Shown here piece by piece: positions 1 through 64,000 of a DNA stretch of 64,000 bases. The number at the start of each line of letters is the position of its first letter. The first letter of the stretch is position 1. Both the position numbers and the translations under genes were made by a program. Source of the stretch: Candidatus Sysuiplasma acidicola (lineage in GTDB: Archaea; Thermoplasmatota; Thermoplasmata; Sysuiplasmatales; Sysuiplasmataceae). The notes beneath the pieces were generated by a model that saw only the letters and a list, made by a program, of their open reading frames with translations, searched no databases and was not told the DNA's origin. Where the stretch lies: contig JAHEAA010000003.1 of NCBI GenBank assembly GCA_019721035.1, forward strand, positions 54,994-118,993, given 5' to 3'.

Positions 1-126
1 ACTTCAACAGTAGCCATTCATGCCGCACTTCTTGCGGCGCTCCGGATCGACGGCAGGAAAGAATAATTAACTGCCAACGCCTTAACCTCTCAACGAGATT
101 CAGTATCAGGGGGTAAGGCGGGCACG

Positions 127-363
127 TTAGAAATCAAGCTCTACAAGACCATTGACGCCACATCCGCGAACTGCACCGGTCCGATTGGCGAAATGGCATC
201 GGCCATGAATGACGCATATCCCGGCGAAGGTGTCGCAATACTGCTGGGCGACGAGGCAACGCGTGATGATGTTCTCGTCTGGGCCAGGCGGACAGGAAAT
301 GAAGTGGCTGAGAATGTCTCCGAAGGCGGAAAGTTCAAAATAATTCTGAGGAAGGTGAAATGA
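127..363 (+). CDS. tusA: TusA-like sulfur-carrier protein (start codon unresolved)
   Basis: In-frame translation ...KTIDATSANCTGP...ILLGDEATRDDVLVWARRTGNEV...KFKIILRKVK matches the TusA/SirA fold including the Cys-x-x-Pro (CTGP) active-site motif. No ATG/GTG/TTG lies between the upstream in-frame stop (64-66) and the motif, so the 5' end is uncertain (non-canonical start or local sequence error). Stop TGA 361-363 sits 1 nt before the next gene. Confidence 0.55.
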   Translation, partial: LEIKLYKTIDATSANCTGPIGEMASAMNDAYPGEGVAILLGDEATRDDVLVWARRTGNEVAENVSEGGKFKIILRKVK

Positions 364-364
364 A

Positions 365-1519
365 ATGAAGAACATTTTAGTGGCAGGCGGTGGGCTCGGC
401 GGAACGATTGTGGCAAACAGAATAGCGCAGAAGCTGTCAAATGAGATCGAAAAGGGGGAAGTTGGCGTTACTGTTCTCGACAGGAATGACAAGCACTTCT
501 ATCAACCCGGATTTTTGCTCGTTTCGATGGGTGTGATGGAGCCTGCAGAGACGCATGTCCCGGAGCGCTCTGTTCTCGACAGGCATGTGAAGTTCCTTAC
601 CGGGGACAAAGGAACGATAACCAGGATAGATGCGGCCAACCACTCGCTAGCCACCGCAGACGGAGCCACTCACAGCTACGATCAGCTCGTCCTCTCTACG
701 GGTTCACACCTTCAATTTGACGAGATACCCGGATTCGCCGGCGGCGCTGATACTTTCTTCAATCTCGAAAAGTCTACTCAGATGTGGAAGAAGATTCAGT
801 CATTCACGGGCGGCAGAATTGTTGTTGACACCGCGAGCCTCCCTCATAAGTGCCCGGTTGCGCCTCTCGAAATAACGCTGATGCTGGACGACTACTTCAG
901 GAAGAAGGGTATCAGGGACAAAGTTCAGATTGATTACTGCTACCCAGTCCCGGGCGTGTTCGGCATACCCAACGTGAACCGCATGATGGCAGGAATCTTC
1001 GCAGAAAGAGGAATAAACGTACACAGCCAGTTCACACTGGCCTCCGTTGACGGCGGCGCCAGGAAGATAACATCGAAGGAGGGCGAGTCGCTGGACTACG
1101 ACCTGCTGGTAAGCGTGCCACCTCACAAGGGCGCGCAGGTGATAGGGGACTCCGGCCTCGGCGACAGGAGGAACTGGGTAGGAACAGACAAGTTTACGCT
1201 CCTTGTGAAAGGGTATGACAACATTCATGCCATGGGTGATACTACCGACATAGCAATATCGAAGGCAGGTTCCACTGCTGACTACGAATCATACACTGTC
1301 AGTCACAACGTGGCAGCAGATGTCATGGGCACGGACGGAAAGAAGACCTATCCCGGCACGGTGTTCTGTTTCATAGCGACGGGCATGGATCAGGCAACGT
1401 ACATAAAATTCGACTACAACCATCCGCCGGTGCCTCCAACCCCCTCCCAGATCTACTGGTGGAGCAAGCTTGCCTACAACAAACTCTACTGGAGCATCCA
1501 CGCCAGGACAATGGTTTGA
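365..1519 (+). CDS. sqr: FAD-dependent sulfide:quinone oxidoreductase-like flavoprotein
   Basis: 384 aa. N-terminal Rossmann motif GGGLGG; HFYQPGF motif characteristic of the SQR / flavocytochrome c sulfide dehydrogenase branch of pyridine-nucleotide-disulfide oxidoreductases. Flanked by TusA-, DsrE- and DUF1641-like genes. Confidence 0.65.
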   Translation: MKNILVAGGGLGGTIVANRIAQKLSNEIEKGEVGVTVLDRNDKHFYQPGFLLVSMGVMEPAETHVPERSVLDRHVKFLTGDKGTITRIDAANHSLATADGATHSYDQLVLSTGSHLQFDEIPGFAGGADTFFNLEKSTQMWKKIQSFTGGRIVVDTASLPHKCPVAPLEITLMLDDYFRKKGIRDKVQIDYCYPVPGVFGIPNVNRMMAGIFAERGINVHSQFTLASVDGGARKITSKEGESLDYDLLVSVPPHKGAQVIGDSGLGDRRNWVGTDKFTLLVKGYDNIHAMGDTTDIAISKAGSTADYESYTVSHNVAADVMGTDGKKTYPGTVFCFIATGMDQATYIKFDYNHPPVPPTPSQIYWWSKLAYNKLYWSIHARTMV

Positions 1520-1521
1520 CG

Positions 1522-1914
1522 GTGTTCTGCTTGCGGCTCTCAATAATACTCGGTTCCAACCATCTGGAAAGGGTGGAATTTGCGTCGATGACCGCATTCC
1601 TGGCGTCCAGCATGGGGGAGGAGGTAAACATATTTGCCACCATGGACGGCGTAAAGGCATTCGGCAGGGAACCTGTAGTGCTGTCTGAGGCAGAGTCCGC
1701 CGCAATGATAGTAAAGTCCGAGGCGGGCGGTAGATTTGCGGAGTATTTCAGGAAGGCTAAGGAAACGGGAAAGGTCAGAATAACGGCCTGCAGCATGGCC
1801 TCTAAGTTATTCAACCTGCGCAAGGAGGACTACTCGGATGTGGTCGACGGCATCGGAGGTCTGACTTCGTTTCTCGATTCTTCAGAGGGAAGCAGTATGA
1901 TCAGCATCTGGTGA
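1522..1914 (+). CDS. DsrE/DsrF-like sulfur-relay protein
   Basis: LSIILGSNHLERVEFASMTAFLASSMGEEVNIFATMDGV resembles the DsrE/DsrF N-terminus. Proposed start is GTG 1522 (alternatively TTG 1531), directly after the sqr stop. The ORF-track ATG at 1459 would overlap sqr by 60 nt and adds residues not expected in DsrE. Confidence 0.55.
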   Translation: MFCLRLSIILGSNHLERVEFASMTAFLASSMGEEVNIFATMDGVKAFGREPVVLSEAESAAMIVKSEAGGRFAEYFRKAKETGKVRITACSMASKLFNLRKEDYSDVVDGIGGLTSFLDSSEGSSMISIW

Positions 1915-2834
1915 TTGAGTTGAGCGGTGAAAGTACAGAAGGTGTGAGGAGCCTGACGTTGAACGCGGAGGAAGAGAAACAGGTACGCGAGTTTATTGCA
2001 AATATACCACGCTTCAACAGCGTAATGAAAGAGTTCTCGACGATGGTGAATGAAGGACAGATTGAAGCCATGTCGCAGGCACTGGCAGCACTGCGCTTCC
2101 TCAAGGACGGACTGAACGACGAAGCGATAGAATCGCTGTCGAAGCTTGGCGGAAGACTCACGGATGTGGCATCCGCCGCTTCATCAGAGCAGTCTATGGC
2201 TGTCATCGGCAGCCTGAGTTCCGAGGGAAAAGAGCTTTCCGAACTCATAAAAGACATAGGAAGGATGCACAGAGACGGCGTCTTCGACTCGGTGGTTAGC
2301 GCAGCATATGCACTGAAGTTCCTCAAGGACGGACTGAACGACGAGGCAATCGAAAATATCGCCTCCGGCATGGCAGACATGCTTTCCATTTCGAAGAAGT
2401 ACTCTTCTCTTCTGTCCGGTGAGGAATTACCTTCTGCTCTGGCAACAGTGTCCAGACTTGAGCGTGACGGTGCGCTTGACGCACTTGTGGATGCGGCATA
2501 CATTATCAAATTTCTCCGGGACGGACTGAACGACGAAGCGCTGTCCAACATTGCATCGTTGCTGTCCGAACTGCTAAGGCAGTGGCATTCCCTTCACAAT
2601 CTCATAGACATGCTTTCGTCTCCGGTTGCTACGCGGGTGTTCAATACGCTGACGGACGAATCGCTTGAACAGAGGCTGGAAAAAGCGCCGCCAAGGAAAG
2701 GCGGTATGTCTCTGCTGTCCCTCTCTGACCCGGATGTCAGAAAGGGCTTCGGCGTTGTATTTGAGCTGCTGAAGATATTCGGTCAGGAATTCAAGACCGA
2801 GGTCACGACTGATGGCGTGACAGACAAAGACTGA
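1911..2834 (+). CDS. DUF1641-like protein with three tandem repeats
   Basis: Three ~65-75 aa repeats, each containing [AL](L/I)(K/R)FL(K/R)DGLNDEA(I/L). The motif and gene context next to an SQR-type flavoprotein fit the DUF1641 family. ATGA overlap with the upstream gene. Confidence 0.5.
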   Translation: MIELSGESTEGVRSLTLNAEEEKQVREFIANIPRFNSVMKEFSTMVNEGQIEAMSQALAALRFLKDGLNDEAIESLSKLGGRLTDVASAASSEQSMAVIGSLSSEGKELSELIKDIGRMHRDGVFDSVVSAAYALKFLKDGLNDEAIENIASGMADMLSISKKYSSLLSGEELPSALATVSRLERDGALDALVDAAYIIKFLRDGLNDEALSNIASLLSELLRQWHSLHNLIDMLSSPVATRVFNTLTDESLEQRLEKAPPRKGGMSLLSLSDPDVRKGFGVVFELLKIFGQEFKTEVTTDGVTDKD

Positions 2835-2992
2835 CGTATCGCATCCGCTTTATCTTCACTGCAGTGATGGCGCGGCGTTATGAACATGCCCGCTGAAAAG
2901 CAACTTCCTGTCTCATTTTCAAATAGTGTAATTGTATGGTTGCATTTTAATGAGCAATCAGCCGATAGTGGTTAAAAGCTCCGGGTATCTGT

Positions 2993-3583
2993 ATGTCCTC
3001 CAAGTTTAAAACATCGAGGCGTATCGGCAGGATAATTACGCTCCTTGGTGCGGTCTTCCTGCTCTTCATAGCATCGGCAACCGTCCCGTTAGTAACGGGA
3101 AAGGGCTTAAGTTTCTCCGTCCCGTCATCTCCGGCGGAGACCAATACCGCAGGAACACTGTATATAAACACATCGTTCACAGTCGAAAATCATTGCCTGT
3201 ATGCGATTAGACAGATATACTACACGCTGAATCTCAGCGTTCTCACCAACGGTACTCTGATTTATTCGTACAGCACACACCTGGCCGCTGCACTGCCCGG
3301 TCAAATTGAGCGTTACAGCATTTCTGTTCCCGTCACCATCGGCGCGTTGCCGGCATGGTTTGTCTCCGAAGCTGCAACCACCCCTGTTAACATGTCTGTC
3401 GGCACGTCCATCAGCGCCTCCTATGCCTATGGTTTCTTCCAGTTCGGCGTGAGCTATAAGGGGCCGTTCACATCATCGTCCATCGTTAAACCCGCACAGC
3501 TTGCAAACAGCCAGGAGGCTCAGAGGTATGCGGATTATCCGCAGATACCGCAATCTGCAACATACACGGGGGCCGCCGCATGA
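2993..3583 (+). CDS. hypothetical secreted/membrane-anchored glycoprotein
   Basis: N-terminal signal-anchor helix (IITLLGAVFLLFIASATV), beta-rich Ser/Thr-rich body, several NxS/T sequons. No recognisable catalytic motif. Confidence 0.4.
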   Translation: MSSKFKTSRRIGRIITLLGAVFLLFIASATVPLVTGKGLSFSVPSSPAETNTAGTLYINTSFTVENHCLYAIRQIYYTLNLSVLTNGTLIYSYSTHLAAALPGQIERYSISVPVTIGALPAWFVSEAATTPVNMSVGTSISASYAYGFFQFGVSYKGPFTSSSIVKPAQLANSQEAQRYADYPQIPQSATYTGAAA

Positions 3584-4062
3584 TTGGAGAATACAGAAAG
3601 CGGGCTTCCCCTGCGGGCATCGATAAACCAAGTCTGCACATAGCAGGTGCCGTTCTTTCCTCTGCCACGTCGGCGTTATTTTTCATACTTGCGCCAATAC
3701 TCTATATGCAGGCGGCATCATCATATCCACAACTGGGTTTCAACTCGATGAGCGTCTGGACCCAATCTGCGATTCTGCTAGGTTCGATCTTCATGTTTCT
3801 CAATGCGGGTGCGGTGCTTCTCGGAAACGAAAGAATCGCAGGCGTCATTCTGAGGGCGGCATCACAGGTTGCAATAGCCTATTATGTAATCTCCGTCGTC
3901 GGACGCCCCTTTACCATAACTGTCCAGGGCAATTATCATCTCTCTATGGCCATTTACTACATCGCGCTGATCCTGGCCTCGTTTGCCCTTCTGAGAATCA
4001 TACCGTCCTTCGTGGAATACCTGGAATACAGACGTTATGTCCGCGGTGCCTCAGTCGTTTAG
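3580..4062 (+). CDS. hypothetical polytopic membrane protein
   Basis: 160 aa with about 4 predicted TM helices. ATGA overlap with the upstream gene. Confidence 0.4.
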   Translation: MIGEYRKRASPAGIDKPSLHIAGAVLSSATSALFFILAPILYMQAASSYPQLGFNSMSVWTQSAILLGSIFMFLNAGAVLLGNERIAGVILRAASQVAIAYYVISVVGRPFTITVQGNYHLSMAIYYIALILASFALLRIIPSFVEYLEYRRYVRGASVV

Positions 4063-4391
4063 AAAAATGATTGATTCGCGGAAGGGATGCGCGATCGCCT
4101 GATCGCCGGATGTTCCTCTGCAGATTCAGCTCCGCTGAACTCTATTTTGAACTGTTCCAGTTCCTTTGAGATGCGCGCATTTCTGCATATGGGGCATTCT
4201 ACCGGCTTATGAAGCCTGTGCTTCACAGTGACGACGCAGCTGTCCAGATTTATTCTCACGCCGCAACTGTCACATTCCACATCAAGCATATCTCGTTCCG
4301 CCATGTGATGCACCGTTTCCCCTATACGACTGCCCCATTGCACAAACAGCACTGAGCGCATTATTCCGAAGCAGTCTTCGGGTAACGACAT
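4059..4391 (-). CDS. small Cys-rich zinc-ribbon-like protein
   Basis: 110 aa with CDSC...C and CPIC cysteine pairs (Zn-ribbon-like). Lies 8 nt downstream of the large sensor gene on the same strand. Its 3' end overlaps the convergent gene by 4 nt. Confidence 0.35.
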   Translation of the reverse strand: MSLPEDCFGIMRSVLFVQWGSRIGETVHHMAERDMLDVECDSCGVRINLDSCVVTVKHRLHKPVECPICRNARISKELEQFKIEFSGAESAEEHPAIRRSRIPSANQSFF

Positions 4392-4398
4392 GTTTCAC

Positions 4399-7300
4399 TT
4401 AATCGTTTGCATCGGTTTCTGTCGAATCCGGTTTGTCATTATCAAATTTCTCCAGCTCTGTGCTCAGGTACCCCTTTCTCATCTCACCGACATTGACTTC
4501 TTCGAAAAGTTTTTCGAGTATCGCAAGCTCCCTCTGTTCAAACGTCATCTTGTCAACGGCGACGACCAGTACGGAGGATGTGTCGACAGTCTTCTGCATC
4601 ACGCCCTCGAGCATGCCCATGACCTTTATCATGCTGTTATTAGAGAGCAGATACTCCAGTCCGTCAATAAACACAACTGCATTCTTGTGCCTCTCGATGA
4701 ACGAGAGCATCGCGTTGCCGATTACGGAAAGTTTGGCAGGATCGAGGTTGCTGTTGCCCACAACCTGGGTCAGCCATCTGATCTCAGTGTTTCCCATATC
4801 GTACTTCTCCCTTAGCTTGGAGGGATGCTGCCTCGTAATCACGAGTGGATTGAATCCTGCCTTCTTGAAATCGACGAGGGCAAGATACGCGAACAGCGGC
4901 TTCTGTTCTGCTATCATATAACTGAAGCCTCGTTTCATCGCATACCTCACGCCCTCTATCTGTGAATGCGCTGCACTGGAAACTTCCGCGCCCTTCACTC
5001 TATTCGGCTGATCCTTCGGCTCCTGCGTTTCGTTCTGCGGTTCTTCCTTCAATCTCAATATGAGGCCCCTTCTGTTTCTGCCGGAAAGTGGAGAGGCGGA
5101 AACAATGACTCTTTTAGCACCTTCGGCCGAGGCAAACAGATACGACGACTCAAACCTCTCGCCCTTCCTGATATTTTCTGTGAGATCAACAATCTGATAC
5201 GTATCCACTTCGTCAAGCAGCGAGACAATTTTCTCCACTGCAACTCCGGGCTGCATCGACAGCAGCTGCTTTGCCGCACTGTTAATAAACTCGATATTTC
5301 CGGACGTATCCACTCTGATGATCGGTTCGTCTATTCCGTCCAGTATCTCTGCCAGTTCTGTCCATTTCAGCTCAGCCGCCCTCTTGAGCTGTTTTTCCTG
5401 TTTCAGTGTCTCCACTGCAGAGTATGAATTGATAACATTCGATGCGAGTCTGTCCAGCAAGGCAACATCACTCTCGCTGAAGCCGTCAGAGCCGAATCTG
5501 TTTATGAGCAACAGCACTGCCCTTATCTCAGTTCCGCTGTCCTTGAACAGCGGATACATCAGCATCTCCCTGACGTAGCTGCCTGAAACCGGCTCAGTTT
5601 CAATTTGCGCGCTCCTGAAGTCGTTTATTATCATCGCTTCCCCCTTTTCTGCTGTCTTCAGGGCCAGTTTTTCAATTGAATCCGGTATCCGCGTCTCGAA
5701 GTATCCGCTCCATTCTATGTAGGAGGAAGACAGCACCCCCGCGAGCGCGTACTCAGTTCCAATTATGTGCCCCGCTGCGGATGCGAACGCATCCATCATG
5801 CTCCCGAACTCCGTGTGTGCCCCAACCTTTTTTCCTATTTCGTCCACCGTGCTGATGAGACCATGCCTGCGTCTCTCTTCAGACAATGCTGAAAGCTGTC
5901 TCACTTTTCGCGACACAAACGGTGCCATTTCGTTGTAGATGTGCATGTGTTCGGTGGTATCGCAGTCTCCGGCGTAGCCGGCAATGAACAGAAGGTCTGC
6001 CCCGTCAATCGTACTCATTCTCCATGTCGCAAGTCTGTTTCTGAATATGACCGGCACATTTTCGTCGTCCGAAGGCGGAAACTCAATTGCCTGTGATTGC
6101 GTTCCGTGCGTTCCTGTCAGGTGCGCTGCATATTTCATCAGTGTTTCCTGAGGCACGACTCCGCCACCGCCAGAGGAGGCTACAAGTCTGAGAATCCCAG
6201 ACACATAATCCACCGAGTAGATGGCCGCGAAGGAAGCATTGAGCCGCGCTACGGCATAGTCGCAGACTTTTCCGTAGATCGACTGAACATCAACCTCTTC
6301 AACAATCGCGTCTTTGAATGCCGCCAGCTTGTTCAGGCGCACAACATCCGCATGACTGTTTCTGCTTGTCTTGATGCTGATGTGACGCGAGTTATAGAAA
6401 TCAAGGAGTCTCTGAGTCACGGTGTTCCTGTACACGTCCTTCCTGAGGTTCGACTGAAAATCGAAACCAATGAGCACCACAGACTGACCATCCTTCTCCG
6501 ATGATTCGTGTATGAGCATATTCCTGAATCTCGGTGCAGTGCCTTCGATAAAGTCTGCGCCGAGTGAATCAATCGCCGCAGAAGTCGCCGACTCGCCTTC
6601 CAGTGTGTACGTTCTCGTCGCAAGCTTCGTCATCTCGTGCAATACCGTGCTCAGAGATGTAGCATCGGCAGAGCATCCGCTCTCTTTGAAAGACTCACTG
6701 TCTGCGCATATACACTGCAACCGGCTCTCTCCGCTTCTCCTGAGCAGAAGCATACCAGCCTCACATGTTGAAAATTTTAGTGCGCTGTCCAGTACTCTGG
6801 ATGAAAATGTGTCACTGTCCGGATTGTCAAGGCTCTCAATCAGTTGTTCGGACAGCAGCGAATGCATGGCGTTTTCCTTCTCTTTTTCCACATATGACTT
6901 GTGAATCTCCATGGCAGCATTGGCCCGCTCCATCACAGTGGAAAATTGCCTTCCGGTTATCTCCGCCATCTCAATTTCTTCCGCCGAAAACGTGTTCTTT
7001 CCTATTCTGTGCAATGCAATGACTCCAATGTCTTCTCTGACGCTCTTTATGGGTATGGCAAGAATCGCTTCGGGCTCGTTAGGTGTGCCGGGTATGCTTA
7101 TCGACGAAGCATCCGCGTTCGCCTCCTGTATGTGCACCGGCTTGTCTTTCGATATGGTCCTTCCGACGATTCCTTCTCCAATCTTAACGGAGAATGAGAG
7201 CATTTCTTCTGCGAATACGCCTCTCGACGTCACCGGAATCAGCAGCGATCTGCCCTCGTTGAGCACATAGAAGACAGAAATGCTTGACGGAATGACTGAA

Positions 7301-8454
7301 TTTATGAATGAGAGTGCCTCCTCCGCGATCCGCACGGGATCGTTTTCCCTGTGGAGCAGAAGAATCTCCTCCAGAAGCATGTTTCTGAACAGTATTTTTC
7401 TGTTCTTTTCCTCAATGAGCAGACTGGAGGACATTCTTGCTCCGAGAACCTGGGACAGAAATTCGACATCCCTGAATTCAAAATCATCGAGAGGAACCGG
7501 AGACTTACTCTCGAGTATCAGTATTGCGCTGCTTTTCGAGTTTGTCTTTACAGGCACAAGTGCAGCCCACTTCGTGCCTGTTCCGAGCGGTTTATAGCCA
7601 ATAGACTCGATATCTTTTATGACGAGGGGTTCGCTCTGAGCTGCAACTCCGACGATCATGCTGCTGAGGCTCATACTCTGCGGGTTGTCGTATAATGGTG
7701 TTAGCGATTCACTCATTCCTGCGAACTCGAGCGCGTGCCCGGTTTCATCGGTCACCATCAGGGCAACATAGTCTATACCCATTCTCTTCTGTATTATGTC
7801 TGCAATCTTGTTAAGAACGTTGTTTGCGAGCGCCCCTTCATGCAACTGATTTCCAAGTTCGATTGCCGCTGTAAGTCTGGAAGCGTGGGAGAGATGTTCG
7901 CCGACCACAAATTCTCTTCTGACAACCGAGTCAAATATCCTGTCAACAAGCGCAAGCGCTAGTTCTTCATCCATGCTGAGCTGCCTGCGCACACCCACAT
8001 AAGTGTACAGCGTCGGCGCCCCTCTTTCTGTTCCGCGGAAGAGGATAAAGTCAGTGACTCCCGTCGCGAGCGCAACCTCATCAACGAGTCTGATGCCGGA
8101 ATTGGGCGCCTTTATCGACTTTTTGCTATCCCCGAAATCGGCGTTGAGCGGCAGCAGATCCTCATATTTCGTTTCGCCTGGTTCGCCGAGGAGCTCCTGA
8201 TGGCTCGTCCATCTGAATCGGAGATCCCTGCTGATGACCACAAAAATGACGAACATATCCTTTCTGAGTCTGGTAATCTGCCTGCCGAAGGAGAAGAGAA
8301 GTGATTTCCAGTCTCCTGCATCTGTCAGGACGTCGACGCCTGCGGATATCAGACGCTCAAAAGAGTCGACGCTGCTTCCCGCTACCGGGAGAGCGCTGCC
8401 CTTGAGTGCTGCGCTCGTGACAAACTCATTCATTTTTACTTCATTCTCTGGCAT
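4399..8454 (-). CDS. 1351-aa multi-GAF/PAS sensor protein with C-terminal DUF835-like domain
   Basis: Long cytoplasmic protein with several GAF-like and PAS-like repeats. The C-terminal ~150 aa (KRGFSYMIAEQKPLFAYLALVDFKKAGFNPLVITRQHPSKLREKY...VVFIDGLEYLLSNNSMIKVMGMLEGV...) match the archaeal DUF835 pattern. No kinase, HTH or other output domain recognised. Confidence 0.6.
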   Translation of the reverse strand: MPENEVKMNEFVTSAALKGSALPVAGSSVDSFERLISAGVDVLTDAGDWKSLLFSFGRQITRLRKDMFVIFVVISRDLRFRWTSHQELLGEPGETKYEDLLPLNADFGDSKKSIKAPNSGIRLVDEVALATGVTDFILFRGTERGAPTLYTYVGVRRQLSMDEELALALVDRIFDSVVRREFVVGEHLSHASRLTAAIELGNQLHEGALANNVLNKIADIIQKRMGIDYVALMVTDETGHALEFAGMSESLTPLYDNPQSMSLSSMIVGVAAQSEPLVIKDIESIGYKPLGTGTKWAALVPVKTNSKSSAILILESKSPVPLDDFEFRDVEFLSQVLGARMSSSLLIEEKNRKILFRNMLLEEILLLHRENDPVRIAEEALSFINSVIPSSISVFYVLNEGRSLLIPVTSRGVFAEEMLSFSVKIGEGIVGRTISKDKPVHIQEANADASSISIPGTPNEPEAILAIPIKSVREDIGVIALHRIGKNTFSAEEIEMAEITGRQFSTVMERANAAMEIHKSYVEKEKENAMHSLLSEQLIESLDNPDSDTFSSRVLDSALKFSTCEAGMLLLRRSGESRLQCICADSESFKESGCSADATSLSTVLHEMTKLATRTYTLEGESATSAAIDSLGADFIEGTAPRFRNMLIHESSEKDGQSVVLIGFDFQSNLRKDVYRNTVTQRLLDFYNSRHISIKTSRNSHADVVRLNKLAAFKDAIVEEVDVQSIYGKVCDYAVARLNASFAAIYSVDYVSGILRLVASSGGGGVVPQETLMKYAAHLTGTHGTQSQAIEFPPSDDENVPVIFRNRLATWRMSTIDGADLLFIAGYAGDCDTTEHMHIYNEMAPFVSRKVRQLSALSEERRRHGLISTVDEIGKKVGAHTEFGSMMDAFASAAGHIIGTEYALAGVLSSSYIEWSGYFETRIPDSIEKLALKTAEKGEAMIINDFRSAQIETEPVSGSYVREMLMYPLFKDSGTEIRAVLLLINRFGSDGFSESDVALLDRLASNVINSYSAVETLKQEKQLKRAAELKWTELAEILDGIDEPIIRVDTSGNIEFINSAAKQLLSMQPGVAVEKIVSLLDEVDTYQIVDLTENIRKGERFESSYLFASAEGAKRVIVSASPLSGRNRRGLILRLKEEPQNETQEPKDQPNRVKGAEVSSAAHSQIEGVRYAMKRGFSYMIAEQKPLFAYLALVDFKKAGFNPLVITRQHPSKLREKYDMGNTEIRWLTQVVGNSNLDPAKLSVIGNAMLSFIERHKNAVVFIDGLEYLLSNNSMIKVMGMLEGVMQKTVDTSSVLVVAVDKMTFEQRELAILEKLFEEVNVGEMRKGYLSTELEKFDNDKPDSTETDAND

Positions 8455-8811
8455 TTGTCACTCCGACGCAGGTATTCCGGTCTTTCAGACGGCTGGACCA
8501 TGCAGGTTAATCCGGCAGGTCGCTATTTAAACAAAATTTGTCAGGTTGTCACTCTTGATATTCAGTTCATTTGAAGACAGACAGCGAATCGGTCAATGTC
8601 AGTGCGATTCCCGACCATATCTGTCCCCTTTGAAGGAGTCCAGAATGAAGCACGCATCACGAGAAGGTTAATGCGCAATGGGCTGAGGGCAATTGACGGA
8701 TGGTCAGCGGTCAGAAAACATGTCGCCTCCCTTTCACCGAACGTTTTCGCGTATCTTATGGTGCAAACTGCATCCAATCTGCTTAAATATGCGGCAATCT
8801 ATGTCTGACTA

Positions 8812-9429
8812 ATGTCCGACGATATCGTCCTTAATGATTCAGCTCAGGGTTATGCAGGGAGCGGCACACTCCCATTTGCATCCGGAGCGTTGGCGCAGGA
8901 GCATGCCGGAATGAGTTCCGTCGGGTACATCGGCGATGGTCTCAACGAATCGACACTATTCGAACTTGAGCAGACAATAAACACCATATTGAATGCAGCA
9001 CGCAACAGGCGTGAGATGGAGACGGAGAGGGTCGTGATGTATTCAAAGGCGCTGAACAGCCTGTGCAGATCCGTGCTTGAGAAGGCGGAAGAGCGTATCG
9101 GCAGCCTCTCTACTACGCGCCCGACAGAGCCAGGAATAGAGGTTAAGCATTCCTCTCTGCTGCGTTCTGTTTCTGAAGTCCGGTTTCCGTACGGACCGGC
9201 GCTGAGTCAGGATAACTGGTCAAGCCTGTGTTCCCTCCTCATGAAGAGACTCGACAGGTACGGCTGCATTATAACACAGCGCGACAGGAGGTTTCTTTCG
9301 GAAGCTTCCGGCATTGACGTCTCTCCGTACATATGGTCAACGCTGGTGAAAAGGCTCGACCTCAGGAGAGTGAAGAATCCCTATTCCGCTTCTTCACTGG
9401 TCATATATGTCCCCCGCCTGAAGAAATGA
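8812..9429 (+). CDS. hypothetical protein
   Basis: 205-aa ORF, divergent from the sensor gene. No recognisable motif. Confidence 0.35.
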   Translation: MSDDIVLNDSAQGYAGSGTLPFASGALAQEHAGMSSVGYIGDGLNESTLFELEQTINTILNAARNRREMETERVVMYSKALNSLCRSVLEKAEERIGSLSTTRPTEPGIEVKHSSLLRSVSEVRFPYGPALSQDNWSSLCSLLMKRLDRYGCIITQRDRRFLSEASGIDVSPYIWSTLVKRLDLRRVKNPYSASSLVIYVPRLKK

Positions 9430-9478
9430 GCCGTCGAATCACGCAAAACGGTTTAGACATGAATGTATTGCCCACCAC

Positions 9479-10582
9479 GTGATCCTGGTTCTTGGTGCCG
9501 GTCTCGTCGGCAGGGCAATTGCAACAGACCTTTCCGCCGACTGTGATGTTGTAGTGTGCGATGTTTCCTCAAAGTCTCTGCGTTCTCTCGACGGAGTAAG
9601 AAAGTACAGAGGGAATGTATTCGACAACAGGGCGCTCATTGAGCGTTCAGAAGCCGTTGTCAGCGCACTTCCCGGAAGCATATCCTGCGGCATTGTGAGA
9701 AAGCTGCTGCGAATGGGCAAGCATGTCGTAGATACAGGTTTCATGGCCGAGGATCCGATGTCTATGGAAGGTATCGCACGCAGGCAGGGTTGCATCTACG
9801 TGCCGGATGCAGGTTACGCGCCGGGCCTGAGCAATGTGCTGGCCGGGCATCTATACCGAACCATGTCTCCTGTATCGATTGAGATCCTGGTTGCAGGTCT
9901 GCCCTCTGAGGATATTGCCCCGTTTCATCACGCTCCGACATTCAACGTTGAAGGGCTCATCGACGAATATACCAGGCCAGCGAGGATCATCAGGAACGGC
10001 AATATCGTTCAGATAGATCCTCTCTCTGAAATCAGGAGCATCTCCTTTCCGGGATTCGGCCGCCTGGAGGCTTTCTACACGGACGGCCTGCGGACGCTCC
10101 TGAAAACCATCAATGTCAGGAACATGTACGAGCTGACACTCCGTTATCCGGGGCATCTTGCGTCGATGAGATTTTTGCGTGACATGGGTTTCTTCTCGGA
10201 CTCGGCCGCAGGAGGCATTGTTCCCCGCGCTGTCACCGAGACGCTTTTCTCTTCGGCAGGCTCGGATTTCAGAGATCTGTGCCTCACAAAGGTCGCAGCG
10301 GTAAAGGACGACATCACAGTCGAATTCACATCCATTGACCGATTCGATGAGAAGACAGGAACAAAGTCCATGGCACGCATGACGGGTTACACCGCCGCCG
10401 TCATAGCGCGTCTGCTTCTGGACGGTTACATCGAGGGAAGGGGTGTGTTACCGCCGGAGTATCTGGGTTTCGACGACAGACTCTTCTCAGCGCTCTTTTC
10501 CGCTCTACGAAAGAGGGGTATAGTTTTCCGTTCGCGCAGGCGAAAGACCGGCAGCAGACGGCCACCTCACCTTCAATCTTGA
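9479..10582 (+). CDS. saccharopine dehydrogenase-like NAD(P)-binding oxidoreductase
   Basis: N-terminal ILVLGAGLVGRAIATDL Rossmann motif and overall length and pattern typical of the saccharopine dehydrogenase / carboxynorspermidine dehydrogenase family. The ORF track uses a GTG start. Confidence 0.6.
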   Translation: MILVLGAGLVGRAIATDLSADCDVVVCDVSSKSLRSLDGVRKYRGNVFDNRALIERSEAVVSALPGSISCGIVRKLLRMGKHVVDTGFMAEDPMSMEGIARRQGCIYVPDAGYAPGLSNVLAGHLYRTMSPVSIEILVAGLPSEDIAPFHHAPTFNVEGLIDEYTRPARIIRNGNIVQIDPLSEIRSISFPGFGRLEAFYTDGLRTLLKTINVRNMYELTLRYPGHLASMRFLRDMGFFSDSAAGGIVPRAVTETLFSSAGSDFRDLCLTKVAAVKDDITVEFTSIDRFDEKTGTKSMARMTGYTAAVIARLLLDGYIEGRGVLPPEYLGFDDRLFSALFSALRKRGIVFRSRRRKTGSRRPPHLQS

Positions 10583-10586
10583 TATA

Positions 10587-10907
10587 GTGCATCCTAGAGA
10601 AGGTGCTGCGGACGGACGTCCGAAAGCGAAGGATGGGATGAGTATACAGAAAAATCGAGCGTCTCCGGTCAGGATAACATCTTCACAGATTGCAACTTTT
10701 GTGTACTGTGCAAGGAAGTACAGTATATCGGTTTCCCTGCCCCCTGATTACGTTGAACCTGCAGCTGTCCGTGAGAGAAAACAGGGCGGTGTAGTCTATC
10801 ACAGAACGAAAGGGCGCGTCATGATGAAGCTTCGTCTGAGAAGGTTGATATTGCTTGCCGCAGGAATGCTGGCACTCGCGGGAGCCATGATCATATGGCT
10901 ACGATGA
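10587..10907 (+). CDS. cas4: Cas4/DUF83-family nuclease, N-terminal segment (split or frameshifted gene)
   Basis: ITSSQIATFVYCARKYSISV matches the Cas4 N-terminal Cys motif (I..S....YCpRk.yl). GGVVYHR matches the G...H motif. Ends in a hydrophobic helix (LILLAAGMLALAGAMIIWL). Overlaps the next ORF by 13 nt in a different frame. Confidence 0.45.
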   Translation: MHPREGAADGRPKAKDGMSIQKNRASPVRITSSQIATFVYCARKYSISVSLPPDYVEPAAVRERKQGGVVYHRTKGRVMMKLRLRRLILLAAGMLALAGAMIIWLR

Positions 10908-11359
10908 CCCTTCTCGCCTTATTCCTCTTCACAGCGGGCGTTGCGATAATCATATACTGGCTGTTTGCAGCGGATCATATGCATTCAACCGATCTCTCAG
11001 GTTCAGGAACGCTGCTCAGATCGGATCGTTATCCTCTCACCGGTAAACCTGATGTTGTGCTGAAAAAGGGGCGGACGTTCATGCCTGTGGAATACAAGAG
11101 TTATGATGCCGGAGGAAGTGCCAGAGAATGGGATGTTGCACAGCTGCTGTCTTACTGTCTTCTGATAGAAGAGTGCAGAGGCAGAACGAAGGGAGGAAGA
11201 CTGGTGTACCGTGACATGGAATTTTTCATTCCCTGGGACGGCCGCTCCAGGCGATATGTCGAAAACATAATGCTGGAAATGCTCGAAGGGTATGACCGTA
11301 TGACCGACGACAGATGGAAATGCAATATGTGCGAGTTCAAAGACTTCTGCGGAAGGTGA
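10895..11359 (+). CDS. cas4: Cas4/DUF83-family PD-(D/E)XK nuclease, C-terminal segment
   Basis: Begins with a TM-like helix (LLALFLFTAGVAIIIYWLF). Then LTGKPDVVLKKGRTFMPVEYKS (motif II Asp, motif III ExK), QLLSYCLL (QxxxY) and the C-terminal CNMCEFKDFC cluster completing a Cas4-type 4-Cys Fe-S site. Confidence 0.5.
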   Translation: MATMTLLALFLFTAGVAIIIYWLFAADHMHSTDLSGSGTLLRSDRYPLTGKPDVVLKKGRTFMPVEYKSYDAGGSAREWDVAQLLSYCLLIEECRGRTKGGRLVYRDMEFFIPWDGRSRRYVENIMLEMLEGYDRMTDDRWKCNMCEFKDFCGR

Positions 11360-11362
11360 GAA

Positions 11363-11506
11363 TCAGTTTCCGAACGGCGTCCTCTTACGTCTGGTGCCGT
11401 CTCTGTAGATGGCATAGCTGCCGGAATCGTGACAGCTGTCTGCCTTATCCCGAACTTCGTATTCCCTGCCGCAGAACCAGCATTTGTAAACGACCCTGCT
11501 GACCAT
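11363..11506 (-). CDS. small zinc-ribbon protein (47 aa)
   Basis: MVSRVVYKCWFCGREYEVRDKADSCHDSGSYAIYRDGTRRKRTPFGN. Pattern CxxC-x11-C-H. GGAGA Shine-Dalgarno 7-8 nt upstream. Below the 60-aa cutoff of the ORF track. Convergent with the Cas4-like gene, co-directional with amt. Confidence 0.3.
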   Translation of the reverse strand: MVSRVVYKCWFCGREYEVRDKADSCHDSGSYAIYRDGTRRKRTPFGN

Positions 11507-11631
11507 AAAAACAACGTCTCCTTTCCTGCTTATCGTCCTTTGTCAGCCCTGACGTTCGTTAAATAGCTTTTGAATGACGTCGCCTTCCTGCTGTATCAGT
11601 TGCTGCCATAGCACCGTGTCTTTGCTCAGAT

Positions 11632-13089
11632 TCAATCCTCTATTCCTTCGGCTCCGGAAATCTTTCCAGTCAGTTGCCTGCTACCAATCACTGCACCGTT
11701 TACACCGCCGGTCAGTTTTTTCAGTTCCTCTATTTCATCGCGATTCATCATGACCATCAGGTTCACGCTGTCCCGCACGCCGCTCCCTTTCCCGTCCTGC
11801 GGCTGAAGGGTTAACGTGAGTCGCACGCCCATCTCCGTAATCGTGTGGCTGTCGATCCCCGTGTATCCCCTTTCACCGTGATGGGCTATGTCCAGTCCGG
11901 TATGCTCCTCCTCAACCGGCACCCTGACTCCCATCACGTAATCGAGCACTTTCAATATGCCAATCGTCATCAGAAACGAGTATGCAGATGAGGCTGCAAC
12001 AGCTATCAGCTGGACTTCAACCTGTCCCGGATTTCCGTAAAACAGTCCGTTAGCCCCGCCCGAATTTACTGCGACGGTTGCAAAAAGGCCGGTTGCGATC
12101 GCGCCCCACGCACCTCCTACTCCGTGGACTCCGAATGTGTCCAGTGTGTCGTCGACCTTCGTTCTGTTCCTCCATGCAACGGCATAGAAACAGATGGCGC
12201 CGGCTCCGAACCCCACTGCCAGCGCTCCCCATATGTTGACGAAGCCTGAGGCAGGCGTGATGGCAACGAGTCCGGCCACGGCACCGGAGGCAGCACCGAG
12301 CATGCTTGCCTTCCCAGTGTAGTGCCAGCTCAGTCCCAGCCAGGTAAGCGAAGCAAGTGCTGCGGCTGTGTTTGTGACTATGAATGCATTGACTGCCAGT
12401 GCGGAGGCTCCGAGCGCCGATCCTGCATTGAATCCGAACCATCCGAACCAGAGAAGGGCCGCGCCAAGTATCGTCAATGTCGGTTCTGCGTGCGCGGTGC
12501 CGTCGCTTTTTGTCAGTCTCGGCCCGATGAAAAGGGCAGCGGCGAGGCCTGCAACTCCGGCGTTCAGATGGACGACGGTGCCGCCGGCGAAATCGAGTAT
12601 GCCCATCCCGTGCAGCCATCCGTCATAGGCCCATACCCAGTGCGCCACAGGATCGTAGACGAGTGTTGTCCAGGCAAGCGTGAAGACAATGAACGTCGAA
12701 AATTTCATCCTTCCGACAAACGCACCGCTGACGAGGGCGGGCGTGATCACGGCAAACATCGCCTGGAAAATCATGAATGTGCTGATGCTTATGTTCTGAA
12801 TGCCCGGATAGGTGGCGCTGTACCCCATGTTGGCCATGCCAATGTACTGAGTTCCGCCAACGATGCCCTGCAGCACACCCGAAGGTCCTGGAGCGAAGGC
12901 TATGGAAAAGCCTACCAGTACCCACTGGATGCTGACAATCGTAAGCACAGCGAAGGACTGGCCGATCAGTGAAAGTATGTTCTTCCTGCCTGCCATCCCG
13001 CCATAGAAATAGCCCAGTGCAGGCGTCATTATCATGACGAGGGCGGCCGATGCAAGAACCCATGCCGTGTCTCCGCTGCTGATCGCCAT
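11632..13089 (-). CDS. amt: ammonium transporter Amt with ~90-aa C-terminal extension
   Basis: 485 aa with 11-12 TM helices and Amt/MEP signature stretches (DFAGGTVVHLNAGVAGLAAAL, twin-His region). GGAGG SD 8 nt upstream of the ATG. Extra C-terminal soluble tail of unknown function. Confidence 0.85.
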   Translation of the reverse strand: MAISSGDTAWVLASAALVMIMTPALGYFYGGMAGRKNILSLIGQSFAVLTIVSIQWVLVGFSIAFAPGPSGVLQGIVGGTQYIGMANMGYSATYPGIQNISISTFMIFQAMFAVITPALVSGAFVGRMKFSTFIVFTLAWTTLVYDPVAHWVWAYDGWLHGMGILDFAGGTVVHLNAGVAGLAAALFIGPRLTKSDGTAHAEPTLTILGAALLWFGWFGFNAGSALGASALAVNAFIVTNTAAALASLTWLGLSWHYTGKASMLGAASGAVAGLVAITPASGFVNIWGALAVGFGAGAICFYAVAWRNRTKVDDTLDTFGVHGVGGAWGAIATGLFATVAVNSGGANGLFYGNPGQVEVQLIAVAASSAYSFLMTIGILKVLDYVMGVRVPVEEEHTGLDIAHHGERGYTGIDSHTITEMGVRLTLTLQPQDGKGSGVRDSVNLMVMMNRDEIEELKKLTGGVNGAVIGSRQLTGKISGAEGIED

Positions 13090-13108
13090 CCGTCAGACCT
13101 CCATACCT

Positions 13109-13135
13109 TTCTGTGTCATGCTCTTCTGTGTCATG
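13109..13135. repeat. tandem 12-nt direct repeat (TTCTGTGTCATG x2) in amt leader
   Basis: Copies at 13109-13120 and 13124-13135, 20-46 nt upstream of the amt ATG. In mRNA sense they read CATGACACAGAA-GAG-CATGACACAGAA and form a 13-codon uORF (MTQKSMTQKGMEV) that stops 3 nt before the amt start. Confidence 0.35.
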
Positions 13136-13313
13136 AACAGATGCAATATTTGAATGTTTAGTGAATATACTAAGTCAAATGATATGCTTATAGAATAATT
13201 TTTGATATTATGAGCATAGTAATTTAAGAAAAAGAGTGCATTTGCAATTACAACGTGTTTCTGAAGACTGACGCTGTTCGTGAAAATGATACCTGGGATT
13301 TTTCTGCAGCGAA

Positions 13314-14072
13314 CTATCTCCTCTGCTTGAATTCCGATGCAACGATGCGTTCGCCGTTCAGTCCGTCTGAATCGCTTGAGGCCAGAAAGACGGCCGGCGG
13401 TCCCATGATACCGGCATCCAGGAGTTTACCGAATGCATCTTCGGAAGTGCCTGGCGGAAACATGCCGCCCTTGACGAAGCCGCCGGGCGTCAGTATGTTT
13501 GCCGTTATGCCGCTGCCTTCCAACTCCTTCGCCATGATCATTGTAAGTGTGTCAGTAGCGGATCGTGTCGGTGAAAACGGTGCGAAACCCCTTATCGCCA
13601 GAAGTTCTCTGTCAACGTCCACATTCACAATCTTTCCTCTGCCCTGCTCAATGAAGGTGGGCATAAACGCCTGCGTCACCGCAAAATAACCAATGTAGTT
13701 AACGTCCATCGCCCTCCTCATCGATGCAATTTCGTATGTATGGAAGGGTTTTGCACTGAAGGCGAACGAGGGATTGAACTGTTCCATGCCTGTGCCGGCG
13801 CAGTTGAAGAATGCATCAACTCCTCCCCATCTGGAGTGGAGCAGATGAACTACTTCAGTTATGGAGTCATGCGATTCCACATCCATGACTACTGCGAACA
13901 CGTCCAGTCCTTCCTTTTTCATCTCGTGATTAGCTTCCTTGAGTCGCTCCCCGGCTCTTGCAGCCATTGCGACAAACGCTCCTTCCAGCAGCAGCGCTCT
14001 GACGATCGCCTTCCCTATGCTGCCGCTACCGCCAGCCACCAGCACCCTGACTTCCGAAAGTTTTCCGCTCAT
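13314..14072 (-). CDS. short-chain dehydrogenase/reductase (SDR) family oxidoreductase
   Basis: VLVAGGSGSIGKAIVRAL Rossmann motif and SDR-like length (252 aa). The catalytic YxxxK is not obvious, so this may be an atypical SDR. Confidence 0.6.
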   Translation of the reverse strand: MSGKLSEVRVLVAGGSGSIGKAIVRALLLEGAFVAMAARAGERLKEANHEMKKEGLDVFAVVMDVESHDSITEVVHLLHSRWGGVDAFFNCAGTGMEQFNPSFAFSAKPFHTYEIASMRRAMDVNYIGYFAVTQAFMPTFIEQGRGKIVNVDVDRELLAIRGFAPFSPTRSATDTLTMIMAKELEGSGITANILTPGGFVKGGMFPPGTSEDAFGKLLDAGIMGPPAVFLASSDSDGLNGERIVASEFKQRR

Positions 14073-14168
14073 GATACCATTGTCGCGCTAGACTGATTAA
14101 TCAGGCTTAAAGCATGTGCACATCGGGGTTACACCTTCCTGCAACGCTGCATGACAGTACACTTCAGT

Positions 14169-16295
14169 TCAGCTGTGTGGTTGTGAGACGACTGTGAAAT
14201 CGGACTCGAGTATCTCGTCCACCGTGCCGCTCTGAATGCCGAACGAACGGAAAAAATCGTCCAGCGCGACTCCGATATATTCAAAATCCTCACTGCACAG
14301 TTTCCTCGTCTCGATCGTCAGCGGTTTTGAATGTCTGCCCGTGTAGAATAATTCGTCAATCCTCGAAAACAGAGCTGCGTCGAGTGTGCATTTCAGTAAG
14401 CTGCGCGTCAATTTCCCCTGCTGCTCGAAGTCGGCCATCAGCTTCCTGTCTATGCGCTCTTCTTCCGCCGCCGTTCTCAGAAAATTCAGCACATCTTCCT
14501 TCATCGGGTTGAGCCCGAAGTGTTCTTCCCCGACCCTTCCCCTGACATACAGCCTTCCACCGACCATGCCAGAGGCGGCAAACCTGCCTATCGGCTCCGG
14601 CGCATCGAGAAGATTGAGAACCATCGCCGTGCCACCGGCCATGTATTCACAGAGATAATCGTCGCATGTCTCACCGATGATCAGCGTCGGCCTTCCGCCG
14701 GCTGTATTGAATTCCCTCATCTGTATGCCCACACGGTTTCCGGCAGAACCGCGGACAAATATGAAACCACCCTGAAGCGCCTGGCCCAGCACATCGCCGG
14801 CATCGCCATGAACGATTACGCCGCCGCGGTGCATCGTGTCGCAGGCATCGTCCGCTATGTTGCCGTATACCCTGTAAATAAGGCCCTCGTTGAGATTTGC
14901 CAGACAGTTGCCCGGATTCCCGTGAAGCTCGACTGTCAGTCTGTTTTGCGCGGCGAGCGCCATGCCAATATACCTGTGTCCGGCAATATTGGTCAGCCGC
15001 ACAGTTTCAGCACCACGCGCAATAGACTCCCTGAGAAATGCGTTGATATCCTCGTATGTCATCGACGAGGCGTCCCTTGACACTGGCCACTCCGTAACAT
15101 CCTCAGAAGACTCAGGCCTATGCCATTCGTGTTGCATCGTCATGCTTGTTCCGCCGGCGATCGCGGTGCGCCTGGAGCTCCCGCCAGCTATGAGCCCTCT
15201 GGAAACAGACGCTATGAAATAACCACCAGGTTCCGGTCTCCAAGTCCTAGCCTCGGGCGATATGCACCGGATCTGCGTTTCTTCGCTCGCAACGTAAAAA
15301 TGACTGTCGTCCTCGCCGATCACCATGGGTCTGAGTTTCGACCTGTCCACCATGGCAATGAGATACAAATCTTCGCCATCGGAGATGCCGGCGGCAACGG
15401 AGAACGGTCCGTCGAGTCTCGCTCTGCGATATCTGTTCATGAGTGAAAGTATCTCTCCGTCGAGACCGTCCTCGAACGGACCGGTCAGCACGGTGCATGC
15501 CTGCTCCACCGTAAGTCCTTCGACCCTCACGAGCCTGTCAAGGAGCCTTGCTATCACCTCGCTGTCGGTGCCTGCATGACTCCTGAATCCCCAGGATCTC
15601 AGCATGTTGACATTTGAGCCGAATGAACTTATGTCTCCGTTATGCACGATTGCGCATTCCATGGATGCAAACGGATGAGACCAGAACGGATAAGTTCCGG
15701 GAGAATTCGTCGGTTGCCTCGTATGCGCAATCCACATATCGGCCGCGATGCCATCACTGTCCAGATCGTAAGCCTGCGCGACCTCAATCGGATGTCCGAC
15801 GCCCTTGTACACATCGACAAATCTGCCGAATGAAACGATCCTCCCTTCCGGCCTTCTTCCGGAGAAGAGCTTCATGTTTATGCTGTCGACTATGGCATCA
15901 AGCTCGCCGGTCTTCGCAACGTCATAAGGCGATACGGAGGCCGTCATCCGTTTCATCTCGCCTCCTCCCCTGCTTATTGCGGCCCTGTCAAGCCGTGAAT
16001 GGAGAATCCTGCCGAACTTCCTCTCCACGTCCCTTCTGATGTAGGTCGCTGCCACATCGTCCCTCACAAACGCAGTGAGTCTGAACGGTTCCCATTCGGG
16101 CGCAGTCCTTGTGAGCGTAAATGATGCGTAACCGGCTCCGAGGCCGCCTCCCCTGTAACCGGCCGCGGATATGCCCTTCACCGGCAGGCCGCTGGCTATC
16201 CTCATCGCATCCTTCTTCCTGATCATGCCGAATATACCGCATCCGTCCTTGACAACGGGCACGCGCAAATCTATCGGCTCTCCTCTGTTCATCAT
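14169..16295 (-). CDS. glutamate synthase: class-II glutamine amidotransferase domain fused to C-terminal GXGXG domain
   Basis: N-terminal CGIFGM (Ntn-type GATase nucleophile Cys). C-terminal NIAGHRYIGMAL...VHGDAGDVLGQALQGGFIFVRGSAGNRVG matches the GltS alpha-subunit GXGXG domain. Start trimmed to ATG about 16295 (MMNRGE...), which removes a 46-nt overlap with the upstream gene. The ORF track gives 16343. Confidence 0.7.
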   Translation of the reverse strand: MMNRGEPIDLRVPVVKDGCGIFGMIRKKDAMRIASGLPVKGISAAGYRGGGLGAGYASFTLTRTAPEWEPFRLTAFVRDDVAATYIRRDVERKFGRILHSRLDRAAISRGGGEMKRMTASVSPYDVAKTGELDAIVDSINMKLFSGRRPEGRIVSFGRFVDVYKGVGHPIEVAQAYDLDSDGIAADMWIAHTRQPTNSPGTYPFWSHPFASMECAIVHNGDISSFGSNVNMLRSWGFRSHAGTDSEVIARLLDRLVRVEGLTVEQACTVLTGPFEDGLDGEILSLMNRYRRARLDGPFSVAAGISDGEDLYLIAMVDRSKLRPMVIGEDDSHFYVASEETQIRCISPEARTWRPEPGGYFIASVSRGLIAGGSSRRTAIAGGTSMTMQHEWHRPESSEDVTEWPVSRDASSMTYEDINAFLRESIARGAETVRLTNIAGHRYIGMALAAQNRLTVELHGNPGNCLANLNEGLIYRVYGNIADDACDTMHRGGVIVHGDAGDVLGQALQGGFIFVRGSAGNRVGIQMREFNTAGGRPTLIIGETCDDYLCEYMAGGTAMVLNLLDAPEPIGRFAASGMVGGRLYVRGRVGEEHFGLNPMKEDVLNFLRTAAEEERIDRKLMADFEQQGKLTRSLLKCTLDAALFSRIDELFYTGRHSKPLTIETRKLCSEDFEYIGVALDDFFRSFGIQSGTVDEILESDFTVVSQPHS

Positions 16296-16297
16296 AT

Positions 16298-18634
16298 TCA
16301 CCCCGGTCCTGCAGGCTTCAGGCTCAGCTCGTTTCGCCACCATGTATCCATGTCAACCGCCCTGAGCAGTTCCCTGTTGCCTGTGAGCGAAGAACTGACG
16401 GAGCTTATTCCCGCCGCGCCGGCAAGCAGCTTGATCTCCTTCTGCAGACCTGCAACCAGATTCTGTACAAGTGCCCGGTTCATCGTGCCGCCGCTGTGTG
16501 TTCCTGCTTCACCGGCACTGTCCGTGCGGCATGCTATCGATGCGGCAGTGCGGAAACCTGCAGCATCTGCGCCGAGTGCAACCAGCTTGAATATGTCTTC
16601 CGCTCCTCTGATTGAATCATCCTCTGCAAGTATGGTTACACCGTCTCTCCTGCCTGCGTCCAGAAACAGTGCGTCTGTGGCGGAGATGGTCAGCTCCAGC
16701 GGAGTGTCCGAACGTGCATCATCCATGTCTATTACAACGCCGGCGAATGCACCGTTGTCCCAGTCGACTCCGGCGAGTTTTCCGACAGTGTCTGGCGTCG
16801 ACGGGCACCTTATCAGCAGCAATCCGCCTCCTGCTTCCACGGGTTTCATCCGTTCTGATGCATCAACGGCGTCTATGTCGATCGTCCTCAGGTGCGCGTT
16901 GCGTGGCCCGATGTCCAGTGCGGACATGAGTCTACTTCCCGAACCCAGAGCGCCGCGGTGTCTGCTGTCGAGTATCAGTCCCATTTCGGAGGCTACCCTT
17001 TCGAGCACAATGTCGTCTGCGGCGTCATTCTCAGCTGAATCGTGTGTGAAGAAGAACGGTGAGGAAAGCCTGATGCGGCCACCGCATATCTGCACGCCTG
17101 TATCTATCTGCTCCCTGTAAGGGTCAATGCTGGGCCTCGTGACCTGCGCACCATCGCAGACTATGCTATCCATCGGTCTTGCCTTCTCTCCGGCACGTCT
17201 TACGGTGCCGGTGCCCATACTGGCCATGACCGCCTCTCTCGGAGCTTTGCCGGAAGCGCCCGACAGCTCCCTCAGTGCTCTGCGGGTGTCCTCGTCCCAG
17301 ATGCGCTCACTGGAAGCCTCACGGGTGTCAGAATTGCCCGGATCTCCTGCTTCAATGCCATAACCGTCTTCTTCCTCTATGTCCAGGATGGAAGACAGTT
17401 CCTCCCTCTCTCTACCGTACAGGCGCAGCAGTGATCTGTTGCCGATGAGCTTCGAGAGGTTGTCCACGCCTGCTGCAGTCATGATTTCTCTCATCTCCTC
17501 CGACCATCCGCTGACGAGATTTGATATCCAGAGAATCGCCTGTTCCTGCGAAATCAACCGTTCCGGCTTGTCCTCAATCCTGTTTGTGATAAGCGCGGGA
17601 CAGAAGCCCGTGTGGCACTTGTGCACCATGAGGCAGCCCAGTGCCAGCAGTGTGGCTGTGCCGAGACTGGTCATGTCGGCTCCGAGCGCCATCAGCTTGA
17701 CGGAATCCTCAGGCGTGCTGACGCGTCCACCTGCAATGATCGTAAAGTTCTCCCTCAACCCCTCCTTCCTGAGAACGGTGTCTACAGAAGGTACGGCAAG
17801 CTCTATCGGCAAACCAGTATTGTCTCTGATGACCCTCGGCGCGGCGCCTGTGCCTGCTCCGGCGCCGTCAATTATGATGCCCGAAGCGCCCATCCTGGCG
17901 ATGCCGGCCGCTATGTATGTGATGTAGTTCGTTGCGGCTACTTTCACCAGCACTGGTTTTCCGGTAGCATGTTTGAGTGCGGTTATGCGCTGGCCGAGGT
18001 CCTCTATGGAGTATATGTCGTGATGCGGCGCCGGAGAGATGGCATCCCTTCCTGGCGGTATGCGTCTTGCTGCGGAAATCGGTCCTGTCACTTTTGCGGC
18101 AGGCAGATGTCCGCCGATGCCGGGTTTCGCCCCCTGTCCGATTTTAATCACAACGGCCTGTCCCTTCGACAGGGATGATGCGTCGACTCCGAATCGTGCC
18201 GATGCCCACTGGACCGTTATTCTGCTGCAACCCGCTATCTCGGGCATGAGCCCGCCTTCCCCGGTTCCGGCAATCACACCAGTTTTTTCGGCAGCCATGG
18301 CTATGGCTATATTCGGAATGCCGGACAGAGCGCCGTATGACATGTCACCGAGGTACAGTGGGGAGGAAAGCACCAGGTCAGAACCGCTGCAGAACGGCAG
18401 GCGGGTATCCGCAGCACCGTGCCGCTGTCCATTGTCCGTGCTCTTCCTGTCAATGAAAATGCGGTCGAGTATTCTGCCAGTCCTGTTCGCACCTGGAATG
18501 TACAGTTGCTCCGTGGAACGTCCGGACTGCGCCAGGCTTCTGATGTGCCCGATTCTCCAGTCGTCCCAGAATTCTGCGACTCTTCTTCCTGGAAGAGGCC
18601 TGAACTTATTGATTACCACGCTATTTTTTATCAA
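16298..18634 (-). CDS. gltB: glutamate synthase FMN-binding (central) domain protein, archaeal GltB-like, with extra C-terminal domain
   Basis: LYLGDMSYGALS...GEGG...IKIGQGAKPGIGGHLP...ATGKPVLVKV...IIIDGAGAGTGAAP are signatures of the GltS FMN/Fe-S domain. About 300 additional C-terminal residues are of unclear assignment. Confidence 0.7.
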   Translation of the reverse strand: MIKNSVVINKFRPLPGRRVAEFWDDWRIGHIRSLAQSGRSTEQLYIPGANRTGRILDRIFIDRKSTDNGQRHGAADTRLPFCSGSDLVLSSPLYLGDMSYGALSGIPNIAIAMAAEKTGVIAGTGEGGLMPEIAGCSRITVQWASARFGVDASSLSKGQAVVIKIGQGAKPGIGGHLPAAKVTGPISAARRIPPGRDAISPAPHHDIYSIEDLGQRITALKHATGKPVLVKVAATNYITYIAAGIARMGASGIIIDGAGAGTGAAPRVIRDNTGLPIELAVPSVDTVLRKEGLRENFTIIAGGRVSTPEDSVKLMALGADMTSLGTATLLALGCLMVHKCHTGFCPALITNRIEDKPERLISQEQAILWISNLVSGWSEEMREIMTAAGVDNLSKLIGNRSLLRLYGREREELSSILDIEEEDGYGIEAGDPGNSDTREASSERIWDEDTRRALRELSGASGKAPREAVMASMGTGTVRRAGEKARPMDSIVCDGAQVTRPSIDPYREQIDTGVQICGGRIRLSSPFFFTHDSAENDAADDIVLERVASEMGLILDSRHRGALGSGSRLMSALDIGPRNAHLRTIDIDAVDASERMKPVEAGGGLLLIRCPSTPDTVGKLAGVDWDNGAFAGVVIDMDDARSDTPLELTISATDALFLDAGRRDGVTILAEDDSIRGAEDIFKLVALGADAAGFRTAASIACRTDSAGEAGTHSGGTMNRALVQNLVAGLQKEIKLLAGAAGISSVSSSLTGNRELLRAVDMDTWWRNELSLKPAGPG

Positions 18635-18740
18635 GTCTATTTATGGCAATGAACGGGAGTATTTTACCCTTTCGTTTTTAAATTACGATTTTCGGTTTGT
18701 ACGTCCTGAGCTGCTGCCATCCAATCCGGTCAATATCATC

Positions 18741-19736
18741 TCATTCACTGTTTTTTTTCACAAAAAGGCTCCTCAGCTCCCTGCCGACTTCCTCAATATG
18801 CTCCTTCTGTGCTTCGTCCCTCTTCTTCCTGAGTGTGGGCATCTCTCTGTAATATTCGTTCATCCACTCTTCCGCGAAGCTGCCGTCCCTGATTTCGGAC
18901 AGTATTTTTTCCATATTGCCAACCACGTGATCGTCAATCACGCGTGAACCTCTGGTCCGTCCGCCGTACTCCGCAGTGTTGCTCACATTATCCCACATGT
19001 TCTCTATTCCGCCGGTCTGAATCAAATCGACAATCAGCTTGAGCTCATGCAGCACCTCGAAATAAGCAACTTCAGGCTGGTAACCGCTGGAAACAAGCAG
19101 TTTGAATGCCTTTCCTATGAGTTCCGCCACTCCGCCGCACAAGACGACCTGCTCGCCGAAATTGTCTGTCTCTGTCTCCTCCTTGAATGTCGTCCTGATG
19201 ACGCCTGCTCTTGTTGACCCTATGCCCCTCGCAATCGCAAGCGCGACGTTGAACGCATTTCCCGAGTAGTCCTTCTCGACGGCGACGAGTGAAGGCGTGC
19301 CGAAACCCTGAAGATATGTGTTCCTCACCATCGCTCCGGGTCCTTTCGGCGCGACCATGATGACATCGACCCCCTCTGGCGGCACTATCCTGCGGAAATG
19401 TATGTTGAAACCGTGACCGAACTCCAGTGTCATGCCCTTTTTCAGGTATTTCGCGATATCGTTCGCGTAGACGTCAGACTGCACCTCATCCGGTATGAGC
19501 ATCATCACTATGTCTGCGGACCTGACTGCATCAGGCACCGTCACCGGTGCGAATCCATCCGATTCGGCTATCTTCCAGCTGTCACCGCTCTTCCTGAGTC
19601 CAACTGTGACGTCGACGCCTGAATCTCTGAGATTGAGCGCCTGCGCCCTCCCCTGTATGCCATATCCTATGACTGCAACTCTCTTACCCTTCAGAACACC
19701 CATATCTGCATCCTTATCGTAATATGCATTGACCAT
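18741..19736 (-). CDS. ilvC: ketol-acid reductoisomerase
   Basis: [29 protein letters not shown]-terminal Rossmann motif and class-I KARI length (331 aa). Confidence 0.9.
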
Positions 19737-19751
19737 TTTTTCACCTTCATT

Positions 19752-20051
19752 TCAGCCCAGCATTTCCTGCGGATTCACTTCCCTTCTCGTCTGTGTAGCG
19801 CTTGCGTGTGCTTCACAGCCGTCCAGCTGCTGTTCTGCATACGCAACGCCCTGAATCCTTTTGATCGACTTTACCACTTTCATTGCATCGGCATCGTTCT
19901 TCAGTTCCACACTTATTGCATTGGAACCTCCCTCACGCACGAAGATCAGCTTCTCAATGCTTATGTTCCTTCTGCTGAACTCAAAGATGACTCGCTGCAG
20001 CACGCCTTCCTGATCATCTGCCGAAATTCTTAATTTCGCTGTCATTAACAT
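19752..20051 (-). CDS. ilvN: acetolactate synthase small (regulatory) subunit, ACT domain
   Basis: Short ACT-like protein sitting between ilvB and ilvC on the same strand. Overlaps the ilvB 3' end by 38 nt. Confidence 0.55.
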   Translation of the reverse strand: MLMTAKLRISADDQEGVLQRVIFEFSRRNISIEKLIFVREGGSNAISVELKNDADAMKVVKSIKRIQGVAYAEQQLDGCEAHASATQTRREVNPQEMLG

Positions 20052-21720
20052 CCTTCCATTTACATCGCCCGTATATTGTTCCGTTCTTGCCCGCCCACGG
20101 CGGCGTCATCGGCAGGCAGTCTTCGTTTATGTCAAGCTTCATGTCTGCGACGAACGGTACGTCGCTTGCCAGGCCGCGCCGTATTGCTTCTGCGACCTCT
20201 CCCGTCTTTTCCACCGTAACGCCTTCTCCACCCATCGACTCGGCGAACCTGACGAAGTCGGGGGATCTGCCGTAGTCCGCCGCGAAGATGTGGTTGCCGT
20301 AAAACTGCTTCTGGAACTGTCGTATCATGCCAAGGCTGCCGTTGTTCATCACCACGACAAAGACAGGTATGTCGTTTTCCACGGCAGTGGCGAATTCACC
20401 GAATGTCATCTGGAAGCCGCCGTCTCCGGTCAGGCACACGACCTTCGTTCCAGGTTCCGCCACCTTGGCACCGATGGCCGAAGGGAGGCCGAAACCCATT
20501 GTACCGAGACCTCCCGATGTGATGAATCTCCTGTGCCCGCACACCTCGAAGAAATGTGCGGCAAACATCTGATGTTGCCCCACGTCTGTCGTGATGATTG
20601 CATCTTCCGGCATCAGTTTCGAAAGCTGACTGATGACTTTCTGAGGCTTGAGCGGCGACTCGTTAAGATCGAAATCGCACTGGCAGAACGAACGCGCGGC
20701 AAGAATCCTCGCAGTCCACGCAGCACGTCCTTCCGGATGCCTGTCCACGGTCTTCTTCAGCAGGTCGACAATTTCGCCGCAGTTTCCGGTAAGCCCGACA
20801 ACGTTCTTCACATTCTTTCCTATTTCAACGTTGTCGATGTCCACATGTATTATGCCTGTTTTTGTCAGAAATTCTCCTGTCTTTCCGGTGGTTCTGTCGC
20901 TAAATCTCGTCGCTATCGCGACCACGACATCTGCCTCCTCCAGAGCCATGGCGGAGGAGCGTCTTCCGTGCATGCCAGTTGTGCCAAGCACGAGCGGATG
21001 ATCTTCCCTTACTGCTCCTTTTCCCATAACTGTGGAAACGACCGGCGCGCCCAGCAGTTCGGCAAGCTCGAGTACGGAGTCTCCGCATCTTGCCCACTTT
21101 GCACCGCCGCCCACAAGGATTACCGGCCTCTGAGAAGCGTTGAGCATTGCCAGAGCCGACTGCAGGTTGGCTAAATCAGAGGGCGTGGGTATCGCCACCC
21201 CGCCGAGATGAGGTTCACCGGTCAAATCGTTGGCCACAGTATCCGTGGGTAAGTCTATGGCGACCGGTCCAAACCTCCCGCTGACGGCTATTGCAAATGC
21301 CTTTCCGACAAGATACGGTATGTCTTCCGGCGATTTCACCTTGAAGTTGCTTTTGGTCACAGGTATCATCATGTCGAATGTGTCTGATTCCTGAAATGCG
21401 TCATTTCCCATCATTTTCGTTGAAACCTGACCTGTCATGCAGACGACGGGTGATGAATCGAGAAACGCCGTGGCCACGCCGGTTATCATATTTGTGGCGC
21501 CGGGACCCGAAGTTCCCAGGCATACGCCCGGCTTACCCGTTATCCTCGCGTATCCGTCCGCCATGTGCGCTGCTCCTCCTTCATGTCTTGTTAGCACATG
21601 TCTTATGCCGCTGGTGTCTATCTCGTCGTATATGGCGAGATTCGCACCTCCGGGTATGCCGAAGATCGTCCGCACACCGTGCTCCGCGAGTGTATTAACT
21701 AATAGTTTAGCTCCTCTCAT
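20014..21720 (-). CDS. ilvB: acetolactate synthase large subunit (ThDP-dependent)
   Basis: MRGAKLLVNTLAEHGVRTIFGIPGGANL... with a TPP-binding GDGGF motif. Start set at ATG 21718-21720, which has a GGAGATGG SD. The ORF-track start at 21792 adds an implausible 24-aa extension. Confidence 0.85.
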   Translation of the reverse strand: MRGAKLLVNTLAEHGVRTIFGIPGGANLAIYDEIDTSGIRHVLTRHEGGAAHMADGYARITGKPGVCLGTSGPGATNMITGVATAFLDSSPVVCMTGQVSTKMMGNDAFQESDTFDMMIPVTKSNFKVKSPEDIPYLVGKAFAIAVSGRFGPVAIDLPTDTVANDLTGEPHLGGVAIPTPSDLANLQSALAMLNASQRPVILVGGGAKWARCGDSVLELAELLGAPVVSTVMGKGAVREDHPLVLGTTGMHGRRSSAMALEEADVVVAIATRFSDRTTGKTGEFLTKTGIIHVDIDNVEIGKNVKNVVGLTGNCGEIVDLLKKTVDRHPEGRAAWTARILAARSFCQCDFDLNESPLKPQKVISQLSKLMPEDAIITTDVGQHQMFAAHFFEVCGHRRFITSGGLGTMGFGLPSAIGAKVAEPGTKVVCLTGDGGFQMTFGEFATAVENDIPVFVVVMNNGSLGMIRQFQKQFYGNHIFAADYGRSPDFVRFAESMGGEGVTVEKTGEVAEAIRRGLASDVPFVADMKLDINEDCLPMTPPWAGKNGTIYGRCKWKDVNDSEIKNFGR

Positions 21721-21731
21721 TCTACCATCTC

Positions 21732-21768
21732 CCTGAAACGACAAAACCAGAAAGTTGGTCGTTTCAGG
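21732..21768. promoter_or_regulatory. perfect 11-bp inverted repeat (CCTGAAACGAC-N15-GTCGTTTCAGG) in ilvB 5' leader
   Basis: Arms 21732-21742 and 21758-21768, with a 15-nt loop. On the ilvB mRNA the 3' arm runs into the GGGAGATGG Shine-Dalgarno 12 nt before the ATG. Confidence 0.4.
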
Positions 21769-22081
21769 TAATGAAGTGCAACAAGTCTGCAATAATGCAG
21801 GACATGCAAAGCGTCATTGTTCCGCAGGCACTTCTGATTTTCATCTGAGGTTCGCAGATAGCATTGTGTATAAATACATTGTGACGAATTAGCAGGGGCA
21901 GGATAATTGTAAAACTACGACATATGACTAGGTCATACATCGTTTAAATGCAAGTCAGTTCCAGACATATCCCGTTTACGGCTGGCATGCAGAATACATC
22001 TGCCAGATGCTAGTAAGTTTATTAAGGGACTTGCGAGTATCTCATTAACATCAATATTGATAACGTAGGGGAGGAACAAAG

Positions 22082-22189
22082 ATGTCGCTGGGCATGGCTG
22101 TAATATGGGGCATTGTAGTAGGAGTAGTTCTCTTTAACATGTGGTTTGGCTGGGCAGTATATTTTTATGCCGGGAAACAAACAAACTGA
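22082..22189 (+). CDS. small hydrophobic peptide (35 aa), putative membrane micro-protein
   Basis: MSLGMAVIWGIVVGVVLFNMWFGWAVYFYAGKQTN. Preceded by a perfect GGGGAGG SD 7 nt upstream. Below the ORF-track size cutoff. Confidence 0.3.
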   Translation: MSLGMAVIWGIVVGVVLFNMWFGWAVYFYAGKQTN

Positions 22190-22280
22190 CTTCCAGTTTG
22201 GATGCAGTTTTCACGTCAATCGTATATTTCAGGTCGGAACATGCAAGTGATATAGGCCCGTGTCCTATACCAAAGCGTAT

Positions 22281-23138
22281 ATGGAATACAGGGAATTTGG
22301 AAGGACAGGCGTACGTGTCTCCTGCGTCGGCATGGGCACATATTATGATTTTCGATGGATTGCAGCATCGGCACTCGGCATCGGCTTCGGTGTGCATGAA
22401 AAGGTCACGGCAATAAGAAAGGGTATTGAAGAGGGCATAAATCTCATCGACACGGCAGAATTCTACAGGAGTGAGCCCCTTGTTTCCAGAGCGATTAAGG
22501 ATTACGACAGAGAAAAACTCTTCATAGCGACGAAAGTTTTTCCCAATCACCTCAGAGAGGATAAACTGATCAGGGCATGCGATAGGAGCCTCCGTCGTCT
22601 TGGCATCAGTTACATCGATCTGTATCAGATACACTTCCCGAGTTTCCGCGTTCCTGTAAGCGAATCAATGCGCGCAATGGAACGGCTAGTCGACGATGGG
22701 AAGATAAGGTACATAGGCGTAAGCAACTTCTCTCTTCAGAAGATGATTGAGGCAGAGCAGTCACTGAAGAGGCATTCTCTCATATCCACGCAGATGCACT
22801 ATAATCTGAAACACCGCGATGTTGAAAATGATATACTGCCGCACTGCAGAGAAAACGGTATCGCGCTCATGGCATACTACCCTCTGGGACACGGCAAACT
22901 GGCAGAACTCCGGAGCAGCGATGCCGCGACAGTTAAGGCGATCGCTTCAAAGTGCGGGCTTAAGACAGACGCGCAGCTGGCGCTGAATTATCTGCTGTCA
23001 TCCGACAAATGCGTTTTCCCGATCCCGCGCGCTTCGAATCCGGAGCACGTGGCGGAGAACTCCACGCTCGGCGGAAGGCTATTTGACAGGGAAGACATGA
23101 ACGCTCTCGCAGCCATATTTTCCAATGACGGCGGATGA
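22281..23138 (+). CDS. aldo/keto reductase
   Basis: MEYREFGRTGVRVSCVGMGTY... N-terminus is typical of AKRs. A TATA-like element lies about 28 nt upstream of ATG 22281, consistent with a leaderless mRNA. The ORF-track GTG start is at 22260. Confidence 0.75.
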   Translation: MEYREFGRTGVRVSCVGMGTYYDFRWIAASALGIGFGVHEKVTAIRKGIEEGINLIDTAEFYRSEPLVSRAIKDYDREKLFIATKVFPNHLREDKLIRACDRSLRRLGISYIDLYQIHFPSFRVPVSESMRAMERLVDDGKIRYIGVSNFSLQKMIEAEQSLKRHSLISTQMHYNLKHRDVENDILPHCRENGIALMAYYPLGHGKLAELRSSDAATVKAIASKCGLKTDAQLALNYLLSSDKCVFPIPRASNPEHVAENSTLGGRLFDREDMNALAAIFSNDGG

Positions 23139-23223
23139 GCGACTGCATCTCGTCTGCAATCAACGCGCAACATCGTTGTTTTCTGGCCCTATATTAATAT
23201 GCGCGATCGTCGAATAGAGTTTC

Positions 23224-23568
23224 ATGCGCGGTGTACTTCGTCTCCTTTCACAATTAGAGGACGCAGAGCTTTCGGCTGCAGTAAAAACGGTGTCTGCGGA
23301 AGCGGATGCCCCCGATATGGGTGAAGTCCGGAAACTTTCACCGGCACACGGCATGAGCAAACTCGATATGCGCCGGCTCGCCGAACTGGCAGTCGGCATC
23401 TGCGAACTGCCGATTATCGAAAGGGACATCGAAAACGTGAAACGTGAACTCGAAGAGGTGAGGAGCAGGCTGATTGACGCACGATCAGGACTCAGTGAGG
23501 AGAAACTGCTCTTCGCGACGTATTCGAAGGACAATTTGTTCCTGAAGCGTGCTCTCAGGGAAGAATGA
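23224..23568 (+). CDS. hypothetical protein
   Basis: 114-aa ORF with a coiled-coil-like charged C-terminus. No motif recognised. Confidence 0.3.
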   Translation: MRGVLRLLSQLEDAELSAAVKTVSAEADAPDMGEVRKLSPAHGMSKLDMRRLAELAVGICELPIIERDIENVKRELEEVRSRLIDARSGLSEEKLLFATYSKDNLFLKRALREE

Positions 23569-24013
23569 TACGAGAGGGATGGAGGAGCGGCATGATATGA
23601 TTCCCAGAAGACGCGGAGTAGAGCAAACGGCTGTGACATACATTGCTCTGTTCATCAGCCGCAGGAGACACGTTGCCTTTCCGCCGGACAGTGAAACAGT
23701 GGCAGGCGAACTGTCCGGGATTCGCGTACGGCGTAGAGACCTGCTTCAAAAGAGAAAGGCACTCGAGAGTGAACTGCGCGAACTGAAGAGAGATATGATG
23801 GATGTCGAAGCCGAACGGTCGGGTATTCATTTCAGGTCTTACACGATGTTCAACGAAAACACCACGCTTGCTATCAGACTCTCCGCACTCAGATCCCCGC
23901 ATCCCGGAACGGCCGTTATAGATATTGATGGCGTCGAGTATGACAGAATTCTTGACAGATATGTGTTCAGGACGGACCGATCCGGCGGAACAGCAGTTTC
24001 GCTATCAAAATAG
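23549..24013 (+). CDS. hypothetical protein
   Basis: 154-aa ORF overlapping the previous ORF's 3' end. Charged helical segment. No motif recognised. The start may be an internal Met. Confidence 0.3.
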   Translation: MLSGKNDTRGMEERHDMIPRRRGVEQTAVTYIALFISRRRHVAFPPDSETVAGELSGIRVRRRDLLQKRKALESELRELKRDMMDVEAERSGIHFRSYTMFNENTTLAIRLSALRSPHPGTAVIDIDGVEYDRILDRYVFRTDRSGGTAVSLSK

Positions 24014-24049
24014 ATTTTAAGGTAGACCACGTGCTGCCATCGTTGAAAC

Positions 24050-25141
24050 ATGAAAGCAATTGTCGTTAAACCCGGCACGCCCGGCGTCATGCTGAACGAA
24101 AAAAAGGAACCTTCGCAGACAGACGGTCAGGTTCTGCTCACTCCGAGGCTGGTAGGCATATGCGGTACTGACAGGGAGATAATTTCCGCTTATTACGGCG
24201 AGGCGCCTGCTGGCGAACAGTTCCTTGCAATCGGACACGAATCACTCTGCACCGTAGCAGATCCGGGCAGCAGCACACTGCGCAGGGGCAGCCTGGTCGT
24301 TCCCACTGTGAGACGCGGATGCGGCCAGTGCTGGAGCTGTCTTCACGGCCAGTCTGACATGTGCTTCACCGGGAAATACAGGGAAAGGGGAATCAAGCAG
24401 CTGGACGGTTACAATTCCGAAGTTGTCGCCGAAGTGCCTGAGTACATCGCCGAAGTGCCCGCGGACTTAGGCGATGCAGCAGTGCTTACAGAACCTATGA
24501 CGATTGGCGAAAAGGCAATCATTCAGGCTGTCGGACTGCAGCAGAGGGTGAGATGGGAGTGCGACGGCGATTATTCATGCAGAAAGGCGCTCGTGCTCGG
24601 GACGGGCCCCGTCGGCATGCTCGCGGCTCTCGCGGCAAAAATCAGGGGATTTCAGGTGTGGGCAGCCGACCGGCATGATGACAGCACATTGCACGCAGGC
24701 ATACTGAAGAGCGCTGGCGTAACGCACATAGACAGCCGTACACAGGGCATTGTTGAGTTCGCAAAGACGATCGGCAATTTCGATTTTATTATTGAAGCAA
24801 CAGGAGATGCAGTGGTCGGCCTCGATACCGTTCCGGCTCTTTCGCCGAACGGCATTATGGCACTGACTGGCATCCCGGGCGGTGCACAAACATACCAGAT
24901 GCCTGCAGTGCAGATCATGCGCTCGCTTGTTCTCAATAACGCTCTTGTCGTAGGTATCGTCAATGCAAACCTGAGCTATTTCAAGGCAGCGCTTTATGAT
25001 ATGGTTGAAATAAACAGAAGATATCCGGGTATACTCGAGAAGATGGTAACACACCGGTTCGGGCCCGAGGATTTCTCATCCGCATACTCTCTGAGAGGGC
25101 ATGAGTCGGTGAAGGTTGTAATCGACTGGACGAAACAGTGA
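24050..25141 (+). CDS. gdh: glucose 1-dehydrogenase (Zn-dependent MDR family, Thermoplasma/Sulfolobus type)
   Basis: VGICGTDREI, FLAIGHESL, GSLVVPTVRRGCGQC and AVLTEPM closely mirror conserved blocks of the archaeal glucose dehydrogenase. Confidence 0.7.
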   Translation: MKAIVVKPGTPGVMLNEKKEPSQTDGQVLLTPRLVGICGTDREIISAYYGEAPAGEQFLAIGHESLCTVADPGSSTLRRGSLVVPTVRRGCGQCWSCLHGQSDMCFTGKYRERGIKQLDGYNSEVVAEVPEYIAEVPADLGDAAVLTEPMTIGEKAIIQAVGLQQRVRWECDGDYSCRKALVLGTGPVGMLAALAAKIRGFQVWAADRHDDSTLHAGILKSAGVTHIDSRTQGIVEFAKTIGNFDFIIEATGDAVVGLDTVPALSPNGIMALTGIPGGAQTYQMPAVQIMRSLVLNNALVVGIVNANLSYFKAALYDMVEINRRYPGILEKMVTHRFGPEDFSSAYSLRGHESVKVVIDWTKQ

Positions 25142-25146
25142 TTTGA

Positions 25147-27117
25147 ATGCCAAGGGATCTGCCGATAGGCAACGGAAAATTGCTCGTAGCCTTTGACGGC
25201 GATTATACAATCAGGGATATTTACTACCCGCATGTCGGCAGCGAAAATCATTCCGTAGGACACATGTTCAGGGTCGGTGTGTGGGTCAACGGGGCATTCA
25301 GCTGGACAAATTCACCCGGCTGGGAAAAGACTCTGCGCTATGTCCAGGATACGCTTGTCTGCGATGTGACGCTCAGGAACGATGCGCTTGGCGTTGAGCT
25401 GCATTTTCGCGATGCGGTAGACTTCGTCATCGACGCACTGGTCAGAAAAATCGAAGTGAAGAGAGTGGCCGGAAACGATGCGGAAGTCAGACTGTTTTTC
25501 CATCATGATTTTCATCTGTACGGCAATGACATTGGCGACACGGCATTTTTCGACCCGCAGCTGAATGTCGTCATACATTACAAGGGAAGGCGATATTTTC
25601 TCACAGACGCTGGCGCGGACGACGGAGCAGGCATAAGCATGTTTGCCTGCGGCCAGAAGGAGATGGAAGGCAGGGAGGGAACTTGGCGCGATGCAGAGGA
25701 CGGTATGCTTTCCGGCAACACGATATCGCAGGGCTCAGTGGATTCAGTCATCGGCATTACCTTCCGCGTGCCGGCAAACGGCAGCAGGAGCGGTTACTAC
25801 TACATGCTTGCCGGCGAGGATTATGACAGTGTGGACAGGCTTCAGAATCTTGTCAGGTCGAGGGGTGTTGACAGGTTCATAGAGAGGACGGCCAATTACT
25901 GGCGCCTCTGGTGCACGAAGGAGAAGAAAGACTTCATGGATCTGCCGCCGGAAATAGAGCAACTGTACAGGAGGAGTCTGCTGGCGATCGCCACAAACAT
26001 AGACAGCCAGGGCGGCGTCATCGCGGCCAACGACACCGATCTGCTCAGATTCAACAGGGACACTTACAGCTATGTCTGGCCGAGAGACGGGGCTCTGGTT
26101 TCTCTTGCCATGGACAATGCAGGTTATTCATCCACTTCTTCAATGTTTTACCAGTTCTGCGCCGGTGTGATAAGTCACAGGGGTTATTTTCTGCAGAAGT
26201 ACAACCCTGACGGCTCGTTCGCCAGCAGCTGGCATCCGTGGGCGCTGGGGGGTAAGCCATCGTTGCCGATACAGGAGGACGAGACTTCGCTCGTTCTGCA
26301 TGCACTCTGGAATCATTTCGAACGTTACAGGGATGTCGAGTTCTTCAAACCTCTCTACAGGCGGCTCATCAAGAATGCAGCTGATTTCATTGCCTCCTAT
26401 GTCGACAGCAGCACCGGCCTCTCCGTCGACAGCTACGATTTGTGGGAGGAGAGACGCGGCGTGTTCACATTCACATGCTCAGCAAATTATGCCGGCCTGG
26501 TAGCCGCCTCCAGATTCTGCAGCAGCTTCGGTGAAGAGGATGTGGCGGCACGGTACTCCTCGGTAGCGGCATCGCTGAAGAAGGCGATGATTGCAAATCT
26601 CTACAGCCATGAGGACGGCAGATTTCTCAGGGGACTGATATGCGATGAGGGCTCCACACCCAAAAGGGACAACGCAGTGGATGCGAGCCTCTCAGGCATC
26701 TTCCTCTTCGGCGTGCTTGAGCCGGACGATCCGATGGTCGCCGGAACTATGAAAGCGATTAAGGACAAACTCTGGGTAAGGGGCGGCATTGGCGGCGTTG
26801 CCAGATACGACGGTGACATGTATCAGCGCAGCGCGGACAGCACGGACGTGCAGGGAAATCCGTGGTTCATTTGCACGCTGTGGCTCGCGGACTGGTACAC
26901 CGCAGTGGCAAAGGACAGGAAGTCGCTGGCGAAGGCGCTGGAGCTGCTGAAGTGGACGACACAGCACGCGCTTCCGAGCGGCATACTCGCGGAGCAGATT
27001 CATCCTGGCACCGGATATCCTCTTTCCGTTTCGCCGCTCACGTGGAGCCATGCGGCATTCATTGACGCGGTCGACAGATATCTTGAAAAGGCAGGGCGGT
27101 TAGGTGATGTAAATTGA
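25147..27117 (+). CDS. GH15-family glucoamylase/trehalase
   Basis: N-terminal LPIGNGKLLVAFDGDYTIRDIYYPHVG matches the archaeal GH15 N-domain. The C-terminal (alpha/alpha)6 region carries conserved W/E-rich blocks (LWEERRGVFTFT, GNPWFICTLWLADWY). Confidence 0.75.
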   Translation: MPRDLPIGNGKLLVAFDGDYTIRDIYYPHVGSENHSVGHMFRVGVWVNGAFSWTNSPGWEKTLRYVQDTLVCDVTLRNDALGVELHFRDAVDFVIDALVRKIEVKRVAGNDAEVRLFFHHDFHLYGNDIGDTAFFDPQLNVVIHYKGRRYFLTDAGADDGAGISMFACGQKEMEGREGTWRDAEDGMLSGNTISQGSVDSVIGITFRVPANGSRSGYYYMLAGEDYDSVDRLQNLVRSRGVDRFIERTANYWRLWCTKEKKDFMDLPPEIEQLYRRSLLAIATNIDSQGGVIAANDTDLLRFNRDTYSYVWPRDGALVSLAMDNAGYSSTSSMFYQFCAGVISHRGYFLQKYNPDGSFASSWHPWALGGKPSLPIQEDETSLVLHALWNHFERYRDVEFFKPLYRRLIKNAADFIASYVDSSTGLSVDSYDLWEERRGVFTFTCSANYAGLVAASRFCSSFGEEDVAARYSSVAASLKKAMIANLYSHEDGRFLRGLICDEGSTPKRDNAVDASLSGIFLFGVLEPDDPMVAGTMKAIKDKLWVRGGIGGVARYDGDMYQRSADSTDVQGNPWFICTLWLADWYTAVAKDRKSLAKALELLKWTTQHALPSGILAEQIHPGTGYPLSVSPLTWSHAAFIDAVDRYLEKAGRLGDVN

Positions 27118-27782
27118 GCAGAATCGTTTCAAAGATCATCGATGTGTCAGTGGCAGTCAGGGACGGGATGCCGATTTACGACGGCAATCCGACCCTGTCA
27201 CTGGAATGGGCCATGAGCATCGAGCGCGGCGATCAGGTCAATCTGACACGCCTCAGCGAGGGCGTCCACACCGGAACACATGTTGACGCACCCTTCCACT
27301 TCATACCCGGCGGAAAGAAGATAGACGAGCTGGAAATGGGCAGCTTTTTCTGCAACGTGCAGGTCGTCCGGACACGGAGGAAAAGCGTGACACCCGAGGT
27401 GCTTGCCGGGAAGAGAATCCCGAAGGGCGACGGTGTTCTCTTCAGGACATCCAATTCGGGACTGTACGGCAGGCCGTTCACCAGGGATTTCGTGTTCATT
27501 GAGGGTGAGACGGCCGATGAGCTCGTGCGCATGCACGTGCCCATCGTCGGACTGGATTACCTGTCCGTCGAGAAGTTCGGCTCCCATGACGCTCCAGCGC
27601 ACAACAAACTTCTCGGTGCCGACATACCGATCATCGAGGGACTCTGTCTCACCGGCGTGAAAGAGGGCCGATATACGCTTGCCGTGTTCCCGATCAGGCT
27701 GCAGGGAAGAGAGGCCGCACCAGCGAGGGCGGTGCTCTTTTCTCCCCCGCTGGCATCGTCGATTACACTGAACGGACGGTGA
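27114..27782 (+). CDS. cyclase-family protein (kynurenine formamidase-like)
   Basis: HTGTHVDAPFHF matches the putative-cyclase family metal-binding motif HxGTHxDxPxH. ATGA overlap with the GH15 gene. Confidence 0.6.
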   Translation: MSRIVSKIIDVSVAVRDGMPIYDGNPTLSLEWAMSIERGDQVNLTRLSEGVHTGTHVDAPFHFIPGGKKIDELEMGSFFCNVQVVRTRRKSVTPEVLAGKRIPKGDGVLFRTSNSGLYGRPFTRDFVFIEGETADELVRMHVPIVGLDYLSVEKFGSHDAPAHNKLLGADIPIIEGLCLTGVKEGRYTLAVFPIRLQGREAAPARAVLFSPPLASSITLNGR

Positions 27783-27898
27783 CCATCCGGTTGCCTGGTG
27801 CGTTTGATCATTTGCAGTTCAGTTCTTGGAAAGCTACGAAGTCGTCGACATCTGCCGGCAGGCAAACTTGAAAGCCATGTTTTCCATGTGCGTATCCG

Positions 27899-28546
27899 GT
27901 GCTTAACATGCAGGGGCAAGGACCTACCAAGATCATCTGTGTCGGAAGGAATTATGCCGAACATGCCTCCGAACTGGGCAATGCCGTTCCAGAAAAACTG
28001 CTCTATTTTCTCAAGCCGCCGAGCTCGCTGCTCGGTAATGGCGGTAATGTCGTCCTGCCCGCCGGCGTCGGGCGGGTGGACTGCGAGGGAGAGCTCGGTG
28101 TGGTCATCGGCAAAAGAACAAAGAACATCGGCGAGCAGGACGCGATGCAATCCGTGAAGGGTTATGTGGTGTGCGACGACGTCACCGCGAGGGACATACA
28201 GACAGCCGCCAAACGGAAAGGCGAACCGTGGACGGTGTCGAAAGGGTATGACACATTTTTTCCCGCGACAGACATGGTTCCTGCGGCAAGCGCTATCGAT
28301 ATTCGCTCGCTCGGCATAGAGACGAAAGTGAACGGCGAGATCAGGCAGAGGGGCAACACCTCTGACATGATATTTTCCATTTCATCCATCATCAGCACTG
28401 TCTCAACGGTAATGACGCTGGAGGATGGCGACATCATTGCAACCGGCACACCCGCAGGCGTTTCGCCGATAAAAGCAGGCGACACGGTGGAAGTGAAGAT
28501 TGAGGGCATCGGCACGCTGAAACACGGCGTAGTTTCATCCGTCTGA
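27899..28546 (+). CDS. fumarylacetoacetate hydrolase (FAH) family protein
   Basis: KIICVGRNYAEHA...YFLKPPSSL...DCEGELGVVIGK are classic FAH-fold blocks. Confidence 0.7.
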   Translation: MLNMQGQGPTKIICVGRNYAEHASELGNAVPEKLLYFLKPPSSLLGNGGNVVLPAGVGRVDCEGELGVVIGKRTKNIGEQDAMQSVKGYVVCDDVTARDIQTAAKRKGEPWTVSKGYDTFFPATDMVPAASAIDIRSLGIETKVNGEIRQRGNTSDMIFSISSIISTVSTVMTLEDGDIIATGTPAGVSPIKAGDTVEVKIEGIGTLKHGVVSSV

Positions 28547-28559
28547 CTCTTTTCGCGGC

Positions 28560-31346
28560 TCAGTCCCAGAAACGTTTCGTCCTAGCAAAAATTATCTCCT
28601 GCTCGAGTATGTCCTTCAGCACTTGCTCTTCCTGATCGCCCTGCTTCGAAAGTATTCTTGCGGCACTGTCCGGCCCTATGCCCCTTCCCGCAAGCACCAG
28701 CATTGCTCTCTGACCGTATTCCATGACGAGGTTGGCGTTCTTCCTGAGCTTCCGCACTTCCCTGATCTCTTCATCGCTGAATTTTTTCTGGGATTTCAGT
28801 TTGCGCGGCAGCCGTCCGCGGTCATAGCTGCTCAGCGCCGCCACCATCGGGCTGGAACATTTCCAGCATTTTACCCGTCTTCCTTCCCTCGACGGTTTGC
28901 TTTTCCATTTCGCCTCGCAGTGTAGACAGAGCATCGAAAACTCCTCTTCCATCAGCCTCTTCTTCAGCGCCTCCAGTATGCCTCTGTCGGCCCTGGCCGG
29001 CCGGTAAAGTTCCCTCGTCGCATCGAGTCCCTTTCTTCCGTATGCGGAGAGTGGTGCGTAGACAATCTGTATCCTTCCTGATGCGATGTCATTGAGCACA
29101 CCGGATGCCCTGCCGACATCCATACTCTCCCAGATGCTCTTGTCTATTGTTTCCTCCATCACAGGCGTGTGCTCGAAGGAGGCCATGAGTTTCGTCATGT
29201 TCAGCTCGCGGTAGTCGGCATCTTTTCTCACGATACCGAATTTCTTCGCCACAAAGAGAAACTGCCATTTGGAATAGGAAACATTTGACACGATCTTTCT
29301 CATGAACGAGTCCAGTGCTTCGGGCGGTATGGAGCGGATTGCCTCCTCTATCCACTCCTTCCTTGCGCTGCGGGGAAGCTCCAGCATGATCCTGTACGGA
29401 TCGATATCAATGCCTACGCTCTCGCCGGATCTCGCGGAAATCACCGCTGCAATCATCCTGGACAGCGTTTCGTTCACCCTCGTGCCGAAACACGCGTTGA
29501 CGACCGCTCTCCTTCCTTCTGTCTCTATCACGATGCGATCGTCCGTTGCCGTAATGCACGGCTCCGTCACGCCGGAGAGGTATTCAGCAACTTTCATACT
29601 CGCCTCCGCATCGAGCGGATAGTCCATGACATTCCTCTTCTTGCGCAGCTGTCCGACTTCCTGCGCAACTTCGAATGGAACCGGTATCTCCTCGCCCACC
29701 CATGAGGGAAGGGCTCCGAAAACGGACACGGGCTCCACAAGGAGTTCCGTCTCCCTTAGTTCCACGACCCTCCAGCTTCTGCCATGTGTGATGAAAGACG
29801 CGCCCTGTTCCGCGAATGAAACGACGAAACCCTCGTCGAGCGTCCCGATCACCTTCCTCGTGCTTATGTCCCTGACGCTGAAGGTCTTCTCGTCCCTGAT
29901 CATGGATATATTGTCGTAGAAGTAACGCAGCCCTCTCATTGACCTCCTGACCGTTCCTTCCTCGACCTTTATCAGCTTGTATTGTTCGGCAAAGGAGAAG
30001 ACCTCGTTGAATTCCCACTCTGCGAGATGCCTGAACGGATAGCTCCTGCGGATTGTCGACAGCATGGATTCGCGTGTGTAGGTGCCCTCGGCGGACATAG
30101 CAATGATCTGATTCGAAAGCACCGTCAGCGGCTTCTCCCTGACTGTCTGCTCTTCCAGCACTTCTGCCATTGCCCTTCTGGCGATGACCGAACCCTCGAT
30201 CATCTCATCCTCGTCAAACGCAACAATGCATCCCCTGCTGACTTCAGTTGCTCTGTGTCCTGATCTCCCTATCCTCTGCAGCAGGCGCGTGACCTGTCTC
30301 GGCGAGTTGAACTGAATGGTGAAGTCGGCAGTTCCAATATCTATGCCGAGCTCCAGCGAGGATGTGCATATCAGGCATTTCAGTCTGCCTGATTTGAACT
30401 CCTCTTCCATCTGCACTCTCAGCTCTTTTGACAGTGAACCGTGATGGACGCCGATCTGGAAATCGGGAGACCATATTCTGTATCTGGAGGATATAGCCTC
30501 CGCAAGATCCCTGGTGTTGACAAAAAAGAGTGTGCTGCCGTGACTCTCGATCAGTCTTTTCGTCTCCTGTATGGCGGAAGCCATTCCTTCGTCGACCTGG
30601 AGATTTGCAGAGAGTTCATCGGTCCGATCGTCGCGCTTCGGGCATCTGACATCAATCTCCCTGAGTTTTTCCACGGGAATCGCGGCTATCTGCACTTCCC
30701 TGTCAGATACAAGAAGCTTGGAAACCTCGGAGGGCGAACCCACGGTTGCCGACAGCCCGATTCTCTGGAATTCGCCAGCCATGTTAGCCAGTCTCTCAAG
30801 AGCGACGGACAGCTGTGCGCCTCTCTCGCCGCTGACGAGTTCGTGAAGTTCGTCCACAACAACAAACCTGACAGCTGCGAGCGCGTTTCTGAGTTTCTTG
30901 CCCGTGAGCAATATCTGCACCGTTTCAGGCGTAGTAATCAGTATGTCCGGAGGATTTGCGGACTGTCTGTTCCTCTCGCTTTGCGAAGTGTCCCCATGCC
31001 TCACCGCAGCTGTCAGCCCGACCGATGCCGCAAGTTCTTTCAGCCTTACAAGCATATCCCTGTTCAGCGCCCTGAGCGGTGTTATGTAAAGACATCTGAT
31101 GCCGCCGGATCCCTTTTCCTCGATCATTTTCTGAAGAACCGGAAGCATGGCTGCTTCAGTCTTGCCTATTCCCGTAGGCGCGCAGACCAGTATGTTTTTG
31201 CCGCCGTACACGGGCAGGAAGACATTCTCCTGCACAGGGTGCAGTTCGATTATGTTCCTGCTCCTGAGCACTTCCCGCAGTCTGGCATCCAGTAAGTCCA
31301 TGGGGCTCTTTGCTGCCCCCGTCATCAATAGGTGTTCATCCATCAA
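28560..31346 (-). CDS. lhr: Lhr-type large superfamily-2 ATP-dependent helicase
   Basis: Walker A CAPTGIGKTEAA, DEAH-like VVVDELHE, helicase C motifs, and a C-terminal Zn-finger (CLHCE...CWKCSS). 928 aa. Confidence 0.75.
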   Translation of the reverse strand: MMDEHLLMTGAAKSPMDLLDARLREVLRSRNIIELHPVQENVFLPVYGGKNILVCAPTGIGKTEAAMLPVLQKMIEEKGSGGIRCLYITPLRALNRDMLVRLKELAASVGLTAAVRHGDTSQSERNRQSANPPDILITTPETVQILLTGKKLRNALAAVRFVVVDELHELVSGERGAQLSVALERLANMAGEFQRIGLSATVGSPSEVSKLLVSDREVQIAAIPVEKLREIDVRCPKRDDRTDELSANLQVDEGMASAIQETKRLIESHGSTLFFVNTRDLAEAISSRYRIWSPDFQIGVHHGSLSKELRVQMEEEFKSGRLKCLICTSSLELGIDIGTADFTIQFNSPRQVTRLLQRIGRSGHRATEVSRGCIVAFDEDEMIEGSVIARRAMAEVLEEQTVREKPLTVLSNQIIAMSAEGTYTRESMLSTIRRSYPFRHLAEWEFNEVFSFAEQYKLIKVEEGTVRRSMRGLRYFYDNISMIRDEKTFSVRDISTRKVIGTLDEGFVVSFAEQGASFITHGRSWRVVELRETELLVEPVSVFGALPSWVGEEIPVPFEVAQEVGQLRKKRNVMDYPLDAEASMKVAEYLSGVTEPCITATDDRIVIETEGRRAVVNACFGTRVNETLSRMIAAVISARSGESVGIDIDPYRIMLELPRSARKEWIEEAIRSIPPEALDSFMRKIVSNVSYSKWQFLFVAKKFGIVRKDADYRELNMTKLMASFEHTPVMEETIDKSIWESMDVGRASGVLNDIASGRIQIVYAPLSAYGRKGLDATRELYRPARADRGILEALKKRLMEEEFSMLCLHCEAKWKSKPSREGRRVKCWKCSSPMVAALSSYDRGRLPRKLKSQKKFSDEEIREVRKLRKNANLVMEYGQRAMLVLAGRGIGPDSAARILSKQGDQEEQVLKDILEQEIIFARTKRFWD

Positions 31347-31645
31347 GACTCTTGAGTTAAGACCTGCTCCCCTGATTAAAGGGTTTCTCTATGCGTCAAT
31401 TCCTTCAGTTTACTGTCTGCTCTCAGGATTAATATCTGTTGCCGCGTAAGTCGCCCGTCACTTGGTGCAAACTCTGTCATCGGACCGTGCTGTTTGGATA
31501 GAATGATATTCTGTCCTATGTTGCTTTGGAAAATCTGTCCAGGAGGATATCAGTTCAATCGGCACAGTGTTAATGAGAGCGCCTGACTTGCAGCAGCATG
31601 TGCTATAAGTGTGCTAGAAACGACTGTGACTTCGCAACGCGATAG

Positions 31646-31885
31646 TCACTTTCTGATGGCATCAATAATTTCCTTAGCATCCGGATATCTGCCCTGCTTC
31701 TCTTTCGAAAAGACAACACTGTCGTCCACCAGCACTTCGAAAATGCCCTTGTCGCCGGGCTGCAGATTCAGGCTGAGGTTCTTGTTGTATGCCATGCCGT
31801 ACGCCTGCAGCACATCCTTCGCAAGATCCAGTGCCCTTGGCATGAAGCCGCATGGCTGGCAATATTTTATCGTTATGGTTTTCAT
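31646..31885 (-). CDS. Rdx/SelW-like CxxC redox protein
   Basis: IKYCQPCGF N-terminal CxxC motif in a ~79-aa protein is typical of the Rdx (SelW/SelT) family, here in a Cys rather than Sec version. Confidence 0.55.
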   Translation of the reverse strand: MKTITIKYCQPCGFMPRALDLAKDVLQAYGMAYNKNLSLNLQPGDKGIFEVLVDDSVVFSKEKQGRYPDAKEIIDAIRK

Positions 31886-32110
31886 GTTTGTTCCAGAATT
31901 GCAAATTCATATATCTGCTTGATCCAAAATGTTGGCATGATGGCGTCCAGCACAACGCTGAATCCCGGCCAGATTTCCCTCGGTGCCTGCGGCAATGTGC
32001 AGTCAGTTTTCCTCCATCCAGGGTTGTGTCCTTCAGCATGCATCTTCGCCACAGGCAAACATGCGTCGCAAGGTTAATTATGTAGGTTAATATCGGAACT
32101 TTGACGTGAT

Positions 32111-33073
32111 ATGAAACAGCACAGTTCCAGAGAGCTAGGGTTTATGCCGGAGTTTGATGTGACTAAGTCTGTTGTAATCAGACATCCAGAGAAAAATGCA
32201 CCGGGATACTGGGTCGGCGCTCCCTCTGCATTGGTTCTGGGTAACAGTATCTACCTGACATATAGAATCAGAAGACCGAGAGGGGAAGGCAGAGGCGTGA
32301 TAAACAGGATTGCTGTCAGCGATGACGGTATCAGTTTCAGGGATGAATTCGAAATAGAAAAGAGCGCACTTGGAAATTCGCCATCCATCGAACGGAGCTG
32401 CCTGGTCCCGATCGCGAGTGGTTTCAGATTGTATTTCAGCTATGTGAATCCGGCGACCAATGTCTGGCAGATAGATATGATGGAAGCGCCATCAGTCAAG
32501 TCCTTCGACATAGCCTCAAGAAAGAACGTGCTGACTGCGGATGCTGCGGGCGCAAGCGGGGTGAAAGACCCTTACATCGTCACAATGGGTAACTTCTATC
32601 TGATGTACGTCAGCTACGCTCCTCTACCACAGACCGCAGTGTCTGGTCTGCATGCTACCGCCGACGCCTTCGCCACCGGACTGACGACATCCAACAGCGG
32701 TCTTGCGATCAGCGCCGACGGCGTGAATTTCAGATGGGCGGGAGAGGTAATAGGTCTCGGAAAGGGATGGGATTCTAGCACTACCCGCATAAGCTCTGTT
32801 GCCAGGACTCCCTGGGGTTTCGTCTCGTTCTATGACGGCTCCGCGAGCATTGAAGAGAATTACGAAGAGAGGTGCGGTATGGCCATAACAGCCGATCTGA
32901 AGCATTTTCTGCGGCTCTCCACCGAGGCTCCGTCACTGCTTGGCGAAGGCGGCAGATCAGTGCGATACGTCGATCCGGTTATGTTCCGTGGCAAGCTGAT
33001 TTATTATTTTGAAACGACGCGTGCCGACGGGTCACACGAGCTCAGGGCGCAGCCCTGCGACGTGGAGAGCTGA
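32111..33073 (+). CDS. beta-propeller glycoside-hydrolase-like protein (GH43/GH130-like fold)
   Basis: Repeated blade-like segments with a DPYIV...FYLMYVS pattern reminiscent of 5-bladed propeller glycosidases/phosphorylases. Assignment is tentative. Confidence 0.4.
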   Translation: MKQHSSRELGFMPEFDVTKSVVIRHPEKNAPGYWVGAPSALVLGNSIYLTYRIRRPRGEGRGVINRIAVSDDGISFRDEFEIEKSALGNSPSIERSCLVPIASGFRLYFSYVNPATNVWQIDMMEAPSVKSFDIASRKNVLTADAAGASGVKDPYIVTMGNFYLMYVSYAPLPQTAVSGLHATADAFATGLTTSNSGLAISADGVNFRWAGEVIGLGKGWDSSTTRISSVARTPWGFVSFYDGSASIEENYEERCGMAITADLKHFLRLSTEAPSLLGEGGRSVRYVDPVMFRGKLIYYFETTRADGSHELRAQPCDVES

Positions 33074-33078
33074 ATTCG

Positions 33079-34170
33079 ATGCGAACAACAGGCGTTTCCA
33101 TTTTCACCGGAATGGAATACAGCGTCGAGGACAATCTGCGTTATCTGGAAAAGGCATCAAGCAAGGGGTTCAAGAGAATATTCACGAGCATGCAAAGACC
33201 GGGTTCGGACCCGGCCCGCGTCAGTGTGGAAATGCCAATCGTCACGAAGAGGGTGAAGGAACTAGGCATGGAAATCGTCACAGACATTTCTCCACGCGCT
33301 CTCACAATATTCAACGCAACGCTCGATGATCTTTCGCCATTTCGAAAAGCAGGTGTCACCGCGCTTCGTCTGGACGACGGGTTTACCAACCGACAGGCGG
33401 CCGAGATAACACATAACGAAGCCGGTCTCAGGATCGAGCTGAATGGATGCCACTATTTTGATTCCGACCTCGATGAAATGCTTGCGAATGGCGCGGACGT
33501 GCGCAACCTTCAGGCCAGTTTCAACTATTATCCGCGTTTCGAGTCAGGTATATCAATGGACTTCCTGAAGCAGCAGGCGTCCGCATACTCCGGTCATGGT
33601 ATACCCCTTTTTGCGTTCGTTCACTCGTCCACACTGCATACGCGCGTTACTGTGGAATCACACAGGTATATGTCTCCGGAGAGGGCCGCAGAGGAACTTT
33701 TTGCCGTGCACGGCATCGACACTGTGCTCATCGGCGATCCAATGGCGCCTGACAGGGATCTCGACGCGATAGCCGAAACCGGTTCAAGGGATTATGTCCG
33801 GATAAGAACCATACCGTCCAGTGACGCCACTGAAGCAGAAAAACATCTGCTGTTTGCAAACGAACTGACCGCAAAGCCTGGCACCATGCTTTCGCTGCGG
33901 CACACGTACAGATTTAAGCCGGAAGAGATTCACCGGATGGTTCCTCCGCGCAACTGCACTGCCCGCGGAGAATATTCCGTGACAATTGACAATGAGCGAT
34001 ACAGGGACGGCAACAACAATCTGAAAAATTCATGCGAGCTCAATCTATGGTTGGAGAAGATGCCCGCCGATGAGCGCATCAACGTTGTAGGCACAGTCTT
34101 CGAAGAGGACAGGGAGCTTGTCAGAATGGTCAGACCATTCAGGAAGTTTAAACTCGTTCCGTTTGTCTGA
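33079..34170 (+). CDS. mupG: DUF871/MupG-like TIM-barrel glycosidase (6-phospho-N-acetylmuramidase family)
   Basis: N-terminus GVSIFTGMEYSVEDNLRYLEKASSKGFKRIFTSMQ matches the DUF871 consensus (G.S.Y.....e....Yl..a...Gf.riFTSL). Convergent with the murQ-like gene. Confidence 0.55.
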   Translation: MRTTGVSIFTGMEYSVEDNLRYLEKASSKGFKRIFTSMQRPGSDPARVSVEMPIVTKRVKELGMEIVTDISPRALTIFNATLDDLSPFRKAGVTALRLDDGFTNRQAAEITHNEAGLRIELNGCHYFDSDLDEMLANGADVRNLQASFNYYPRFESGISMDFLKQQASAYSGHGIPLFAFVHSSTLHTRVTVESHRYMSPERAAEELFAVHGIDTVLIGDPMAPDRDLDAIAETGSRDYVRIRTIPSSDATEAEKHLLFANELTAKPGTMLSLRHTYRFKPEEIHRMVPPRNCTARGEYSVTIDNERYRDGNNNLKNSCELNLWLEKMPADERINVVGTVFEEDRELVRMVRPFRKFKLVPFV

Positions 34171-34187
34171 ATCCTTCCGACAGACGA

Positions 34188-35093
34188 TCAGAGCAGGGCA
34201 TTTCTCAGATTGCCTTTAGCTTCCGAGAGCCTGGCTTCGGCCTGCTCGACGCTCACGCCCTTCATAATCATAACAGCGGCAGTTTTTATGCTCCACCCGG
34301 CTCTTTCCAGAGCGTCTGCGGAACTGCGATAGTCTGCACCGGTTATGGTTGAAAGGATGTGCACCGATCGCTCTTTCATCTTCTCATTATGCGGTTTGAG
34401 TTCAATCATCATATTGTCGTACACCCTTCCGAGTTTAACGAAAACAGCGGACGAAATCATGTTCAGGACGAGTTTTTCCGACATTCCTGCCTTCATCCTC
34501 GATGAGCCGGCTATGACTTCCGGTCCCACCAGCAGCGTTATGACGTAATCGGCATGCTCCGCTATTGCAGCATTGCTAACGTTCACCAGCGCGGCGGATG
34601 TCGCCCCTCTCTCCTTTGCCCGCTTCATTGCGCCAATGACAAAAGGGGCTTTTCCGGACGCTGCGATGCCTATTATGAAATCGTCCTTGTGGACTTTCAG
34701 GGCATTCATGCTTTTTGCGCCGCATGCTGCACAATCCTCCGCACCCTCCTTCGCCTTTGTCATGGATCGGACGCCTCCTGCAAGAATAGACACGACAGTG
34801 CCGGTGGGTAAGCCGAAGGTCGGCACACATTCCGCGGCGTCAAGGAATCCTATTCTTCCAGCCGTCCCTGCACCCACGTATATGAGTCTTCCTCCTCTTC
34901 CAATGCATCCTGCAATAGCGTCGGTTACCTTCGCTATGACAGGCAGAGCACCTGCCACAATGCCCGGAACTTTGCTGTCCTCCTCATTTATCGTTTTCAG
35001 AAGAGATAGTGTGTCAAGCATGTCCAGTCTGCGAAATTTTTCGGATATTTCTTCCGTTTCAAGATGCATATATTTGCTTTCTGATTCAGGCAT
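34188..35093 (-). CDS. murQ: N-acetylmuramic acid 6-phosphate etherase-like SIS-domain protein
   Basis: RLIYVGAGTAGRIGFLDAAECVPTFG is nearly identical to the MurQ core (GAGTSGRLGvLDAsECpPTFg). N-terminal LDMLDTLSLLKTINEEDSKVP also matches MurQ. Last gene of the minus-strand ABC operon. The start may instead be the internal Met at about 35069. Confidence 0.7.
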   Translation of the reverse strand: MPESESKYMHLETEEISEKFRRLDMLDTLSLLKTINEEDSKVPGIVAGALPVIAKVTDAIAGCIGRGGRLIYVGAGTAGRIGFLDAAECVPTFGLPTGTVVSILAGGVRSMTKAKEGAEDCAACGAKSMNALKVHKDDFIIGIAASGKAPFVIGAMKRAKERGATSAALVNVSNAAIAEHADYVITLLVGPEVIAGSSRMKAGMSEKLVLNMISSAVFVKLGRVYDNMMIELKPHNEKMKERSVHILSTITGADYRSSADALERAGWSIKTAAVMIMKGVSVEQAEARLSEAKGNLRNALL

Positions 35094-35099
35094 AGCTGA

Positions 35100-36086
35100 T
35101 CACTCGTAAAGGAAGCATGAAGCCCCGTGCCCGTCGCCGGTATCGTACATCGGCGGTTCGGCGACGCGGCACCGATCCATGACAAACCGGCATCTGGATG
35201 CGAACCTGCATCCGCTCGCCGAATAGCTCTCTTCAGCGCCGCCGCCCGCGTCGTCCAGGGTGAGGAAGGAGGATGCCCTTTCTGGATCAGGAACTGGAAC
35301 TGAATCGACGAGCAGCATGGTGTATGGATGCTTTGGCTTCCCTATTACGTCGGCGGTCTTTCCCTGCTCCACGATCCTGCCGCGGAAGAAAATCAGCATC
35401 CTGTCACCCATGAATTTCGCACTCGATATGTCATGCGTTATGAAGAGAAAGGAGGTACCGCCGTCGCGCGAGAGTTTTTTCATCCTGTTGAGCATTTCTG
35501 CTCTCAGCGAAACGTCTAGCATGGAGACAGGTTCGTCGGCAACTATGAACTGGGGTTTCAGTATCATTGCCCGGGCTATGGACACACGCTGCCTCTGTCC
35601 TCCGCTGAGCTCGCTCGGCAGCTTGTGCATGAACTGTCCCGCGGGCTTGAGTCCCATGCTTTCAAGATGCTCAGCCACCTTTTCCTCCTTATCCTTTCGT
35701 GACAGATTCTTTTCGAAAATGTTCAGCGGTTTCGACACGCTTGCAAACACCGAGAAGAGTGGATTTAGAGAGTCATACGGGTCCTGCAGGATCATCTGTA
35801 CGTTCCGCCGGAAGGAAATCATCTCCGTCTTGCTCATGTCGAAGATGTTCTTTCCGTGAAATCTGACTTCTCCTGACGTCGGTTCCAAGAGTCGAACCAT
35901 CAGCCTTCCAAGTGTTGTCTTGCCACTGCCGCTTTCTCCGACAACAGAAACTATTTCGTTCGTTCCGATATCGAACGACGCGCCGGCGACAGCCTCGACA
36001 TGTCGTCTTTTTCCCATCCTGTTCAGAAAACTCTTCGACTGGCCGAATATTTTCCGGAGGTCTGTTACTTCAACCAGTTTTTCCAT
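35100..36086 (-). CDS. Opp/Dpp-family ABC transporter ATP-binding protein (OppF-like)
   Basis: Walker A GESGSGKTT, ABC signature LSGGQRQR, and a C-terminal oligopeptide-type extension. Confidence 0.8.
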   Translation of the reverse strand: MEKLVEVTDLRKIFGQSKSFLNRMGKRRHVEAVAGASFDIGTNEIVSVVGESGSGKTTLGRLMVRLLEPTSGEVRFHGKNIFDMSKTEMISFRRNVQMILQDPYDSLNPLFSVFASVSKPLNIFEKNLSRKDKEEKVAEHLESMGLKPAGQFMHKLPSELSGGQRQRVSIARAMILKPQFIVADEPVSMLDVSLRAEMLNRMKKLSRDGGTSFLFITHDISSAKFMGDRMLIFFRGRIVEQGKTADVIGKPKHPYTMLLVDSVPVPDPERASSFLTLDDAGGGAEESYSASGCRFASRCRFVMDRCRVAEPPMYDTGDGHGASCFLYE

Positions 36087-37074
36087 TCACTGACATCTCC
36101 GCGTTATGGCACGAAACCAAATGTGCATCTCCCAGCGCACGCAATTCAGGCGTCTCTCTCGTACACAATTCTGTAGCGATATTGCATCTCGGAGCAAACG
36201 GACAACCACCGATGTCGCTCGAAAGGTCAGGCGGCGAGCCGTTTATCTCAACAAGCTCTGTCTGTCTTTCGTCGATGCGCGGTATGGTAGACATGAGCCC
36301 CCTCGTGTATGGATGAAGGGGCCTCCTGAATAGCGTCTTCACATCGCCGATTTCTACGATCGAACCGGCATACATCACTGCGACCCTGTCTGCGATTGAC
36401 GCGAGGAGTGAAATGTCATGCGTTATGAATATTACAGACAGATTGAGTTTATCTTTCGTATCCATCAGCAGTTTCAATATCTTCCTCTGCACAACGACAT
36501 CCAGCGCTGTTGTGGGTTCATCCGCCACGACAAGTTCGGGGCCGCAGACGAGCGCCATCGCTATGGCAACCCTCTGCTTCATGCCACCGGAGAGCTCATG
36601 AGGATAGTTCTTCCGTATCGAGTCGTCAAGGTGCACAAGCTCAAGATAGGACGTTATGTTGTTCTCGATTGTTTCATCGTTGAATCCATGCCAGAACATG
36701 GCATCCGCCAGCTGATCGCCTATTCTTGCCACCGGATTCAGCGAGTTCATGGATCCCTGAAAAACGACAGAGACGTGCTTCCACCTGAGTCTTCTCAGTT
36801 CCTTTTCGGACAGCTTCAGTATTTCGATGCCTTCTCCCAGTGAGCTGTCTTCCGCGTTGAACACCATCTTTTCTGCGGAGATGTCAGTCGATTTGGGAAG
36901 CAGACGCAACAGCGACATGCCGAATGTGGACTTGCCACATCCACTCTCCCCTACGAGTCCGACAACTTCTCCTCTTCTGATGGATATGGACAGATTCCTG
37001 ACAGCATGAATGGTCCTGTTCTTTGTCCTGTATCGGATGTTCAATTTCGAAACTTCAAGCAATTCCGTGTGCAA
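36070..37074 (-). CDS. Opp/Dpp-family ABC transporter ATP-binding protein (OppD-like)
   Basis: Walker A GESGCGKST, LSGGMKQR, Walker B VVADEPTTALD. Confidence 0.8.
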   Translation of the reverse strand: MHTELLEVSKLNIRYRTKNRTIHAVRNLSISIRRGEVVGLVGESGCGKSTFGMSLLRLLPKSTDISAEKMVFNAEDSSLGEGIEILKLSEKELRRLRWKHVSVVFQGSMNSLNPVARIGDQLADAMFWHGFNDETIENNITSYLELVHLDDSIRKNYPHELSGGMKQRVAIAMALVCGPELVVADEPTTALDVVVQRKILKLLMDTKDKLNLSVIFITHDISLLASIADRVAVMYAGSIVEIGDVKTLFRRPLHPYTRGLMSTIPRIDERQTELVEINGSPPDLSSDIGGCPFAPRCNIATELCTRETPELRALGDAHLVSCHNAEMSVNGKTG

Positions 37075-37965
37075 TCACCCTGTCCTCATTTCCAGTGTAG
37101 TCTCAGCTATTCCGTTTGCGAGCATGTTCAGGCCCATGCCCAGGACACCGATGGCAATGCCCGGTGGGACTATCCACCACCACGCACTCTGTATTGCGGC
37201 ATCTTCGACCTGGGCCCAGTAGAGCATTGTTCCCCAGTTGACTGAATTCACATTTCCAAGCCCGAAGAACGCCAGACCGGCCTGTGCAATTATTGCGCCG
37301 ATGACGAGAAAAATCATGTTTATGAATATTATGGGTGCCATGTTCGGAAAGATGTCCTTGAACATTATGCTCAGATTACCGGATCCGGAGAGTTTCGAAA
37401 CTGCAACATATCCCCTCTCCTTCAGCGTAAGCACCTGCGATCTCACTACCCTGGACATGAATGGCCAGGAAAGCAGCGAGAGAATCAGTATGGTGGATGT
37501 GTTTGTGGGTGGAAGATATGCGCTCAGTATGACAAGCAGGGGAAAGGCTGGTATGACAAGGAGCATGTCGACAAAACGCATCAGTACGTCATCGGTATAT
37601 TTACCGAGGTACCCCGCGGTAAGTCCTACGGAGATGCCTATGCTGCTCGAAAACAGCGCGACGAAGAAACCCACCTTCAGCGACGTCGCAGTGCCTATGA
37701 CAAACCATGAGAAAACATCCTGACCGAGGTAGTTTGTGCCCAAAATATGCCTGGCTGAAGGCGGACTCCAAGGCGCTCCCGATTGCGCCAGAGGACTGAA
37801 TGGTGCAATGAATTTTCCGAGCAGACCAAGCGCGATGAAAAACAGCACTATAGATGCACCGAGAATGAATTTCCTGTTGTGTGTGAGTGGTATCAGCGGA
37901 CGTAGCAGTCTCTTCACAAGGAAGCGTACCGGGGATTGCTGCTTCACATCTGTCGAACTGTTCAA
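37075..37965 (-). CDS. Opp/Dpp-family ABC transporter permease (OppC-like)
   Basis: Six TM helices, EAA-like loop. ATGA-type overlap with the upstream permease gene. Confidence 0.8.
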   Translation of the reverse strand: MNSSTDVKQQSPVRFLVKRLLRPLIPLTHNRKFILGASIVLFFIALGLLGKFIAPFSPLAQSGAPWSPPSARHILGTNYLGQDVFSWFVIGTATSLKVGFFVALFSSSIGISVGLTAGYLGKYTDDVLMRFVDMLLVIPAFPLLVILSAYLPPTNTSTILILSLLSWPFMSRVVRSQVLTLKERGYVAVSKLSGSGNLSIMFKDIFPNMAPIIFINMIFLVIGAIIAQAGLAFFGLGNVNSVNWGTMLYWAQVEDAAIQSAWWWIVPPGIAIGVLGMGLNMLANGIAETTLEMRTG

Positions 37966-38984
37966 ATTAGACTCACTCTCGGATCAATAATTGTATAGAT
38001 GATGTCCACAATGAAATTGGCAAGTATGACGCACAGGCTTATGATCAGGAAAATGCCTTGCATTAGCGGGTAATCTTCGCTCTGTATCGCCGAAAAGAGC
38101 GTATATCCGAGTCCTGGATAGGCAAAAAGATATTCCACCATGAGTGCGCCTGCGACAACGTATCCCAGCGCTATGCCTACGTGGGTGGTCACGGGCAGTA
38201 TGGCATTTCGGGCAGCGTATCTGTTCTTTATAACATGGTTCGGCAGTCCTTTTGCAAAGGCCGTCAGTATGTAATCTTCATGCATTACGGTTATCATGGT
38301 GTTGCGCATCTGCAGCGCATAGCCTGGCATCAGGGCTATGACGAGCGTAGATATGGGCAAAACCGCATGATACAGAACGTCCCCTAGAAACGCAAATTCA
38401 TTGTGGTATGTGACACCTTGGGATACGGCATGTGCAACTGGAAAAATCGTAATATCTACGGCGAAGAAAATCAGCAGTATAATGCCTATCCAGAAGTAAG
38501 GTATCGATGAAATCAGCATGCCTGCTGATGAAATCAGCGAGTCAGGCAGTGTTCCTTTTCTCCACGCAAGAAAAATACCGAGCGGTATGCCAAGCAGGGC
38601 GGCAAATATTGTTCCGGATCCTGCAAGAAACAGCGTCCACGGCAGTCTCTGCAGTATCACCGAAGTGACACTCTGCGGATAGTAATAGAATGAAATGCCC
38701 AGGTTGCCGTGGACAAGCTCGACAAGATATCTGTAATACTGATAGAGCAGATTCGGATTGTTCAGTCCGAACTCCTGAGTGAGCCTCTGTACCACGACCG
38801 GATTCCCTATCTGTCCGCCTCCGCCTCCAAACAGGTTCGCCATAACAGGATTGCCTGGTATTATTCTCGGAAGAAAAAAATTGAGCGTTATCGCACCGTA
38901 TGCGATGACCGCCATGTTTACGAGTCTTCTCAGCAGATACCGTTTGCCGATCAATCTTACCGTCTCCTTCTGCGTAAGCGGCAT
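37962..38984 (-). CDS. Opp/Dpp-family ABC transporter permease (OppB-like)
   Basis: Polytopic BPD-transporter permease with the conserved EDY...A(K/R)G(L) region. Confidence 0.8.
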   Translation of the reverse strand: MPLTQKETVRLIGKRYLLRRLVNMAVIAYGAITLNFFLPRIIPGNPVMANLFGGGGGQIGNPVVVQRLTQEFGLNNPNLLYQYYRYLVELVHGNLGISFYYYPQSVTSVILQRLPWTLFLAGSGTIFAALLGIPLGIFLAWRKGTLPDSLISSAGMLISSIPYFWIGIILLIFFAVDITIFPVAHAVSQGVTYHNEFAFLGDVLYHAVLPISTLVIALMPGYALQMRNTMITVMHEDYILTAFAKGLPNHVIKNRYAARNAILPVTTHVGIALGYVVAGALMVEYLFAYPGLGYTLFSAIQSEDYPLMQGIFLIISLCVILANFIVDIIYTIIDPRVSLI

Positions 38985-39032
38985 AAATTTATGGGTAAGA
39001 GGTTTGCGGCGCCATCCGACAACCGGGCAAGA

Positions 39033-40859
39033 TTACTTGTTATGCCTTTCCTTCAGCCTCTTCCTTCTGACATAGAATATCGCAGCTGCGACACCCCCGA
39101 GAATCAGTACCACGATTCCTCCTCCTATGTACGGGAGGTAATTGGGAGCAGTTTCGTTTACGTATTGCAGAACGTCGATGTGTTCAACGCTGATCATCCA
39201 TGCAATGTTGTAACTTGGTGTGTTATCTCTGATTGTCTGATTGTTGTAGCTGAAGAATGTAGGGGGGTCCGATGTCATTGCCACTGGAACCTGTGCCGCA
39301 ATGATCTGCTGCACACTGTCCAGCAGCTGCTGAACCTTGGTGCTGTTGGATGTGGATGCAGCTTGTGTGAGCAGACTATTGACTGTCGTGTTGTTGTAGC
39401 GTTCCACGTTCCACCCGTGGGTCCAGACGAATTGGCCCATGGGTGCTGAGGACTTGTTGGAGAACAGAGAATAGAGCACGCTCCAAGCATTTGGCGCATA
39501 GCCTGTGTATCCGAAGTATGTGAGTTGATACTTGCCGTAGCCTGTGTTCGAGTTCCACTGTGCAAACGTATTTGCCACATATGTTGTCTTAATTCCGAAT
39601 GCAGTCAGGTTGTTGGCTATCACGTTTCCGGCAGTAACCCAGTCTGCGAGCGGAGGCTCAATCAAAGTGACAGTTACCTGTGTGCCGTTGGGGTAGTACC
39701 ACTGACCTCCTTTCTGAGTAAATCCACCGTCCTTCATCATAATCGCTGCCTCTGTGAGGTTGTAGTGGTAGAATGGCAGTCCTGCGGGTATCTGATTCTT
39801 GTAAAGTGCCGGAAGCGCTCCGTACGAACCTGTGAGTCCCGCTCCTGCAAGAGCGAGCAGGTTCAAGTTCGTCTTGTTTATGACATATGCTACAGCCTTT
39901 CTTGCATATGTGTTGTTAAATGGCGCAATTGCGTTGTTCATCCAAGCGAAGAATTCGTATGTTGAGGGAGCACTTACGCTTCGTATATAGGGTATTTTTG
40001 CGAAAAGTGCTCTGTCTGTGTAGGGCCCCCAGAATGCATCAATCGTCTTGCTTTCAAGCGCAGCAGTGGCATCTGAAGTGGTCTTGAAATATTCCCATAC
40101 CATTTTTGCGTAAGAGGGCGGTCCGTTGAAGAAATGCTTGTTTGCACTGAACACTGTTCCAGCAGTTGTAGACATGCTGTTCAGTATCAGCGGGCCGTCG
40201 GTTATCAGGTTCGTCGCCTGATACGTCCCAGATGTAATGTTTGTCGCGTAATTCGTGAAACTTGAGAGATTGGAAGTGTACGGGCTGTTGCCCCATGCTG
40301 CCGGAATGATAGGCTCTGTTCCTATTTCATAAATCAGCGGGCTGTAGAACGTTTTCATTTTGAATACAACCGTATAGTTGTTTAAGGCAACTACACTTTG
40401 GATGTAATTATTGAATGAGAAAAAGTCAATGCTTGGTGTATTGATCAGCGATTGAAATGTATATGTGACATCTTTGGCAGTAACAGACTGTCCGTTGGAC
40501 CACGTCGCATTGTGGACTAGATTAAATGTGAACGTGAGGCCGTTGTTTGTCACGTTGTATGACTTTGCGAGCCACGGTATGACTCCGCCGCTCGTTCCCG
40601 GGTATAGGAGTGAACTGTACAGCAGAGCATCTATGTCTCCTGCCATGCTTGTGGCTGTGAGCGGATTCAGATTGGTGAGTGTGCCCTGGATAGAACCGAA
40701 GATGAATGTACCGTTCGGATTTATCTTGGCTACTTGTTTTGCGGAAGCAACACCTACGAAGCTGCCGCCGAATACACTACCGATCAGCAGTAAAGCGGAA
40801 GCGACGGAAAACGCGATCAATGCCCTTCGCATGAAAAATATTCTTTTTCTCTCAGTCAT
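39033..40859 (-). CDS. family-5 solute-binding protein (Opp/Dpp-like) with C-terminal TM anchor
   Basis: 608 aa. N-terminal signal/anchor, Asn/Thr-rich body, C-terminal hydrophobic helix plus basic tail (GGIVVLILGGVAAAIFYVRRKRLKERHNK), typical of archaeal membrane-anchored SBPs. Confidence 0.75.
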   Translation of the reverse strand: MTERKRIFFMRRALIAFSVASALLLIGSVFGGSFVGVASAKQVAKINPNGTFIFGSIQGTLTNLNPLTATSMAGDIDALLYSSLLYPGTSGGVIPWLAKSYNVTNNGLTFTFNLVHNATWSNGQSVTAKDVTYTFQSLINTPSIDFFSFNNYIQSVVALNNYTVVFKMKTFYSPLIYEIGTEPIIPAAWGNSPYTSNLSSFTNYATNITSGTYQATNLITDGPLILNSMSTTAGTVFSANKHFFNGPPSYAKMVWEYFKTTSDATAALESKTIDAFWGPYTDRALFAKIPYIRSVSAPSTYEFFAWMNNAIAPFNNTYARKAVAYVINKTNLNLLALAGAGLTGSYGALPALYKNQIPAGLPFYHYNLTEAAIMMKDGGFTQKGGQWYYPNGTQVTVTLIEPPLADWVTAGNVIANNLTAFGIKTTYVANTFAQWNSNTGYGKYQLTYFGYTGYAPNAWSVLYSLFSNKSSAPMGQFVWTHGWNVERYNNTTVNSLLTQAASTSNSTKVQQLLDSVQQIIAAQVPVAMTSDPPTFFSYNNQTIRDNTPSYNIAWMISVEHIDVLQYVNETAPNYLPYIGGGIVVLILGGVAAAIFYVRRKRLKERHNK

Positions 40860-41095
40860 AATTCCCGGTGAATGGAACAGATGTATAAATGACTGATTAT
40901 TATTAGCATGGTTATCATAAAACAGTTTCTCCCAATCATAGGCATCTCAGACAAGCAAGAATGAAAAGATTACCTTCGTTCCTATGAACAGGCGCAGCTC
41001 AGTGACTGCGCTTTTCTTGCTCGCTGACGGAGTCTGGCTGCGGACATGGTCCGATTATTTAATATAGTGATAACAAATCACATGCTCGCGATTTA
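40860..41095. promoter_or_regulatory. divergent promoter region between the two Opp-family ABC operons
   Basis: 236-bp AT-richer spacer with TATA-like boxes (TGTATAAATGA near 40885; TTATTTAATATAG near 41055) facing each operon. Confidence 0.4.
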
Positions 41096-42865
41096 ATGAA
41101 TAAGAAAATCGTGTCTTTGCTGATAGCCGTGTTGCTGTCGACGAGTATATTCTTTGTTTTGGTGCCGGAGTCAGACAGGGCCTCTTCAACCCCCGTTACA
41201 CTGACCGTAGGCATCGTCTCGCCCGGAGCAATAACAAATCTGAATCCGTGGGAAGCAGGCGGTCAGTCTGCCATAACGACCGACCAGTTGCGCGGGTTGT
41301 ATTATCTCACGCTTATGCTTCAGGCACCCAATGGAACACTCATGCCACAGCTTGCGCAATCCTGGAGTGCCAACGCGAATGCAACGGTATACACATTCAA
41401 CCTGGTACCGAATCTGAAATGGTCTGACGGGACACCGCTCACCGCGAACGATGTGGTCTATTCCTTCAGGCTGCTGCAGCAGCACCCCCTGTTTGACACT
41501 CTCAACGGTTTCATCGTAGGCTCACTGTTGAAGAATGTCACTGCTCTGAGCAGCACCTCTGTTCAGTTTACACTGACGCACCCGTTTTCTCCGTTTCTCG
41601 ACTACGCATCGCTTGGAAAGTACATCGTGCCTGAGCACATTTTCTCTGCGATTTCCAACATAACGGCCTATACTGGTTCATCATCGCCGGTCGGTGATGG
41701 TCCATACCTGCTTGTGAACTGGACGCCCGGTTCAACTGTTCTGCACTACAAGGCAAACCCCTACTTCTATATGGGCAAGCCAAAGATTACAAACCTTGCA
41801 GTGGAGCTGCTTTCACCGACGGCAAACATTCCCGCTCTCCTGCAAACCGGTGAGATAACACTCGCTCAGCCCTCGCCGAGTCAGGTGGCTGCTCTCAGCG
41901 GCGTGAGTCACGTCGGTGTCTCTGTGTCGCCCGGAATATCGATTGTTGGCACATACTTCGATCCGGCAGGTCTGTTCATGTTTGACGACGCGCTGTACCC
42001 GTACAACATAACCACGGTGAGGCAGGCTCTGGCTTACAGCATAAACAGGACGCAGATTGTGCAGCTTGCCCTGAACGGCTACGGAACCGCGGGAAATCAG
42101 GGACAGTTGCCTCCTTCGCTTTCCCAGTGGATACCGTCCACTCTTGCCAACTATACATTCAATCCAAGTAAGGCACGATCAATGCTGCTGGGCCTCGGCT
42201 TCAAGAACGGCAGCAACGGTTATCTCACATTCCCGAACGGGACCGCATGGACACCCAAGATAATGGATGTGGGTGGCACGGCGAGTAGTGTAGTCAGCGT
42301 AATAGTGCAGAATCTGCATGCTGCCGGCATCGACGCGTCCGAGTCTGTTGTCACTATAGGTACCATTGTCAATGCGCTAGAGTACGGTACATTCGATATG
42401 ATATTGCTCGGAACAAGCAGGCCGCCGATTCCCGACTTCGTCCTCGGCGTCTTCGTCACCAACTCTGTTACGCCGGTAGGAACACAGGAACTCGACTATC
42501 ACGGATGGGCCAGGTGGTCCAATCAGACAGTCTGGAACGATCTGAATCAGGCCAGAAACGTCAGCGGTTTCTCCCAGCAGTACCAGCTGTATGCGAATGT
42601 GCAGCAGATCATGGCAACTCAGGTGCCGCTCATCGTGCTGTACTACGGACAGAACATATGGGCATATTCCAATGCGACCATCGGCGGATGGGGTCCAGCT
42701 GCCCAGGGATATCAGTTCCCCCAGGCTCCGTTGCTGATGAGCCTGCATGGACCTGCCACGGTTGCTACATCCAACAACGGAGTGGTGTACGCTGCAGCGG
42801 GACTTGTGGTCGTTCTGGCGGTCATCGCTGTGGCGGTTTATGTGTTAAGGAAACGGCAAAGGTAG
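41096..42865 (+). CDS. family-5 solute-binding protein (second, paralogous) with C-terminal TM anchor
   Basis: 589 aa, same architecture as 39033-40859. C-terminal anchor VVVLAVIAVAVYVLRKRQR. Confidence 0.75.
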   Translation: MNKKIVSLLIAVLLSTSIFFVLVPESDRASSTPVTLTVGIVSPGAITNLNPWEAGGQSAITTDQLRGLYYLTLMLQAPNGTLMPQLAQSWSANANATVYTFNLVPNLKWSDGTPLTANDVVYSFRLLQQHPLFDTLNGFIVGSLLKNVTALSSTSVQFTLTHPFSPFLDYASLGKYIVPEHIFSAISNITAYTGSSSPVGDGPYLLVNWTPGSTVLHYKANPYFYMGKPKITNLAVELLSPTANIPALLQTGEITLAQPSPSQVAALSGVSHVGVSVSPGISIVGTYFDPAGLFMFDDALYPYNITTVRQALAYSINRTQIVQLALNGYGTAGNQGQLPPSLSQWIPSTLANYTFNPSKARSMLLGLGFKNGSNGYLTFPNGTAWTPKIMDVGGTASSVVSVIVQNLHAAGIDASESVVTIGTIVNALEYGTFDMILLGTSRPPIPDFVLGVFVTNSVTPVGTQELDYHGWARWSNQTVWNDLNQARNVSGFSQQYQLYANVQQIMATQVPLIVLYYGQNIWAYSNATIGGWGPAAQGYQFPQAPLLMSLHGPATVATSNNGVVYAAAGLVVVLAVIAVAVYVLRKRQR

Positions 42866-42872
42866 ATCTGAG

Positions 42873-43865
42873 TTGGGCATATCTGTGCGTTTTCTGGTGC
42901 GGCGTGCACTGTACGCCGTACTGACTTTTTTCATCGCGCTGCTTATGATTTTTATCATACCGCGCCTGATTGCAGTCAATCCTGTTGAGATAATAGCCGC
43001 ATCACAGCAGCTCCCGCCTTCGGCCATCAAGCAGCTGACGGCGCAGTTTGGATTGGACAAGCCGCTTTACGTTCAGTTTCTCCTGTATCTCAAGAACGTG
43101 GTTTTCACATTCCCCCCAAATCTTGGTTTTTCTTATGAATACTATCCTCAGTCCGTCTGGTCTCTGCTCGTTATATCACTTCCATGGACACTCTTCCTTG
43201 TTGGAAGCTCCGTCGCTATTTCCGCATTTGCAGGCACTATGGCCGGTCTGTACGCCGGTATGAATCGCGGCAAGGCGCTTGACAGGCTCCTTACATACAC
43301 CGCGATGACCACACAATCAATGCCGTACTTCTGGATCGCAATCATGTTCCAAATAGTTCTCGCGGTAGTACTGAGGCTGTTCCCGATAGGCGGCGCAATA
43401 TCCATAACAGATACGAGTCCTATGTTCTCGCCCCAGTACATACAGGATGTTCTCTATCACGCCATGCTGCCAATGATTACAATCATCGTAGCCACGACCC
43501 CAGTTTACGCCATTATAATGAGGAACACGCTCGCAGACATTATTCGGGAGGATTACATGGTGGCGGGCGAAGCGAAGGGGCTTCGCAAATCGCGTCTCTA
43601 TTATAAGTATGGCCTGCGCAACGGCATCCTTCCGATCGTGAGCCTTATTGCCGTTCATTTCGGCTATGTCGTCGGCGGCGCCCTGCTTGTGGAGATTGTA
43701 TTCAGTTATCCGGGAGTTGGCACACTCCTCTTCAACGCGATCCTTTCACACGATTACCCGATTATCCAGGGTGTTTTCTATATTCTCGGCATCACCGTAA
43801 TTGGCGCGAATTTCATCGCGGACGTAATCTATTCCTACATTGACCCGAGGATCCGATATTCATGA
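42873..43865 (+). CDS. Opp/Dpp-family ABC permease (OppB-like)
   Basis: Polytopic permease, paralog of 37962-38984. Confidence 0.8.
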   Translation: MGISVRFLVRRALYAVLTFFIALLMIFIIPRLIAVNPVEIIAASQQLPPSAIKQLTAQFGLDKPLYVQFLLYLKNVVFTFPPNLGFSYEYYPQSVWSLLVISLPWTLFLVGSSVAISAFAGTMAGLYAGMNRGKALDRLLTYTAMTTQSMPYFWIAIMFQIVLAVVLRLFPIGGAISITDTSPMFSPQYIQDVLYHAMLPMITIIVATTPVYAIIMRNTLADIIREDYMVAGEAKGLRKSRLYYKYGLRNGILPIVSLIAVHFGYVVGGALLVEIVFSYPGVGTLLFNAILSHDYPIIQGVFYILGITVIGANFIADVIYSYIDPRIRYS

Positions 43866-44755
43866 TGATGCAGGAGTTGAAGCTTGAAAGACTCTTCAAA
43901 ACCGAGTCTGGAACGGATACCTTCCTGAAGAAACTGCTAATGAACAGGGGCGGAATGACCGGCCTCATCATACTGTCCGCTCTCGCCTTTATCGCTCTCT
44001 TTTCATCGTTCATAGCGCCATACTCTCCTTACGCTATCGTAGCGAAACCGTACCTGCCGTCGAGTGCTGCCCATCTTTTCGGAACGGATGGGCTGGGAAG
44101 GGACATTTTCAGCCAGATGATTTACGGGACACGTCTGTCGCTCGAGATAGGCTTCGTTTCCGCTGTAGGTATTACATCGATTGGTACGCTCGTCGGCATT
44201 GTGTCCGGGTACATCGGTTCATTCGTTGACGAGGTACTGATGAGATTCGTGGATGTTATGCTTGTTATACCATCGATTGCCTTCATGATATTCGTTTCAA
44301 CAATTATGGGTCCGGGTGTGATAACCGTTCTCACTGTAATCATTGTGTTCGGTTGGCCCCCAATGTCCAGGATGATACGGTCACAGGTGCTCTCCCTGAA
44401 AAAACGCGGTTTCGTTGAGAGTGCCATTGTAAGCAATACAACGAAAACTTTTATTCTTTTCAGGATGATATTGCCGAACATCATTTCACTGATACTGGCA
44501 AATGCCCTGCTCGCCGTGATTTATGCAATAATCGCCGATGCTTCACTGGCATTCATCGGCCTCGCGAGCACGACGAGTTACAGCTGGGGGACTGTTCTTT
44601 ACAACGCACAGATTGAAGGAGCGATATATCACAACGGCATACTGTGGATTACGCTGCCTGGTCTGGCTATCGCACTCACAGGAGTGTCCATGACACTGCT
44701 TGCGAGAGCGTTTGGTGACATAACTGATCCGCGCTATTCGACAGAGGGAAGGTGA
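43862..44755 (+). CDS. Opp/Dpp-family ABC permease (OppC-like)
   Basis: Polytopic permease. ATGA overlap on both sides. Confidence 0.8.
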   Translation: MMMQELKLERLFKTESGTDTFLKKLLMNRGGMTGLIILSALAFIALFSSFIAPYSPYAIVAKPYLPSSAAHLFGTDGLGRDIFSQMIYGTRLSLEIGFVSAVGITSIGTLVGIVSGYIGSFVDEVLMRFVDVMLVIPSIAFMIFVSTIMGPGVITVLTVIIVFGWPPMSRMIRSQVLSLKKRGFVESAIVSNTTKTFILFRMILPNIISLILANALLAVIYAIIADASLAFIGLASTTSYSWGTVLYNAQIEGAIYHNGILWITLPGLAIALTGVSMTLLARAFGDITDPRYSTEGR

Positions 44756-45729
44756 TGGCAGCGATTATAGCAGATTTACACGGGCTGTCCGTCACATTCC
44801 CTTCCAGGAAAGGCATGGTCAAGGCCGTGGATGCCGTCGACCTGAGCATTGAGGAAGGATCCATCTTCGGCATTGCCGGAGAGTCGGGTTGCGGAAAGAC
44901 GACGATAGGCCTTTCACTGCTCGGAATGGTCAGAGAACCAGGTCGGGTCGAGGGCCGCATCACAGTCAACAGAAAGGATGTAACATCGCTGCGCGGTGAG
45001 GAGCGCAGACTCTTCAGATGGAAGGAGGTGTCCATGGTTTTTCAGGGGGCCATGAACAGCCTTAATCCAGTGAGCAGTGTGGGCGAGCAGATAACCGAAG
45101 TGATAATCGATCACAACGGCGGTACGCGGAAAGAGGCAATGAACATGGCGGCCGAGCTTCTGCGTAAGGTGAGACTGCCATCCGATATACTGCGCCGTTA
45201 CCCTCATCAGCTTAGCGGCGGGCAGAAACAGCGTGTGGTCATAGCGATGGCCATAGCGCTCGATCCGAAACTCATTATTGCGGACGAGCCCACTACTGCA
45301 CTCGATGTTGTTTCGCAGGAACACATTCTCCGGTTGCTCAAGGAGATAGTGAAGGCCTCTGGGTCCACTGTCGTAATCATTTCGCACGACCTGTCGCTCA
45401 TAGCGGATATGTGCGACAGCCTTGCAGTCATGTACCTGGGCAGGATTGTCGAATCGGGAAAGGCCTCGGACGTGCTGGCAACCCCCGCACATCCGTACAC
45501 GAAAGCACTCATCGATTCCAACATAACTCTTGACAGGCGCGGAGAGACGGTGGAATCGATTCCGGGATACCCGCCTTCCCCTATCAATCTCCCGCGCAAC
45601 TGCAGGTTCAGCAGCAGATGCAAATTCGCTACCAGCGAATGTTTCGATTCCGAACCGCCAGCGACCACGCTCGACAACGGAAGAGTCGTGTACTGTTACC
45701 ATCCGAGGTATGGCAATGGCGGAAAGTAG
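44752..45729 (+). CDS. Opp/Dpp-family ABC ATP-binding protein (OppD-like)
   Basis: Walker A GESGCGKTT, LSGGQKQR, Walker B IIADEPTTALD. Confidence 0.8.
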   Translation: MMAAIIADLHGLSVTFPSRKGMVKAVDAVDLSIEEGSIFGIAGESGCGKTTIGLSLLGMVREPGRVEGRITVNRKDVTSLRGEERRLFRWKEVSMVFQGAMNSLNPVSSVGEQITEVIIDHNGGTRKEAMNMAAELLRKVRLPSDILRRYPHQLSGGQKQRVVIAMAIALDPKLIIADEPTTALDVVSQEHILRLLKEIVKASGSTVVIISHDLSLIADMCDSLAVMYLGRIVESGKASDVLATPAHPYTKALIDSNITLDRRGETVESIPGYPPSPINLPRNCRFSSRCKFATSECFDSEPPATTLDNGRVVYCYHPRYGNGGK

Positions 45730-46708
45730 AACGATAGGCTTGGATGGGGTATCGGTCAGGTTCACTTCTCAGGGGAGGGTTGTACCGGCCATCGACGACG
45801 TGACTATCTCCTTCAAACTGTCTGACCTGGTGTCGGTTGTTGGTGAGAGCGGGGCCGGCAAAACGACGTTTGGCCGGGCGCTTCTCGGACTCGTCAGGCC
45901 GGACTCAGGCGCCGTGCTCTTTGCCGGAAAGGATATACACAGGCTGAAGAAAAAAGAACAGAAGAACTTCCGAAAACATGTGCAGGTTGTTTTCCAGGAT
46001 CCTTATGATGCCATGAACCAGAAGCATGTGGTCTTAGATTACCTGTCGATGCCGCTTCGCTTCATCTCCGGCATCTCGTCAAGAACCGAACTCAGAAGTG
46101 CGAGTGAGGCATTGCTTGATCAGGTGGGTCTGGAAACGGAGTTTCTCTCTAAATATCCACATCAGCTTAGCGGCGGGCAGAAACAGCGCATCGCCATAGC
46201 AAGGGCGCTGGCGACGGAACCCGATTTCATTGTTGCGGACGAGCCGACAAGCATGCTCGATGCGTCGGCCGCTGCAGGCATACTGAATCTGCTCAAGAGG
46301 CTGGCGTCGAAGAGAGGCATGGGTTATATGATCATAACGCACAACATGGGAGTTGCCGCATATGCATCTGACAGGATCGTTGTCATGTACTCGGGGAAGG
46401 TGGTGGAGGATTCTGCTGCTGAGGATATCCTAACGGCTCCGAGACATCCCTACACTTCTGTGCTCATCAGTCATGCGCCGCTGTCTGAAGGGAGCAGCAG
46501 GAATAAGCCGGCTGAACGTGAGGGCTCCGACGTTGATCCTGATGCGGCGGACCCGTGGAAGCTCGGGGGCTGCAGATATTTTGCCAGATGTCCGAGGAGA
46601 ACGGAAGAATGCAGCAAGTCTTTTCCCCCTCTTACGATCGCTCCCAACGGCAGGAGTGTGGCCTGCCTGCATCCGATCGAAACGGAAGAGCTCAGGCATA
46701 TCAACTGA
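45710..46708 (+). CDS. Opp/Dpp-family ABC ATP-binding protein (OppF-like)
   Basis: Walker A GESGAGKTT, LSGGQKQR, FIVADEPTSMLD. Start set at ATG 45710 (MAMAESR), overlapping the upstream ATPase by 20 nt. The ORF-track start at 45530 runs deep into the upstream gene. Confidence 0.8.
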   Translation: MAMAESRTIGLDGVSVRFTSQGRVVPAIDDVTISFKLSDLVSVVGESGAGKTTFGRALLGLVRPDSGAVLFAGKDIHRLKKKEQKNFRKHVQVVFQDPYDAMNQKHVVLDYLSMPLRFISGISSRTELRSASEALLDQVGLETEFLSKYPHQLSGGQKQRIAIARALATEPDFIVADEPTSMLDASAAAGILNLLKRLASKRGMGYMIITHNMGVAAYASDRIVVMYSGKVVEDSAAEDILTAPRHPYTSVLISHAPLSEGSSRNKPAEREGSDVDPDAADPWKLGGCRYFARCPRRTEECSKSFPPLTIAPNGRSVACLHPIETEELRHIN

Positions 46709-46711
46709 CGC

Positions 46712-47815
46712 TCAGCCTTTGTCTGCGACTGCAGCCGCGAACGAATGAAATTCGTTCCTGATTCCACGCACATCTTCCAACGTGCCGCCCACCGCATCGT
46801 TGTTCATCAGCAGAATCGAAACGAGTCTCCTGTCGACATCCATCCAGACGGAAGTTCCGGTATGCCCTGTGTGGCCAAATACCACACCGCGTTCGATGGG
46901 ATATCCTCCATCGTCCTTTGTGCGCAGCATCAGGCCAAGGCCGTACGGCATGCCGAATATGTCTGAGACCGGTCTGATCATCTTTTTCAAACTCGACTGT
47001 CTCAGCAATACTCCAGTTCCCTCAACACAGTCGGACAGAACCGTAGAGGCAAACGTCGCAAGGTCGCCGAGGGTTGAGAACAGCCCTGCGTGACCTGCAA
47101 CGCCATCCATCCTGGCAACAACCTCGTTGTGCGTTTCGCATATCAGATCCCTCTTCCTGATGTGCGAATAACCTGTGGGGGCGCAGCATCCGCTCCTGTC
47201 AGGATTGTAAAGCGTGGAATGGAGTTCGAGCGGCTCCGTTATCCTCTCTCTTATCAACTCATCCTCCCTCTTCCCGTGAATCGTCTCAACAATCTCGCCA
47301 AGGAGCATAAAACCGAGGTCGCTGTATACAGGAACGCACCGCTTCCCGACATCTACGTAGTTGAGGACTCTCAGCACGGATGCCCTCGATGCGCATCGCT
47401 TCATCGAATTTCTCAGCGCGGGTAGTCCTGACGTGTGTGACATCAGCTCGAAGACCGTCGATTTTCGGAGTCCTTCACCACTCAGGCCCGGAACGATGTC
47501 GCCAGCGGCGTCATCAAGGCTGAGGAGTCCCTCCTCACACGATTGCATGACAATAATCGACGTGAATATCTTGGTTATGGATGCAATATCGAAGAGGCAA
47601 TCACGCGTCACCCTCCTCCTCGTTTTTCCCCCTGTCGTCGTATATCCTGTGCACCCCTCAAACAGCATTTTGCCCTCTCTCCAAGCTCCGGCAGCCGCGC
47701 ACGTATGTGTCCTGCCCGTACCCTTCCTCAGCAATTCGGAGAGCCTGCTATCCGGGTTGCGCCTGTCATCAGGCTGCACAGCTGTCACTTTATTCGTAAC
47801 TACTCTCCTGGCCAT
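46712..47815 (-). CDS. beta-lactamase-family serine hydrolase (AmpH / DD-peptidase / esterase-like)
   Basis: SITK (SxxK) active-site motif near the N-terminus and a class-C-like fold pattern (FDIASITKIFTS..., HTSG, GHTG). 367 aa. Confidence 0.7.
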   Translation of the reverse strand: MARRVVTNKVTAVQPDDRRNPDSRLSELLRKGTGRTHTCAAAGAWREGKMLFEGCTGYTTTGGKTRRRVTRDCLFDIASITKIFTSIIVMQSCEEGLLSLDDAAGDIVPGLSGEGLRKSTVFELMSHTSGLPALRNSMKRCASRASVLRVLNYVDVGKRCVPVYSDLGFMLLGEIVETIHGKREDELIRERITEPLELHSTLYNPDRSGCCAPTGYSHIRKRDLICETHNEVVARMDGVAGHAGLFSTLGDLATFASTVLSDCVEGTGVLLRQSSLKKMIRPVSDIFGMPYGLGLMLRTKDDGGYPIERGVVFGHTGHTGTSVWMDVDRRLVSILLMNNDAVGGTLEDVRGIRNEFHSFAAAVADKG

Positions 47816-49665
47816 CTGAGCGGTTCACTCTCCGCGTCTTCAGCATAAGCAAGTATGTACTGCCCCTTTGCCCGCGTCTTCGCTATGCGGGTTGTTTCGA
47901 ATCCAGGTATCGACGGAACTCTTTTTTTCATGACGAGGGCGTCACCGTGATATTCTATAAGCACGCAACCCGCCAATTCCACATCGCTTTTTGCACCGTT
48001 GAAGTGCAAAGGCGCCTTCCACACGTCCGGATGCATGTCGCTGCGGAAGCGGAACGATAGCGTCTTCAGCAACTTCGCTCTGACGAGCACTGAGAGTCCT
48101 TTAGGTTCCCCTTCTGAAGTAAAACTCCACGATACAGTCTGTCTCTTTGTCGCATAGAGATCTCCGCCGTACTTCACAGTCCTGAAATTGAACGTTCTGA
48201 ACCTCATCTGCGCCGCATTATGAAAATCTACCGATCCGGAAAAGAGTCTCTTTCCCTCTGTGCTCAATCCCGTGATCTCAAGAACTGCTTCCAGTTCCGC
48301 CGTCCTTTTTATCCGCAGGTTATAGCCGTCATGAAACGTCCTCCTGCCCCTTTCAGTCAACAATCGGTTGAATGTCAGCGGCTCTGCCGAATAGACAAGT
48401 ACCTTGTGCGGAACGGCAACTGAATACGAAGGATTCCTTACCTTGATGTAATCTCCCTCTCGTGAAAAGAGGCATTGAAATCCCGGCCTTGTAACCCATA
48501 CGGGAGAGGACCATGCCCTGTGTCCGTCCTTCTGCAGCACCCTTAGGTAATACCACGTGACACCCCTTCCTGGAACGTCGTTTATTGTTGCACGGAAGGT
48601 CTTTGAGCCGGGTTCCCACTTTCCGGCGAAACCGTTGTTTCTGACGACTTCGACGCTCTTTATGCTGGCAGTCCCTCTAACGCTCACCATCAGTTCGACC
48701 TTCTCATCGCTCCCGATGGTGAACTCGGAACCCATAGGCATTCCATTGACCGTGAAAGCAATCTCTATCCTGGCACCGGTCGTCGCGTAACATCTTCTTT
48801 CGGTGACGGCTCTGAAAACACTATCTCTTGTGAGCCGTTCTGCAAGCACTGCAGTGAGTCCCCTGGTGTTTGCGGTCTTGTCCGAAATGAACTCTGCTAT
48901 GTCTCTCCCCACCCTGCTTCTTCCTAGAATGAGTCCCTCGATGACATTCCTTTTCCTTCTTGGTCCGAAATAGGTGTCGCCAGGATGCCCGTCATGACTG
49001 TCGCCTCCGCCGATGAATCCTAGCCTGTAGCCACGGTTCAGGGCATCTCTGACGTATCTGTCCGGCAGAACGTCCGAGATGCCGTGATCTATATCGGTCT
49101 CCGGCGATTCGAAATTTCCCCACAGCGAAGTAATCTCCGTAACCGGTTGAAACGCAGGGTTGTGATAATTCCAGTCGTACGGCATCTGACTCACACCCAC
49201 GTGGTGCGGCACAGTTATGACGCGTCCCTCCATGCCTTCAAGTAGATGCCAGAGCTTCGAAGGCGGCATCCAGTCCTGCGGTTCCGAGGATGCCCAGAGG
49301 GCAGTCTTGTCCATGGGTCCGATATTTCTTCCCGACTGTCTGCATTTGATCAGCGGGCCCGAATCATCTATGAAGTAGAGATTCTGGTGACCGTATTTCG
49401 CCGAAGTCCATTCAAACCCGGGCACTGTGACAAAAGCATTCGGCTCATTGGCCTCGTTGGACGCTGTGACTATCCCGTTCCAATCCTCCTGCGTTAAGTT
49501 GAGGTCGTGGTCAGTGAGTGTGGCAAAGTCGAGTCCTGCGCTGTATCTCGCGTTCCTGTAGTAGACTTCAGGTTTGCATGAGGGAAAGTCCGTGTCCTTC
49601 CAGTAGCACTCGGAGAAACCGGAATGCCCGTGCGGATCTCCCCAGTAGATGTTGTATGCCGCCAT
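47800..49665 (-). CDS. putative metal-dependent hydrolase (PHP/DUF3604-like)
   Basis: N-terminal YWGDPHGHSGFS, later VPHHVG and GGGDSHDG His/Asp clusters suggest a PHP-like metal site. Family assignment is tentative. Overlaps the downstream gene by 16 nt (same strand). Confidence 0.4.
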   Translation of the reverse strand: MAAYNIYWGDPHGHSGFSECYWKDTDFPSCKPEVYYRNARYSAGLDFATLTDHDLNLTQEDWNGIVTASNEANEPNAFVTVPGFEWTSAKYGHQNLYFIDDSGPLIKCRQSGRNIGPMDKTALWASSEPQDWMPPSKLWHLLEGMEGRVITVPHHVGVSQMPYDWNYHNPAFQPVTEITSLWGNFESPETDIDHGISDVLPDRYVRDALNRGYRLGFIGGGDSHDGHPGDTYFGPRRKRNVIEGLILGRSRVGRDIAEFISDKTANTRGLTAVLAERLTRDSVFRAVTERRCYATTGARIEIAFTVNGMPMGSEFTIGSDEKVELMVSVRGTASIKSVEVVRNNGFAGKWEPGSKTFRATINDVPGRGVTWYYLRVLQKDGHRAWSSPVWVTRPGFQCLFSREGDYIKVRNPSYSVAVPHKVLVYSAEPLTFNRLLTERGRRTFHDGYNLRIKRTAELEAVLEITGLSTEGKRLFSGSVDFHNAAQMRFRTFNFRTVKYGGDLYATKRQTVSWSFTSEGEPKGLSVLVRAKLLKTLSFRFRSDMHPDVWKAPLHFNGAKSDVELAGCVLIEYHGDALVMKKRVPSIPGFETTRIAKTRAKGQYILAYAEDAESEPLRWPGE

Positions 49666-49779
49666 GTTATCTGATTACGGTCACAACACACATCTACATT
49701 ATTTGATCGCAGACTGAGGCTTGTCTTTCAGTTGCCGATCATCGGTCAATCACTGTCTCCTGTCCGCACGCATGTGCAT

Positions 49780-51390
49780 TCAGATTTTCACGGGCTGGCG
49801 TCCACGTGCGCGTACCGCGCCAGCGAGAACGCCCACAGATGCGAGAAGTGCATCGTGCCTGTAACTGTACGCCGCAATGTAAGGTATTTCGCGAATAAAT
49901 GCCGCCTCGTACGGCGTGCCTGTGCCCACGACCGCCACTCTTCCTCTCATACCTGATGCCAGCTTCCTGGCAAACAGCATTTGCGGCGGTGTGTCGTTCA
50001 GCACATGACCGGACAGTGCATCGTTCGCAAATACAATCACCGCATCTCCTTCTCTTGCTGCCGCCGCAATACGGTCTACCTCTCCAGCAATGCTATACTT
50101 CCCGATACCTCTCGGCAGTTGCAGACTCATGCCAGGACGAAGACCCCATTCGTTCAGTGCAGGAGTGACCGGGCTCTGATTCCTGCGTGCCTGTTTTTCC
50201 TCCAGGAATCTGTTTCTGCTGAAGAAAACAGTATGCACCTTTCCTGCTCCGGGAGCAGGAAGGCGGAAATCCTGCAGACTGTTGATTTCCGTCACTGTTG
50301 AAAATGTTGCTTCCACCGTCACATGTTTTCGTACCGCTATCGACCAAGGTGCCGCCTTACCGCCAATGCCTGCGAGTGTTCTCCTCAATTCGGTAAATCT
50401 AGCGAGACTTCTGGCAATTCTGCTGCGTTTCACGCCGCCTGACAAGAGAGATGCCCTCAGGCCGTTATACAGTTCGATGTATCTTTCCGGCACGGCGCAT
50501 TCGAGCACGTCCACGCCCGCTTCAACGGCCATCACTGCAGCCTTCTCCATGTTGAAATTGTCTGCGACTGCCGCCATTGACAGCGAATCTGTCAGTATCA
50601 GTCCGTCATAATTCATCCTGTCGCGCAACAGGTCTGTGACAACTTTCCTCGAGAGGGAGGCCGGAACGGGAAGGCCGTTATTCTCAATGCGCGGAAAATG
50701 TATGTGTGAAATCATAATGGAGTCGGCATTGTTCTTTATTGCGGCACGATATGGCAGAAGATCTATTTTTTTCAGTTCCTGTATGCCTTTGTCTATTTCA
50801 GGCAGCGTGAGGTGCGAGTCGGACTTGCTGGCACCATGGCCCGGAAAATGTTTGACGCATGAGAGAACGCCCGCATCCCTGAGTCCTTCCATCGCATAGA
50901 CTGTGTGCCTTGAGACGTGCTCAGGATCATCTCCAAACGATCTGACGCCGATGATGGGATTCGTAGGTTCTGTGTTGACATCGGCAGTCGGTGCAAGATT
51001 CCATTGTATGCCGCACGAACGGAGCTCTTCCCCCATGGCCCTGTATGAGGCGTATGTGGATTCCCTGCTGTCGCATGCACCCAGCGCCATATTGCCGGGG
51101 CTGTTGGCAATGTCGTCAATCCTGCTGATCCATCCACCTTCCTGTGTTATGCCGATCAGGGGCGCATGGTCCTGCGGAATCCCGACGTTGCTGCAAATAA
51201 CTTTCACTCTCTTCACAAACGCTTTAATGTCGCGGGAACTGGAAACGTTCGCCCCTTGAATCACGATACTTCCGGGTCTAATCTCTTCAATCAGTTTCTC
51301 CCACCTGGCTGTGTTGTCCTGCGGCAACGATATCTGGAAAAGCTGGCCCATGTTCTCTTCTAAATCGAAACGTTTCATGTTTCTTCTCAA
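49780..51390 (-). CDS. nagZ: GH3 beta-N-acetylglucosaminidase, NagZ type
   Basis: KHFPGHGASKSDSHL carries the NagZ-specific KHFPGHGx4D(S/T)H Asp-His dyad motif. Nucleophile region LILTDSLSM resembles NagZ (I)SDDLSM. Two-domain GH3, 536 aa. Confidence 0.7.
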   Translation of the reverse strand: MRRNMKRFDLEENMGQLFQISLPQDNTARWEKLIEEIRPGSIVIQGANVSSSRDIKAFVKRVKVICSNVGIPQDHAPLIGITQEGGWISRIDDIANSPGNMALGACDSRESTYASYRAMGEELRSCGIQWNLAPTADVNTEPTNPIIGVRSFGDDPEHVSRHTVYAMEGLRDAGVLSCVKHFPGHGASKSDSHLTLPEIDKGIQELKKIDLLPYRAAIKNNADSIMISHIHFPRIENNGLPVPASLSRKVVTDLLRDRMNYDGLILTDSLSMAAVADNFNMEKAAVMAVEAGVDVLECAVPERYIELYNGLRASLLSGGVKRSRIARSLARFTELRRTLAGIGGKAAPWSIAVRKHVTVEATFSTVTEINSLQDFRLPAPGAGKVHTVFFSRNRFLEEKQARRNQSPVTPALNEWGLRPGMSLQLPRGIGKYSIAGEVDRIAAAAREGDAVIVFANDALSGHVLNDTPPQMLFARKLASGMRGRVAVVGTGTPYEAAFIREIPYIAAYSYRHDALLASVGVLAGAVRARGRQPVKI

Positions 51391-51485
51391 CAGCCGTGCA
51401 AGTATGTCAAAGAAAGCATAATGCTTGCGATTACTGCCGCGGGAAAGTCTTATTAGATATAGTCAATTCAGGCCAGTTGAACGAA

Positions 51486-53411
51486 ATGAGCAATGAGAAA
51501 AAACTGTTTCTGGCCGGAATAGACGGTATGTCGCCCAAAATAATGGAACGCTTTCTTTCCGAAGGAAGGATGCCCAACATTGCCAGGCTGATTTCAAACG
51601 GAGTGTATTCAAAGGCTGTTTCCAGCCTTCCGGTCTTCACGCCCACAAACTGGGCAACCATTTCCACCGGTGCCACCTCCGGAACACACGGTGTTTTTCT
51701 GTGGGGCTCGCATTCCGCCGGTGAGAGTCTGGAGGAGGACCATTTCGACGAGTGCATGACGTCAACTGTATGCAAGGCGGAATATCTCTGGGAAACTGCC
51801 CGGAGGCATGGCAGGAAATCCGTCCTGCTCAACTATATCGGATATCCTTCAGATCAGGATGGAATTTATCACGTCGACTGGTTTTACGGACCGAACAGAG
51901 ATTATTTCGGGCTCGCTACATCCTGTGTATACAACATACCGGTGAAAGTCAAGGGTAAGGATTCAAAATGGGAAAAGTGGACCGAGCCGTGGAACCAGGA
52001 CGGCTCTGTGTCCATAGATATTCCGTTCAGGAACAATCACGGAAAATACACCTTCCGCCTGAAAAAGCCCGCAGGAGTATCGGTTGAGTCCTGCGTACGC
52101 GCAACACTGGAGTACGAGGGTGGAAAGGTTGAGTTCAATGAAGGCGAATGGACGGACTGGCTGCGCATAAAGTGCGGTGACGGCAATGCAACAGTGAGAT
52201 GGAAGATTCTCCGCCGAGGTGCTTCGAATGATGGCATTTCCATGCGTATTTACAGAAGCAGCATGTACCTGGATACCGATTTCTGCTCGCCGGCGGAAGT
52301 GGGGCTGGAACTGTCCTCAAGTATAGGTCCATATATCAACGATGATATTGGCAAACTGTATGTTGCCGGCCTCGTAGATCGTGAAACATTCCTTGATGAG
52401 GCAAGGTACAAGATCCGCTGGATAGCGAGATGCTTCGAATTCATGGGCGACCGCTACGAGGCGTCTCTCTTTTTCCTTCACTGGCATTACGTTGATACGC
52501 TGCAGCATTCGTATCTCGGCTTTGCCGACAGTACGGGTGGAGACTATGAGGGGGGAGAGAGCGAGATGCACGCGATCGAAATGCTTCGTGAAGGTTACGC
52601 ACTGGCGGACGAGCTCGTAGGCAAGCTCATGGATATTGCCGACGAAGAGGATGCATTCCTCGTCGTGTCTGATCACGGAAACATACCAAACCACCACCGT
52701 GTCTCACTTTACAATCTCTTCATGGAAAAAGGATGGACAAAGATTGATGTGGTGGACGGTGTCCCCAGGGTCGATATACCATCTTCAAGAGTTTTCGTAA
52801 ATCTGTCTCATGTTTATCTGAACGTTAGGGGAAGGGATCCGGAAGGGGTTGTGGAACCAGCGGAATACAACAGCTTCAGGGAGGAGGTCAGATCGGCTAT
52901 TCTGTCAATCAGGGATCCGGACAACGGTCTTTCCCCTTTCGCCTCTGTGCTGCGTAGAGAGGAAGCCGACGTCGCAGGCCTGTGGGGCAAAGGAATCGGA
53001 GACATAGTGCTTGTGTTCGACAGAGGTTACGTCTGGAGCGGAAGTGAAGTCGCCTCGCTGGGAGAGAAGAGAATCGTTTGGAAAACAGGCGGCGCGAATC
53101 ATGGTCCTCAGCCCCCGACTGCTGAGACAGAGTTTTCGTCGAATTTCGCAACATTTGTGGCTTCGGCGCCGGGATTGAAGAAAGGGTACGGCAGGAAGCA
53201 CGCCATCTCTCTGACTGATGTCGTTCCTATTGCATGCAAGCTGCTCGACATGGAAACGACCGCACAGTGTGAGGGTGCTGTCCCCAAGGACATGTTTGAA
53301 GGCGGGGCAGCCAGGCTCAGTCATACCACGGCTAAAGCAAAGTATCCCGTGCGGACCAGGGTCATAGTGGCGCCGAAGGGCTTCAAGGGCGACGTGACGG
53401 ACGAAGACTGA
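51486..53411 (+). CDS. alkaline-phosphatase-superfamily phosphodiesterase / nucleotide pyrophosphatase-like protein
   Basis: LFLAGIDGMSP...LPVFTPTNWATISTGATSGTHG resembles type-I phosphodiesterase/NPP family blocks (GIDG; Thr nucleophile in the PT.T.PN..TG-like motif). Start set at ATG 51486 (MSNEKK), trimming a Cys-rich 30-aa ORF-track extension. Confidence 0.55.
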   Translation: MSNEKKLFLAGIDGMSPKIMERFLSEGRMPNIARLISNGVYSKAVSSLPVFTPTNWATISTGATSGTHGVFLWGSHSAGESLEEDHFDECMTSTVCKAEYLWETARRHGRKSVLLNYIGYPSDQDGIYHVDWFYGPNRDYFGLATSCVYNIPVKVKGKDSKWEKWTEPWNQDGSVSIDIPFRNNHGKYTFRLKKPAGVSVESCVRATLEYEGGKVEFNEGEWTDWLRIKCGDGNATVRWKILRRGASNDGISMRIYRSSMYLDTDFCSPAEVGLELSSSIGPYINDDIGKLYVAGLVDRETFLDEARYKIRWIARCFEFMGDRYEASLFFLHWHYVDTLQHSYLGFADSTGGDYEGGESEMHAIEMLREGYALADELVGKLMDIADEEDAFLVVSDHGNIPNHHRVSLYNLFMEKGWTKIDVVDGVPRVDIPSSRVFVNLSHVYLNVRGRDPEGVVEPAEYNSFREEVRSAILSIRDPDNGLSPFASVLRREEADVAGLWGKGIGDIVLVFDRGYVWSGSEVASLGEKRIVWKTGGANHGPQPPTAETEFSSNFATFVASAPGLKKGYGRKHAISLTDVVPIACKLLDMETTAQCEGAVPKDMFEGGAARLSHTTAKAKYPVRTRVIVAPKGFKGDVTDED

Positions 53412-53426
53412 CTGGTGTATCTGCCC

Positions 53427-54575
53427 TCATTCATCCTGCTTTGCCGCGGCCATGATAGTCTGTGTCGAATATCCGGTAGATGTTGAAGCGTAGCTCTGCA
53501 GCGGTCCCCAGATGGTGTTGTCCACTGCGCCGAGTCTCCACATCGCTACTTGATGTATTCCGAGGCTTGAGAGGTAATCCAGCCTCAGCTGCATTGCATG
53601 GCTATTGACGTAATAATACTCGTACGCGGTTCCGACTTCACCAGGATACACAATCCTGTAGTACGGTTCGCCATAGAATGCGCCGAAGTGCTTGGTCACA
53701 TTCGCATGCTGCAGCAGCGCGTCGTGGACTATCGACTTCACTTGTCCGAACATGTGCGCCTTTATCGTCTTGACTATGCTGAACGGGAACTGAGCAGTCG
53801 TGCTGGTGTTGACAATGAAGCCAAACCCGTAATCCGGCAGCGCAACAGAGAGCTTGTTCAGCGGTATGTGTGTTATCGAATAGTTCACGACCTGCTCGAA
53901 ATCGCCTATCGAGAAATAATCCATCACTATGAGTTTCGATACGCCTGTTCCGGCAATCGCACTCCAGTTGTATGCACCGCCGTACGAGGTTGGCGAAAAA
54001 TGCTGGAGGACCGCGCTTCCCGGCAGATCAACCGACAGTGAAAGGCCGGACTTTTCCAGCGCGGAAGAGAAGTTGGCAATAAAACCCGTCAATGCAATCG
54101 AGTCCTTGTAGTATGGAACTTCAAAGTCCATGTTGTATCCAGCGTAGCTCCTGCTCACTGCCGTCTGCAGAGCATCGCTTATGAATTTCGACTGCACCGT
54201 GGTGTTTGTGAAGAGTTTATGCATCGCAGCCTTGTTGGACGAAACGATCATCGGATAGACGGGTAGACCGAATTTCTCGGCGAGCTTTTTTGGCGACACG
54301 AGGCCGGCTCTGGAAAATGAATAGTTTGTAGGACCGAGATAGTATTGCTCATATGAGAGTGATGTGAACTGTTCGTGGTGCCTCACAATCATGTTCGTTG
54401 AATTGTTGTAAGCTCCGCAGAACTGACAAACCCACGGCATGAAGTTAAACGATGCGCGGGTTCCTGCGTTTCCGTTCGCAGTCTGCTGTTGCCCGGAAGC
54501 CGAAACAAGCGCCGGAGACAACAGCAGCACGGAGACTGCGACAATAATTGCTATGCTGTGTTTCCTGTTATGCAT
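53427..54575 (-). CDS. secreted GH18-like glycosyl hydrolase (signal peptide, heavily sequon-decorated)
   Basis: N-terminal signal peptide (IAIIVAVSVLLLSPALVSA). AGYNMDFE aligns to the GH18 DGxDxDWE catalytic motif with the DxE retained. At least 8 NxS/T sequons. Confidence 0.4.
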   Translation of the reverse strand: MHNRKHSIAIIVAVSVLLLSPALVSASGQQQTANGNAGTRASFNFMPWVCQFCGAYNNSTNMIVRHHEQFTSLSYEQYYLGPTNYSFSRAGLVSPKKLAEKFGLPVYPMIVSSNKAAMHKLFTNTTVQSKFISDALQTAVSRSYAGYNMDFEVPYYKDSIALTGFIANFSSALEKSGLSLSVDLPGSAVLQHFSPTSYGGAYNWSAIAGTGVSKLIVMDYFSIGDFEQVVNYSITHIPLNKLSVALPDYGFGFIVNTSTTAQFPFSIVKTIKAHMFGQVKSIVHDALLQHANVTKHFGAFYGEPYYRIVYPGEVGTAYEYYYVNSHAMQLRLDYLSSLGIHQVAMWRLGAVDNTIWGPLQSYASTSTGYSTQTIMAAAKQDE

Positions 54576-54638
54576 GTGTCAATCACTTTTTGGCACGATA
54601 CTCATTCTCATATTTGAGAATGGAGGTCAGGCGATGTG

Positions 54639-56102
54639 TCAGTTCAGCAGTCTGCCCAGGAAATCGAAATGTGGCGGTGTCTCCATCCTGTCATGCGCCT
54701 GCAGCGAGTCGATCATGCGCCGCATTGTCAGTTCAAGGTCGTCTCCAACATTTCTTGTGTTCTCGTCCGCGTTCGGCAGCAGGTTGTTCTTCTCGGCAGC
54801 ATCCTCTGTGAGGTTGTAGAGTTCCGGACGTCTGTGGTCGACGATGCTCCTGCGATCCGCCGATGACATTCTTTCTGTTATGTCGCACGCAAGGTACCTC
54901 GTAGCCTCCTCCTCAAGATATGTGATATACTTCCAGTTGCCGTCCGTTACCGACCATGACTTTCTGAAATAGCCACTCAGTACGTAATCTCTCAGCTTAT
55001 CCTTCTCTCCGCTCAGTAGCGGGAGCATGCTCTCGCCATGTGTAGGGGGCAGAGCCTCTCCTCCGTGTTTCATCTTTTCATGTATGTTGAAGAAATCCAG
55101 CACAGTCGGCATGATATCACACGTCTGGACCATTCCCCTGACGCTTCTGCCGTCCATCGCTCCCTCCGGATGGTGAATGAGCATCGGTATCCGGATTAGT
55201 TCCTCATACGGCCACGGCCTCGCCTTCATAACCATTCCGTGCTCTCCGAGCGGTTCACCATGGTCAGATAGCCATATGACCATCGTATCAGACATCAGTC
55301 CTTTCTTTTCGACAGCATCGAACACTTTTCCTATCCATTTGTCTACCAGAGTAATTTCGCCCGCATAGAGGGAGGAGACGCGTTTCAGTTCCTCTTCGGT
55401 GAGATAGCCGTCGACCGGTCCGTATACAGGAGATATCACGTCCGCCACGCCCTTCGTCTTCCCGTACATACTCCAGTATGGCTCAGGGGGATCCCACGGT
55501 TCATGCGGATCGAAGCTGTCAACCCAGAGGAAAAAATCGCCATTGTCCGATTTTTCATCAATCCATTCCACGGTCTTGCCGGCTACCTGTGCGACGAAAT
55601 GGTTGCTCTCGTCCTGCCAGTCGTAGCGTGATATGTTTCTGAAATACTGTTCAAGCCTTCTGCCGTGCGTAGGGTCGGATTTATGCTCCTTGTCGAATCT
55701 GCTTAAGTCAGGTATCTTCACATCACCCGTCTCAAACAAATCCGACTCCTGGCCCCTTACCCACTGCACTTCATCAAAGCCTCTGTCGAATCCCATGCCG
55801 GGTTTGTGCATGTGGTATGTGTCGGCTATCAGTGCAGTTCTGATACCCTTGCCCCACAGCGTTTCGGCCAGAAGCACATCCTGCCTTTCGAGTCCCTGCC
55901 ATCCCCTGAAAGGCAGCGTGTAACGACCGGTGAACAGTGCAGTCCTCACGGGGATGGTCGCAAGTCCTTCCGGATACGCATGTGTAACTTTCATTGATGT
56001 ACGGCTGAATCTGTCGAAATTATCAGTCTTTATCCATCTGTTTCCATAGCAGGATACGAAATCTGCCCTGAGGCTGTCAGTGACTATTACAATGGTATTC
56101 AT
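54639..56102 (-). CDS. sulfatase-family (alkaline phosphatase superfamily) hydrolase with Thr at the nucleophile position
   Basis: N-terminal IVIVTDSLRAD and LATIPVRTALFTG align to the sulfatase C/S-x-P-x-R signature, but with Thr (T-I-P-V-R) in place of the formylglycine-forming Cys/Ser. No signal peptide. Confidence 0.65.
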   Translation of the reverse strand: MNTIVIVTDSLRADFVSCYGNRWIKTDNFDRFSRTSMKVTHAYPEGLATIPVRTALFTGRYTLPFRGWQGLERQDVLLAETLWGKGIRTALIADTYHMHKPGMGFDRGFDEVQWVRGQESDLFETGDVKIPDLSRFDKEHKSDPTHGRRLEQYFRNISRYDWQDESNHFVAQVAGKTVEWIDEKSDNGDFFLWVDSFDPHEPWDPPEPYWSMYGKTKGVADVISPVYGPVDGYLTEEELKRVSSLYAGEITLVDKWIGKVFDAVEKKGLMSDTMVIWLSDHGEPLGEHGMVMKARPWPYEELIRIPMLIHHPEGAMDGRSVRGMVQTCDIMPTVLDFFNIHEKMKHGGEALPPTHGESMLPLLSGEKDKLRDYVLSGYFRKSWSVTDGNWKYITYLEEEATRYLACDITERMSSADRRSIVDHRRPELYNLTEDAAEKNNLLPNADENTRNVGDDLELTMRRMIDSLQAHDRMETPPHFDFLGRLLN

Positions 56103-56183
56103 TTGCCGGCACCTGTGCAGTATTGCGCAAGCATGGCACGGTAATAATTGTAACGATTAAAACCGCTGGCTGATACGCAGACA

Positions 56184-57641
56184 TCAATCCTCGTCGGTTA
56201 CAGTGAAACTTCTCGATACGCCGCCCGGCATTGGGTTCCGCAGTATGGATATCAACGTTGCAATTACAAGCAGGATCGCTGAAATTTCAAACGCAAAGCC
56301 CTGGCCAGTGAGATACTCACCTGCCAGTCTGGCTGGCAGCCTCCCGACTATATCGCCGACAAACAGGTGGTAGACATATGCTGCCGGAATGACGCTAGTT
56401 GCCGCCACCAGTGAGAGAGCAAAACTCAGCACCATGCCAGTGCTTCTGAACGTGTTCATTATGCCGGATGCAACGCCGTACTTGTTGCCCGGCGTCGCAG
56501 ACATTATTGCGCTTGTGTTTGCCGGCCAGAAGAGTCCTCCTCCGACGCCGTACAGTCCCTCCACGATTGCAACGAAGAGAAGAGGCGTCGTAAGGCTCAG
56601 CCTGCTCAGTATGATCAGAACAATTGCCTGCACTGCGAGACCGGATGATGCCACGACCCTCGATCCTATCCTGTCGGTGAGCACACCTGCGAAGGGACCC
56701 ACAATCGATGTCATGACGGCCATCGGTATGATGAGGTATGCCGCAGTGAGAATCGGAAGTCCGTCTATTCCCTCGAAATAGAACAGCAGCAGGAAGTTGG
56801 CGCTGAAAACCGCTATCGACTGAAGTATTGCGCTTATGATCGAGAAAGTGAACACCCTGTTTCTGAACATGCCAAAATCGACGATAGGATCATTGCTGTA
56901 TTTCGCTTCCCAAATGCCGAATAATGCGAAAAACAGCGGTGAAGACATCAGTGCGGTTATCGCAACAGGATCCGTCCACCCGTGAAGAAGGCCCCAGGTT
57001 ATGCCGAACAGGAGAGCTATCAGGCCGAGTGTGAACAGAACGGCAGCCTGAATATCGAATGTCTCAACTTTCCTGCTTCCGGTTTCCTTTGACTCCTTCA
57101 ATGTCCTGTATGCCCACAGTGTTCCGAATATGCCTATCGGCACATTGATGAAGAATATCAGTCTCCATGTTGTAAAAGCGATTATCACACCGCCCAGGAC
57201 GATGCCCAGGACGGAGCCTGAACCCCAGACTATTGAGTTGAGACCGAACGCCCTTCCCCTCTCAGACGGGGGAAAAGCCTCCGAAACTATCGCGAACGAA
57301 TTGGCTATGAGCATCGCAGCTCCTATGCCCTGAACGGCGCGGAAGAGTACAAGCTCGGTTCCGGTAAGCGCGGCACCGGAAAGCCCTGAACCAATTGTGA
57401 AGACAACGAAACCGAGGTTGTACATCTTCTTCCTGCCGTATATGTCGGCAATCCTTCCCAGACTCAGGACAAGCGCAGTGCTCATCAGTATGTACGCTAT
57501 GATCACCCATACTATGGTGACGAAATTCGACTTCAGGCTGGTCGCTATGGGAAAAAGGGCGAGTATGACGATCGTGCTGTCAACCGCCGACATCGCTACA
57601 CCTATTGAAGTGACGGAGAGAGCTTTCCACTTGTAGTCCAT
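56184..57641 (-). CDS. MFS transporter (DHA2-like, ~14 TM)
   Basis: 485 aa, highly hydrophobic, MFS motif region GRIADIYGRKKM. Confidence 0.8.
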   Translation of the reverse strand: MDYKWKALSVTSIGVAMSAVDSTIVILALFPIATSLKSNFVTIVWVIIAYILMSTALVLSLGRIADIYGRKKMYNLGFVVFTIGSGLSGAALTGTELVLFRAVQGIGAAMLIANSFAIVSEAFPPSERGRAFGLNSIVWGSGSVLGIVLGGVIIAFTTWRLIFFINVPIGIFGTLWAYRTLKESKETGSRKVETFDIQAAVLFTLGLIALLFGITWGLLHGWTDPVAITALMSSPLFFALFGIWEAKYSNDPIVDFGMFRNRVFTFSIISAILQSIAVFSANFLLLFYFEGIDGLPILTAAYLIIPMAVMTSIVGPFAGVLTDRIGSRVVASSGLAVQAIVLIILSRLSLTTPLLFVAIVEGLYGVGGGLFWPANTSAIMSATPGNKYGVASGIMNTFRSTGMVLSFALSLVAATSVIPAAYVYHLFVGDIVGRLPARLAGEYLTGQGFAFEISAILLVIATLISILRNPMPGGVSRSFTVTDED

Positions 57642-57769
57642 GCAGCCGCTCTCTAGATCGTTCTTGTATATAGCGCTCCCGAAATTTGCTGCCGCATGCA
57701 GTGCCCGTTCAGGCTCTGCTGCTGAGATGCACCGGCATCAAAGAAGCATTTTTAACGGCAAACACCGTC

Positions 57770-58177
57770 ATGACGTATCGCGAGAAAATGAAAACCAAGT
57801 TTGTTTACACCGGCATCAGGGTCAGCAATCTGGAAAAGTCAATCGATTTCTACACCAAAATTCTGGGAATGCACGTGAAGAGCAGGCAGAAAATCAAGGA
57901 GGCGAGTGGCGAGGTTGTTTCGATGGCCTGCAGCCCCGAGGGACCGGAGCTGGAACTGAATTACTATGACAGGGGGAGCATGTTCGATGCACCGTATACT
58001 GTGGGTGAGGGTCTGGATCATCTCGCATTTTCGGTGGATGATCTGGACGCCGCTGTCGAGGAGTGCGCGAAGGCAGGGCATCCCGTCGTGCAGGAAATCA
58101 GAACTGAGAGAAGCAGATGGGTTTATGTCAGGGATCCGGACGGAAACTACATCGAATTGTTCGTCTCTTCGTCATGA
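57770..58177 (+). CDS. VOC/glyoxalase-family protein
   Basis: FVYTGIRVSNLEKSIDFYTKILGM...GLDHLAFSVDDLDAAVEECAKAGH...DPDGNYIELF fits the glyoxalase I / VOC fold. Start set at ATG 57770. The ORF-track TTG at 57686 adds 28 aa. Confidence 0.6.
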   Translation: MTYREKMKTKFVYTGIRVSNLEKSIDFYTKILGMHVKSRQKIKEASGEVVSMACSPEGPELELNYYDRGSMFDAPYTVGEGLDHLAFSVDDLDAAVEECAKAGHPVVQEIRTERSRWVYVRDPDGNYIELFVSSS

Positions 58178-58242
58178 CAGAGCGCAGTGCCAATTCGTTC
58201 ATTAAACCGCCGCGCAGCAAAGCCGGGTGCGCAAAGCTGCCG

Positions 58243-58258
58243 TTTTTCAGTCTGTTTT
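58243..58258 (+). terminator. T-rich tract (TTTTTCAGTCTGTTTT) downstream of VOC gene
   Basis: Oligo-T runs about 65 nt after the VOC stop, a possible archaeal-type terminator. Lies within the 3' end of the convergent lysS gene. Confidence 0.2.
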
Positions 58259-59749
58259 ACGCTTCATCTGCGGAAAGAGGATTACCTCCTTTATTGATTC
58301 CACATTGGCGAACACCATGCATATCCTGTCTATGCCCAGGCCAAGGCCGCCGGTCGGCGGAAGCCCGTACTCCATTGCCGTGATATAATCGGCATCGTAC
58401 GGATGCGCTTCCTCGTTTCCTCTCTCCCGTGCCTTCTTCTGGCTTTCGAAATTTTCCTTCTGCTGAATGGGATCGTTGAGTTCGGAAAACGCGTTTCCAA
58501 ACTCGAAGCCGCAGACAAAGGGCTCGAAACGTTCTGCGAATCTCGTATCGCCCCTCTTCCTCTTGGCCAGCGGGCTGATTTCGGCAGGATGGTCGAAAAC
58601 AATGGTAGGCTGCACTATATGTTCCTGAACGCGCTGGTCAAACAGCTCCGCTATGAGCTCTCCCGCGCTCATCTCATCCTTGATGTTCTCGAGCTTCAGT
58701 TTCTTTGCGACCTTCATCAGTTCTTCCCTGTCACCGAAGTCGACGTCAATCTCGCCCACGTTTCTTATGGCGTCGACCATTGACATCCTTTTCCACGGCG
58801 CTCTGAAATCCAGATGCTGATCACGGTAGTTCAGCTCATATGAGCCGGTAGCCTCATGCAGAGCGTAGCTCACCATGTTCTCTGTCAATTCCATCATGTC
58901 TCTGTAATCTGAAAATGCTTCGTACAGCTCCAGCATTGTGAACTCAGGGTTGTGCGTCGTGTCCATATCCTCATTCCTGAAGTCCTTTCCAATCTCGTAC
59001 ACCTTTTCCATTCCGCCGACTATGAGCCTCTTCAGGTATAGCTCGGTCGCTATCCTCAGATAGAAATCCTGCTCCAGAAAGTTGTAGTGTGTTGAAAACG
59101 GTCTGGCAAGTGCACCCCCGGGCACCGGTGTAAGCACCGGTGTCTCGACTTCAATAAAATCCCTTTCGTCCAGCCAGCCGCGCATCGCGCTGACAATCCT
59201 GCTTCGCATGATGAATATCTTCTGCACATCCTCGTTCACTGCCAAATCCACGTAGCGCATCCTGTACCGCGATTCGACATCTCTCAGTCCGTGGAACTTC
59301 TCCGGAAGGGGCCTGAGTGATTTTGCCAGCTGCGTGAATGATGAAACGTCTATAGTGATTTCGCCGCGTCTGGTCTTGAATGCATGGCCCTCGACGCCGA
59401 TTATGTCGCCCGCATCGGTGTCCTTGAATGACGAATACGCTTCAACTCCGAGTTTGTCCTGTCGTCCGTATATCTGAACCGTGCCGGACCTGTCCCTCAG
59501 ATTCATGAAGCACGACTTGCCGTGATCCCGGACAGACATTATGCGACCGGCCACACTGACTGTTTCGGCCGACGGTTCGTGTCCTGCATCTGCAAATTTT
59601 TCCTTTATTTCATCGGCCGTGTGCGTCCTCTTGAACGAGTACGCGAACGCTTCCACTCCATTCTCTGTCAGCTTCCTGAGTTTCTCGCGACGGATCTCGA
59701 TGAGTCTGTTTATTTCCTCTTCAGTGCGCTGTTCTCCGTCTTCTGACAT
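58247..59749 (-). CDS. lysS: lysyl-tRNA synthetase, class II
   Basis: N-terminal OB-fold anticodon-binding region followed by class-II motifs 1-3 (FRNEDMDTTHNPEFTMLELY..., GGLGLGIDR). Confidence 0.9.
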   Translation of the reverse strand: MSEDGEQRTEEEINRLIEIRREKLRKLTENGVEAFAYSFKRTHTADEIKEKFADAGHEPSAETVSVAGRIMSVRDHGKSCFMNLRDRSGTVQIYGRQDKLGVEAYSSFKDTDAGDIIGVEGHAFKTRRGEITIDVSSFTQLAKSLRPLPEKFHGLRDVESRYRMRYVDLAVNEDVQKIFIMRSRIVSAMRGWLDERDFIEVETPVLTPVPGGALARPFSTHYNFLEQDFYLRIATELYLKRLIVGGMEKVYEIGKDFRNEDMDTTHNPEFTMLELYEAFSDYRDMMELTENMVSYALHEATGSYELNYRDQHLDFRAPWKRMSMVDAIRNVGEIDVDFGDREELMKVAKKLKLENIKDEMSAGELIAELFDQRVQEHIVQPTIVFDHPAEISPLAKRKRGDTRFAERFEPFVCGFEFGNAFSELNDPIQQKENFESQKKARERGNEEAHPYDADYITAMEYGLPPTGGLGLGIDRICMVFANVESIKEVILFPQMKRKTD

Positions 59750-59867
59750 TGTGCTTCATCCCGGCCGTCGCGCTTCTGCGCGCAGACGACGACACAGGAA
59801 AACGCTCATTGAATAAGCTTTTTGTCGAAAGCGGCGCGCAGTTAAGGCTGAGAAGAGATCCTGACAA

Positions 59868-60479
59868 TCAGCTCTCGAGCACGGTCTTCAGCTTCTGGTA
59901 TTCGTCCGGCGTAATCTCTCCTTTCACGAGTCTCATCTTCAGTTCGGCGAGCGGATCCTGTTTCTGCGCTCCTCCTCCGTCTATGATTACGTGCCTCGCC
60001 TGTTCTGCGGCCCCAGCTATCTTCTGATTGACCGCCTGAACAAGCTGCTGCGTGGTCTGTCGCAGCTTCTTCCAGAAAGTCCATATCTCATTGACACCCA
60101 TGCCTGTTATTACAATCCTGTCTTCAACAACGCCCTGCTGAAACTCGATGGAATTGATCTTGTCCCATGTGAACTGTCTGCTCTCGAAGGATATGAGTCC
60201 AGTCGACAGAAGGAAGAGTCTCTGACTCGTTATGACCAGCCAAGGATGGCCAACCTGTTCCCCTCTTGTAGTCTGCATGCCGCGCATACCGCCCATACTG
60301 CCAACCGCCATACTTCCTTCAACATGCGATCCGGCGATGCCCCTCAGAGCCATCTCTATTTTCTCGCCGGGAAGGAGCATGGGCTGAAACTTTTCCATGA
60401 TCTTCTGCGGCAGTTCTGTGAACTTGGCTTCCGGCTCATCCGATCCGCTGTTGCTTCCGAATAATGGCATATTAATCAC
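59868..60479 (-). CDS. bacterial-PH-like (bPH/DUF304-type) + SHOCT domain protein
   Basis: C-terminal PLAELKMRLVKGEITPDEYQKLKTVL is a SHOCT motif. The central region has a PH-like pattern (GEKIEMALRGIAG...WLVITSQRLFLL). Confidence 0.45.
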   Translation of the reverse strand: MINMPLFGSNSGSDEPEAKFTELPQKIMEKFQPMLLPGEKIEMALRGIAGSHVEGSMAVGSMGGMRGMQTTRGEQVGHPWLVITSQRLFLLSTGLISFESRQFTWDKINSIEFQQGVVEDRIVITGMGVNEIWTFWKKLRQTTQQLVQAVNQKIAGAAEQARHVIIDGGGAQKQDPLAELKMRLVKGEITPDEYQKLKTVLES

Positions 60480-61070
60480 AATTTTCTCCTGAATGTGAGT
60501 AGATGGGCCATGGGATTTATGAACTGTTCGCCAACAATATCAGTTCTGTTTTCATTGAGGAGATGAGGGAATCACCTGAGCCAATGCATATGAACCGAAG
60601 AGAGTTAAATGCCTGGGCGAGAAGGAGAACGTCGTGAACGTCATAGTGTCGATGGGTATTATGGACAGGATACTCCGTCTCTCTACTTTGTATATTCAGC
60701 CCATAGGTGGCTCCGGTTTCATGATTGCCTCGAGGGGAATGGGTCTCAACAGACTTGGCGGTACAAACAATTTTCAGGGACTGGATCCGGACGAAGCACC
60801 TGAGATTCAGCAGTTAGTTTTACATCCGCGCGATTTAGGGAAGAAGGAAACAGGCAGAATACTTTAGATGGAAAAGTGCGATTGAATGTTTTCCTTGAAG
60901 CATGAAATAAATTCGATTCCATACGAAAGGCTTATTAGTGCGTCCATCTTGGGCAGAAGAAGAAAGAGGAATAATTACATGGCAAAAATCCCCGTGTATG
61001 GTTTACTTCACCCTGAGATGGTGTAGTACAGAGCTGTTTTTTGCACGCAACCGCGGGTCTGGAATCGGGG

Positions 61071-61958
61071 GTGCCTTATCTGTCTGCTGAGTACAGACTG
61101 CGTATTGCGATTCCGGGAAGAGGCCGACTGAGAGAGGGCGCAGAAAAACTGCTCTCCGTAGTGGGCATAGATCTTCCGCCTCCCGGCGACAGGACACTCG
61201 TCTCCGAAGATGAACGTTCCCGTTACCAGCTGCAATCGGTCAGAGCCAAAGATATCATCGGACTGGTGAAGTCCGGCTCCGCAGACATTGGAATAACGGG
61301 ACGGGACCTTGTCATGGAATATGGTGACGGCGCGGTCAGCGAGCTGATGGAGCTCGATTTTGGAAAGTGCTCTCTCTGCATCGCTGTCCCCGAGAACTCT
61401 TCCGCAACTGACGCTACAGAGCTCTCCGACGGTATCAGAGTCGCGACAATGTTTCCCAATATCACAGGAAGATTTTTTGAGAAAATTGGCAGGAAGGTGC
61501 AGCTTGTAACAGTCTCGGGCACGACAGAAGCTGCTCCGATGATAGGCATTGCCGATGCCATATCTGATATTGTCGAAACGGGTGCAACGCTCCGTAGCAA
61601 CGGTCTCAGATCTCTCTGTGTGGTGGCTGAATCAACAGCCGTCGTGATAGCAGGCGCCGGGGCGCTTGAGAAGAGAAGGGAGGAAATCGACGAATTCCTC
61701 TGCCTCCTCAGGAGTGTCCAGGATGCCAGATCGAAGAGATATCTGATGGTCAACGTCCCATCGCACTCGGAGGTTGCCGTCAGGCGGCTTCTCAAGGGCA
61801 TGGAGGGACCGACATTCATGCGCATTTCCGGAAGAGATGATTTCTTTGCGCTTCATTCAGTCGTGGAATCCAGTGAAATAAACACGCTGATACCCGGACT
61901 CAAGGCACTTGGATGCACAGGCATACTCGTTTCAAGGATAGAGAGGCTGGTTCCGTGA
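61071..61958 (+). CDS. hisG: ATP phosphoribosyltransferase, long form
   Basis: YRLRIAIPGRGRLREGAEKLL..., signature GxxDxGITGxDLV (GSADIGITGRDLV), and a C-terminal regulatory domain. Start is uncertain: GTG 61071 or TTG 61041. Confidence 0.8.
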   Translation: MPYLSAEYRLRIAIPGRGRLREGAEKLLSVVGIDLPPPGDRTLVSEDERSRYQLQSVRAKDIIGLVKSGSADIGITGRDLVMEYGDGAVSELMELDFGKCSLCIAVPENSSATDATELSDGIRVATMFPNITGRFFEKIGRKVQLVTVSGTTEAAPMIGIADAISDIVETGATLRSNGLRSLCVVAESTAVVIAGAGALEKRREEIDEFLCLLRSVQDARSKRYLMVNVPSHSEVAVRRLLKGMEGPTFMRISGRDDFFALHSVVESSEINTLIPGLKALGCTGILVSRIERLVP

Positions 61959-63274
61959 ACGCGGGTCTGTTCGTGTGCAACAGCGCCAGGGATTGTGCGT
62001 CGGCAGCCGCCGCTCTGAGAAAGCGGCACGCATCCACGAATGACATCGATGCTGTCGTCGAACGCATTCTTGAGATGGTGCGCACGGAAGGGGATCGCGC
62101 GCTCCTGCAGCTGACAGAGGAACTCGACGGCGTAAGGCTGGAAACGCTGATGATCGACGGCTATGAGATAAAGGCACTGTCTTCTGATGTCGACGGCGAC
62201 ATTCTGGATGCAATGAGGATTGCGGCGTCGAATATAGGGCGCTTCCACTCCGGTGGTCTCCCTGCGGGACACATGCTTGAGTTTGACGGATCGCGTGTGG
62301 AACGCGAATATGTACCGCTCAGGCGCGTGGGCATCTACGTTCCAGGTGGAAACTTTGCATATCCTTCGACAGTGCTAATGGCAGCCATTCCGGCCAGGAT
62401 CGCCGGTGTCGGAGAAATAGTGCTCTTCACTCCGCCTGACAGGAGCGGCAGGCGCCTGCGTTATGTGGCCGCAGCCTGCCTGCTGTCTGGCATCGAAAAA
62501 ATATACACCGTCGGTGGAGCCCAGGCGGTGGCAGCCATGGCGTTCGGCACCGAGAGCATACGGAAGGTGGACAAGATTGTCGGTCCCGGTAATTCCTATG
62601 TTGCACGCGCCAAAGCGATCGTTGCTTCTCTCGGCCTCACCGGCATAGATTCAATTGCAGGTCCGACAGAGATACTCGTGCTGGCAGACAGAACGGCAAT
62701 CGGGGATGAAGAGATAGTTGCCTCAGAGCTGATTGCACAGATGGAACACGGCTCGGGTGCGTGCGGCGTTCTGTGCAGCGACAGCGAAGAACTCATAGCT
62801 GCAGTCACCGAACGGATGAACGCCAGACTGGCCCGCGCGGGAATGCCCGCTTCGTCAGCGATGGAGCACTACAGCACTGTTCTGGCTGCATCCCCGGAAT
62901 ACATGGAGCAGTTTGCGGAAGAGTACGCGCCCGAGCACCTGTTCGCGGTGGGCGAAGTGGCTGAGAATATCGGCAACAGGGTGAGAAATGCAGGATCCGT
63001 ATTCATAGGCAGATACTCTTCCGTCGCGTTCGGCGATTACATCACCGGGACAAATCACATACTTCCGACGATGGGGACGGCCCGTTTCTCCTCTCCCCTC
63101 CAGGTGACCGATTTCATGAAGGTGGTAGAACGGCAGAGGATCAGCAGCATCACGGCGGAGAAACTCTCCGCATACGGCTCAACGCTAGCTAAATCGGAAG
63201 GGCTGTCCGCACATGCGGCGGCCATGGAATTGAGAGGCCGTTCCAGTGGAGTAACGGGTAAGGATGTGCAATGA
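61955..63274 (+). CDS. hisD: histidinol dehydrogenase
   Basis: Signature blocks IYVPGGNFAYPSTVLMAAIPARIAGV, GPTEILVLAD, QMEHGSGAC, APEHL. GTG start 61955 overlaps the hisG stop (GTGA). Confidence 0.85.
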   Translation: MNAGLFVCNSARDCASAAAALRKRHASTNDIDAVVERILEMVRTEGDRALLQLTEELDGVRLETLMIDGYEIKALSSDVDGDILDAMRIAASNIGRFHSGGLPAGHMLEFDGSRVEREYVPLRRVGIYVPGGNFAYPSTVLMAAIPARIAGVGEIVLFTPPDRSGRRLRYVAAACLLSGIEKIYTVGGAQAVAAMAFGTESIRKVDKIVGPGNSYVARAKAIVASLGLTGIDSIAGPTEILVLADRTAIGDEEIVASELIAQMEHGSGACGVLCSDSEELIAAVTERMNARLARAGMPASSAMEHYSTVLAASPEYMEQFAEEYAPEHLFAVGEVAENIGNRVRNAGSVFIGRYSSVAFGDYITGTNHILPTMGTARFSSPLQVTDFMKVVERQRISSITAEKLSAYGSTLAKSEGLSAHAAAMELRGRSSGVTGKDVQ

Positions 63275-64000
63275 ACCCGAAGGTGAAACCGGAATCGATG
63301 GCGAGGGAAGAGATTGTCTCCGCTGAAGAATATCTTTATGTTTATCCGCGCGGCGAAAATTCGGTAAAGATGAATGACAACACCAGTCCGTATGGGCCCT
63401 GCCCGGGTGTCAGGAAACTGCTCGAGGGAAGGGCATCAGATATGATAGGCGGACTTCAGGAATGCGCTTATTATCCAGATCAGACTGCAGAAAAACTGAG
63501 GAATGCGATAGCATCGCTCAACGGTGTTACGCCTGAACAGGTGGTCGTGGGCTGCGGAGCAGACGAGATACTGGATATGCTGACGAGAGTGTTCATAAAC
63601 AGGGGAGACAGGGCAGTTGTCCCCGTTCCTGCATACTGGATGTACAACCGTTTTGCCTCGCTCAACGGGGCGGAAATCGTAAGCCCGTTCATGGGAAAGC
63701 CGCCGTCGCTGGAAGGTTTCGATCCAGGCCAGGGCAAGATGCTTCTCATTTCGAGTCCCAACAATCCTGCGGGTAACGTCCTGGGCAGCGAGAATATAGC
63801 CTCTCTTGCCTCTTCGTTCGACGGCATCGTTGTCGTAGACGAAGCTTACGCGGAGTATGCGGACACAACCGTTGCGCCGCTCGTCAACGAATTCGGCAAC
63901 CTTGTCGTGGTGAGGACATTCTCGAAGATATACGGCCTGCCTAATTTCAGGATCGGTTATTCGATTTCCGGTGATACCACTGCATCGCTCCTGAGGAGGA
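63271..64000 (+). CDS. hisC: histidinol-phosphate aminotransferase (5' portion; continues beyond window end)
   Basis: ATG 63271 overlaps the hisD stop (ATGA). Translation ...VVVGCGADEILDMLTRVF...MLLISSPNNPAGNV...VVVDEAYAEYAD...VVVRTFSKIYGLPNFRIGY has class-II aminotransferase blocks including the PLP lysine context (FSK). No stop codon before position 64000. Confidence 0.75.
   Translation, partial: MNPKVKPESMAREEIVSAEEYLYVYPRGENSVKMNDNTSPYGPCPGVRKLLEGRASDMIGGLQECAYYPDQTAEKLRNAIASLNGVTPEQVVVGCGADEILDMLTRVFINRGDRAVVPVPAYWMYNRFASLNGAEIVSPFMGKPPSLEGFDPGQGKMLLISSPNNPAGNVLGSENIASLASSFDGIVVVDEAYAEYADTTVAPLVNEFGNLVVVRTFSKIYGLPNFRIGYSISGDTTASLLRR

Follow-up and report, generated by a model that had tools for sequence, protein, structure and literature searches.

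A GAF-array sensor with a C-terminal DUF835 (inactivated KaiC-like) domain and its small zinc-ribbon neighbour in Sysuiplasmatales archaea

Here, we analyzed a sensor locus in a 64-kb stretch of DNA (the window, at its whole length) from an uncultured acid-mine archaeon of the order Sysuiplasmatales. As a preliminary description of the window had stated, it contains an open reading frame (ORF) for a protein of 1351 residues, and a gene for a small zinc-ribbon protein follows on the same strand (Table 1). The large protein is a real, conserved cytoplasmic sensor in which a string of GAF domains ends in a DUF835 domain. It has 11 full-length orthologues of 43-99% identity, and the sensor family is confined to Sysuiplasmatales-type Thermoplasmata; a contig scan with the single sensor protein retrieved nothing, and its repeat with an alignment retrieved six species plus unrelated bacterial GAF matches. 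On comparison of the sequences, translation from M1 is favoured because the orthologues open with M-x-E and have no Met at position 8. No credible transmembrane segment was found in the sensor, in keeping with the cytoplasmic location proposed before. Kinase, REC, GGDEF, HTH, and MCP domains were likewise not found with Pfam and NCBIfam, which agrees with the earlier statement that the protein has no kinase, GGDEF, HTH, or MCP output. The NCBIfam kinase matches of the sensor span their PAS regions only and score 12-22 bits versus cut-offs of at least 240 bits. With neither HisKA/HATPase_c nor REC detected in Pfam, the sensor falls outside the two-component proteins.

Table 1. Positions of the sensor gene, its domains, the spacer, and the zinc-ribbon gene in the 64-kb window
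Feature	Extent	Positions	Strand	Evidence and remarks
Sensor gene	1351 aa	4399..8454	(-)	GAF-like (four to six), one PAS-like, DUF835
N-terminal divergent GAF-like domain	aa ~31-195	7870..8364	(-)	fold only, without HMM match; conserved motif YEDLLPLNADFG
GAF domain 1	aa 213-342	7426..7818	(-)	PF01590, E 4.4e-6, 27.7 bits versus gathering 22.4
GAF domain 2	aa 372-510	6925..7341	(-)	GAF_2, E 1.9e-12; GEGIVG motif
U1 and U2	aa 516-705 and aa 706-865	5860..6909	(-)	GAF-sized, poorly conserved (identity 24-28%)
Third GAF match	aa 886-1006	5437..5799	(-)	GAF_2, E 1.6e-5, 25.6 bits, below gathering 28.6
PAS-like domain (single)	aa 1033-1125	5080..5358	(-)	PF00989, E 1.6e-4, 22.1 bits, gathering 22.6
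DUF835 / inactivated KaiC-like domain	aa 1192-1317	4504..4881	(-)	PF05763; behind it come a helix and, at the C-terminus, the invariant DAND tail
Spacer	94 nt	4305..4398	(-)	purine-rich GGGG...GGTG before ATG (Shine-Dalgarno-like); 94-96 nt in 9 genomes
Zinc-ribbon gene	81 aa	4059..4304	(-)	ATG at 4304; CxxC-x22-CxxCRNxR

The input part of the sensor had been described as several GAF-like and PAS-like repeats. Several GAF matches are indeed present, three of them by Pfam (aa 213-342 and 372-510 above threshold, aa 886-1006 just below), whereas PAS-like sequence is limited to the single, borderline stretch at aa 1033-1125, which is matched by several PAS models, among them in NCBIfam the PAS regions of AtoS and FixL (E 4.5e-5). 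The ~180-aa N-terminal region, formerly left unassigned, is predicted to form another divergent GAF fold: its AF2 model (pLDDT 75) matched phytochrome GAF/PHY domains, the NifA GAF (8jrc, TMt 0.64), 3p01, and 3k2n in Foldseek. This domain has a mean identity of 49.5% to the distant orthologues. AF2 models were made of single domains, namely of the N-terminal and the DUF835 region. Segment U1 had no match in per-member Pfam scans or PDB profile searches, and U2 is possibly a degenerate GAF, to judge from a weak GAF_3 match in 3 of 11 orthologues (E 0.013) and the PDB GAF 3ci6 at E 0.54. As both segments are poorly conserved and without firm assignment, some of the array may serve structure rather than sensing. 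Four GAF-fold modules are supported and there are probably six. A profile-profile comparison of eight sensor segments with hhalign was uninformative, since even bona fide GAFs stayed under 5% probability with one another. Within the sensor, constraint is strongest on GAF domain 2 and DUF835, with 67% and 60% identity to distant orthologues as compared to 24-28% for U1/U2; GAF domain 2, the best-conserved domain, has 55 of 163 columns invariant.

Assignment of the last ~150 aa to DUF835 was confirmed by PF05763, which matched profile positions 11-136 of 136 far above the gathering score (E 5.8e-27 to 2.6e-28, 94.6-98.9 bits versus 33.1). The preliminary description was to be given up if HMM searches missed DUF835 and detected a conventional output domain; they show DUF835 and no such output. 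The RecA/KaiC-like fold proposed for the domain was borne out by structure prediction, as the AF2 model (pLDDT 86, pTM 0.81) matched FlaH (4yds) first (E 8e-5, TMq 0.58) and then many KaiC and RecA chains and Rho in Foldseek, where E ranged from 8e-5 to 1e-3 and prob was 1.00 throughout. Weak sequence matches to FlaH were also obtained (PRK06067 in NCBIfam, E 0.022; 4yds, E 0.57). The sensor ORF has no Walker A motif (GxxxxGK[ST]), and the KaiC family PF06745 had no match at E <= 1 in the sensor, which is thus not classed with the active KaiC-like ATPases. In the model, a loop joins beta1 (res 18-22) to alpha1 (27-38), and its sequence is E-[QED]-[KR]-x in 13/13 aligned sequences (EQKP in the window). 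Judging by the topology of the model, this four-residue turn would replace the Walker-A loop; the Walker-B-like strand hhhhDGxE[YF]L is kept. The predicted structure therefore suggests a RecA/KaiC/FlaH alpha-beta fold that lacks the Walker-A P-loop. Invariant in DUF835 are E1183, R1208, D1264, and E1267, which lie within the motifs ITRxHP, RWLT, and DGLEYLxxNN and are also kept in the 28%-identical protein P0020 and in a 31%-identical REC-DUF835 protein.

DUF835 was catalogued as iKaiC, an output domain of REC-containing archaeal proteins in Methanomicrobia and Thermoplasmata (Galperin, Makarova, Wolf, and Koonin 2018, PMC5847659). The catalogued forms are REC-DUF835 and REC-PAS-PAS-DUF835, and the domain was treated as inactivated (PMC5847659). 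Our literature search on DUF835/iKaiC returned this census and no experiment. Given this record, and with the orthologues already listed at NCBI as 'DUF835 domain-containing protein', DUF835 counts as a recognised domain, and the earlier proposal of a candidate uncharacterised signalling module was overstated. The locus represents a lineage-specific member of a known, experimentally unstudied class; with the zinc ribbon as a candidate partner only, it does not amount to a new kind of system.

The small downstream gene is genuine and probably co-transcribed with the sensor gene. The preliminary description had reported a Cys-rich zinc-ribbon ORF of 110 aa separated from the sensor by 8 nt. The zinc ribbon with its CxxC-x22-CxxC arrangement stands, but both numbers are artefacts of the first ATG, from which the ORF spans 4059-4391 (-). 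Homologues in eight other species start at an aligned Met and mostly have stop codons few codons upstream, conservation does not reach into the 29-residue N-terminal extension of the 110-aa ORF, and 81 aa is also the length predicted by independent gene callers. With the start at 4304, the spacer is therefore 94 nt long. On its (-) strand we found no terminator-like site, a scan for bacterial-type promoters and terminators stayed at background level, and conserved RNA structure was not found in this constant-length spacer. Neither Rfam nor tRNA scans returned a match in the window. The corrected gene models (81-aa zinc ribbon, 94-nt spacer) are a gain of the present analysis, as is the reassignment of the sensor N-terminus to the GAF fold.

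The encoded protein is acidic in its middle part, and its basic tail has Phe as the last residue. No Pfam, NCBIfam, or PDB family matched it above threshold, the best sub-threshold matches being DUF1178 (E 0.006, 17.5 bits versus 31.6), the FmdB zinc ribbon (E 0.065), and DUF7479 (E 0.22). It belongs to an uncatalogued family that is marked by CxxCRNxR[IV] together with an acidic stretch; the recognition of this family, which is usually found beside a CobW GTPase, is a further gain. A search of representatives with a 4-row alignment showed that the wider family has about 75 small members among 86 representatives, and the core motif C.CG...LD..V..K..LGK..EC..CRN.RI is common to all contexts. 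Long proteins among the matches were considered as fusions and proved to be C2H2 or treble-clef finger arrays, i.e., spurious. Word-indexed searches with the zinc ribbon and DUF835 gave four and three close matches, respectively, and were too insensitive for an architecture census. PADLOC returned no defence match for the sensor, the zinc ribbon, or three unknown neighbours.

How the sensor signals may be proposed from its architecture. On balance, we favour a one-component-style GAF-array sensor in which the P-loop-less DUF835 domain signals by oligomeric change or partner docking. Briefly, one or several intracellular small-molecule or redox cues would bind the conserved GAF pockets, and the signal would run along helical GAF-GAF-PAS linkers to DUF835. 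As this domain could not use P-loop ATP hydrolysis, it would act through a change in its oligomeric state or through docking on a partner protein, most plausibly an ATPase ring of the RecA superfamily or of KaiC-like type whose gene lies elsewhere in the genome, in analogy to single-domain FlaH/ArlH on ArlI or to pseudo-ATPase subunits in RecA-like rings. A KaiC-like ATPase was found neither in the 64-kb window, where the P-loop ORFs are four ABC-type ATPases, nor within +/-10 kb in a near-identical contig. Another ligand may be held in the conserved E/R/D/E pocket despite loss of the P-loop. The clustering of these four invariant charged residues at the would-be nucleotide site would even fit a DUF835 domain that binds a ligand other than a nucleotide, or else a phosphorylated residue, in a remodelled pocket and functions as an enzyme or second sensor. 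However, the P-loop is gone, no likeness to an enzyme family was found beyond the fold, and the published census treats the domain as inactivated (PMC5847659), which makes such an active DUF835 improbable.

The zinc-ribbon protein is a candidate partner of the sensor. In 11 distinct genomes, among them the divergent L034 and L035, its gene directly follows the sensor gene in the same orientation, even where sensor identity is as low as 43-47%. The ORF therefore does not lack conservation in related genomes, which would have spoken against it. Together with the constant spacer length, the Shine-Dalgarno-like purine tract, and the lack of a terminator-like site, this arrangement is consistent with a two-gene cassette, i.e., with a zinc ribbon that serves the DUF835 sensor as a dedicated output or partner and is bound or released to act on DNA, RNA, or protein. 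The Sysuiplasmatales zinc ribbons have a conserved basic tail of their own with a final Phe, and an invariant DAND tail is present in the sensor; moreover, a REC-DUF835 protein in another Thermoplasmata lineage (L039; 31% identity, E 8e-28) is encoded 3.6 kb upstream of a homologous zinc ribbon (L039/L040). However, a neighbourhood of about ten genes is syntenic in Sysuiplasmatales, and at least five further flanking genes, checked on both sides, keep their order just as well in these genomes, which makes the adjacency of sensor and zinc ribbon little informative. The earlier suggestion that the zinc ribbon could be the sensor output draws on just this adjacency in one order and appears overstated. 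Also at odds with a cassette, L033, L037, and L038 carry the zinc ribbon without a sensor in the 1.7-2.3 kb upstream, members of the wider family stand beside CobW in the four remaining contexts seen, the small gene downstream of P0020, the one distant DUF835 protein inspected, does not encode a zinc ribbon, and no fusion of sensor and zinc ribbon was found. A dedicated cassette thus appears doubtful.

Somewhat short of an even chance is the explanation that the zinc ribbon is independent of the sensor and represents a broader Thermoplasmata family of small zinc-binding proteins, mostly accompanied by a CobW/G3E metallochaperone GTPase or, within this clade, by an AsnC-glycosyltransferase block, with its place behind the sensor being inherited gene order. 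The order zinc ribbon, CobW, ~145-aa gene recurs in L028, L029, L039/L040, and the P0027 contig, the zinc ribbon is directly followed by an AsnC-GT87-GT2-DUF2079 block in the three loci without adjacent sensor, and zinc ribbons from all contexts share the core motif. Yet the sensor-less contigs all end ~2 kb upstream and could therefore still have had a sensor nearby. The CobW-linked zinc ribbons also lack the basic/Phe tail of the sensor-linked subfamily, so functions may have diverged, and CobW does not stand beside the zinc ribbon in any Sysuiplasmatales locus seen. A far-reaching and, in our view, quite unlikely proposal is that DUF835 and the zinc ribbon form an ancient, hitherto undescribed Thermoplasmata partner switch, in which the GAF ligand state would control sequestration of the zinc ribbon by the pseudo-KaiC, and the released zinc ribbon would act on transcription or a metal-dependent target. 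An early origin of the association in Thermoplasmata would be in line with the L039/L040 neighbourhood, which holds both REC-DUF835 and a zinc ribbon. If true, this switch would provide the first concrete downstream effector of any iKaiC/DUF835 output domain.

The sensor family offers a clean case for the role of a P-loop-less KaiC domain, DUF835/iKaiC, as an archaeal signalling output: one of its GAF modules is highly conserved, its DUF835 domain folds well, a small protein is at hand as candidate partner, and heterologous expression is conceivable. Current views of archaeal signalling are not overturned by this locus. Its closest known relatives are the REC-DUF835 and REC-PAS-PAS-DUF835 regulators, which also have a C-terminal PF05763 domain behind N-terminal input modules and no DNA-binding or enzymatic output, and which occur in Thermoplasmata, the class of the sensor host, as well as in Methanomicrobia. 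In contrast to these regulators, the sensor has no REC domain and therefore no connection to a histidine kinase, a very long array of four to six GAFs plus one PAS-like domain forms its input, and its family is limited to Sysuiplasmatales-type genomes.

FlaH/ArlH is a regulator of the archaellum motor ATPase ArlI. It consists of a single RecA-like domain, and its structure (4yds) comes closest to the DUF835 model. ArlH is KaiC-like, binds ATP without hydrolysis, and acts via oligomerisation and ArlI binding (PMC8978795). ArlH keeps Walker A, however, while DUF835 has lost the P-loop, identity between them is 15%, and archaellum genes are absent near the sensor locus. The sensor also resembles KaiC and KaiC-like proteins (PF06745) in its RecA-superfamily fold, a proposed signalling role, and fused or associated sensor domains. 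Active KaiC has Walker A and B motifs, catalytic Glu residues, and autophosphorylation; DUF835, in contrast, is without Walker A and stays below the KaiC HMM. Archaeal KaiC-like ATPases were reportedly proposed as signalling hubs by Makarova in 2017 (cited in PMC5847659).

As in NifA/FhlA (GAF-AAA+-HTH), N-terminal GAFs precede and would control a C-terminal domain of P-loop fold, but sigma-54 AAA+ and Fis-type HTH domains were not detectable in the sensor. The JGI name of an orthologue, 'transcriptional regulator with GAF, ATPase, and Fis domain', is unsupported for the same reason. With small archaeal C4 zinc ribbons (Zn_ribbon_4, 5, 8, LysW-like, DUF1178, DUF7479), the zinc-ribbon protein shares a single CxxC...CxxC pair and a length of <100 aa; it differs from them by Pfam, NCBIfam, and PDB matches far below threshold and by the combination of CxxCRNxR[IV] with an acidic stretch.

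The sensor has the domain order of four to six GAF-like modules, a PAS-like stretch and DUF835, and adds a new representative, restricted to one lineage, to a known class for which no experimental study was found. Its 1351-aa reading frame stands as first described, and Pfam assigned the C-terminal part to DUF835 (PF05763, aa 1192-1317) with 94.6 bits and E 5.8e-27, well above the gathering score of 33.1. Three stretches matched GAF, GAF_2 and GAF_3 in Pfam, and NCBIfam contributed only a weak match to FlaH and sub-threshold ones to PAS regions of different kinases. Neither library detected HisKA, HATPase, REC, GGDEF, EAL, HD, HTH, MCP or AAA+ domains in the sensor, in keeping with the earlier claim that it has no conventional output, and a hydropathy scan revealed no credible membrane segment. 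Taken together, the reading frames, the domain matches and the missing membrane segment show that the core of the preliminary description was correct. Of the several GAF-like and PAS-like repeats it listed, the GAF-like ones hold, while PAS is reduced to a single stretch. The N-terminal region, listed as unassigned, indeed has no HMM match, but is predicted to adopt a GAF-like fold; its model matched phytochrome GAF/PHY and stand-alone GAF domains in Foldseek (NifA 8jrc, TMt 0.64; 3k2n; 3p01), and the region therefore represents one more GAF module.

Features of the sensor locus and of related loci (nucleotide positions refer to the window unless a locus is named; aa positions to the sensor)
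Feature	Position	Strand	Remarks
Sensor ORF, 1351 aa	4399-8454	-	
Divergent GAF-like fold	aa ~31-195		AF2 model built on 11 orthologues, pLDDT 75; Foldseek; no HMM match
GAF	aa 213-342		27.7 bits, gathering score 22.4
GAF (GAF2)	aa 372-510		E 1.9e-12
U1, no assignment	aa 516-705		zero matches in any orthologue or PDB sequences
U2, possibly degenerate GAF	aa 706-865		GAF_3 E 0.013 in 3/11 orthologues; 3ci6 GAF E 0.54
GAF, sub-threshold	aa 886-1006		25.6 bits, gathering score 28.6
PAS-like, single stretch	aa 1033-1125		22.1 bits, gathering score 22.6
DUF835	aa 1192-1317		E 2.6e-28
Small ORF from first ATG, 110 aa	4059-4391	-	immediately downstream of sensor
205-aa protein	8812-9429	+	no family match; divergent from sensor
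SQR-like Pyr_redox_2 gene, DsrE-like gene, 307-aa repeat protein	365-2834	+	
Stand-alone Cas4-like PD-(D/E)XK nuclease	10895-11359	+	PADLOC Cas4 E 5e-16
TnpB-like gene	L002 12459-13571	-	Cas12f1-like_TNB
Zinc-ribbon, CobW/G3E GTPase with CxCC motif, gene of ~145 aa	L028 1910-2848; L029 2077-2919; L039/L040 6001-7369		in this order
REC-DUF835 response regulator, 324 aa	L039/L040 1395-2369	same as zinc-ribbon	upstream of CobW-linked zinc-ribbon

Conservation along the sensor is uneven. Compared with eight distant orthologues, GAF2 and DUF835 retain 67% and 60% identity, the N-terminal GAF and GAF1 50%, and the poorly conserved GAF-sized segments U1 and U2 only 24-28%. The C-terminus (window 4402-4413) reads D-A-N-D in 10 of 11 distinct aligned orthologues and DANR in one; the related protein P0019 of locus L035 ends in EAND, and the tail is missing from the fragment in L034.

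The RecA/KaiC-like fold proposed for DUF835 was confirmed by structure prediction. The AF2 model of aa 1161-1351 (pLDDT 86, pTM 0.81) is a five-stranded parallel sheet with helices on its flanks, and Foldseek ranked Sulfolobus FlaH/ArlH first among PDB structures (4yds, E 8e-5, TMq 0.58), with dozens of chains from KaiC, RecA and Rho behind it. In the RecA/KaiC superfamily, Walker A occupies the loop joining the first strand and the first helix. Judged by the topology of the model, the equivalent loop of DUF835 would lie at this position; it is a four-residue turn, E-[QED]-[KR]-x, in all aligned sequences (EQKP in the window), and a motif scan found GxxxxGK[ST] nowhere in the entire sensor. 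DUF835 has invariant ITRxxP and hWLs motifs along with an invariant strand resembling Walker B, hhhhDGxE[YF]Lx2NN, and even two remote DUF835 proteins, one stand-alone (28% identical) and one of REC-DUF835 type (31%), retain all of them. Fold, P-loop loss and invariant motifs agree with the way the literature presents DUF835, as a KaiC-like domain that has been inactivated and is named "iKaiC"; REC-DUF835 and REC-PAS-PAS-DUF835 proteins of Methanomicrobia and Thermoplasmata are listed with it as their output (PMC5847659, Table 2). The "uncharacterised archaeal signalling module" initially suggested thus belongs to a known class: sensor-domain fusions to DUF835 are already catalogued, and the orthologues carry a domain-name annotation at NCBI ("DUF835 domain-containing protein"). 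A full-text literature search on DUF835/PF05763 led to PMC5847659 alone and to no experimental work. Compared with the catalogued proteins, the sensor is unusual mainly in the length of its GAF array and in the missing REC domain. The JGI name of one orthologue, "transcriptional regulator with GAF, ATPase, and Fis domain", is backed by no HMM.

Public data contain full-length orthologues in eleven clusters (1344-1364 aa, 43-99% identity), and an ENA metagenome contig is 98.2% identical to the window. Six genomes in a scan of species representatives encode the sensor, each a Thermoplasmata MAG; among them are those of Candidatus Sysuiplasma superficiale and of a Sysuiplasmataceae archaeon.

Given its fold and domain order, the loss of the P-loop, the strong constraint on GAF2 and DUF835, and its cytoplasmic location, the sensor is proposed to operate as follows. 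An intracellular cue would bind the conserved GAF pockets, and the signal would pass via helical linkers to DUF835. As this domain cannot use ATP via a P-loop, it would act through oligomerisation or docking onto another protein. By analogy to FlaH/ArlH acting on ArlI (PMC8978795), a RecA/KaiC-family ring would be the most likely partner. No KaiC-like gene was found in the 64-kb window or within 10 kb in a sister contig, and any such partner would therefore be encoded elsewhere.

The zinc-ribbon gene is conserved in related genomes, with a homologous small ORF downstream of the sensor in every locus examined. Its size and spacing had to be revised. Homologues are 80-82 aa long, and the conserved Met at which their alignment begins is M30 in the window ORF. 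In most genomes, stop codons interrupt the frame shortly 5' of this Met, the 29-residue N-terminal extension of the window ORF is not conserved, and the ENA and Logan gene callers also called 81 aa. The gene therefore spans 4059-4304 and encodes 81 instead of 110 aa, and the spacer is 94 nt (4305-4398) instead of 8 nt. Spacer length is steady at 94-96 nt across nine genomes, even between those with protein identities of only about 45%. There is little sequence conservation in the spacer except for TAAAAACAG...ATTAC after the stop codon (where the window and the two sequences nearest to it read TAAGTGA...) and a purine-rich tract (GGGG...GGTG) ahead of the zinc-ribbon ATG. Neither a conserved RNA fold (RNAalifold consensus) nor a terminator-like site on the gene strand was found in the spacer, and co-transcription of the two genes is plausible. 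The zinc-ribbon protein carries an invariant CxxC-x22-CxxC-R-N-x-R, is acidic in its middle part and basic towards the C-terminus, and matches no Pfam, NCBIfam or PDB family; in the Sysuiplasmatales type, the last residue behind the basic patch is an invariant Phe (window 4062-4064).

Gene neighbourhoods speak both for and against the suggestion that the zinc-ribbon is an output or partner of the sensor, and we consider a dedicated partnership less likely than not. The two genes are adjacent in 11 distinct genomes. Two of these are divergent and came to light through their zinc-ribbon: L034, in which a DUF835 fragment with 47% identity to the sensor lies upstream of a 73-aa ribbon, and L035/L036 (47% identity over aa 981-1351). 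Furthermore, in a different Thermoplasmata lineage (L039/L040), a zinc-ribbon homologue is preceded at a distance of 3.6 kb by a REC-DUF835 gene, with enolase, a QRPTase-like gene and OsmC in between; the L028 and L029 sequences begin inside enolase and do not extend that far. However, adjacency adds little, because the upstream 205-aa gene, a saccharopine dehydrogenase gene and two convergent membrane-protein genes are equally syntenic in the Sysuiplasmatales loci. In three related contigs (L033, L037, L038), the ribbon directly precedes the same AsnC-GT87-GT2-DUF2079 block as in the Sysuiplasmatales loci, and the 1.7-2.3 kb of upstream sequence up to the contig end contain no sensor, although one may lie farther away; in four other contexts recovered it is followed by a CobW/G3E GTPase. 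Of distant stand-alone DUF835 genes, one was examined, and the 76-aa gene behind it does not encode a zinc ribbon. An exhaustive zinc-ribbon profile search returned 86 representatives, about 75 of which are small proteins with a shared core, and none of the matches was fused to DUF835 or CobW.

The recurring order of zinc-ribbon, CobW and ~145-aa gene suggests an uncatalogued family of small zinc-ribbon proteins linked to a metallochaperone, with the core C.CG..LD..V..K..LGK..EC..CRN.RI in other Thermoplasmata. This family is mildly interesting in its own right.

All eight Sysuiplasmatales loci have the divergently transcribed 205-aa protein at the same place (32-58% identity), which makes it no worse a candidate than the zinc-ribbon for a functional link to the sensor. 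The SQR-like/DsrE-like cluster is present in L003 and L026, whereas L001 and L002 lack it at this site; it resembles an insertion for sulfur metabolism, specific to a lineage, beside the locus. Its 307-aa protein has three ~60-aa repeats, each with FL[KR]DGLNDEA (weak PF07849). The Cas4-like nuclease is syntenic in L001, L003 and L026, and no further cas genes were seen in the stretches inspected. In one Sysuiplasmataceae genome (L002), a TnpB-like gene interrupts the AsnC-glycosyltransferase block.

Follow-up and report, generated by a model that had tools for sequence, protein, structure and literature searches.

A gene island of the wall-less archaeon Candidatus Sysuiplasma acidicola predicted to serve the breakdown of bacterial peptidoglycan

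Why should Candidatus Sysuiplasma acidicola (Thermoplasmata), a wall-less acid-mine archaeon, carry genes resembling those with which bacteria recycle murein? An earlier note on the 64-kb stretch of DNA analysed here (the window) had proposed that the locus at 33079-57641 mediates uptake and catabolism of bacterial wall debris. Our analysis supports this proposal, and we consider it quite probable, judging from families and gene context, that with this island an archaeon lacking murein can use bacterial peptidoglycan as food. All genes named in that note were recovered at their positions and in their families by Pfam and NCBIfam profile searches, the GH18-like gene being recognized by way of an orthologue and relatives; the gene content of the locus stood, but its start had to be moved to 32111 to take in one more gene, g320, co-operonic with mupG. 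The description of the surrounding genome as archaeal and Thermoplasmata-like, rather than as a contig of a murein-containing bacterium, also holds, with the PHP protein at 47800-49665 being 100% identical to MBX8634903.1 (Candidatus Sysuiplasma acidicola / Thermoplasmata archaeon MAG).

The final gene of the ABC1 operon (34188..35093, minus strand) encodes MurQ, the MurNAc-6-phosphate etherase, as evidenced by: 1) a match to the TIGR00274 equivalog model at 307.3 bits (NCBIfam cut-off, 302) and to NF003915 at 353 bits; 2) similarity to PDB 4s12 (8.5e-75); and 3) retention of both catalytic glutamates, E88 in DAAEC and E119 in EGAED. This equivalog-level match upholds the etherase assignment and rules out a non-etherase SIS family. 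MurQ starts 6 nt past an ATPase gene of ABC1, an Opp/Dpp-type importer on the same strand (35100..40859; Pfam) comprising the membrane-anchored binding protein SBP1 (39033-40859; SBP_bac_5), which has an N-terminal signal and a C-terminal transmembrane anchor, two permeases (37962-38984 and 37075-37965) and two ATPases with oligo_HPY (36070-37074 and 35100-36086). ABC1 is always coupled to murQ, its most tightly conserved partner, and the SBP1-ABC1-MurQ operon is kept in related loci L001, L002, L034-L039 and L049.

The archaeal MurQ proteins form a monophyletic clade (200/200 neighbor-joining bootstraps) that nests among bacterial MurQ proteins, with 44-50% identity to them. This placement points to a bacterial source, from which part of the island, at least MurQ and the PBP4B/AmiE-like hydrolase described below, was most likely gained. 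Such affinities, with many island genes having bacterial relatives at 40-50% identity and a flanking lysyl-tRNA synthetase of the bacterial class II type, would also be expected if a bacterial contig devoted to ordinary wall recycling had been misbinned into an archaeal genome. We regard misbinning as extremely improbable, given that no bacterial MurQ among 6274 matches was more than 50% identical, that murein synthesis genes are absent from the 64-kb window, which also encodes a DUF835 protein, and that the binding proteins carry a C-terminal membrane anchor, a feature we take to be typical of archaea. In addition, a Thermoplasmata MAG from a separate assembly is syntenic across both the island and its flanks (Lhr helicase, cyclase), with 84-93% identity, and the island is found in three independently labelled archaeal records.

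Next to murQ lies a gene for a GH170/MupG-family protein (6-phospho-beta-hexosaminidase family; 33079..34170, plus strand), previously described as MupG/DUF871-like, and the Pfam matches to MupG_N (PF19200, 3.6e-58) and MupG_C (PF05913, 5.7e-12), together with phmmer hits to PDB 1x7f and 2p0o (E 1e-33), leave no place for an unrelated TIM-barrel family. We predict MurNAc-6P-GlcNAc as its substrate, and mupG is linked with murQ in five archaeal lineages. The describers of MupG considered that archaeal MupG-like proteins probably serve another function (PMC6262408). Both GH170 enzymes studied, one biochemically and one genetically, use PTS-phosphorylated disaccharides, and the PTS is absent from archaea (PMC6262408; PMC12791066). 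Only 5 nt upstream of mupG ends g320 (32111..33073, plus strand), probably co-transcribed with it, for which Pfam and NCBIfam profile searches gave no match; its AlphaFold2 model (pLDDT 93.7) is a five-bladed beta-propeller of a likely cytoplasmic, glycoside hydrolase/phosphorylase-like protein, with GH130, GH117 and GH43 as top Foldseek PDB matches (TM about 0.6). A g320 homologue adjoins mupG in L001, L002, L048 and L049, and the 974 homologues, mainly bacterial, lie within sugar-utilisation loci.

A second minus-strand group has the predicted operon layout, with the PHP and beta-lactamase-like genes overlapping by 16 nt and the GH3 gene 114 nt upstream. The GH3 protein (49780..51378, the true start probably being 51378 rather than 51390) is a cytoplasmic two-domain enzyme with PF00933 at 1.2e-75, the motif KHFPGHGASKSDSH at residues 180-193 (KHFPGHGx4DSH type) and TDSLSM at 267. 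Its best solved relatives are all beta-N-acetylglucosaminidases (PDB 6k5j, 6.7e-63; B. subtilis YbbD/NagZ, 8e-59), and this, along with the Asp-His motif, argues for the NagZ type as proposed, and against a beta-glucosidase; orthologues occupy the same island in L001 (66%) and L048 (54%). The neighboring cytoplasmic serine hydrolase of beta-lactamase fold (46712..47815; PF00144, 5.9e-48) displays the motifs S79-I-T-K, Y164-S-D and H-T-G. It is thus the SxxK hydrolase that had been recognized, but nearer to PBP4B/AmiE than to AmpH, as PBP4B is the top NCBIfam model for this protein and for all murQ-linked homologues, bacterial and archaeal. Homologues adjoin murQ in 7 of 31 bacterial loci and in L040, and they include a Pontibacillus Blac-GH3 pair resembling amiE-nagZ of the B. 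subtilis operon (PMC8054146); we predict a MurNAc-L-Ala amidase or a stem-peptide D-peptidase. The intervening gene (47800..49665) encodes a DUF3604/CehA-McbA PHP-type metallohydrolase with C-terminal beta-sandwich domains (PF12228, NF038032). It is always paired with the beta-lactamase-like gene (the pair is kept in L044 and L046) and has a Firmicute homologue within a sugar ABC operon, while its AlphaFold2 model (pLDDT 91.9) found no informative neighbour among PDB structures.

The plus-strand importer ABC2 (41096..46708; Opp/Dpp-type, Pfam) comprises SBP2 (41096-42865; SBP_bac_5), permeases at 42873-43865 and 43862-44755, and ATPases with oligo_HPY at 44752-45729 and about 45710-46708, the second of which probably has its true start at 45710. 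The two Opp-family importers previously recognized are thus both complete. In L044, PHP, Blac, SBP2 and ABC2 form a single operon (67-69% identity to window proteins), and L048 has the order ABC2-SBP2-GH3 (72-83% identity). For SBP1 and SBP2, matches to peptide binders and to chitooligosaccharide-, cellobiose- and mannoside-binding proteins are of similar quality, and their sequences point to no particular ligand. Among the island proteins, only these two and the GH18-like glycosidase (53427..54575, minus strand) possess signal-like N-termini, the other enzymes looking cytoplasmic. The GH18-like protein, with its hydrophobic N-terminal segment, had no Pfam match itself; its L034 orthologue (49% identity) scores 28.5 bits against the GH18 cut-off of 29.6 (E 1.5e-6), D150-x-E152 is invariant, and 35 of 40 distant relatives belong to GH18, in keeping with the secreted enzyme that had been suspected. 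Several relatives are fused to PG_binding, LysM, SH3, SLH, CWB2 or Peptidase_S13, lending added support to the murein reading, and we predict an extracellular N-acetylglucosaminidase freeing wall fragments.

At least five further Thermoplasmatota lineages have the island as well, with MurQ 55-75% identical; carriers are Ca. S. superficiale, Thermoplasmata WH2.bin25 and loci L034-L039, L044-L046, L048 and L049. The clustering does not reflect chance, as several lineages preserve it with 55-90% identity between the proteins. For L044, L048 and L049, we infer an archaeal origin not from record labels but from 50-83% identity to window proteins and archaeal-type C-terminally anchored binding proteins. 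Relatives' islands also hold a BadF-type (MurK-like) kinase, AnmK, NagA, NagB, NamZ and YkfB/YkfC-like murein-peptide enzymes, and are a near-complete murein catabolic set: L048 has additional MR_MLE epimerase-family and SH3-NlpC/P60 genes, a BadF kinase, NagA and AnmK, along with a second gene each for GH3, a beta-lactamase-like protein and MurQ; in L049 the extra genes encode a BadF kinase, NagA and NamZ; and L044 adds NagB, AnmK, MurQ, NlpC/P60 and NagA, with NagA and NagB exceeding their equivalog cut-offs. To our knowledge, anhydro-MurNAc and YkfB/YkfC-type substrates arise from murein only. As the earlier note had remarked, MurNAc kinase and PTS are missing from the 64-kb window: Pfam on the larger ORFs yielded neither, and tblastn with BadF-type kinase, AnmK, NagA, NagB and NamZ queries from related loci found no match. 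Lacking a kinase, NagA and NagB, the window holds only part of the pathway; the BadF-type kinase and AnmK of sister lineages are candidates for the absent phosphorylation step.

The same enzymes could in principle serve GlcNAc-containing glycans at large (chitooligosaccharides, N-glycan cores), the GH18-like protein being a chitinase or endo-GlcNAc-ase, chitobiose entering through the ABC systems, GH3 and GH170 splitting (phospho)chitobiose and the MurQ-like protein acting on another sugar phosphate. Opp/Dpp-type systems do import oligosaccharides in archaea, and the resemblance of both binding proteins to oligosaccharide binders would agree with such a role. Another GH170 member, ChbE, has been linked by genetics to growth on diacetylchitobiose or its use (PMC12791066), and a murein role in archaea was doubted in the MupG paper (PMC6262408). 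However, chitin needs no etherase, yet an ABC1-linked MurQ passes its equivalog cut-off with catalytic residues in place; the AnmK, NamZ, YkfB/YkfC-like and PBP4B-like enzymes of sister islands have no role in chitin use; and the GH18-like relatives bear peptidoglycan-binding rather than chitin-binding modules. We therefore judge this use of the locus to be unlikely.

The two alkaline-phosphatase-superfamily hydrolases that had been noted were assigned by Pfam to the Phosphodiest and Sulfatase families. The first (51486..53411, plus strand, its true start probably being 51486 and not 51396; PF01663, 1e-33) is a cytoplasmic NPP/PhnA-like enzyme with Thr in an FTPTN motif, a predicted phosphodiesterase with orthologues (65-67% identity) beside murQ/mupG genes in L035 and L048. 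The second (54639..56102, minus strand; PF00884, 1.4e-36) is a cytoplasmic sulfatase-fold enzyme with T49-I-P-V-R, whose Thr aligns opposite the Cys of PDB 4upl and recurs in the L037 orthologue; with Thr replacing the formylglycine-forming Cys/Ser, it is probably a phospho(di)esterase and not a sulfatase, and orthologues (65-78% identity) lie inside the island of L037 and L048. Both Thr-type enzymes, the PHP protein and the beta-propeller are conserved island members that take no place among the pathway steps proposed below. None of the four is needed in known bacterial murein breakdown, and no MurR-type regulator was seen among Pfam matches in the window, as might befit recycling of the archaeon's own surface glycan or exopolymer bearing lactyl-ether, phosphodiester or sulfate groups. 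We hold such recycling to be very unlikely, since sister-island AnmK and murein-peptide enzymes point to bacterial wall products and MurQ falls within bacterial diversity; moreover, we know of no MurNAc-like sugar in Thermoplasmata. The DHA2-type MFS transporter (56184..57641, minus strand; Pfam; TIGR00711 efflux_EmrB, 209.7 bits) is present as noted but probably lies outside the murein system, being of efflux type and missing from all related islands compared.

Returning to the murein reading, we propose a pathway whose every step is drawn from family membership and gene context. Outside the cell, the GH18-like glycosidase would loosen wall glycan, and the fragments would be caught by the two anchored binding proteins and imported via the two ABC systems, ABC1 presumably taking the sugar part, given its constant operon link to murQ, and ABC2 peptide-bearing fragments, given that relatives encode it in one operon together with the PHP and beta-lactamase-like proteins. 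In the cytoplasm, GH3 would remove terminal GlcNAc and the PBP4B/AmiE-like hydrolase would remove or trim the stem peptide; MurNAc or MurNAc-GlcNAc would be phosphorylated at C6 by a kinase encoded outside the window, GH170 would split MurNAc-6P-GlcNAc, MurQ would convert MurNAc-6P to GlcNAc-6P and D-lactate, and NagA and NagB, which sister islands encode, would pass the product into glycolysis. In the literature searched, we found no paper on archaeal MurNAc catabolism, in line with the impression that no such archaeal system had been described.

Among known systems, the B. subtilis muropeptide-rescue operon murQ-murR-murP-amiE-nagZ-namZ (PMC8054146) shares MurQ, a two-domain NagZ-type GH3 and an AmiE/PBP4B-like enzyme with the window, and its NamZ has a counterpart in L049. 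However, B. subtilis secretes NagZ, AmiE and NamZ and takes up monosaccharides via PTS transporters (PMC8054146), whereas the archaeal GH3 and AmiE-like proteins lack signal peptides and uptake would proceed by Opp/Dpp-type ABC systems; MurR and PTS are confined to the B. subtilis operon, and the GH170, beta-propeller, PHP and alkaline-phosphatase-superfamily genes to the archaeal island. In S. aureus mupG-murQ-murP-murR (PMC6262408), a GH170 gene likewise adjoins murQ, and glucosaminidase-type extracellular cleavage would yield MurNAc-GlcNAc, precursor of the MupG substrate, but the phosphate is supplied by the PTS protein MurP (PMC6262408), and the archaeal window has no PTS.

Other known routes import without a PTS and then rely on an ATP-dependent kinase together with MurQ. 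One is the kinase-dependent MurNAc route of Tannerella forsythia, reported with its MurK and MurT genes, which reportedly share an operon with murQ. Predicted Paenibacillus loci (ABC-MurK-MurQ-NagZ-NamZ) offer bacterial precedent for an ABC importer with MurK and MurQ, although their transporter is of CUT1 type (SBP_bac_1, MalK-like ATPase) rather than Opp/Dpp. The kinase of these routes is absent from the archaeal window; sister islands L048 and L049 have a BadF-type kinase, the archaeal BadF proteins being only about 30% identical to that of Paenibacillus. Gram-negative recycling (Opp/MppA or AmpG, then cytoplasmic NagZ, AmpD, AnmK and MurQ) follows the same logic of importing whole muropeptides and degrading them inside, with an Opp-family importer in common and AnmK plus MurQ in L044 and L048. 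It differs in its aim, re-use in wall synthesis as opposed to the nutrition we propose, in its AmpD-type amidase vs. the predicted beta-lactamase-fold type, and in its NagZ, the archaeal GH3 being of the two-domain Gram-positive type. Finally, Spiroplasma with murP/murQ (PMC5726471) and ciliates and ants with transferred MurQ/AnmK (PMC13198582, PMC13320244) are murein-less hosts that keep MurQ-based catabolism of foreign wall; these bacteria and eukaryotes each keep a single gene or a handful, whereas the archaeal lineage retains an island of several operons that includes dedicated transporters and additional enzymes.

Comparison of the open reading frames of the window with Pfam and NCBIfam profiles showed that the locus (32111-57641) opens on the plus strand with g320 (32111-33073), a gene without family match, and a MupG-family gene of GH170 (33079-34170) that starts 5 nt past the end of g320. 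The minus-strand murQ gene (34188-35093) is convergent with mupG, from which it is separated by 17 nt, and it starts 6 nt past the final gene of ABC1 (35100-40859, minus strand), an importer comprising two ATPases, two permeases and the binding protein SBP1. A second importer, ABC2 (41096-46708, plus strand; SBP2, two permeases and two ATPases), is followed on the minus strand by a gene for a beta-lactamase-fold protein, Blac (46712-47815), a gene for a DUF3604 / CehA-McbA PHP-type metallohydrolase, PHP (47800-49665), which overlaps Blac by 16 nt, and a NagZ-type GH3 gene (49780-51390). Beyond these lie Phosphodiest, a member of the PF01663 family (51396-53411, plus strand, with the start really near 51486), g382 (53427-54575, minus strand), which is without family match and has a signal-like N-terminus, and a gene of sulfatase fold (54639-56102, minus strand). 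Among the island proteins, hydrophobic N-termini are confined to g382, SBP1 and SBP2, and both binding proteins also have a membrane anchor at the C-terminal end; judged from sequence, the enzymes other than g382 look cytoplasmic. No k-mer of 8-10 nt was common to at least three of the seven promoter-side intergenic regions. Drawing on family membership and gene context, our best reading of the island is the nutritional scavenging of bacterial murein; that it serves the turnover of an endogenous glycan seems to us very unlikely.

The MurQ protein scored 307.3 bits against the NCBIfam equivalog TIGR00274 (cut-off 302) and 353 bits against the subfamily model NF003915 (cut-off 168), and matched solved MurQ proteins of the PDB at 8.5e-75. 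Its residues E88 (DAAEC) and E119 (EGAED) align with DASEC and EGAED of 4s12 and 4lzj, and match what we take to be the catalytic glutamates of E. coli MurQ, Glu83 and Glu114. With a score above the equivalog cut-off, the protein is a predicted MurNAc-6P etherase, converting MurNAc-6P into GlcNAc-6P and D-lactate. The GH170 protein scored 197.4 bits for MupG_N and 46.3 bits for MupG_C (Pfam gathering scores of 24 and 24.4) and matched two solved family members at 1e-33, so that both the MurQ-like etherase and the MupG/DUF871-like protein of the earlier note were borne out. The linkage of mupG to murQ recurs in L001 (Ca. Sysuiplasma superficiale), L002, L035 (from a second Thermoplasmatota clade) and the sister contigs L048 and L049. 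Among JGI metagenome contigs, neither a single-protein query nor an alignment query retrieved a relative of the archaeal MupG. No PTS gene occurs in the window or in any related island, the uptake genes there being of ABC type, and we know of no PTS in archaea; the lack of a PTS for the GH170 substrate lowers the claim of an identical pathway but leaves family membership unaffected. Both GH170 enzymes studied so far, MupG by biochemistry (PMC6262408) and ChbE by genetics (PMC12791066), need PTS phosphorylation, and the authors of the MupG study expressly took the archaeal homologues to have a different role (PMC6262408).

At residues 180-193 of the GH3 protein, the sequence KHFPGHGASKSDSH fits the KHFPGHGx4DSH motif of the Asp-His dyad, and the nucleophile region TDSLSM at 267 corresponds in the alignment to TDALNM of B. 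subtilis YbbD; the top PDB matches were exclusively beta-N-acetylglucosaminidases (6k5j and B. subtilis YbbD/NagZ), all of which upholds the NagZ-type assignment made earlier. The score against the NagZ equivalog NF003740 was 155.8 bits, below the cut-off of 207, and this model has 340 positions, the length of a single GH3 domain, whereas the window protein is two-domain, like YbbD and 6k5j. In Blac we recognized S79-ITK, Y164-SD and HTG at 315 and 318 (SxxK, Yx[ND] and HxG), motifs that were also seen by eye in the translated Blac homologues of Pontibacillus and the sister contig L044. Its best NCBIfam model was PBP4B, at 93.4 bits (equivalog cut-off 385), and the same model came top for every murQ-linked homologue tested, comprising those of Pontibacillus, an Erysipelotrichaceae genome, locus L040 and three archaeal copies. 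In E. coli, PBP4B is encoded by yfeW, a gene of the murQP operon. We have treated Blac as a relative of the PBP4B / AmiE-like subgroup, a predicted hydrolase with possible MurNAc-L-Ala amidase activity as in AmiE, and not PBP4B itself. Of 31 bacterial loci fetched around MurQ, 7 have a Blac homologue and 15 a GH3 homologue no more than 10 kb from murQ.

Both importers are of the Opp/Dpp (PepT) type and complete, each with SBP_bac_5, two BPD_transp_1 permeases and two ATPases with oligo_HPY, in keeping with the two paralogous Opp-family systems noticed previously. Solved relatives did not point to a ligand for SBP1 or SBP2, since binders of nickel, peptide, chitooligosaccharide, cellobiose, mannoside and murein peptide score alike. 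The MFS gene (56184-57641, minus strand) was ruled out as a sugar importer, being of the DHA2 efflux type.

The secreted g382 protein had no match to Pfam GH18 itself, and its orthologue (49% identical) scored 28.5 against a cut-off of 29.6 (E 1.5e-6). An exhaustive search returned only two close representatives of g382 and then a long tail of distant ones; GH18 was assigned to 35 of 40 aligned relatives, with D150-x-E152 invariant, and several are fused to PG_binding_1/2, LysM, SH3, SLH, CWB2 or DD-carboxypeptidase domains. The fusions fit wall-active GH18 enzymes better than chitinases, and we read g382 as GH18-like. This bears on the possibility that the island is a chitin or GlcNAc-glycan locus, which we consider unlikely because chitin use does not need MurQ, AnmK, NamZ or murein-peptide enzymes.

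Four conserved genes, namely g320, PHP, Phosphodiest and the sulfatase-fold gene, have no place in the known bacterial pathways. The predicted structure of g320 is a five-bladed beta-propeller (pLDDT 93.7) nearest to GH130, GH117 and GH43, and g320 was ruled out as the missing kinase because of this fold and its nearness to glycosidase families. Its family (974 matches) consists of beta-propellers of about 320 residues without a Pfam model, widespread in bacteria in sugar-utilisation and sugar ABC loci. Members are frequent in Actinomycetota, Chloroflexota and Armatimonadota; in a Thermocatellispora locus the g320 homologue adjoins a second gene of about 315 residues without Pfam match, which may be a paralogue. 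In the sulfatase-fold protein (T49-I-P-V-R), the Thr aligns with the formylglycine-site Cys of 4upl and is kept in the orthologue of L037 (410-1933), a contig of the second clade. An S1 sulfatase was rejected, as Thr replaces the Cys/Ser of C/S-x-P-x-R; given this residue and nearest solved relatives from the phosphonate-monoester-hydrolase / arylsulfatase group, the protein is read as a putative phospho(di)esterase-like enzyme, and the Thr-type kept across two lineages may represent an uncharacterised phosphoesterase branch of the sulfatase family. Phosphodiest has an FTPTN motif, which also contains Thr. For PHP, the structure model was confident, but Foldseek matches in the PDB were noise except for a weak PHP-domain match, and the PDB held no sequence relatives. 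In a Firmicutes MAG (L047, 5692-10642), a DUF3604 gene separates the two permease genes of a sugar ABC transporter of the CUT1 type, a placement that points to imported carbohydrate derivatives as the substrates of the family.

The earlier note had seen neither a MurNAc kinase nor a PTS in the window, and we likewise found no MurNAc/anhMurNAc kinase (MurK, AnmK), PTS, NagA or NagB within the 64 kb, homologue search included. The sister islands carry additional genes: 1) L048 has MR_MLE beside SH3-NlpC/P60, which we take to be the B. subtilis ykfB/ykfC murein-peptide gene arrangement, a BadF/BadG-type kinase (MurK family), a second GH3, NagA, another beta-lactamase-like gene, a second MurQ and AnmK; 2) L049 has a BadF-type kinase, NagA and NamZ directly adjoining g320-MupG and MurQ; 3) L044 has NagB, AnmK, MurQ, NlpC/P60 and NagA, with NagA and NagB above their equivalog cut-offs. 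Homologues of these extra genes are all lacking from the 64-kb window, so that the kinase and NagA/NagB steps are either encoded elsewhere in the genome or absent. The AnmK, kinase, NagA, NagB and NamZ genes of the sister islands support the uptake and catabolism of bacterial cell-wall debris, as previously proposed. Under murein scavenging, the GH18-like enzyme g382 would free wall fragments outside the cell, the two ABC systems would import them, and GH3 together with the PBP4B/AmiE-like enzyme would trim them in the cytoplasm; a kinase would then phosphorylate MurNAc at C6, the GH170 enzyme would split MurNAc-6P-GlcNAc, and MurQ would remove the lactyl ether.

We also speculate, as a quite unlikely variant, that the island was built for Gram-positive walls with phosphodiester-linked secondary polymers, from which MurNAc-6P-GlcNAc arises without a kinase. 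Phosphodiest and the sulfatase-fold protein, the two enzymes of the alkaline-phosphatase superfamily, each with Thr at the nucleophile site, and perhaps PHP, may cut the teichoic-acid sugar-1-phosphate-6-MurNAc linkage to murein; MurNAc-6P-GlcNAc may thus be made without kinase or PTS and pass straight to GH170 and MurQ, and the GH130-like beta-propeller of g320 may split the ManNAc-beta-1,4-GlcNAc linkage unit. If true, this would explain the persistence of a 6-phospho-glycosidase family in PTS-less organisms, as well as otherwise unneeded enzymes conserved with murQ in at least three lineages.

Across related contigs the island resolves into two modules. The first (SBP1-ABC1-MurQ plus g320-MupG, Phosphodiest, the Thr-type sulfatase-fold gene and g382) occurs in the second clade (L034-L039) at identities of 56% for MurQ, 66% for SBP1, 62% for MupG, 65% for Phosphodiest, 65% for the sulfatase-fold protein and 49% for g382, and also in L049. 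The second (PHP-Blac plus GH3 and SBP2-ABC2) forms one operon in L044, PHP-Blac-SBP2-ABC2, while the PHP-Blac pair is also found in L046; in L048, ABC2-SBP2-GH3 adjoins Phosphodiest, the sulfatase-fold gene, g320-MupG and MurQ. L044, L048 and L049 are probably archaeal, given 50-83% identity to window proteins and C-terminally anchored binding proteins. Transposase genes (DDE_Tnp_1, IS66 and rve/IS21) flank the SBP1-ABC1-MurQ operon in the second clade (L034 2455-4029 and 13312-13572; L035 11912-13840), where contigs with the same MurQ protein have different neighbours, which together hint that this module is mobile. A 394-residue ORF with a weak match to the putative amidase domain Amidase_6 (E 4.6e-4, below cut-off) lies between GH3 and SBP1 in L001 (2404-3588, plus strand) and has no counterpart in the window, and a PNGase A-family (peptide N-glycanase) gene in L046 (1-1801, plus strand) lies 8 kb from the PHP-Blac pair.

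In a neighbour-joining tree of MurQ (corrected p-distances, 200 bootstraps), the ABC1-linked archaeal sequences formed a single clade in 200/200 bootstraps. L044 has a second MurQ that falls outside this clade, among sequences of Bacillota, suggesting that MurQ was acquired at least twice. Among species-representative genomes, the closest MurQ loci belong to Thermoplasmata archaeon WH2.bin25 (75%), whose synteny with the window extends through the Lhr helicase flank at 84-93% identity, and Ca. Sysuiplasma superficiale (73%); the next relatives are bacterial, at 44-50% identity. That a bacterial contig was mis-binned is barely credible: the synteny is seen in independent archaeal assemblies and MurQ has no close bacterial copy, both of which contradict it. 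The PHP protein moreover has an identical entry under the name Candidatus Sysuiplasma acidicola / Thermoplasmata archaeon (MBX8634903.1), which together with the syntenic assemblies identifies the contig as archaeal and not from a murein-containing bacterium.

Elsewhere in the window, 58247-59749 (minus strand) encodes a class II, bacterial-type lysyl-tRNA ligase (TIGR00499, 622.7 bits); the enzyme of most archaea is class I. No tRNA genes were found in the window. A 1351-residue protein with two GAF domains and a C-terminal DUF835 (4399-8454, minus strand) is probably a sensor unrelated to the locus, and a small ORF at 10895-11359 (plus strand) has a PD-(D/E)XK / Cas4-like nuclease domain, with no CRISPR or cas genes near it among the ORFs scanned. 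Adjacent glucose-dehydrogenase-type and GH15 glucoamylase-type genes (24050-27117, plus strand), 5 kb upstream of the island, suggest a wider sugar-catabolic neighbourhood.

Few pools of bacterial necromass are as large as peptidoglycan, whose breakdown has so far been viewed as a matter of bacteria and bacterivorous eukaryotes. If our reading is true, archaea would join these consumers of the bacterial cell wall through a conserved island of several operons in wall-less Thermoplasmata. In acid mine drainage, archaea and bacteria would then have a concrete link through nutrition, and an entire bacterial pathway would have been reassembled in archaea with ABC importers of archaeal type at its centre. 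The island also provides handles on a PTS-free GH170 enzyme, on a new family of glycosidase-like beta-propellers, and on DUF3604 and Thr-type sulfatase-fold enzymes, which it links to a defined class of substrates. Breakdown of MurNAc by way of MurQ is well established for bacteria; it also occurs in wall-less Spiroplasma (PMC5726471) and, via gene transfer, in some eukaryotes (PMC13198582, PMC13320244). The literature searched holds no description of it in archaea, in agreement with the earlier note, which knew of no defined archaeal system; the original description of the order, outside that search, may mention the genes. Among bacterial systems, the Blac-GH3 pair of Pontibacillus has the same arrangement as amiE-nagZ in the B. 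subtilis murQ operon (PMC8054146), and a Paenibacillus locus comprising NagZ, NamZ, an ABC importer, MurR, a BadF-type kinase and MurQ sets a precedent among bacteria for pairing ABC uptake with a kinase.

Follow-up and report, generated by a model that had tools for sequence, protein, structure and literature searches.

Sequence comparisons confirm that the gene at 34188-35093 encodes a genuine bacterial-type N-acetylmuramic acid (MurNAc) 6-phosphate etherase, MurQ, and place it last in an archaeal Opp-type ABC transporter operon. We consider it likely that this is a functional etherase within a pathway that feeds on imported bacterial cell-wall fragments. The gene lies in a 64-kb stretch of DNA (the window) from a Thermoplasmata archaeon of the Sysuiplasma group, a host without peptidoglycan. 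MurQ is a textbook enzyme, and public annotation already gives this name to a 55% identical archaeal homolog. The novelty lies in the archaeal host and the operon arrangement, and not in the gene, which is ordinary. The operon comprises the following features.

40884..40889, minus strand: TTTATA box, candidate archaeal promoter of the operon, read from the sequence 25-30 nt upstream of the start codon of the binding-protein gene
39033..40859, minus strand: family-5 (Opp/Dpp-type) substrate-binding protein (SBP), first gene of the operon (Pfam SBP_bac_5, E = 8e-52)
37962..38984, minus strand: OppB-like permease (BPD_transp_1 and BPD_transp_1_N), overlapping the next gene by 4 nt
37075..37965, minus strand: OppC-like permease (BPD_transp_1), abutting the next gene with a gap of 0
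36070..37074, minus strand: OppD-like ATPase (ABC_tran and oligo_HPY), overlapping the next gene by 17 nt
35100..36086, minus strand: OppF/DppF-like ATPase (ABC_tran and oligo_HPY)
35098..35105, minus strand: Shine-Dalgarno-like motif GAGTGATC (GGTGAT type), across the TGA stop codon of oppF and 4 nt ahead of the murQ start
34188..35093, minus strand: MurQ, N-acetylmuramic acid 6-phosphate etherase, last gene of the operon, 301 aa from an ATG start (NCBIfam, PDB and catalytic Glu residues)

An earlier note on this DNA had claimed an open reading frame here with the MurQ active-site core. The frame is present, and the quoted motif, GAGTAGRIGFLDAAECVPTFG, is found at residues 74-94. Three NCBIfam models match over approximately residues 9-300: NF003915 at 353 bits (cut-off 168, E = 1e-105), NF009222 at 312.6 bits (cut-off 255), and the equivalog TIGR00274 at 307.3 bits (cut-off 302), the last with a margin of just 5 bits. 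A PDB search gave 4s12, a MurQ, as the best solved relative (E = 8.5e-75), with H. influenzae MurQ matching at 1e-63 over residues 13-300, and the protein aligns end-to-end to MurQ structures. Glu83 and Glu114 of E. coli MurQ are said to have been given their roles as catalytic glutamates by Hadi et al. in 2008. In our alignment of nine sequences, in which E. coli MurQ came from NC_000913, these two residues correspond to Glu88 and Glu119 of our protein, and all nine sequences share both; in the H. influenzae MurQ structure, Glu residues also stand at the equivalent positions. The earlier note's reading stands on both points that it had raised, as the two catalytic glutamates are present and the best profile fit is to MurQ, not to the KpsF/GutQ or GCKR families.

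Pfam identifies SIS-type domains at residues 52-196 and, weakly, a GKRP-like lid at 227-265, giving a single SIS domain and a C-terminal helical region in ~300 residues. Membership in the GKRP/GCKR family was rejected, as its proteins have two SIS domains plus a lid in ~620 residues, against one SIS domain in 301 residues here. GKRP structures cover only 70-115 residues of the SIS stretch, at E values of ~1e-22 to 1e-19 versus 1e-75 for MurQ. Pfam names such as GKRP_SIS_N on MurQ reflect shared domain ancestry. KpsF/GutQ membership was also rejected, since no model or structure of that kind occurs among the NCBIfam, Pfam, and PDB matches, and there is no CBS domain.

The same-strand gene upstream of murQ is an OppF/DppF-type ATPase with ABC_tran and oligo_HPY domains, which bears out the earlier view of murQ as the terminal gene of an Opp-type ABC operon. 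Its best NCBIfam models are DppF and OppF, each under its equivalog cut-off. The start had been placed 7 nt past the oppF-like stop; the TGA occupies 35102-35100 and the ATG 35093-35091, which leaves 6 nt in between and makes the start the 7th nucleotide. The five Opp genes and murQ are packed tightly, with gaps of -17 to +48 nt. At the oppF-murQ junction, related loci L001, L002, L035, and L042 keep the motif G(G/A)GTGAT, and L041 has a degenerate form (GGGTAGAT); we take motifs of the GGTGAT type to be complementary to the 3' end of 16S rRNA. A TATA-like box was looked for in the sequence directly before murQ and none was seen. The adjacency of Opp genes and murQ is kept in six archaeal lineages with MurQ 55-75% identical (L001, L002, L035/L036, L042-L044, and L041), and the oppF-murQ junction is common to five lineages other than this one. 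The tight packing, the absence of a TATA-like box, the conserved Shine-Dalgarno-like motif, and the junction kept in five lineages strongly suggest co-transcription of murQ with the Opp genes. At the other end of the operon, L002 has the same TTTATA box, and L001, L035, L036, and L042 have A/T-rich boxes at equal distance. Transcription from this candidate promoter would give a leaderless message or one with a short leader.

The importer is complete, with the binding protein, two permeases, and two ATPases encoded in one operon. At its N terminus, the SBP has a signal/TM segment, and at its C terminus, a TM anchor with a basic tail; in archaeal style, it carries 17 N-X-S/T sequons. Orthologs with 66-88% identity are encoded first in the same operon in L001, L002, L035, L036, and L042. 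The PDB relatives of the SBP are all weak (E of at least 4e-18), and their ligands range over nickel, peptides, chitin oligosaccharides, cellobiose, mannosides, and murein peptides. There is no close solved relative, and these matches do not tell sugar from peptide or nickel ligands. We infer that the importer would take up bacterial cell-wall fragments. We think it unlikely that the Opp system is instead an ordinary peptide importer with murQ merely at its end, either unrelated to it or served by sugars that enter by another route while Opp imports the stem peptides. The transporter is in the peptide/nickel family, its best NCBIfam models are dipeptide/oligopeptide ATPases, and its SBP has MppA, which binds murein tripeptide, as one of its weak solved relatives. 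Thermoplasmatota have also been described as peptide degraders with oligopeptide transporters (PMC12220078). However, every NCBIfam transporter match is far below its equivalog cut-off (OppF 260 versus 540; OppA 34 versus 947), and binders of cellobiose, mannosides, and chitin oligosaccharides stand among the same weak SBP relatives, which provides a precedent for sugar transport by the Opp/Dpp class. Furthermore, the OppF-MurQ junction and its ribosome-binding motif are kept in Thermoplasmatota lineages where MurQ is just 55-57% identical and the flanking genes vary. A second transporter operon lies next to the first.

41096..46708, plus strand: second Opp-type ABC operon (SBP, two permeases, two ATPases; Pfam), divergent from the first

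Its proteins are 29-43% identical to those of the first operon. It adjoins the first system in L002 and is absent there in L001, and its tie to the pathway is uncertain.

On the other side of murQ are two genes on the opposite strand.

33079..34170, plus strand: MupG-like (DUF871) glycosidase without a signal peptide, convergent on murQ (Pfam MupG_N and MupG_C)
32111..33073, plus strand: cytoplasmic five-bladed beta-propeller of 320 aa (AlphaFold model), 5 nt upstream of mupG

The convergent DUF871/MupG-like gene had been noticed before, with a 17-nt spacer, and both observations hold: the spacer is 34171-34187, and the protein matches both MupG domains, MupG_N at 197.4 bits (cut-off 24) and MupG_C at 46.3 bits (cut-off 24.4). 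In the PDB, it matches DUF871 structures 1x7f and 2p0o at E~1e-33; an NCBIfam search matched no model. Orthologs 62-86% identical are found in L001, L002, L036, and L041. The characterized MupG requires PTS-made MurNAc-6P-GlcNAc, and distant DUF871 members, archaeal ones included, may differ in specificity (PMC6262408). The propeller had no match in Pfam, NCBIfam, or PDB sequence searches. Its AlphaFold model has a pLDDT of 93.3, and the best fold matches are GH130 mannoside phosphorylases/synthase, GH117, and GH43, with a TM score of about 0.6. Judged by this model, the protein is probably a glycosidase or phosphorylase of no described family. It has 974 homologs, mostly bacterial proteins labeled "hypothetical," and the propeller-MupG pair recurs in four archaeal loci (the window, L001, L002, and L041). 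The contexts of two bacterial propeller homologs showed generic sugar-utilization or unrelated neighbors and no clue to specificity.

Three more genes in the window resemble enzymes of cell-wall degradation.

49780..51390, minus strand: cytoplasmic GH3 beta-N-acetylglucosaminidase of the NagZ type (Glyco_hydro_3, E = 1e-75)
46712..47815, minus strand: cytoplasmic S12/beta-lactamase-fold protein, a PBP4B/AmiE-like D-peptidase (Pfam Beta-lactamase, E = 6e-48)
53427..54575, minus strand: distant GH18 protein of 382 aa with an N-terminal signal/TM segment (weak PDB relatives)

The GH3 protein carries KHFPGHGASKSDSH at residue 180, which fits what we take to be the NagZ signature of GH3 enzymes, K-H-F-P-G-H-G-x4-D-[ST]-H. 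Its best NCBIfam model, beta-N-acetylhexosaminidase, is below cut-off, and the NagZ model scores 155.8 bits (cut-off 207). The top eight solved relatives are GlcNAc-ases or a GH3 protein without a named specificity, B. subtilis NagZ/YbbD among them. In Ca. Sysuiplasma superficiale, an ortholog (67%) is located just upstream of the Opp-MurQ operon. For the S12 protein, the best NCBIfam model is PBP4B, the yfeW product of the E. coli murQ-murP-yfeW locus. Its solved relatives are alkaline D-peptidase and DD-carboxypeptidases, and SITK and HTG motifs are present. Homologs of the GH3 and S12 genes are found beside murQ in Bacillota loci, and S12 homologs (27-34% identity) adjoin murQ in Erysipelotrichaceae, Holdemania, and Pontibacillus. 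Both proteins are probable members of the pathway. The third protein had no match in a Pfam search. Its solved relatives are YdhD (2.8e-7), then a GH18 protein and a probable chitinase, then the spore-cortex enzymes SleL (1e-4) and YaaH (4e-4), and a DFE catalytic motif lines up with YdhD. A 49% identical homolog, which Pfam assigns to GH18 at 1.5e-6, lies ~1 kb downstream of murQ in L035. This protein is possibly an extracellular enzyme that cuts glycan.

An ABC importer cannot provide the 6-phosphate needed for the substrates of MurQ and MupG. To our knowledge, archaea have no PTS, and a scan of ~60 window ORFs, covering most window ORFs of 150 aa or more and some smaller ones, turned up no PTS gene, sugar kinase, NagA, NagB, or MurR. 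Up to 10 kb away in L001/L002, a sugar kinase, NagA, and NagB were likewise not found. Richer archaeal relatives point to a candidate. In L041, OppD-OppF-MurQ and the MupG-propeller pair come before a BadF-type kinase, a NagA that passes its equivalog cut-off, and NamZ. The kinase is 28-29% identical to the product of the gene directly upstream of murQ in Paenibacillus, and its named homologs are all archaeal, nearly all from Thermoplasmata. L045 combines AnmK with a BadF-type kinase of the L041 kind. Other Thermoplasmata loci carry the same kinase with AnmK, NamZ, GH3, NagA, NagB-II, and LdcA-type S66, as well as S13 and M55 D-peptidases, NlpC/P60, an L-Ala-D/L-Glu-epimerase-type enolase, and DAP decarboxylase. 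A kinase of this type may be encoded in our genome outside the window.

This gene content bears on whether the MurQ and MupG homologs might act on an endogenous archaeal lactyl-ether or 3-O-substituted amino sugar, in an operon that recycles the surface glycans of the archaeon itself. The authors who described MupG held that archaeal MupG-like proteins probably have a different function, as archaea lack peptidoglycan (PMC6262408). N-acetylmuramic acid is among the annotated metabolites of the archaeon Metallosphaera sedula (PMC11750793), but this mass-spectrometric annotation is weak and from another phylum. The archaeal MurQ clade also has GTAGR where the aligned bacterial sequences have a GTSGR loop. 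Against this idea, MurQ scores over its equivalog cut-off with both catalytic Glu residues in place, and this and the related archaeal loci carry murein-specific genes: AnmK, NamZ, LdcA-type S66, and the S13/M55 D-peptidases, together with NlpC/P60, DAP decarboxylase, and the L-Ala-D/L-Glu-epimerase type. Recycling of the archaeon's own glycans is therefore doubtful in our judgment, and imported bacterial wall material remains the preferred source of substrate.

The closest loci are from Ca. Sysuiplasma superficiale and Thermoplasmata archaeon WH2.bin25 (a Thermoplasmata MAG), with protein identity of 73-92% and a shared gene order that reaches as far as Lhr and a cyclase gene. Could the contig be bacterial, chimeric, or mis-binned, with the archaeal assignment an artifact? 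The nearest characterized relatives of every enzyme in the cluster are bacterial, scans of the window for tRNA and Rfam families found no rRNA or tRNA gene to anchor the taxonomy, and the lysyl-tRNA synthetase in the window is of the class II "bacterial" type. However, the same operon occurs in three independent MAGs named Thermoplasmata/Thermoplasmatota, with synteny into neighboring housekeeping genes at 88-92% identity. A related island is present in CP009479.1, a complete 2.2-Mb genome deposited as "uncultured archaeon," and the named homologs of the associated kinase are archaeal, as described above. The binding proteins have an archaeal C-terminal anchor, first genes have TATA boxes ~30 nt upstream while internal genes have Shine-Dalgarno motifs, and GC and GC3 are even along the whole window. 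We regard mis-assignment as highly improbable. Recent transfer or contamination, judged by composition, was rejected: the GC3 of murQ (0.54) is at the low end, yet inside the range of its operon neighbors (0.53-0.64). In a neighbor-joining tree without support values, the archaeal MurQs form one clade within bacterial diversity. This placement, together with the local GC3 range, fits an old transfer.

Since the host makes no peptidoglycan, the substrate must come from outside. In the proposed pathway, the family-5 binding protein would capture bacterial cell-wall fragments (MurNAc-GlcNAc or GlcNAc-MurNAc units, with or without peptide) for import. Once inside the cell, they would be broken down in the cytoplasm by the NagZ-type GH3, the AmiE/PBP4B-like S12 protein, the MupG-like glycosidase, and its beta-propeller partner. 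A BadF-type sugar kinase, presumed to be encoded elsewhere in the genome, would add the 6-phosphate, a role taken by the PTS in bacteria. MurQ, through Glu88 and Glu119, would then cleave the D-lactyl ether by elimination and hydration to give GlcNAc-6-phosphate and D-lactate, and the product would enter glycolysis via NagA and NagB. We infer the order of these steps. Our best reading of the pathway is a laterally acquired peptidoglycan-sugar salvage with ABC import in place of the PTS.

The earlier note had overlooked the archaeal host without peptidoglycan, the 6-phosphate that an ABC importer does not supply, and the further cell-wall-degrading genes nearby. MurNAc catabolism is usually described as bacteria recycling their own wall; in a host without such a wall, it can only serve the consumption of the walls of other organisms. 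What is new here is the replacement of PTS uptake-phosphorylation coupling by an Opp-type ABC importer in an etherase operon, across Thermoplasmatota lineages. A literature search on MurQ, MurNAc, and peptidoglycan in archaea did not turn up any account of a MurQ pathway from archaea; the Sysuiplasmatales genome paper was outside that search, and a prior mention is possible. There may be a wider proposition, namely, that wall-less acidophilic Thermoplasmata eat peptidoglycan with an acquired MurNAc pathway, an Opp importer specific for MurNAc-disaccharides or muropeptides, a BadF-type kinase, and a propeller paired with a MupG-like glycosidase. In our estimate, this has an even chance of being right. 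If true, it would explain archaeal DUF871/MupG genes and give archaea a defined role in the turnover of bacterial cell-wall necromass. It also offers a testable answer to a question left by the discovery of MupG, the role of archaeal DUF871 proteins, and singles out an uncharacterized beta-propeller family, absent from Pfam and with ~1000 homologs, whose members are likely glycosidases or phosphorylases of amino sugars.

Compared with the E. coli murQ-murP-yfeW locus (with divergent murR), which serves the catabolism of MurNAc and anhydro-MurNAc, our MurQ is 39% identical over its full length and keeps both catalytic Glu residues. As in E. coli, uptake and ether cleavage are in one locus, and a PBP4B-type gene is associated (yfeW there, 46712-47815 here). 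Unlike E. coli, where the PTS protein MurP imports and phosphorylates MurNAc in one step, the importer here is a five-gene, non-phosphorylating Opp-type ABC system, and there is no MurR regulator among the window ORFs scanned. With an archaeal host that has no murein, this would be scavenging and not recycling as in E. coli.

The B. subtilis cluster presumably has the order murQ-murR-murP-amiE-nagZ-namZ, and Pontibacillus locus L010 shows the same gene set. Like that cluster, the window combines MurQ with a NagZ-type GH3 and a beta-lactamase-fold AmiE-type protein, the latter two sharing 32% identity with a neighboring pair encoded in L010. L010 and the archaeal relative L041 each carry NamZ and a BadF-type kinase. 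In B. subtilis, NagZ and AmiE leave the cell and work extracellularly. Because our GH3 and S12 proteins have no signal peptides, trimming would occur after import, as in Gram-negative recycling and unlike B. subtilis.

In the S. aureus mupG-murQ-murP-murR system, an extracellular N-acetylglucosaminidase frees MurNAc-GlcNAc; after import, MupG splits the disaccharide and MurQ cleaves the ether (Kluj et al. 2018, PMC6262408). Here, too, genes for a MupG-family glycosidase and MurQ are side by side, and the window has a secreted GH18 related to cortex-lytic glucosaminidases. Unlike in S. aureus, mupG is convergent on murQ and not co-transcribed with it, and is paired with an uncharacterized beta-propeller. 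Similarity of the MupG-like protein to Bacillota DUF871 proteins is low (24.5% identity to locus L003). As there is no PTS here, the MupG substrate would need a disaccharide kinase, or MupG may take the unphosphorylated sugar.

Clostridium MurK is an example of PTS-independent MurNAc use. Another is the MurT-MurK-MurQ system of Tannerella forsythia (PMC5790795). Non-PTS import, a separate MurNAc kinase, and then MurQ is the logic that we propose here as well. The Tannerella transporter differs in being a single-component permease and not an ABC system, and in our window, the scan turned up no such kinase gene. The transporter family itself is shared with sugar-carrying Opp/Dpp systems, as the Thermotoga cellobiose and mannoside binders and the Vibrio chitin-oligosaccharide binder are among the weak SBP relatives; this similarity (E of at least 1e-14) is too low for inferring specificity. 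We know of no sugar-carrying Opp/Dpp transporter that carries MurNAc-containing ligands. Pyrococcus CbtA and Sulfolobus systems are Opp/Dpp-class sugar transporters with a membrane-anchored binding protein, and the binding protein of our operon shares this architecture.

The murQ open reading frame proposed in the earlier note (34188..35093, minus strand) exists; it begins with an ATG and specifies a 301-residue protein, in which the motif quoted there occupies residues 74–94. The product passes three NCBIfam MurQ models, scoring 353 bits (cut-off 168), 312.6 bits (cut-off 255), and 307.3 bits against the equivalog model TIGR00274 (cut-off 302). The closest solved structures are MurQ PDB 4s12 (E = 8.5e-75) and Haemophilus influenzae MurQ (1e-63), and the alignment to solved MurQ structures is gap-free over nearly the full length. 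We aligned the protein with E. coli MurQ (NC_000913), three MurQs from Bacillota, and four archaeal sequences, of which two are close orthologs and two more distant homologs. Glu88 and Glu119 are invariant across all nine sequences and align to E. coli Glu83 and Glu114, which we take to be the catalytic residues; the catalytic glutamates of MurQ were reportedly described by Hadi et al. in 2008. The archaeal MurQs in this alignment carry GTAGR where the bacterial ones carry GTSGR. A match to glucokinase regulatory protein is confined to a 70–115-residue SIS stretch (~1e-22), and KpsF/GutQ is absent from the NCBIfam and solved-structure matches. The earlier note would have yielded to a loss of the catalytic residues or to a better fit with KpsF/GutQ or GCKR; both glutamates are present and the MurQ models fit best, and so its assignment stands. 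Judged from its sequence, the product is a member of the known MurQ family, and public annotation already calls a related archaeal homolog (P0011, 55% identical) MurQ.

The gene closes an Opp-type ABC importer operon and faces a convergent gene pair, as follows.

39033-40859, minus strand: family-5 binding protein, first of five genes upstream of murQ
37962-38984, minus strand: permease
37075-37965, minus strand: permease
36070-37074, minus strand: ABC ATPase
35100..36086, minus strand: OppF/DppF-type ABC ATPase with oligo_HPY extension, directly upstream of murQ
34188..35093, minus strand: murQ
33079..34170, plus strand: mupG (DUF871)
32111-33073, plus strand: 320-aa beta-propeller gene, 5 nt upstream of mupG

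Intergenic gaps through the operon to murQ are +48, -4, 0, -17, and +6 nt. The oppF TGA (35102-35100) and the murQ ATG (35093-35091) are separated by 6 bases, in agreement with the earlier placement of the murQ start 7 nt after an oppF-like stop. The convergent MupG-like neighbor was also called correctly; it matches both MupG Pfam domains, and 17 nt lie between the two stop codons. A TTTATA box is found 25–30 nt ahead of the binding-protein start codon, and GGTGAT/GGAG-like motifs precede the internal genes, murQ included. This matches the usual archaeal pattern, in which first genes are leaderless and internal ones have Shine-Dalgarno leaders. Between oppF and murQ, GAGTGATC spans the oppF stop codon. 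The same G(G/A)GTGAT is found at this junction in the two close archaeal loci, L001 and L002 (those of Ca. Sysuiplasma superficiale and Thermoplasmata archaeon WH2.bin25), and in the more distant L035 and L042, and is degenerate in L041. From the gene anatomy and the conserved junction, we infer co-transcription and translational coupling of the importer and murQ, which are well supported. The conserved junction also makes it unlikely that this is an ordinary peptide importer with murQ as an unrelated passenger.

Among species-representative genomes, this MurQ has only two close relatives, in Ca. Sysuiplasma superficiale (73%) and WH2.bin25 (75%), and the next matches are from Bacillota at ≤45%. 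Both archaeal loci share the order of five Opp genes, murQ, and convergent mupG plus the 320-aa gene, with protein identities of 73–92%, and synteny in L002 reaches an Lhr helicase (91%) and a cyclase gene (88%). More remote MurQ homologs (55–57% identical) are encoded on unbinned contigs and in MAGs bearing the name Thermoplasmatota. In L035, L036, and L042-L044, murQ again follows five Opp genes; L041 has two ATPase genes and then murQ, its contig starting at that point. The archaeal MurQs form one clade nested among bacterial ones in a neighbor-joining tree without support values. The simplest history would be a single ancient acquisition from bacteria, after which the gene was inherited vertically in Thermoplasmatota. 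GC and GC3 are even throughout the window, with murQ inside its neighbors' range. In the binding proteins, an N-terminal signal is combined with a C-terminal, basic-tailed transmembrane anchor, and N-glycosylation sequons number 2.2–2.8 per 100 residues versus 0–0.6 in the enzymes. Three MAGs that are independent of one another, together with a complete genome and archaeal gene-expression signals, make mis-binning unlikely.

In one Thermoplasmatota lineage, transposase genes (DDE_Tnp_1, IS66, and IS21-type) flank the Opp-murQ operon (L035 2455-4029 and 13312-13572; L036 11912-13840), and L035 and L036 have identical MurQ with differing operon flanks, which suggests that the operon occupies a mobile or rearranging stretch of the genome there. 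Elsewhere in the window, a lysyl-tRNA synthetase (58247-59749, minus strand) is of the class II "bacterial-type" (TIGR00499, 623 bits); class I enzymes are found in many archaea. A 1351-aa sensor-like protein combining GAF domains with a DUF835 domain at its C terminus is encoded at 4399-8454 (minus strand). At 24050-27117 (plus strand), a GH15 glucoamylase/"oligosaccharide amylase"-like gene comes after one of the glucose-dehydrogenase family, consistent with the non-phosphorylative breakdown of sugars that typifies Thermoplasmata.

The 320-aa protein upstream of mupG has no family or relative in Pfam, NCBIfam, or PDB sequence searches. Its 974 homologs are for the most part bacterial "hypothetical proteins," and its confident AlphaFold model (pLDDT 93) shows a five-bladed beta-propeller. 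The nearest folds are GH130 mannoside phosphorylases, GH117, and GH43 (TM ~0.6), and its pairing with mupG recurs in L001, L002, and L041; in the archaeal loci it invariably accompanies the MupG-like gene. It may belong to a glycosidase or phosphorylase family yet to be described.

Further genes lie on the far side of the importer, among them candidates for wall degradation.

41096-46708, plus strand: second Opp-type ABC operon, divergent from the first
46712-51390, minus strand: S12, CehA/McbA-type, and GH3 genes, convergent with the second Opp operon
53427-54575, minus strand: distant GH18, 382 aa, with an N-terminal signal/TM segment, missed by Pfam

The annotated TTG start (45530) of the second operon's second ATPase produces a 200-nt overlap with the preceding gene, and the true start probably lies further downstream. 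The S12 beta-lactamase-fold protein has SITK and HTG motifs, PBP4B as its best NCBIfam model, and D-peptidases and DD-carboxypeptidases as its best structures. The GH3 protein carries the NagZ signature KHFPGHGASKSDSH, and its closest solved relatives are beta-N-acetylglucosaminidases, B. subtilis NagZ among them. A CehA/McbA-type metallohydrolase (DUF3604) is located between these two genes, and none of the three products has a signal peptide. In Ca. Sysuiplasma superficiale the GH3 ortholog immediately precedes the Opp-murQ operon, and S12 and GH3 homologs also flank murQ in loci of Erysipelotrichaceae, Holdemania, Pontibacillus, and Paenibacillus. The solved structure nearest to the GH18 protein is that of YdhD, a putative sporulation glycosylase (2.8e-7), and the DFE catalytic motif lines up in this match; the relatives that follow include the spore-cortex enzymes SleL and YaaH. 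A 49% identical homolog is found ~1 kb downstream of murQ in L035, a Thermoplasmatota MAG (11885-13036). A 671-aa PF01663 phosphodiesterase and a sulfatase (51396-53411, plus strand, and 54639-56102, minus strand) have 65% identical homologs beside the Opp-murQ operon of more distant Thermoplasmatota contigs (L036 1534-3450; L042 410-1933). One speculative idea is that they remove phosphodiester-linked wall polymers from MurNAc C6.

An ABC importer does not phosphorylate the sugar it imports. MurQ and characterized MupG use 6-phosphorylated sugars, made in bacteria during PTS uptake (PMC6262408), and no sugar kinase was found among the window ORFs scanned. L041 would fill this gap, as its OppD-OppF-MurQ genes and convergent MupG-propeller pair are followed by a BadF/BcrAD-type kinase, NagA (exceeding its equivalog cut-off), and NamZ. 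The kinase is 28–29% identical to the gene immediately upstream of Paenibacillus murQ, and its named homologs are all archaeal, nearly all from Thermoplasmata/Thermoplasmatota. Three Thermoplasmata loci have the following genes beside the kinase.

L045 (CP009479.1, complete 2.2-Mb genome, "uncultured archaeon"): AnmK, an uncalled MurQ-like gene, NagB-II, NamZ, GH3, S13 and M55 D-peptidases, DAP decarboxylase, Opp system
L046: NlpC/P60, GH3, NagA, MurQ, S12 protein
L049: NagA, S12 protein, SIS-domain protein, LdcA-type S66, NamZ, L-Ala-D/L-Glu-epimerase-type enolase, GH3

As predicted from their families, these gene sets are typical of murein recycling, and the window island would thus be one version of a wider Thermoplasmata trait. 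The MurQ-like, S12, and GH3 genes of L045 are present in the DNA and missing from the called genes, and L047 is a further Thermoplasmata genome with a large island of murein-recycling-type genes. It is possible that the MurQ and MupG homologs instead act on an endogenous archaeal sugar, the view taken in PMC6262408, and MurNAc is among the metabolites given for Metallosphaera (PMC11750793); however, such a substrate fits poorly with the murein-specific peptide-processing genes of the related islands.

Based on family membership, catalytic residues, protein locations, and conserved gene order, we propose salvage of bacterial wall fragments, a pathway that we regard as probable as a whole. Wall material would be cut outside the cell; the secreted GH18 may do this, as may acid or the autolysins of bacteria. 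MurNAc-containing fragments, the presumed transporter ligand, would be captured by the membrane-anchored binding protein and imported by the ABC system. In the cytoplasm, and in this presumed order, the NagZ-type GH3 would remove terminal GlcNAc, the S12 protein would remove or trim the peptide, and MurNAc-GlcNAc would be split by MupG acting together with the propeller protein. A BadF-type kinase, which we infer to be present in the Ca. Sysuiplasma acidicola genome, would phosphorylate C6, and MurQ would remove D-lactate to give GlcNAc-6-P, which NagA and NagB would pass to glycolysis.

We found no description of an archaeal Opp-MurQ system in the literature searched, whose scope did not extend to the Sysuiplasmatales genome paper, where a mention is possible. 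The system resembles E. coli murQP (the PBP4B gene yfeW lies in the E. coli murQ-murP locus), the S. aureus mupG-murQ-murP cluster, the B. subtilis murQ-amiE-nagZ-namZ cluster, and the PTS-independent MurT-MurK-MurQ route of Tannerella. It differs from these known systems in four ways: it is found in a host without murein, has an Opp-class ABC importer in one operon with murQ, keeps every trimming enzyme in the cytoplasm, and pairs MupG with a beta-propeller of no described family.
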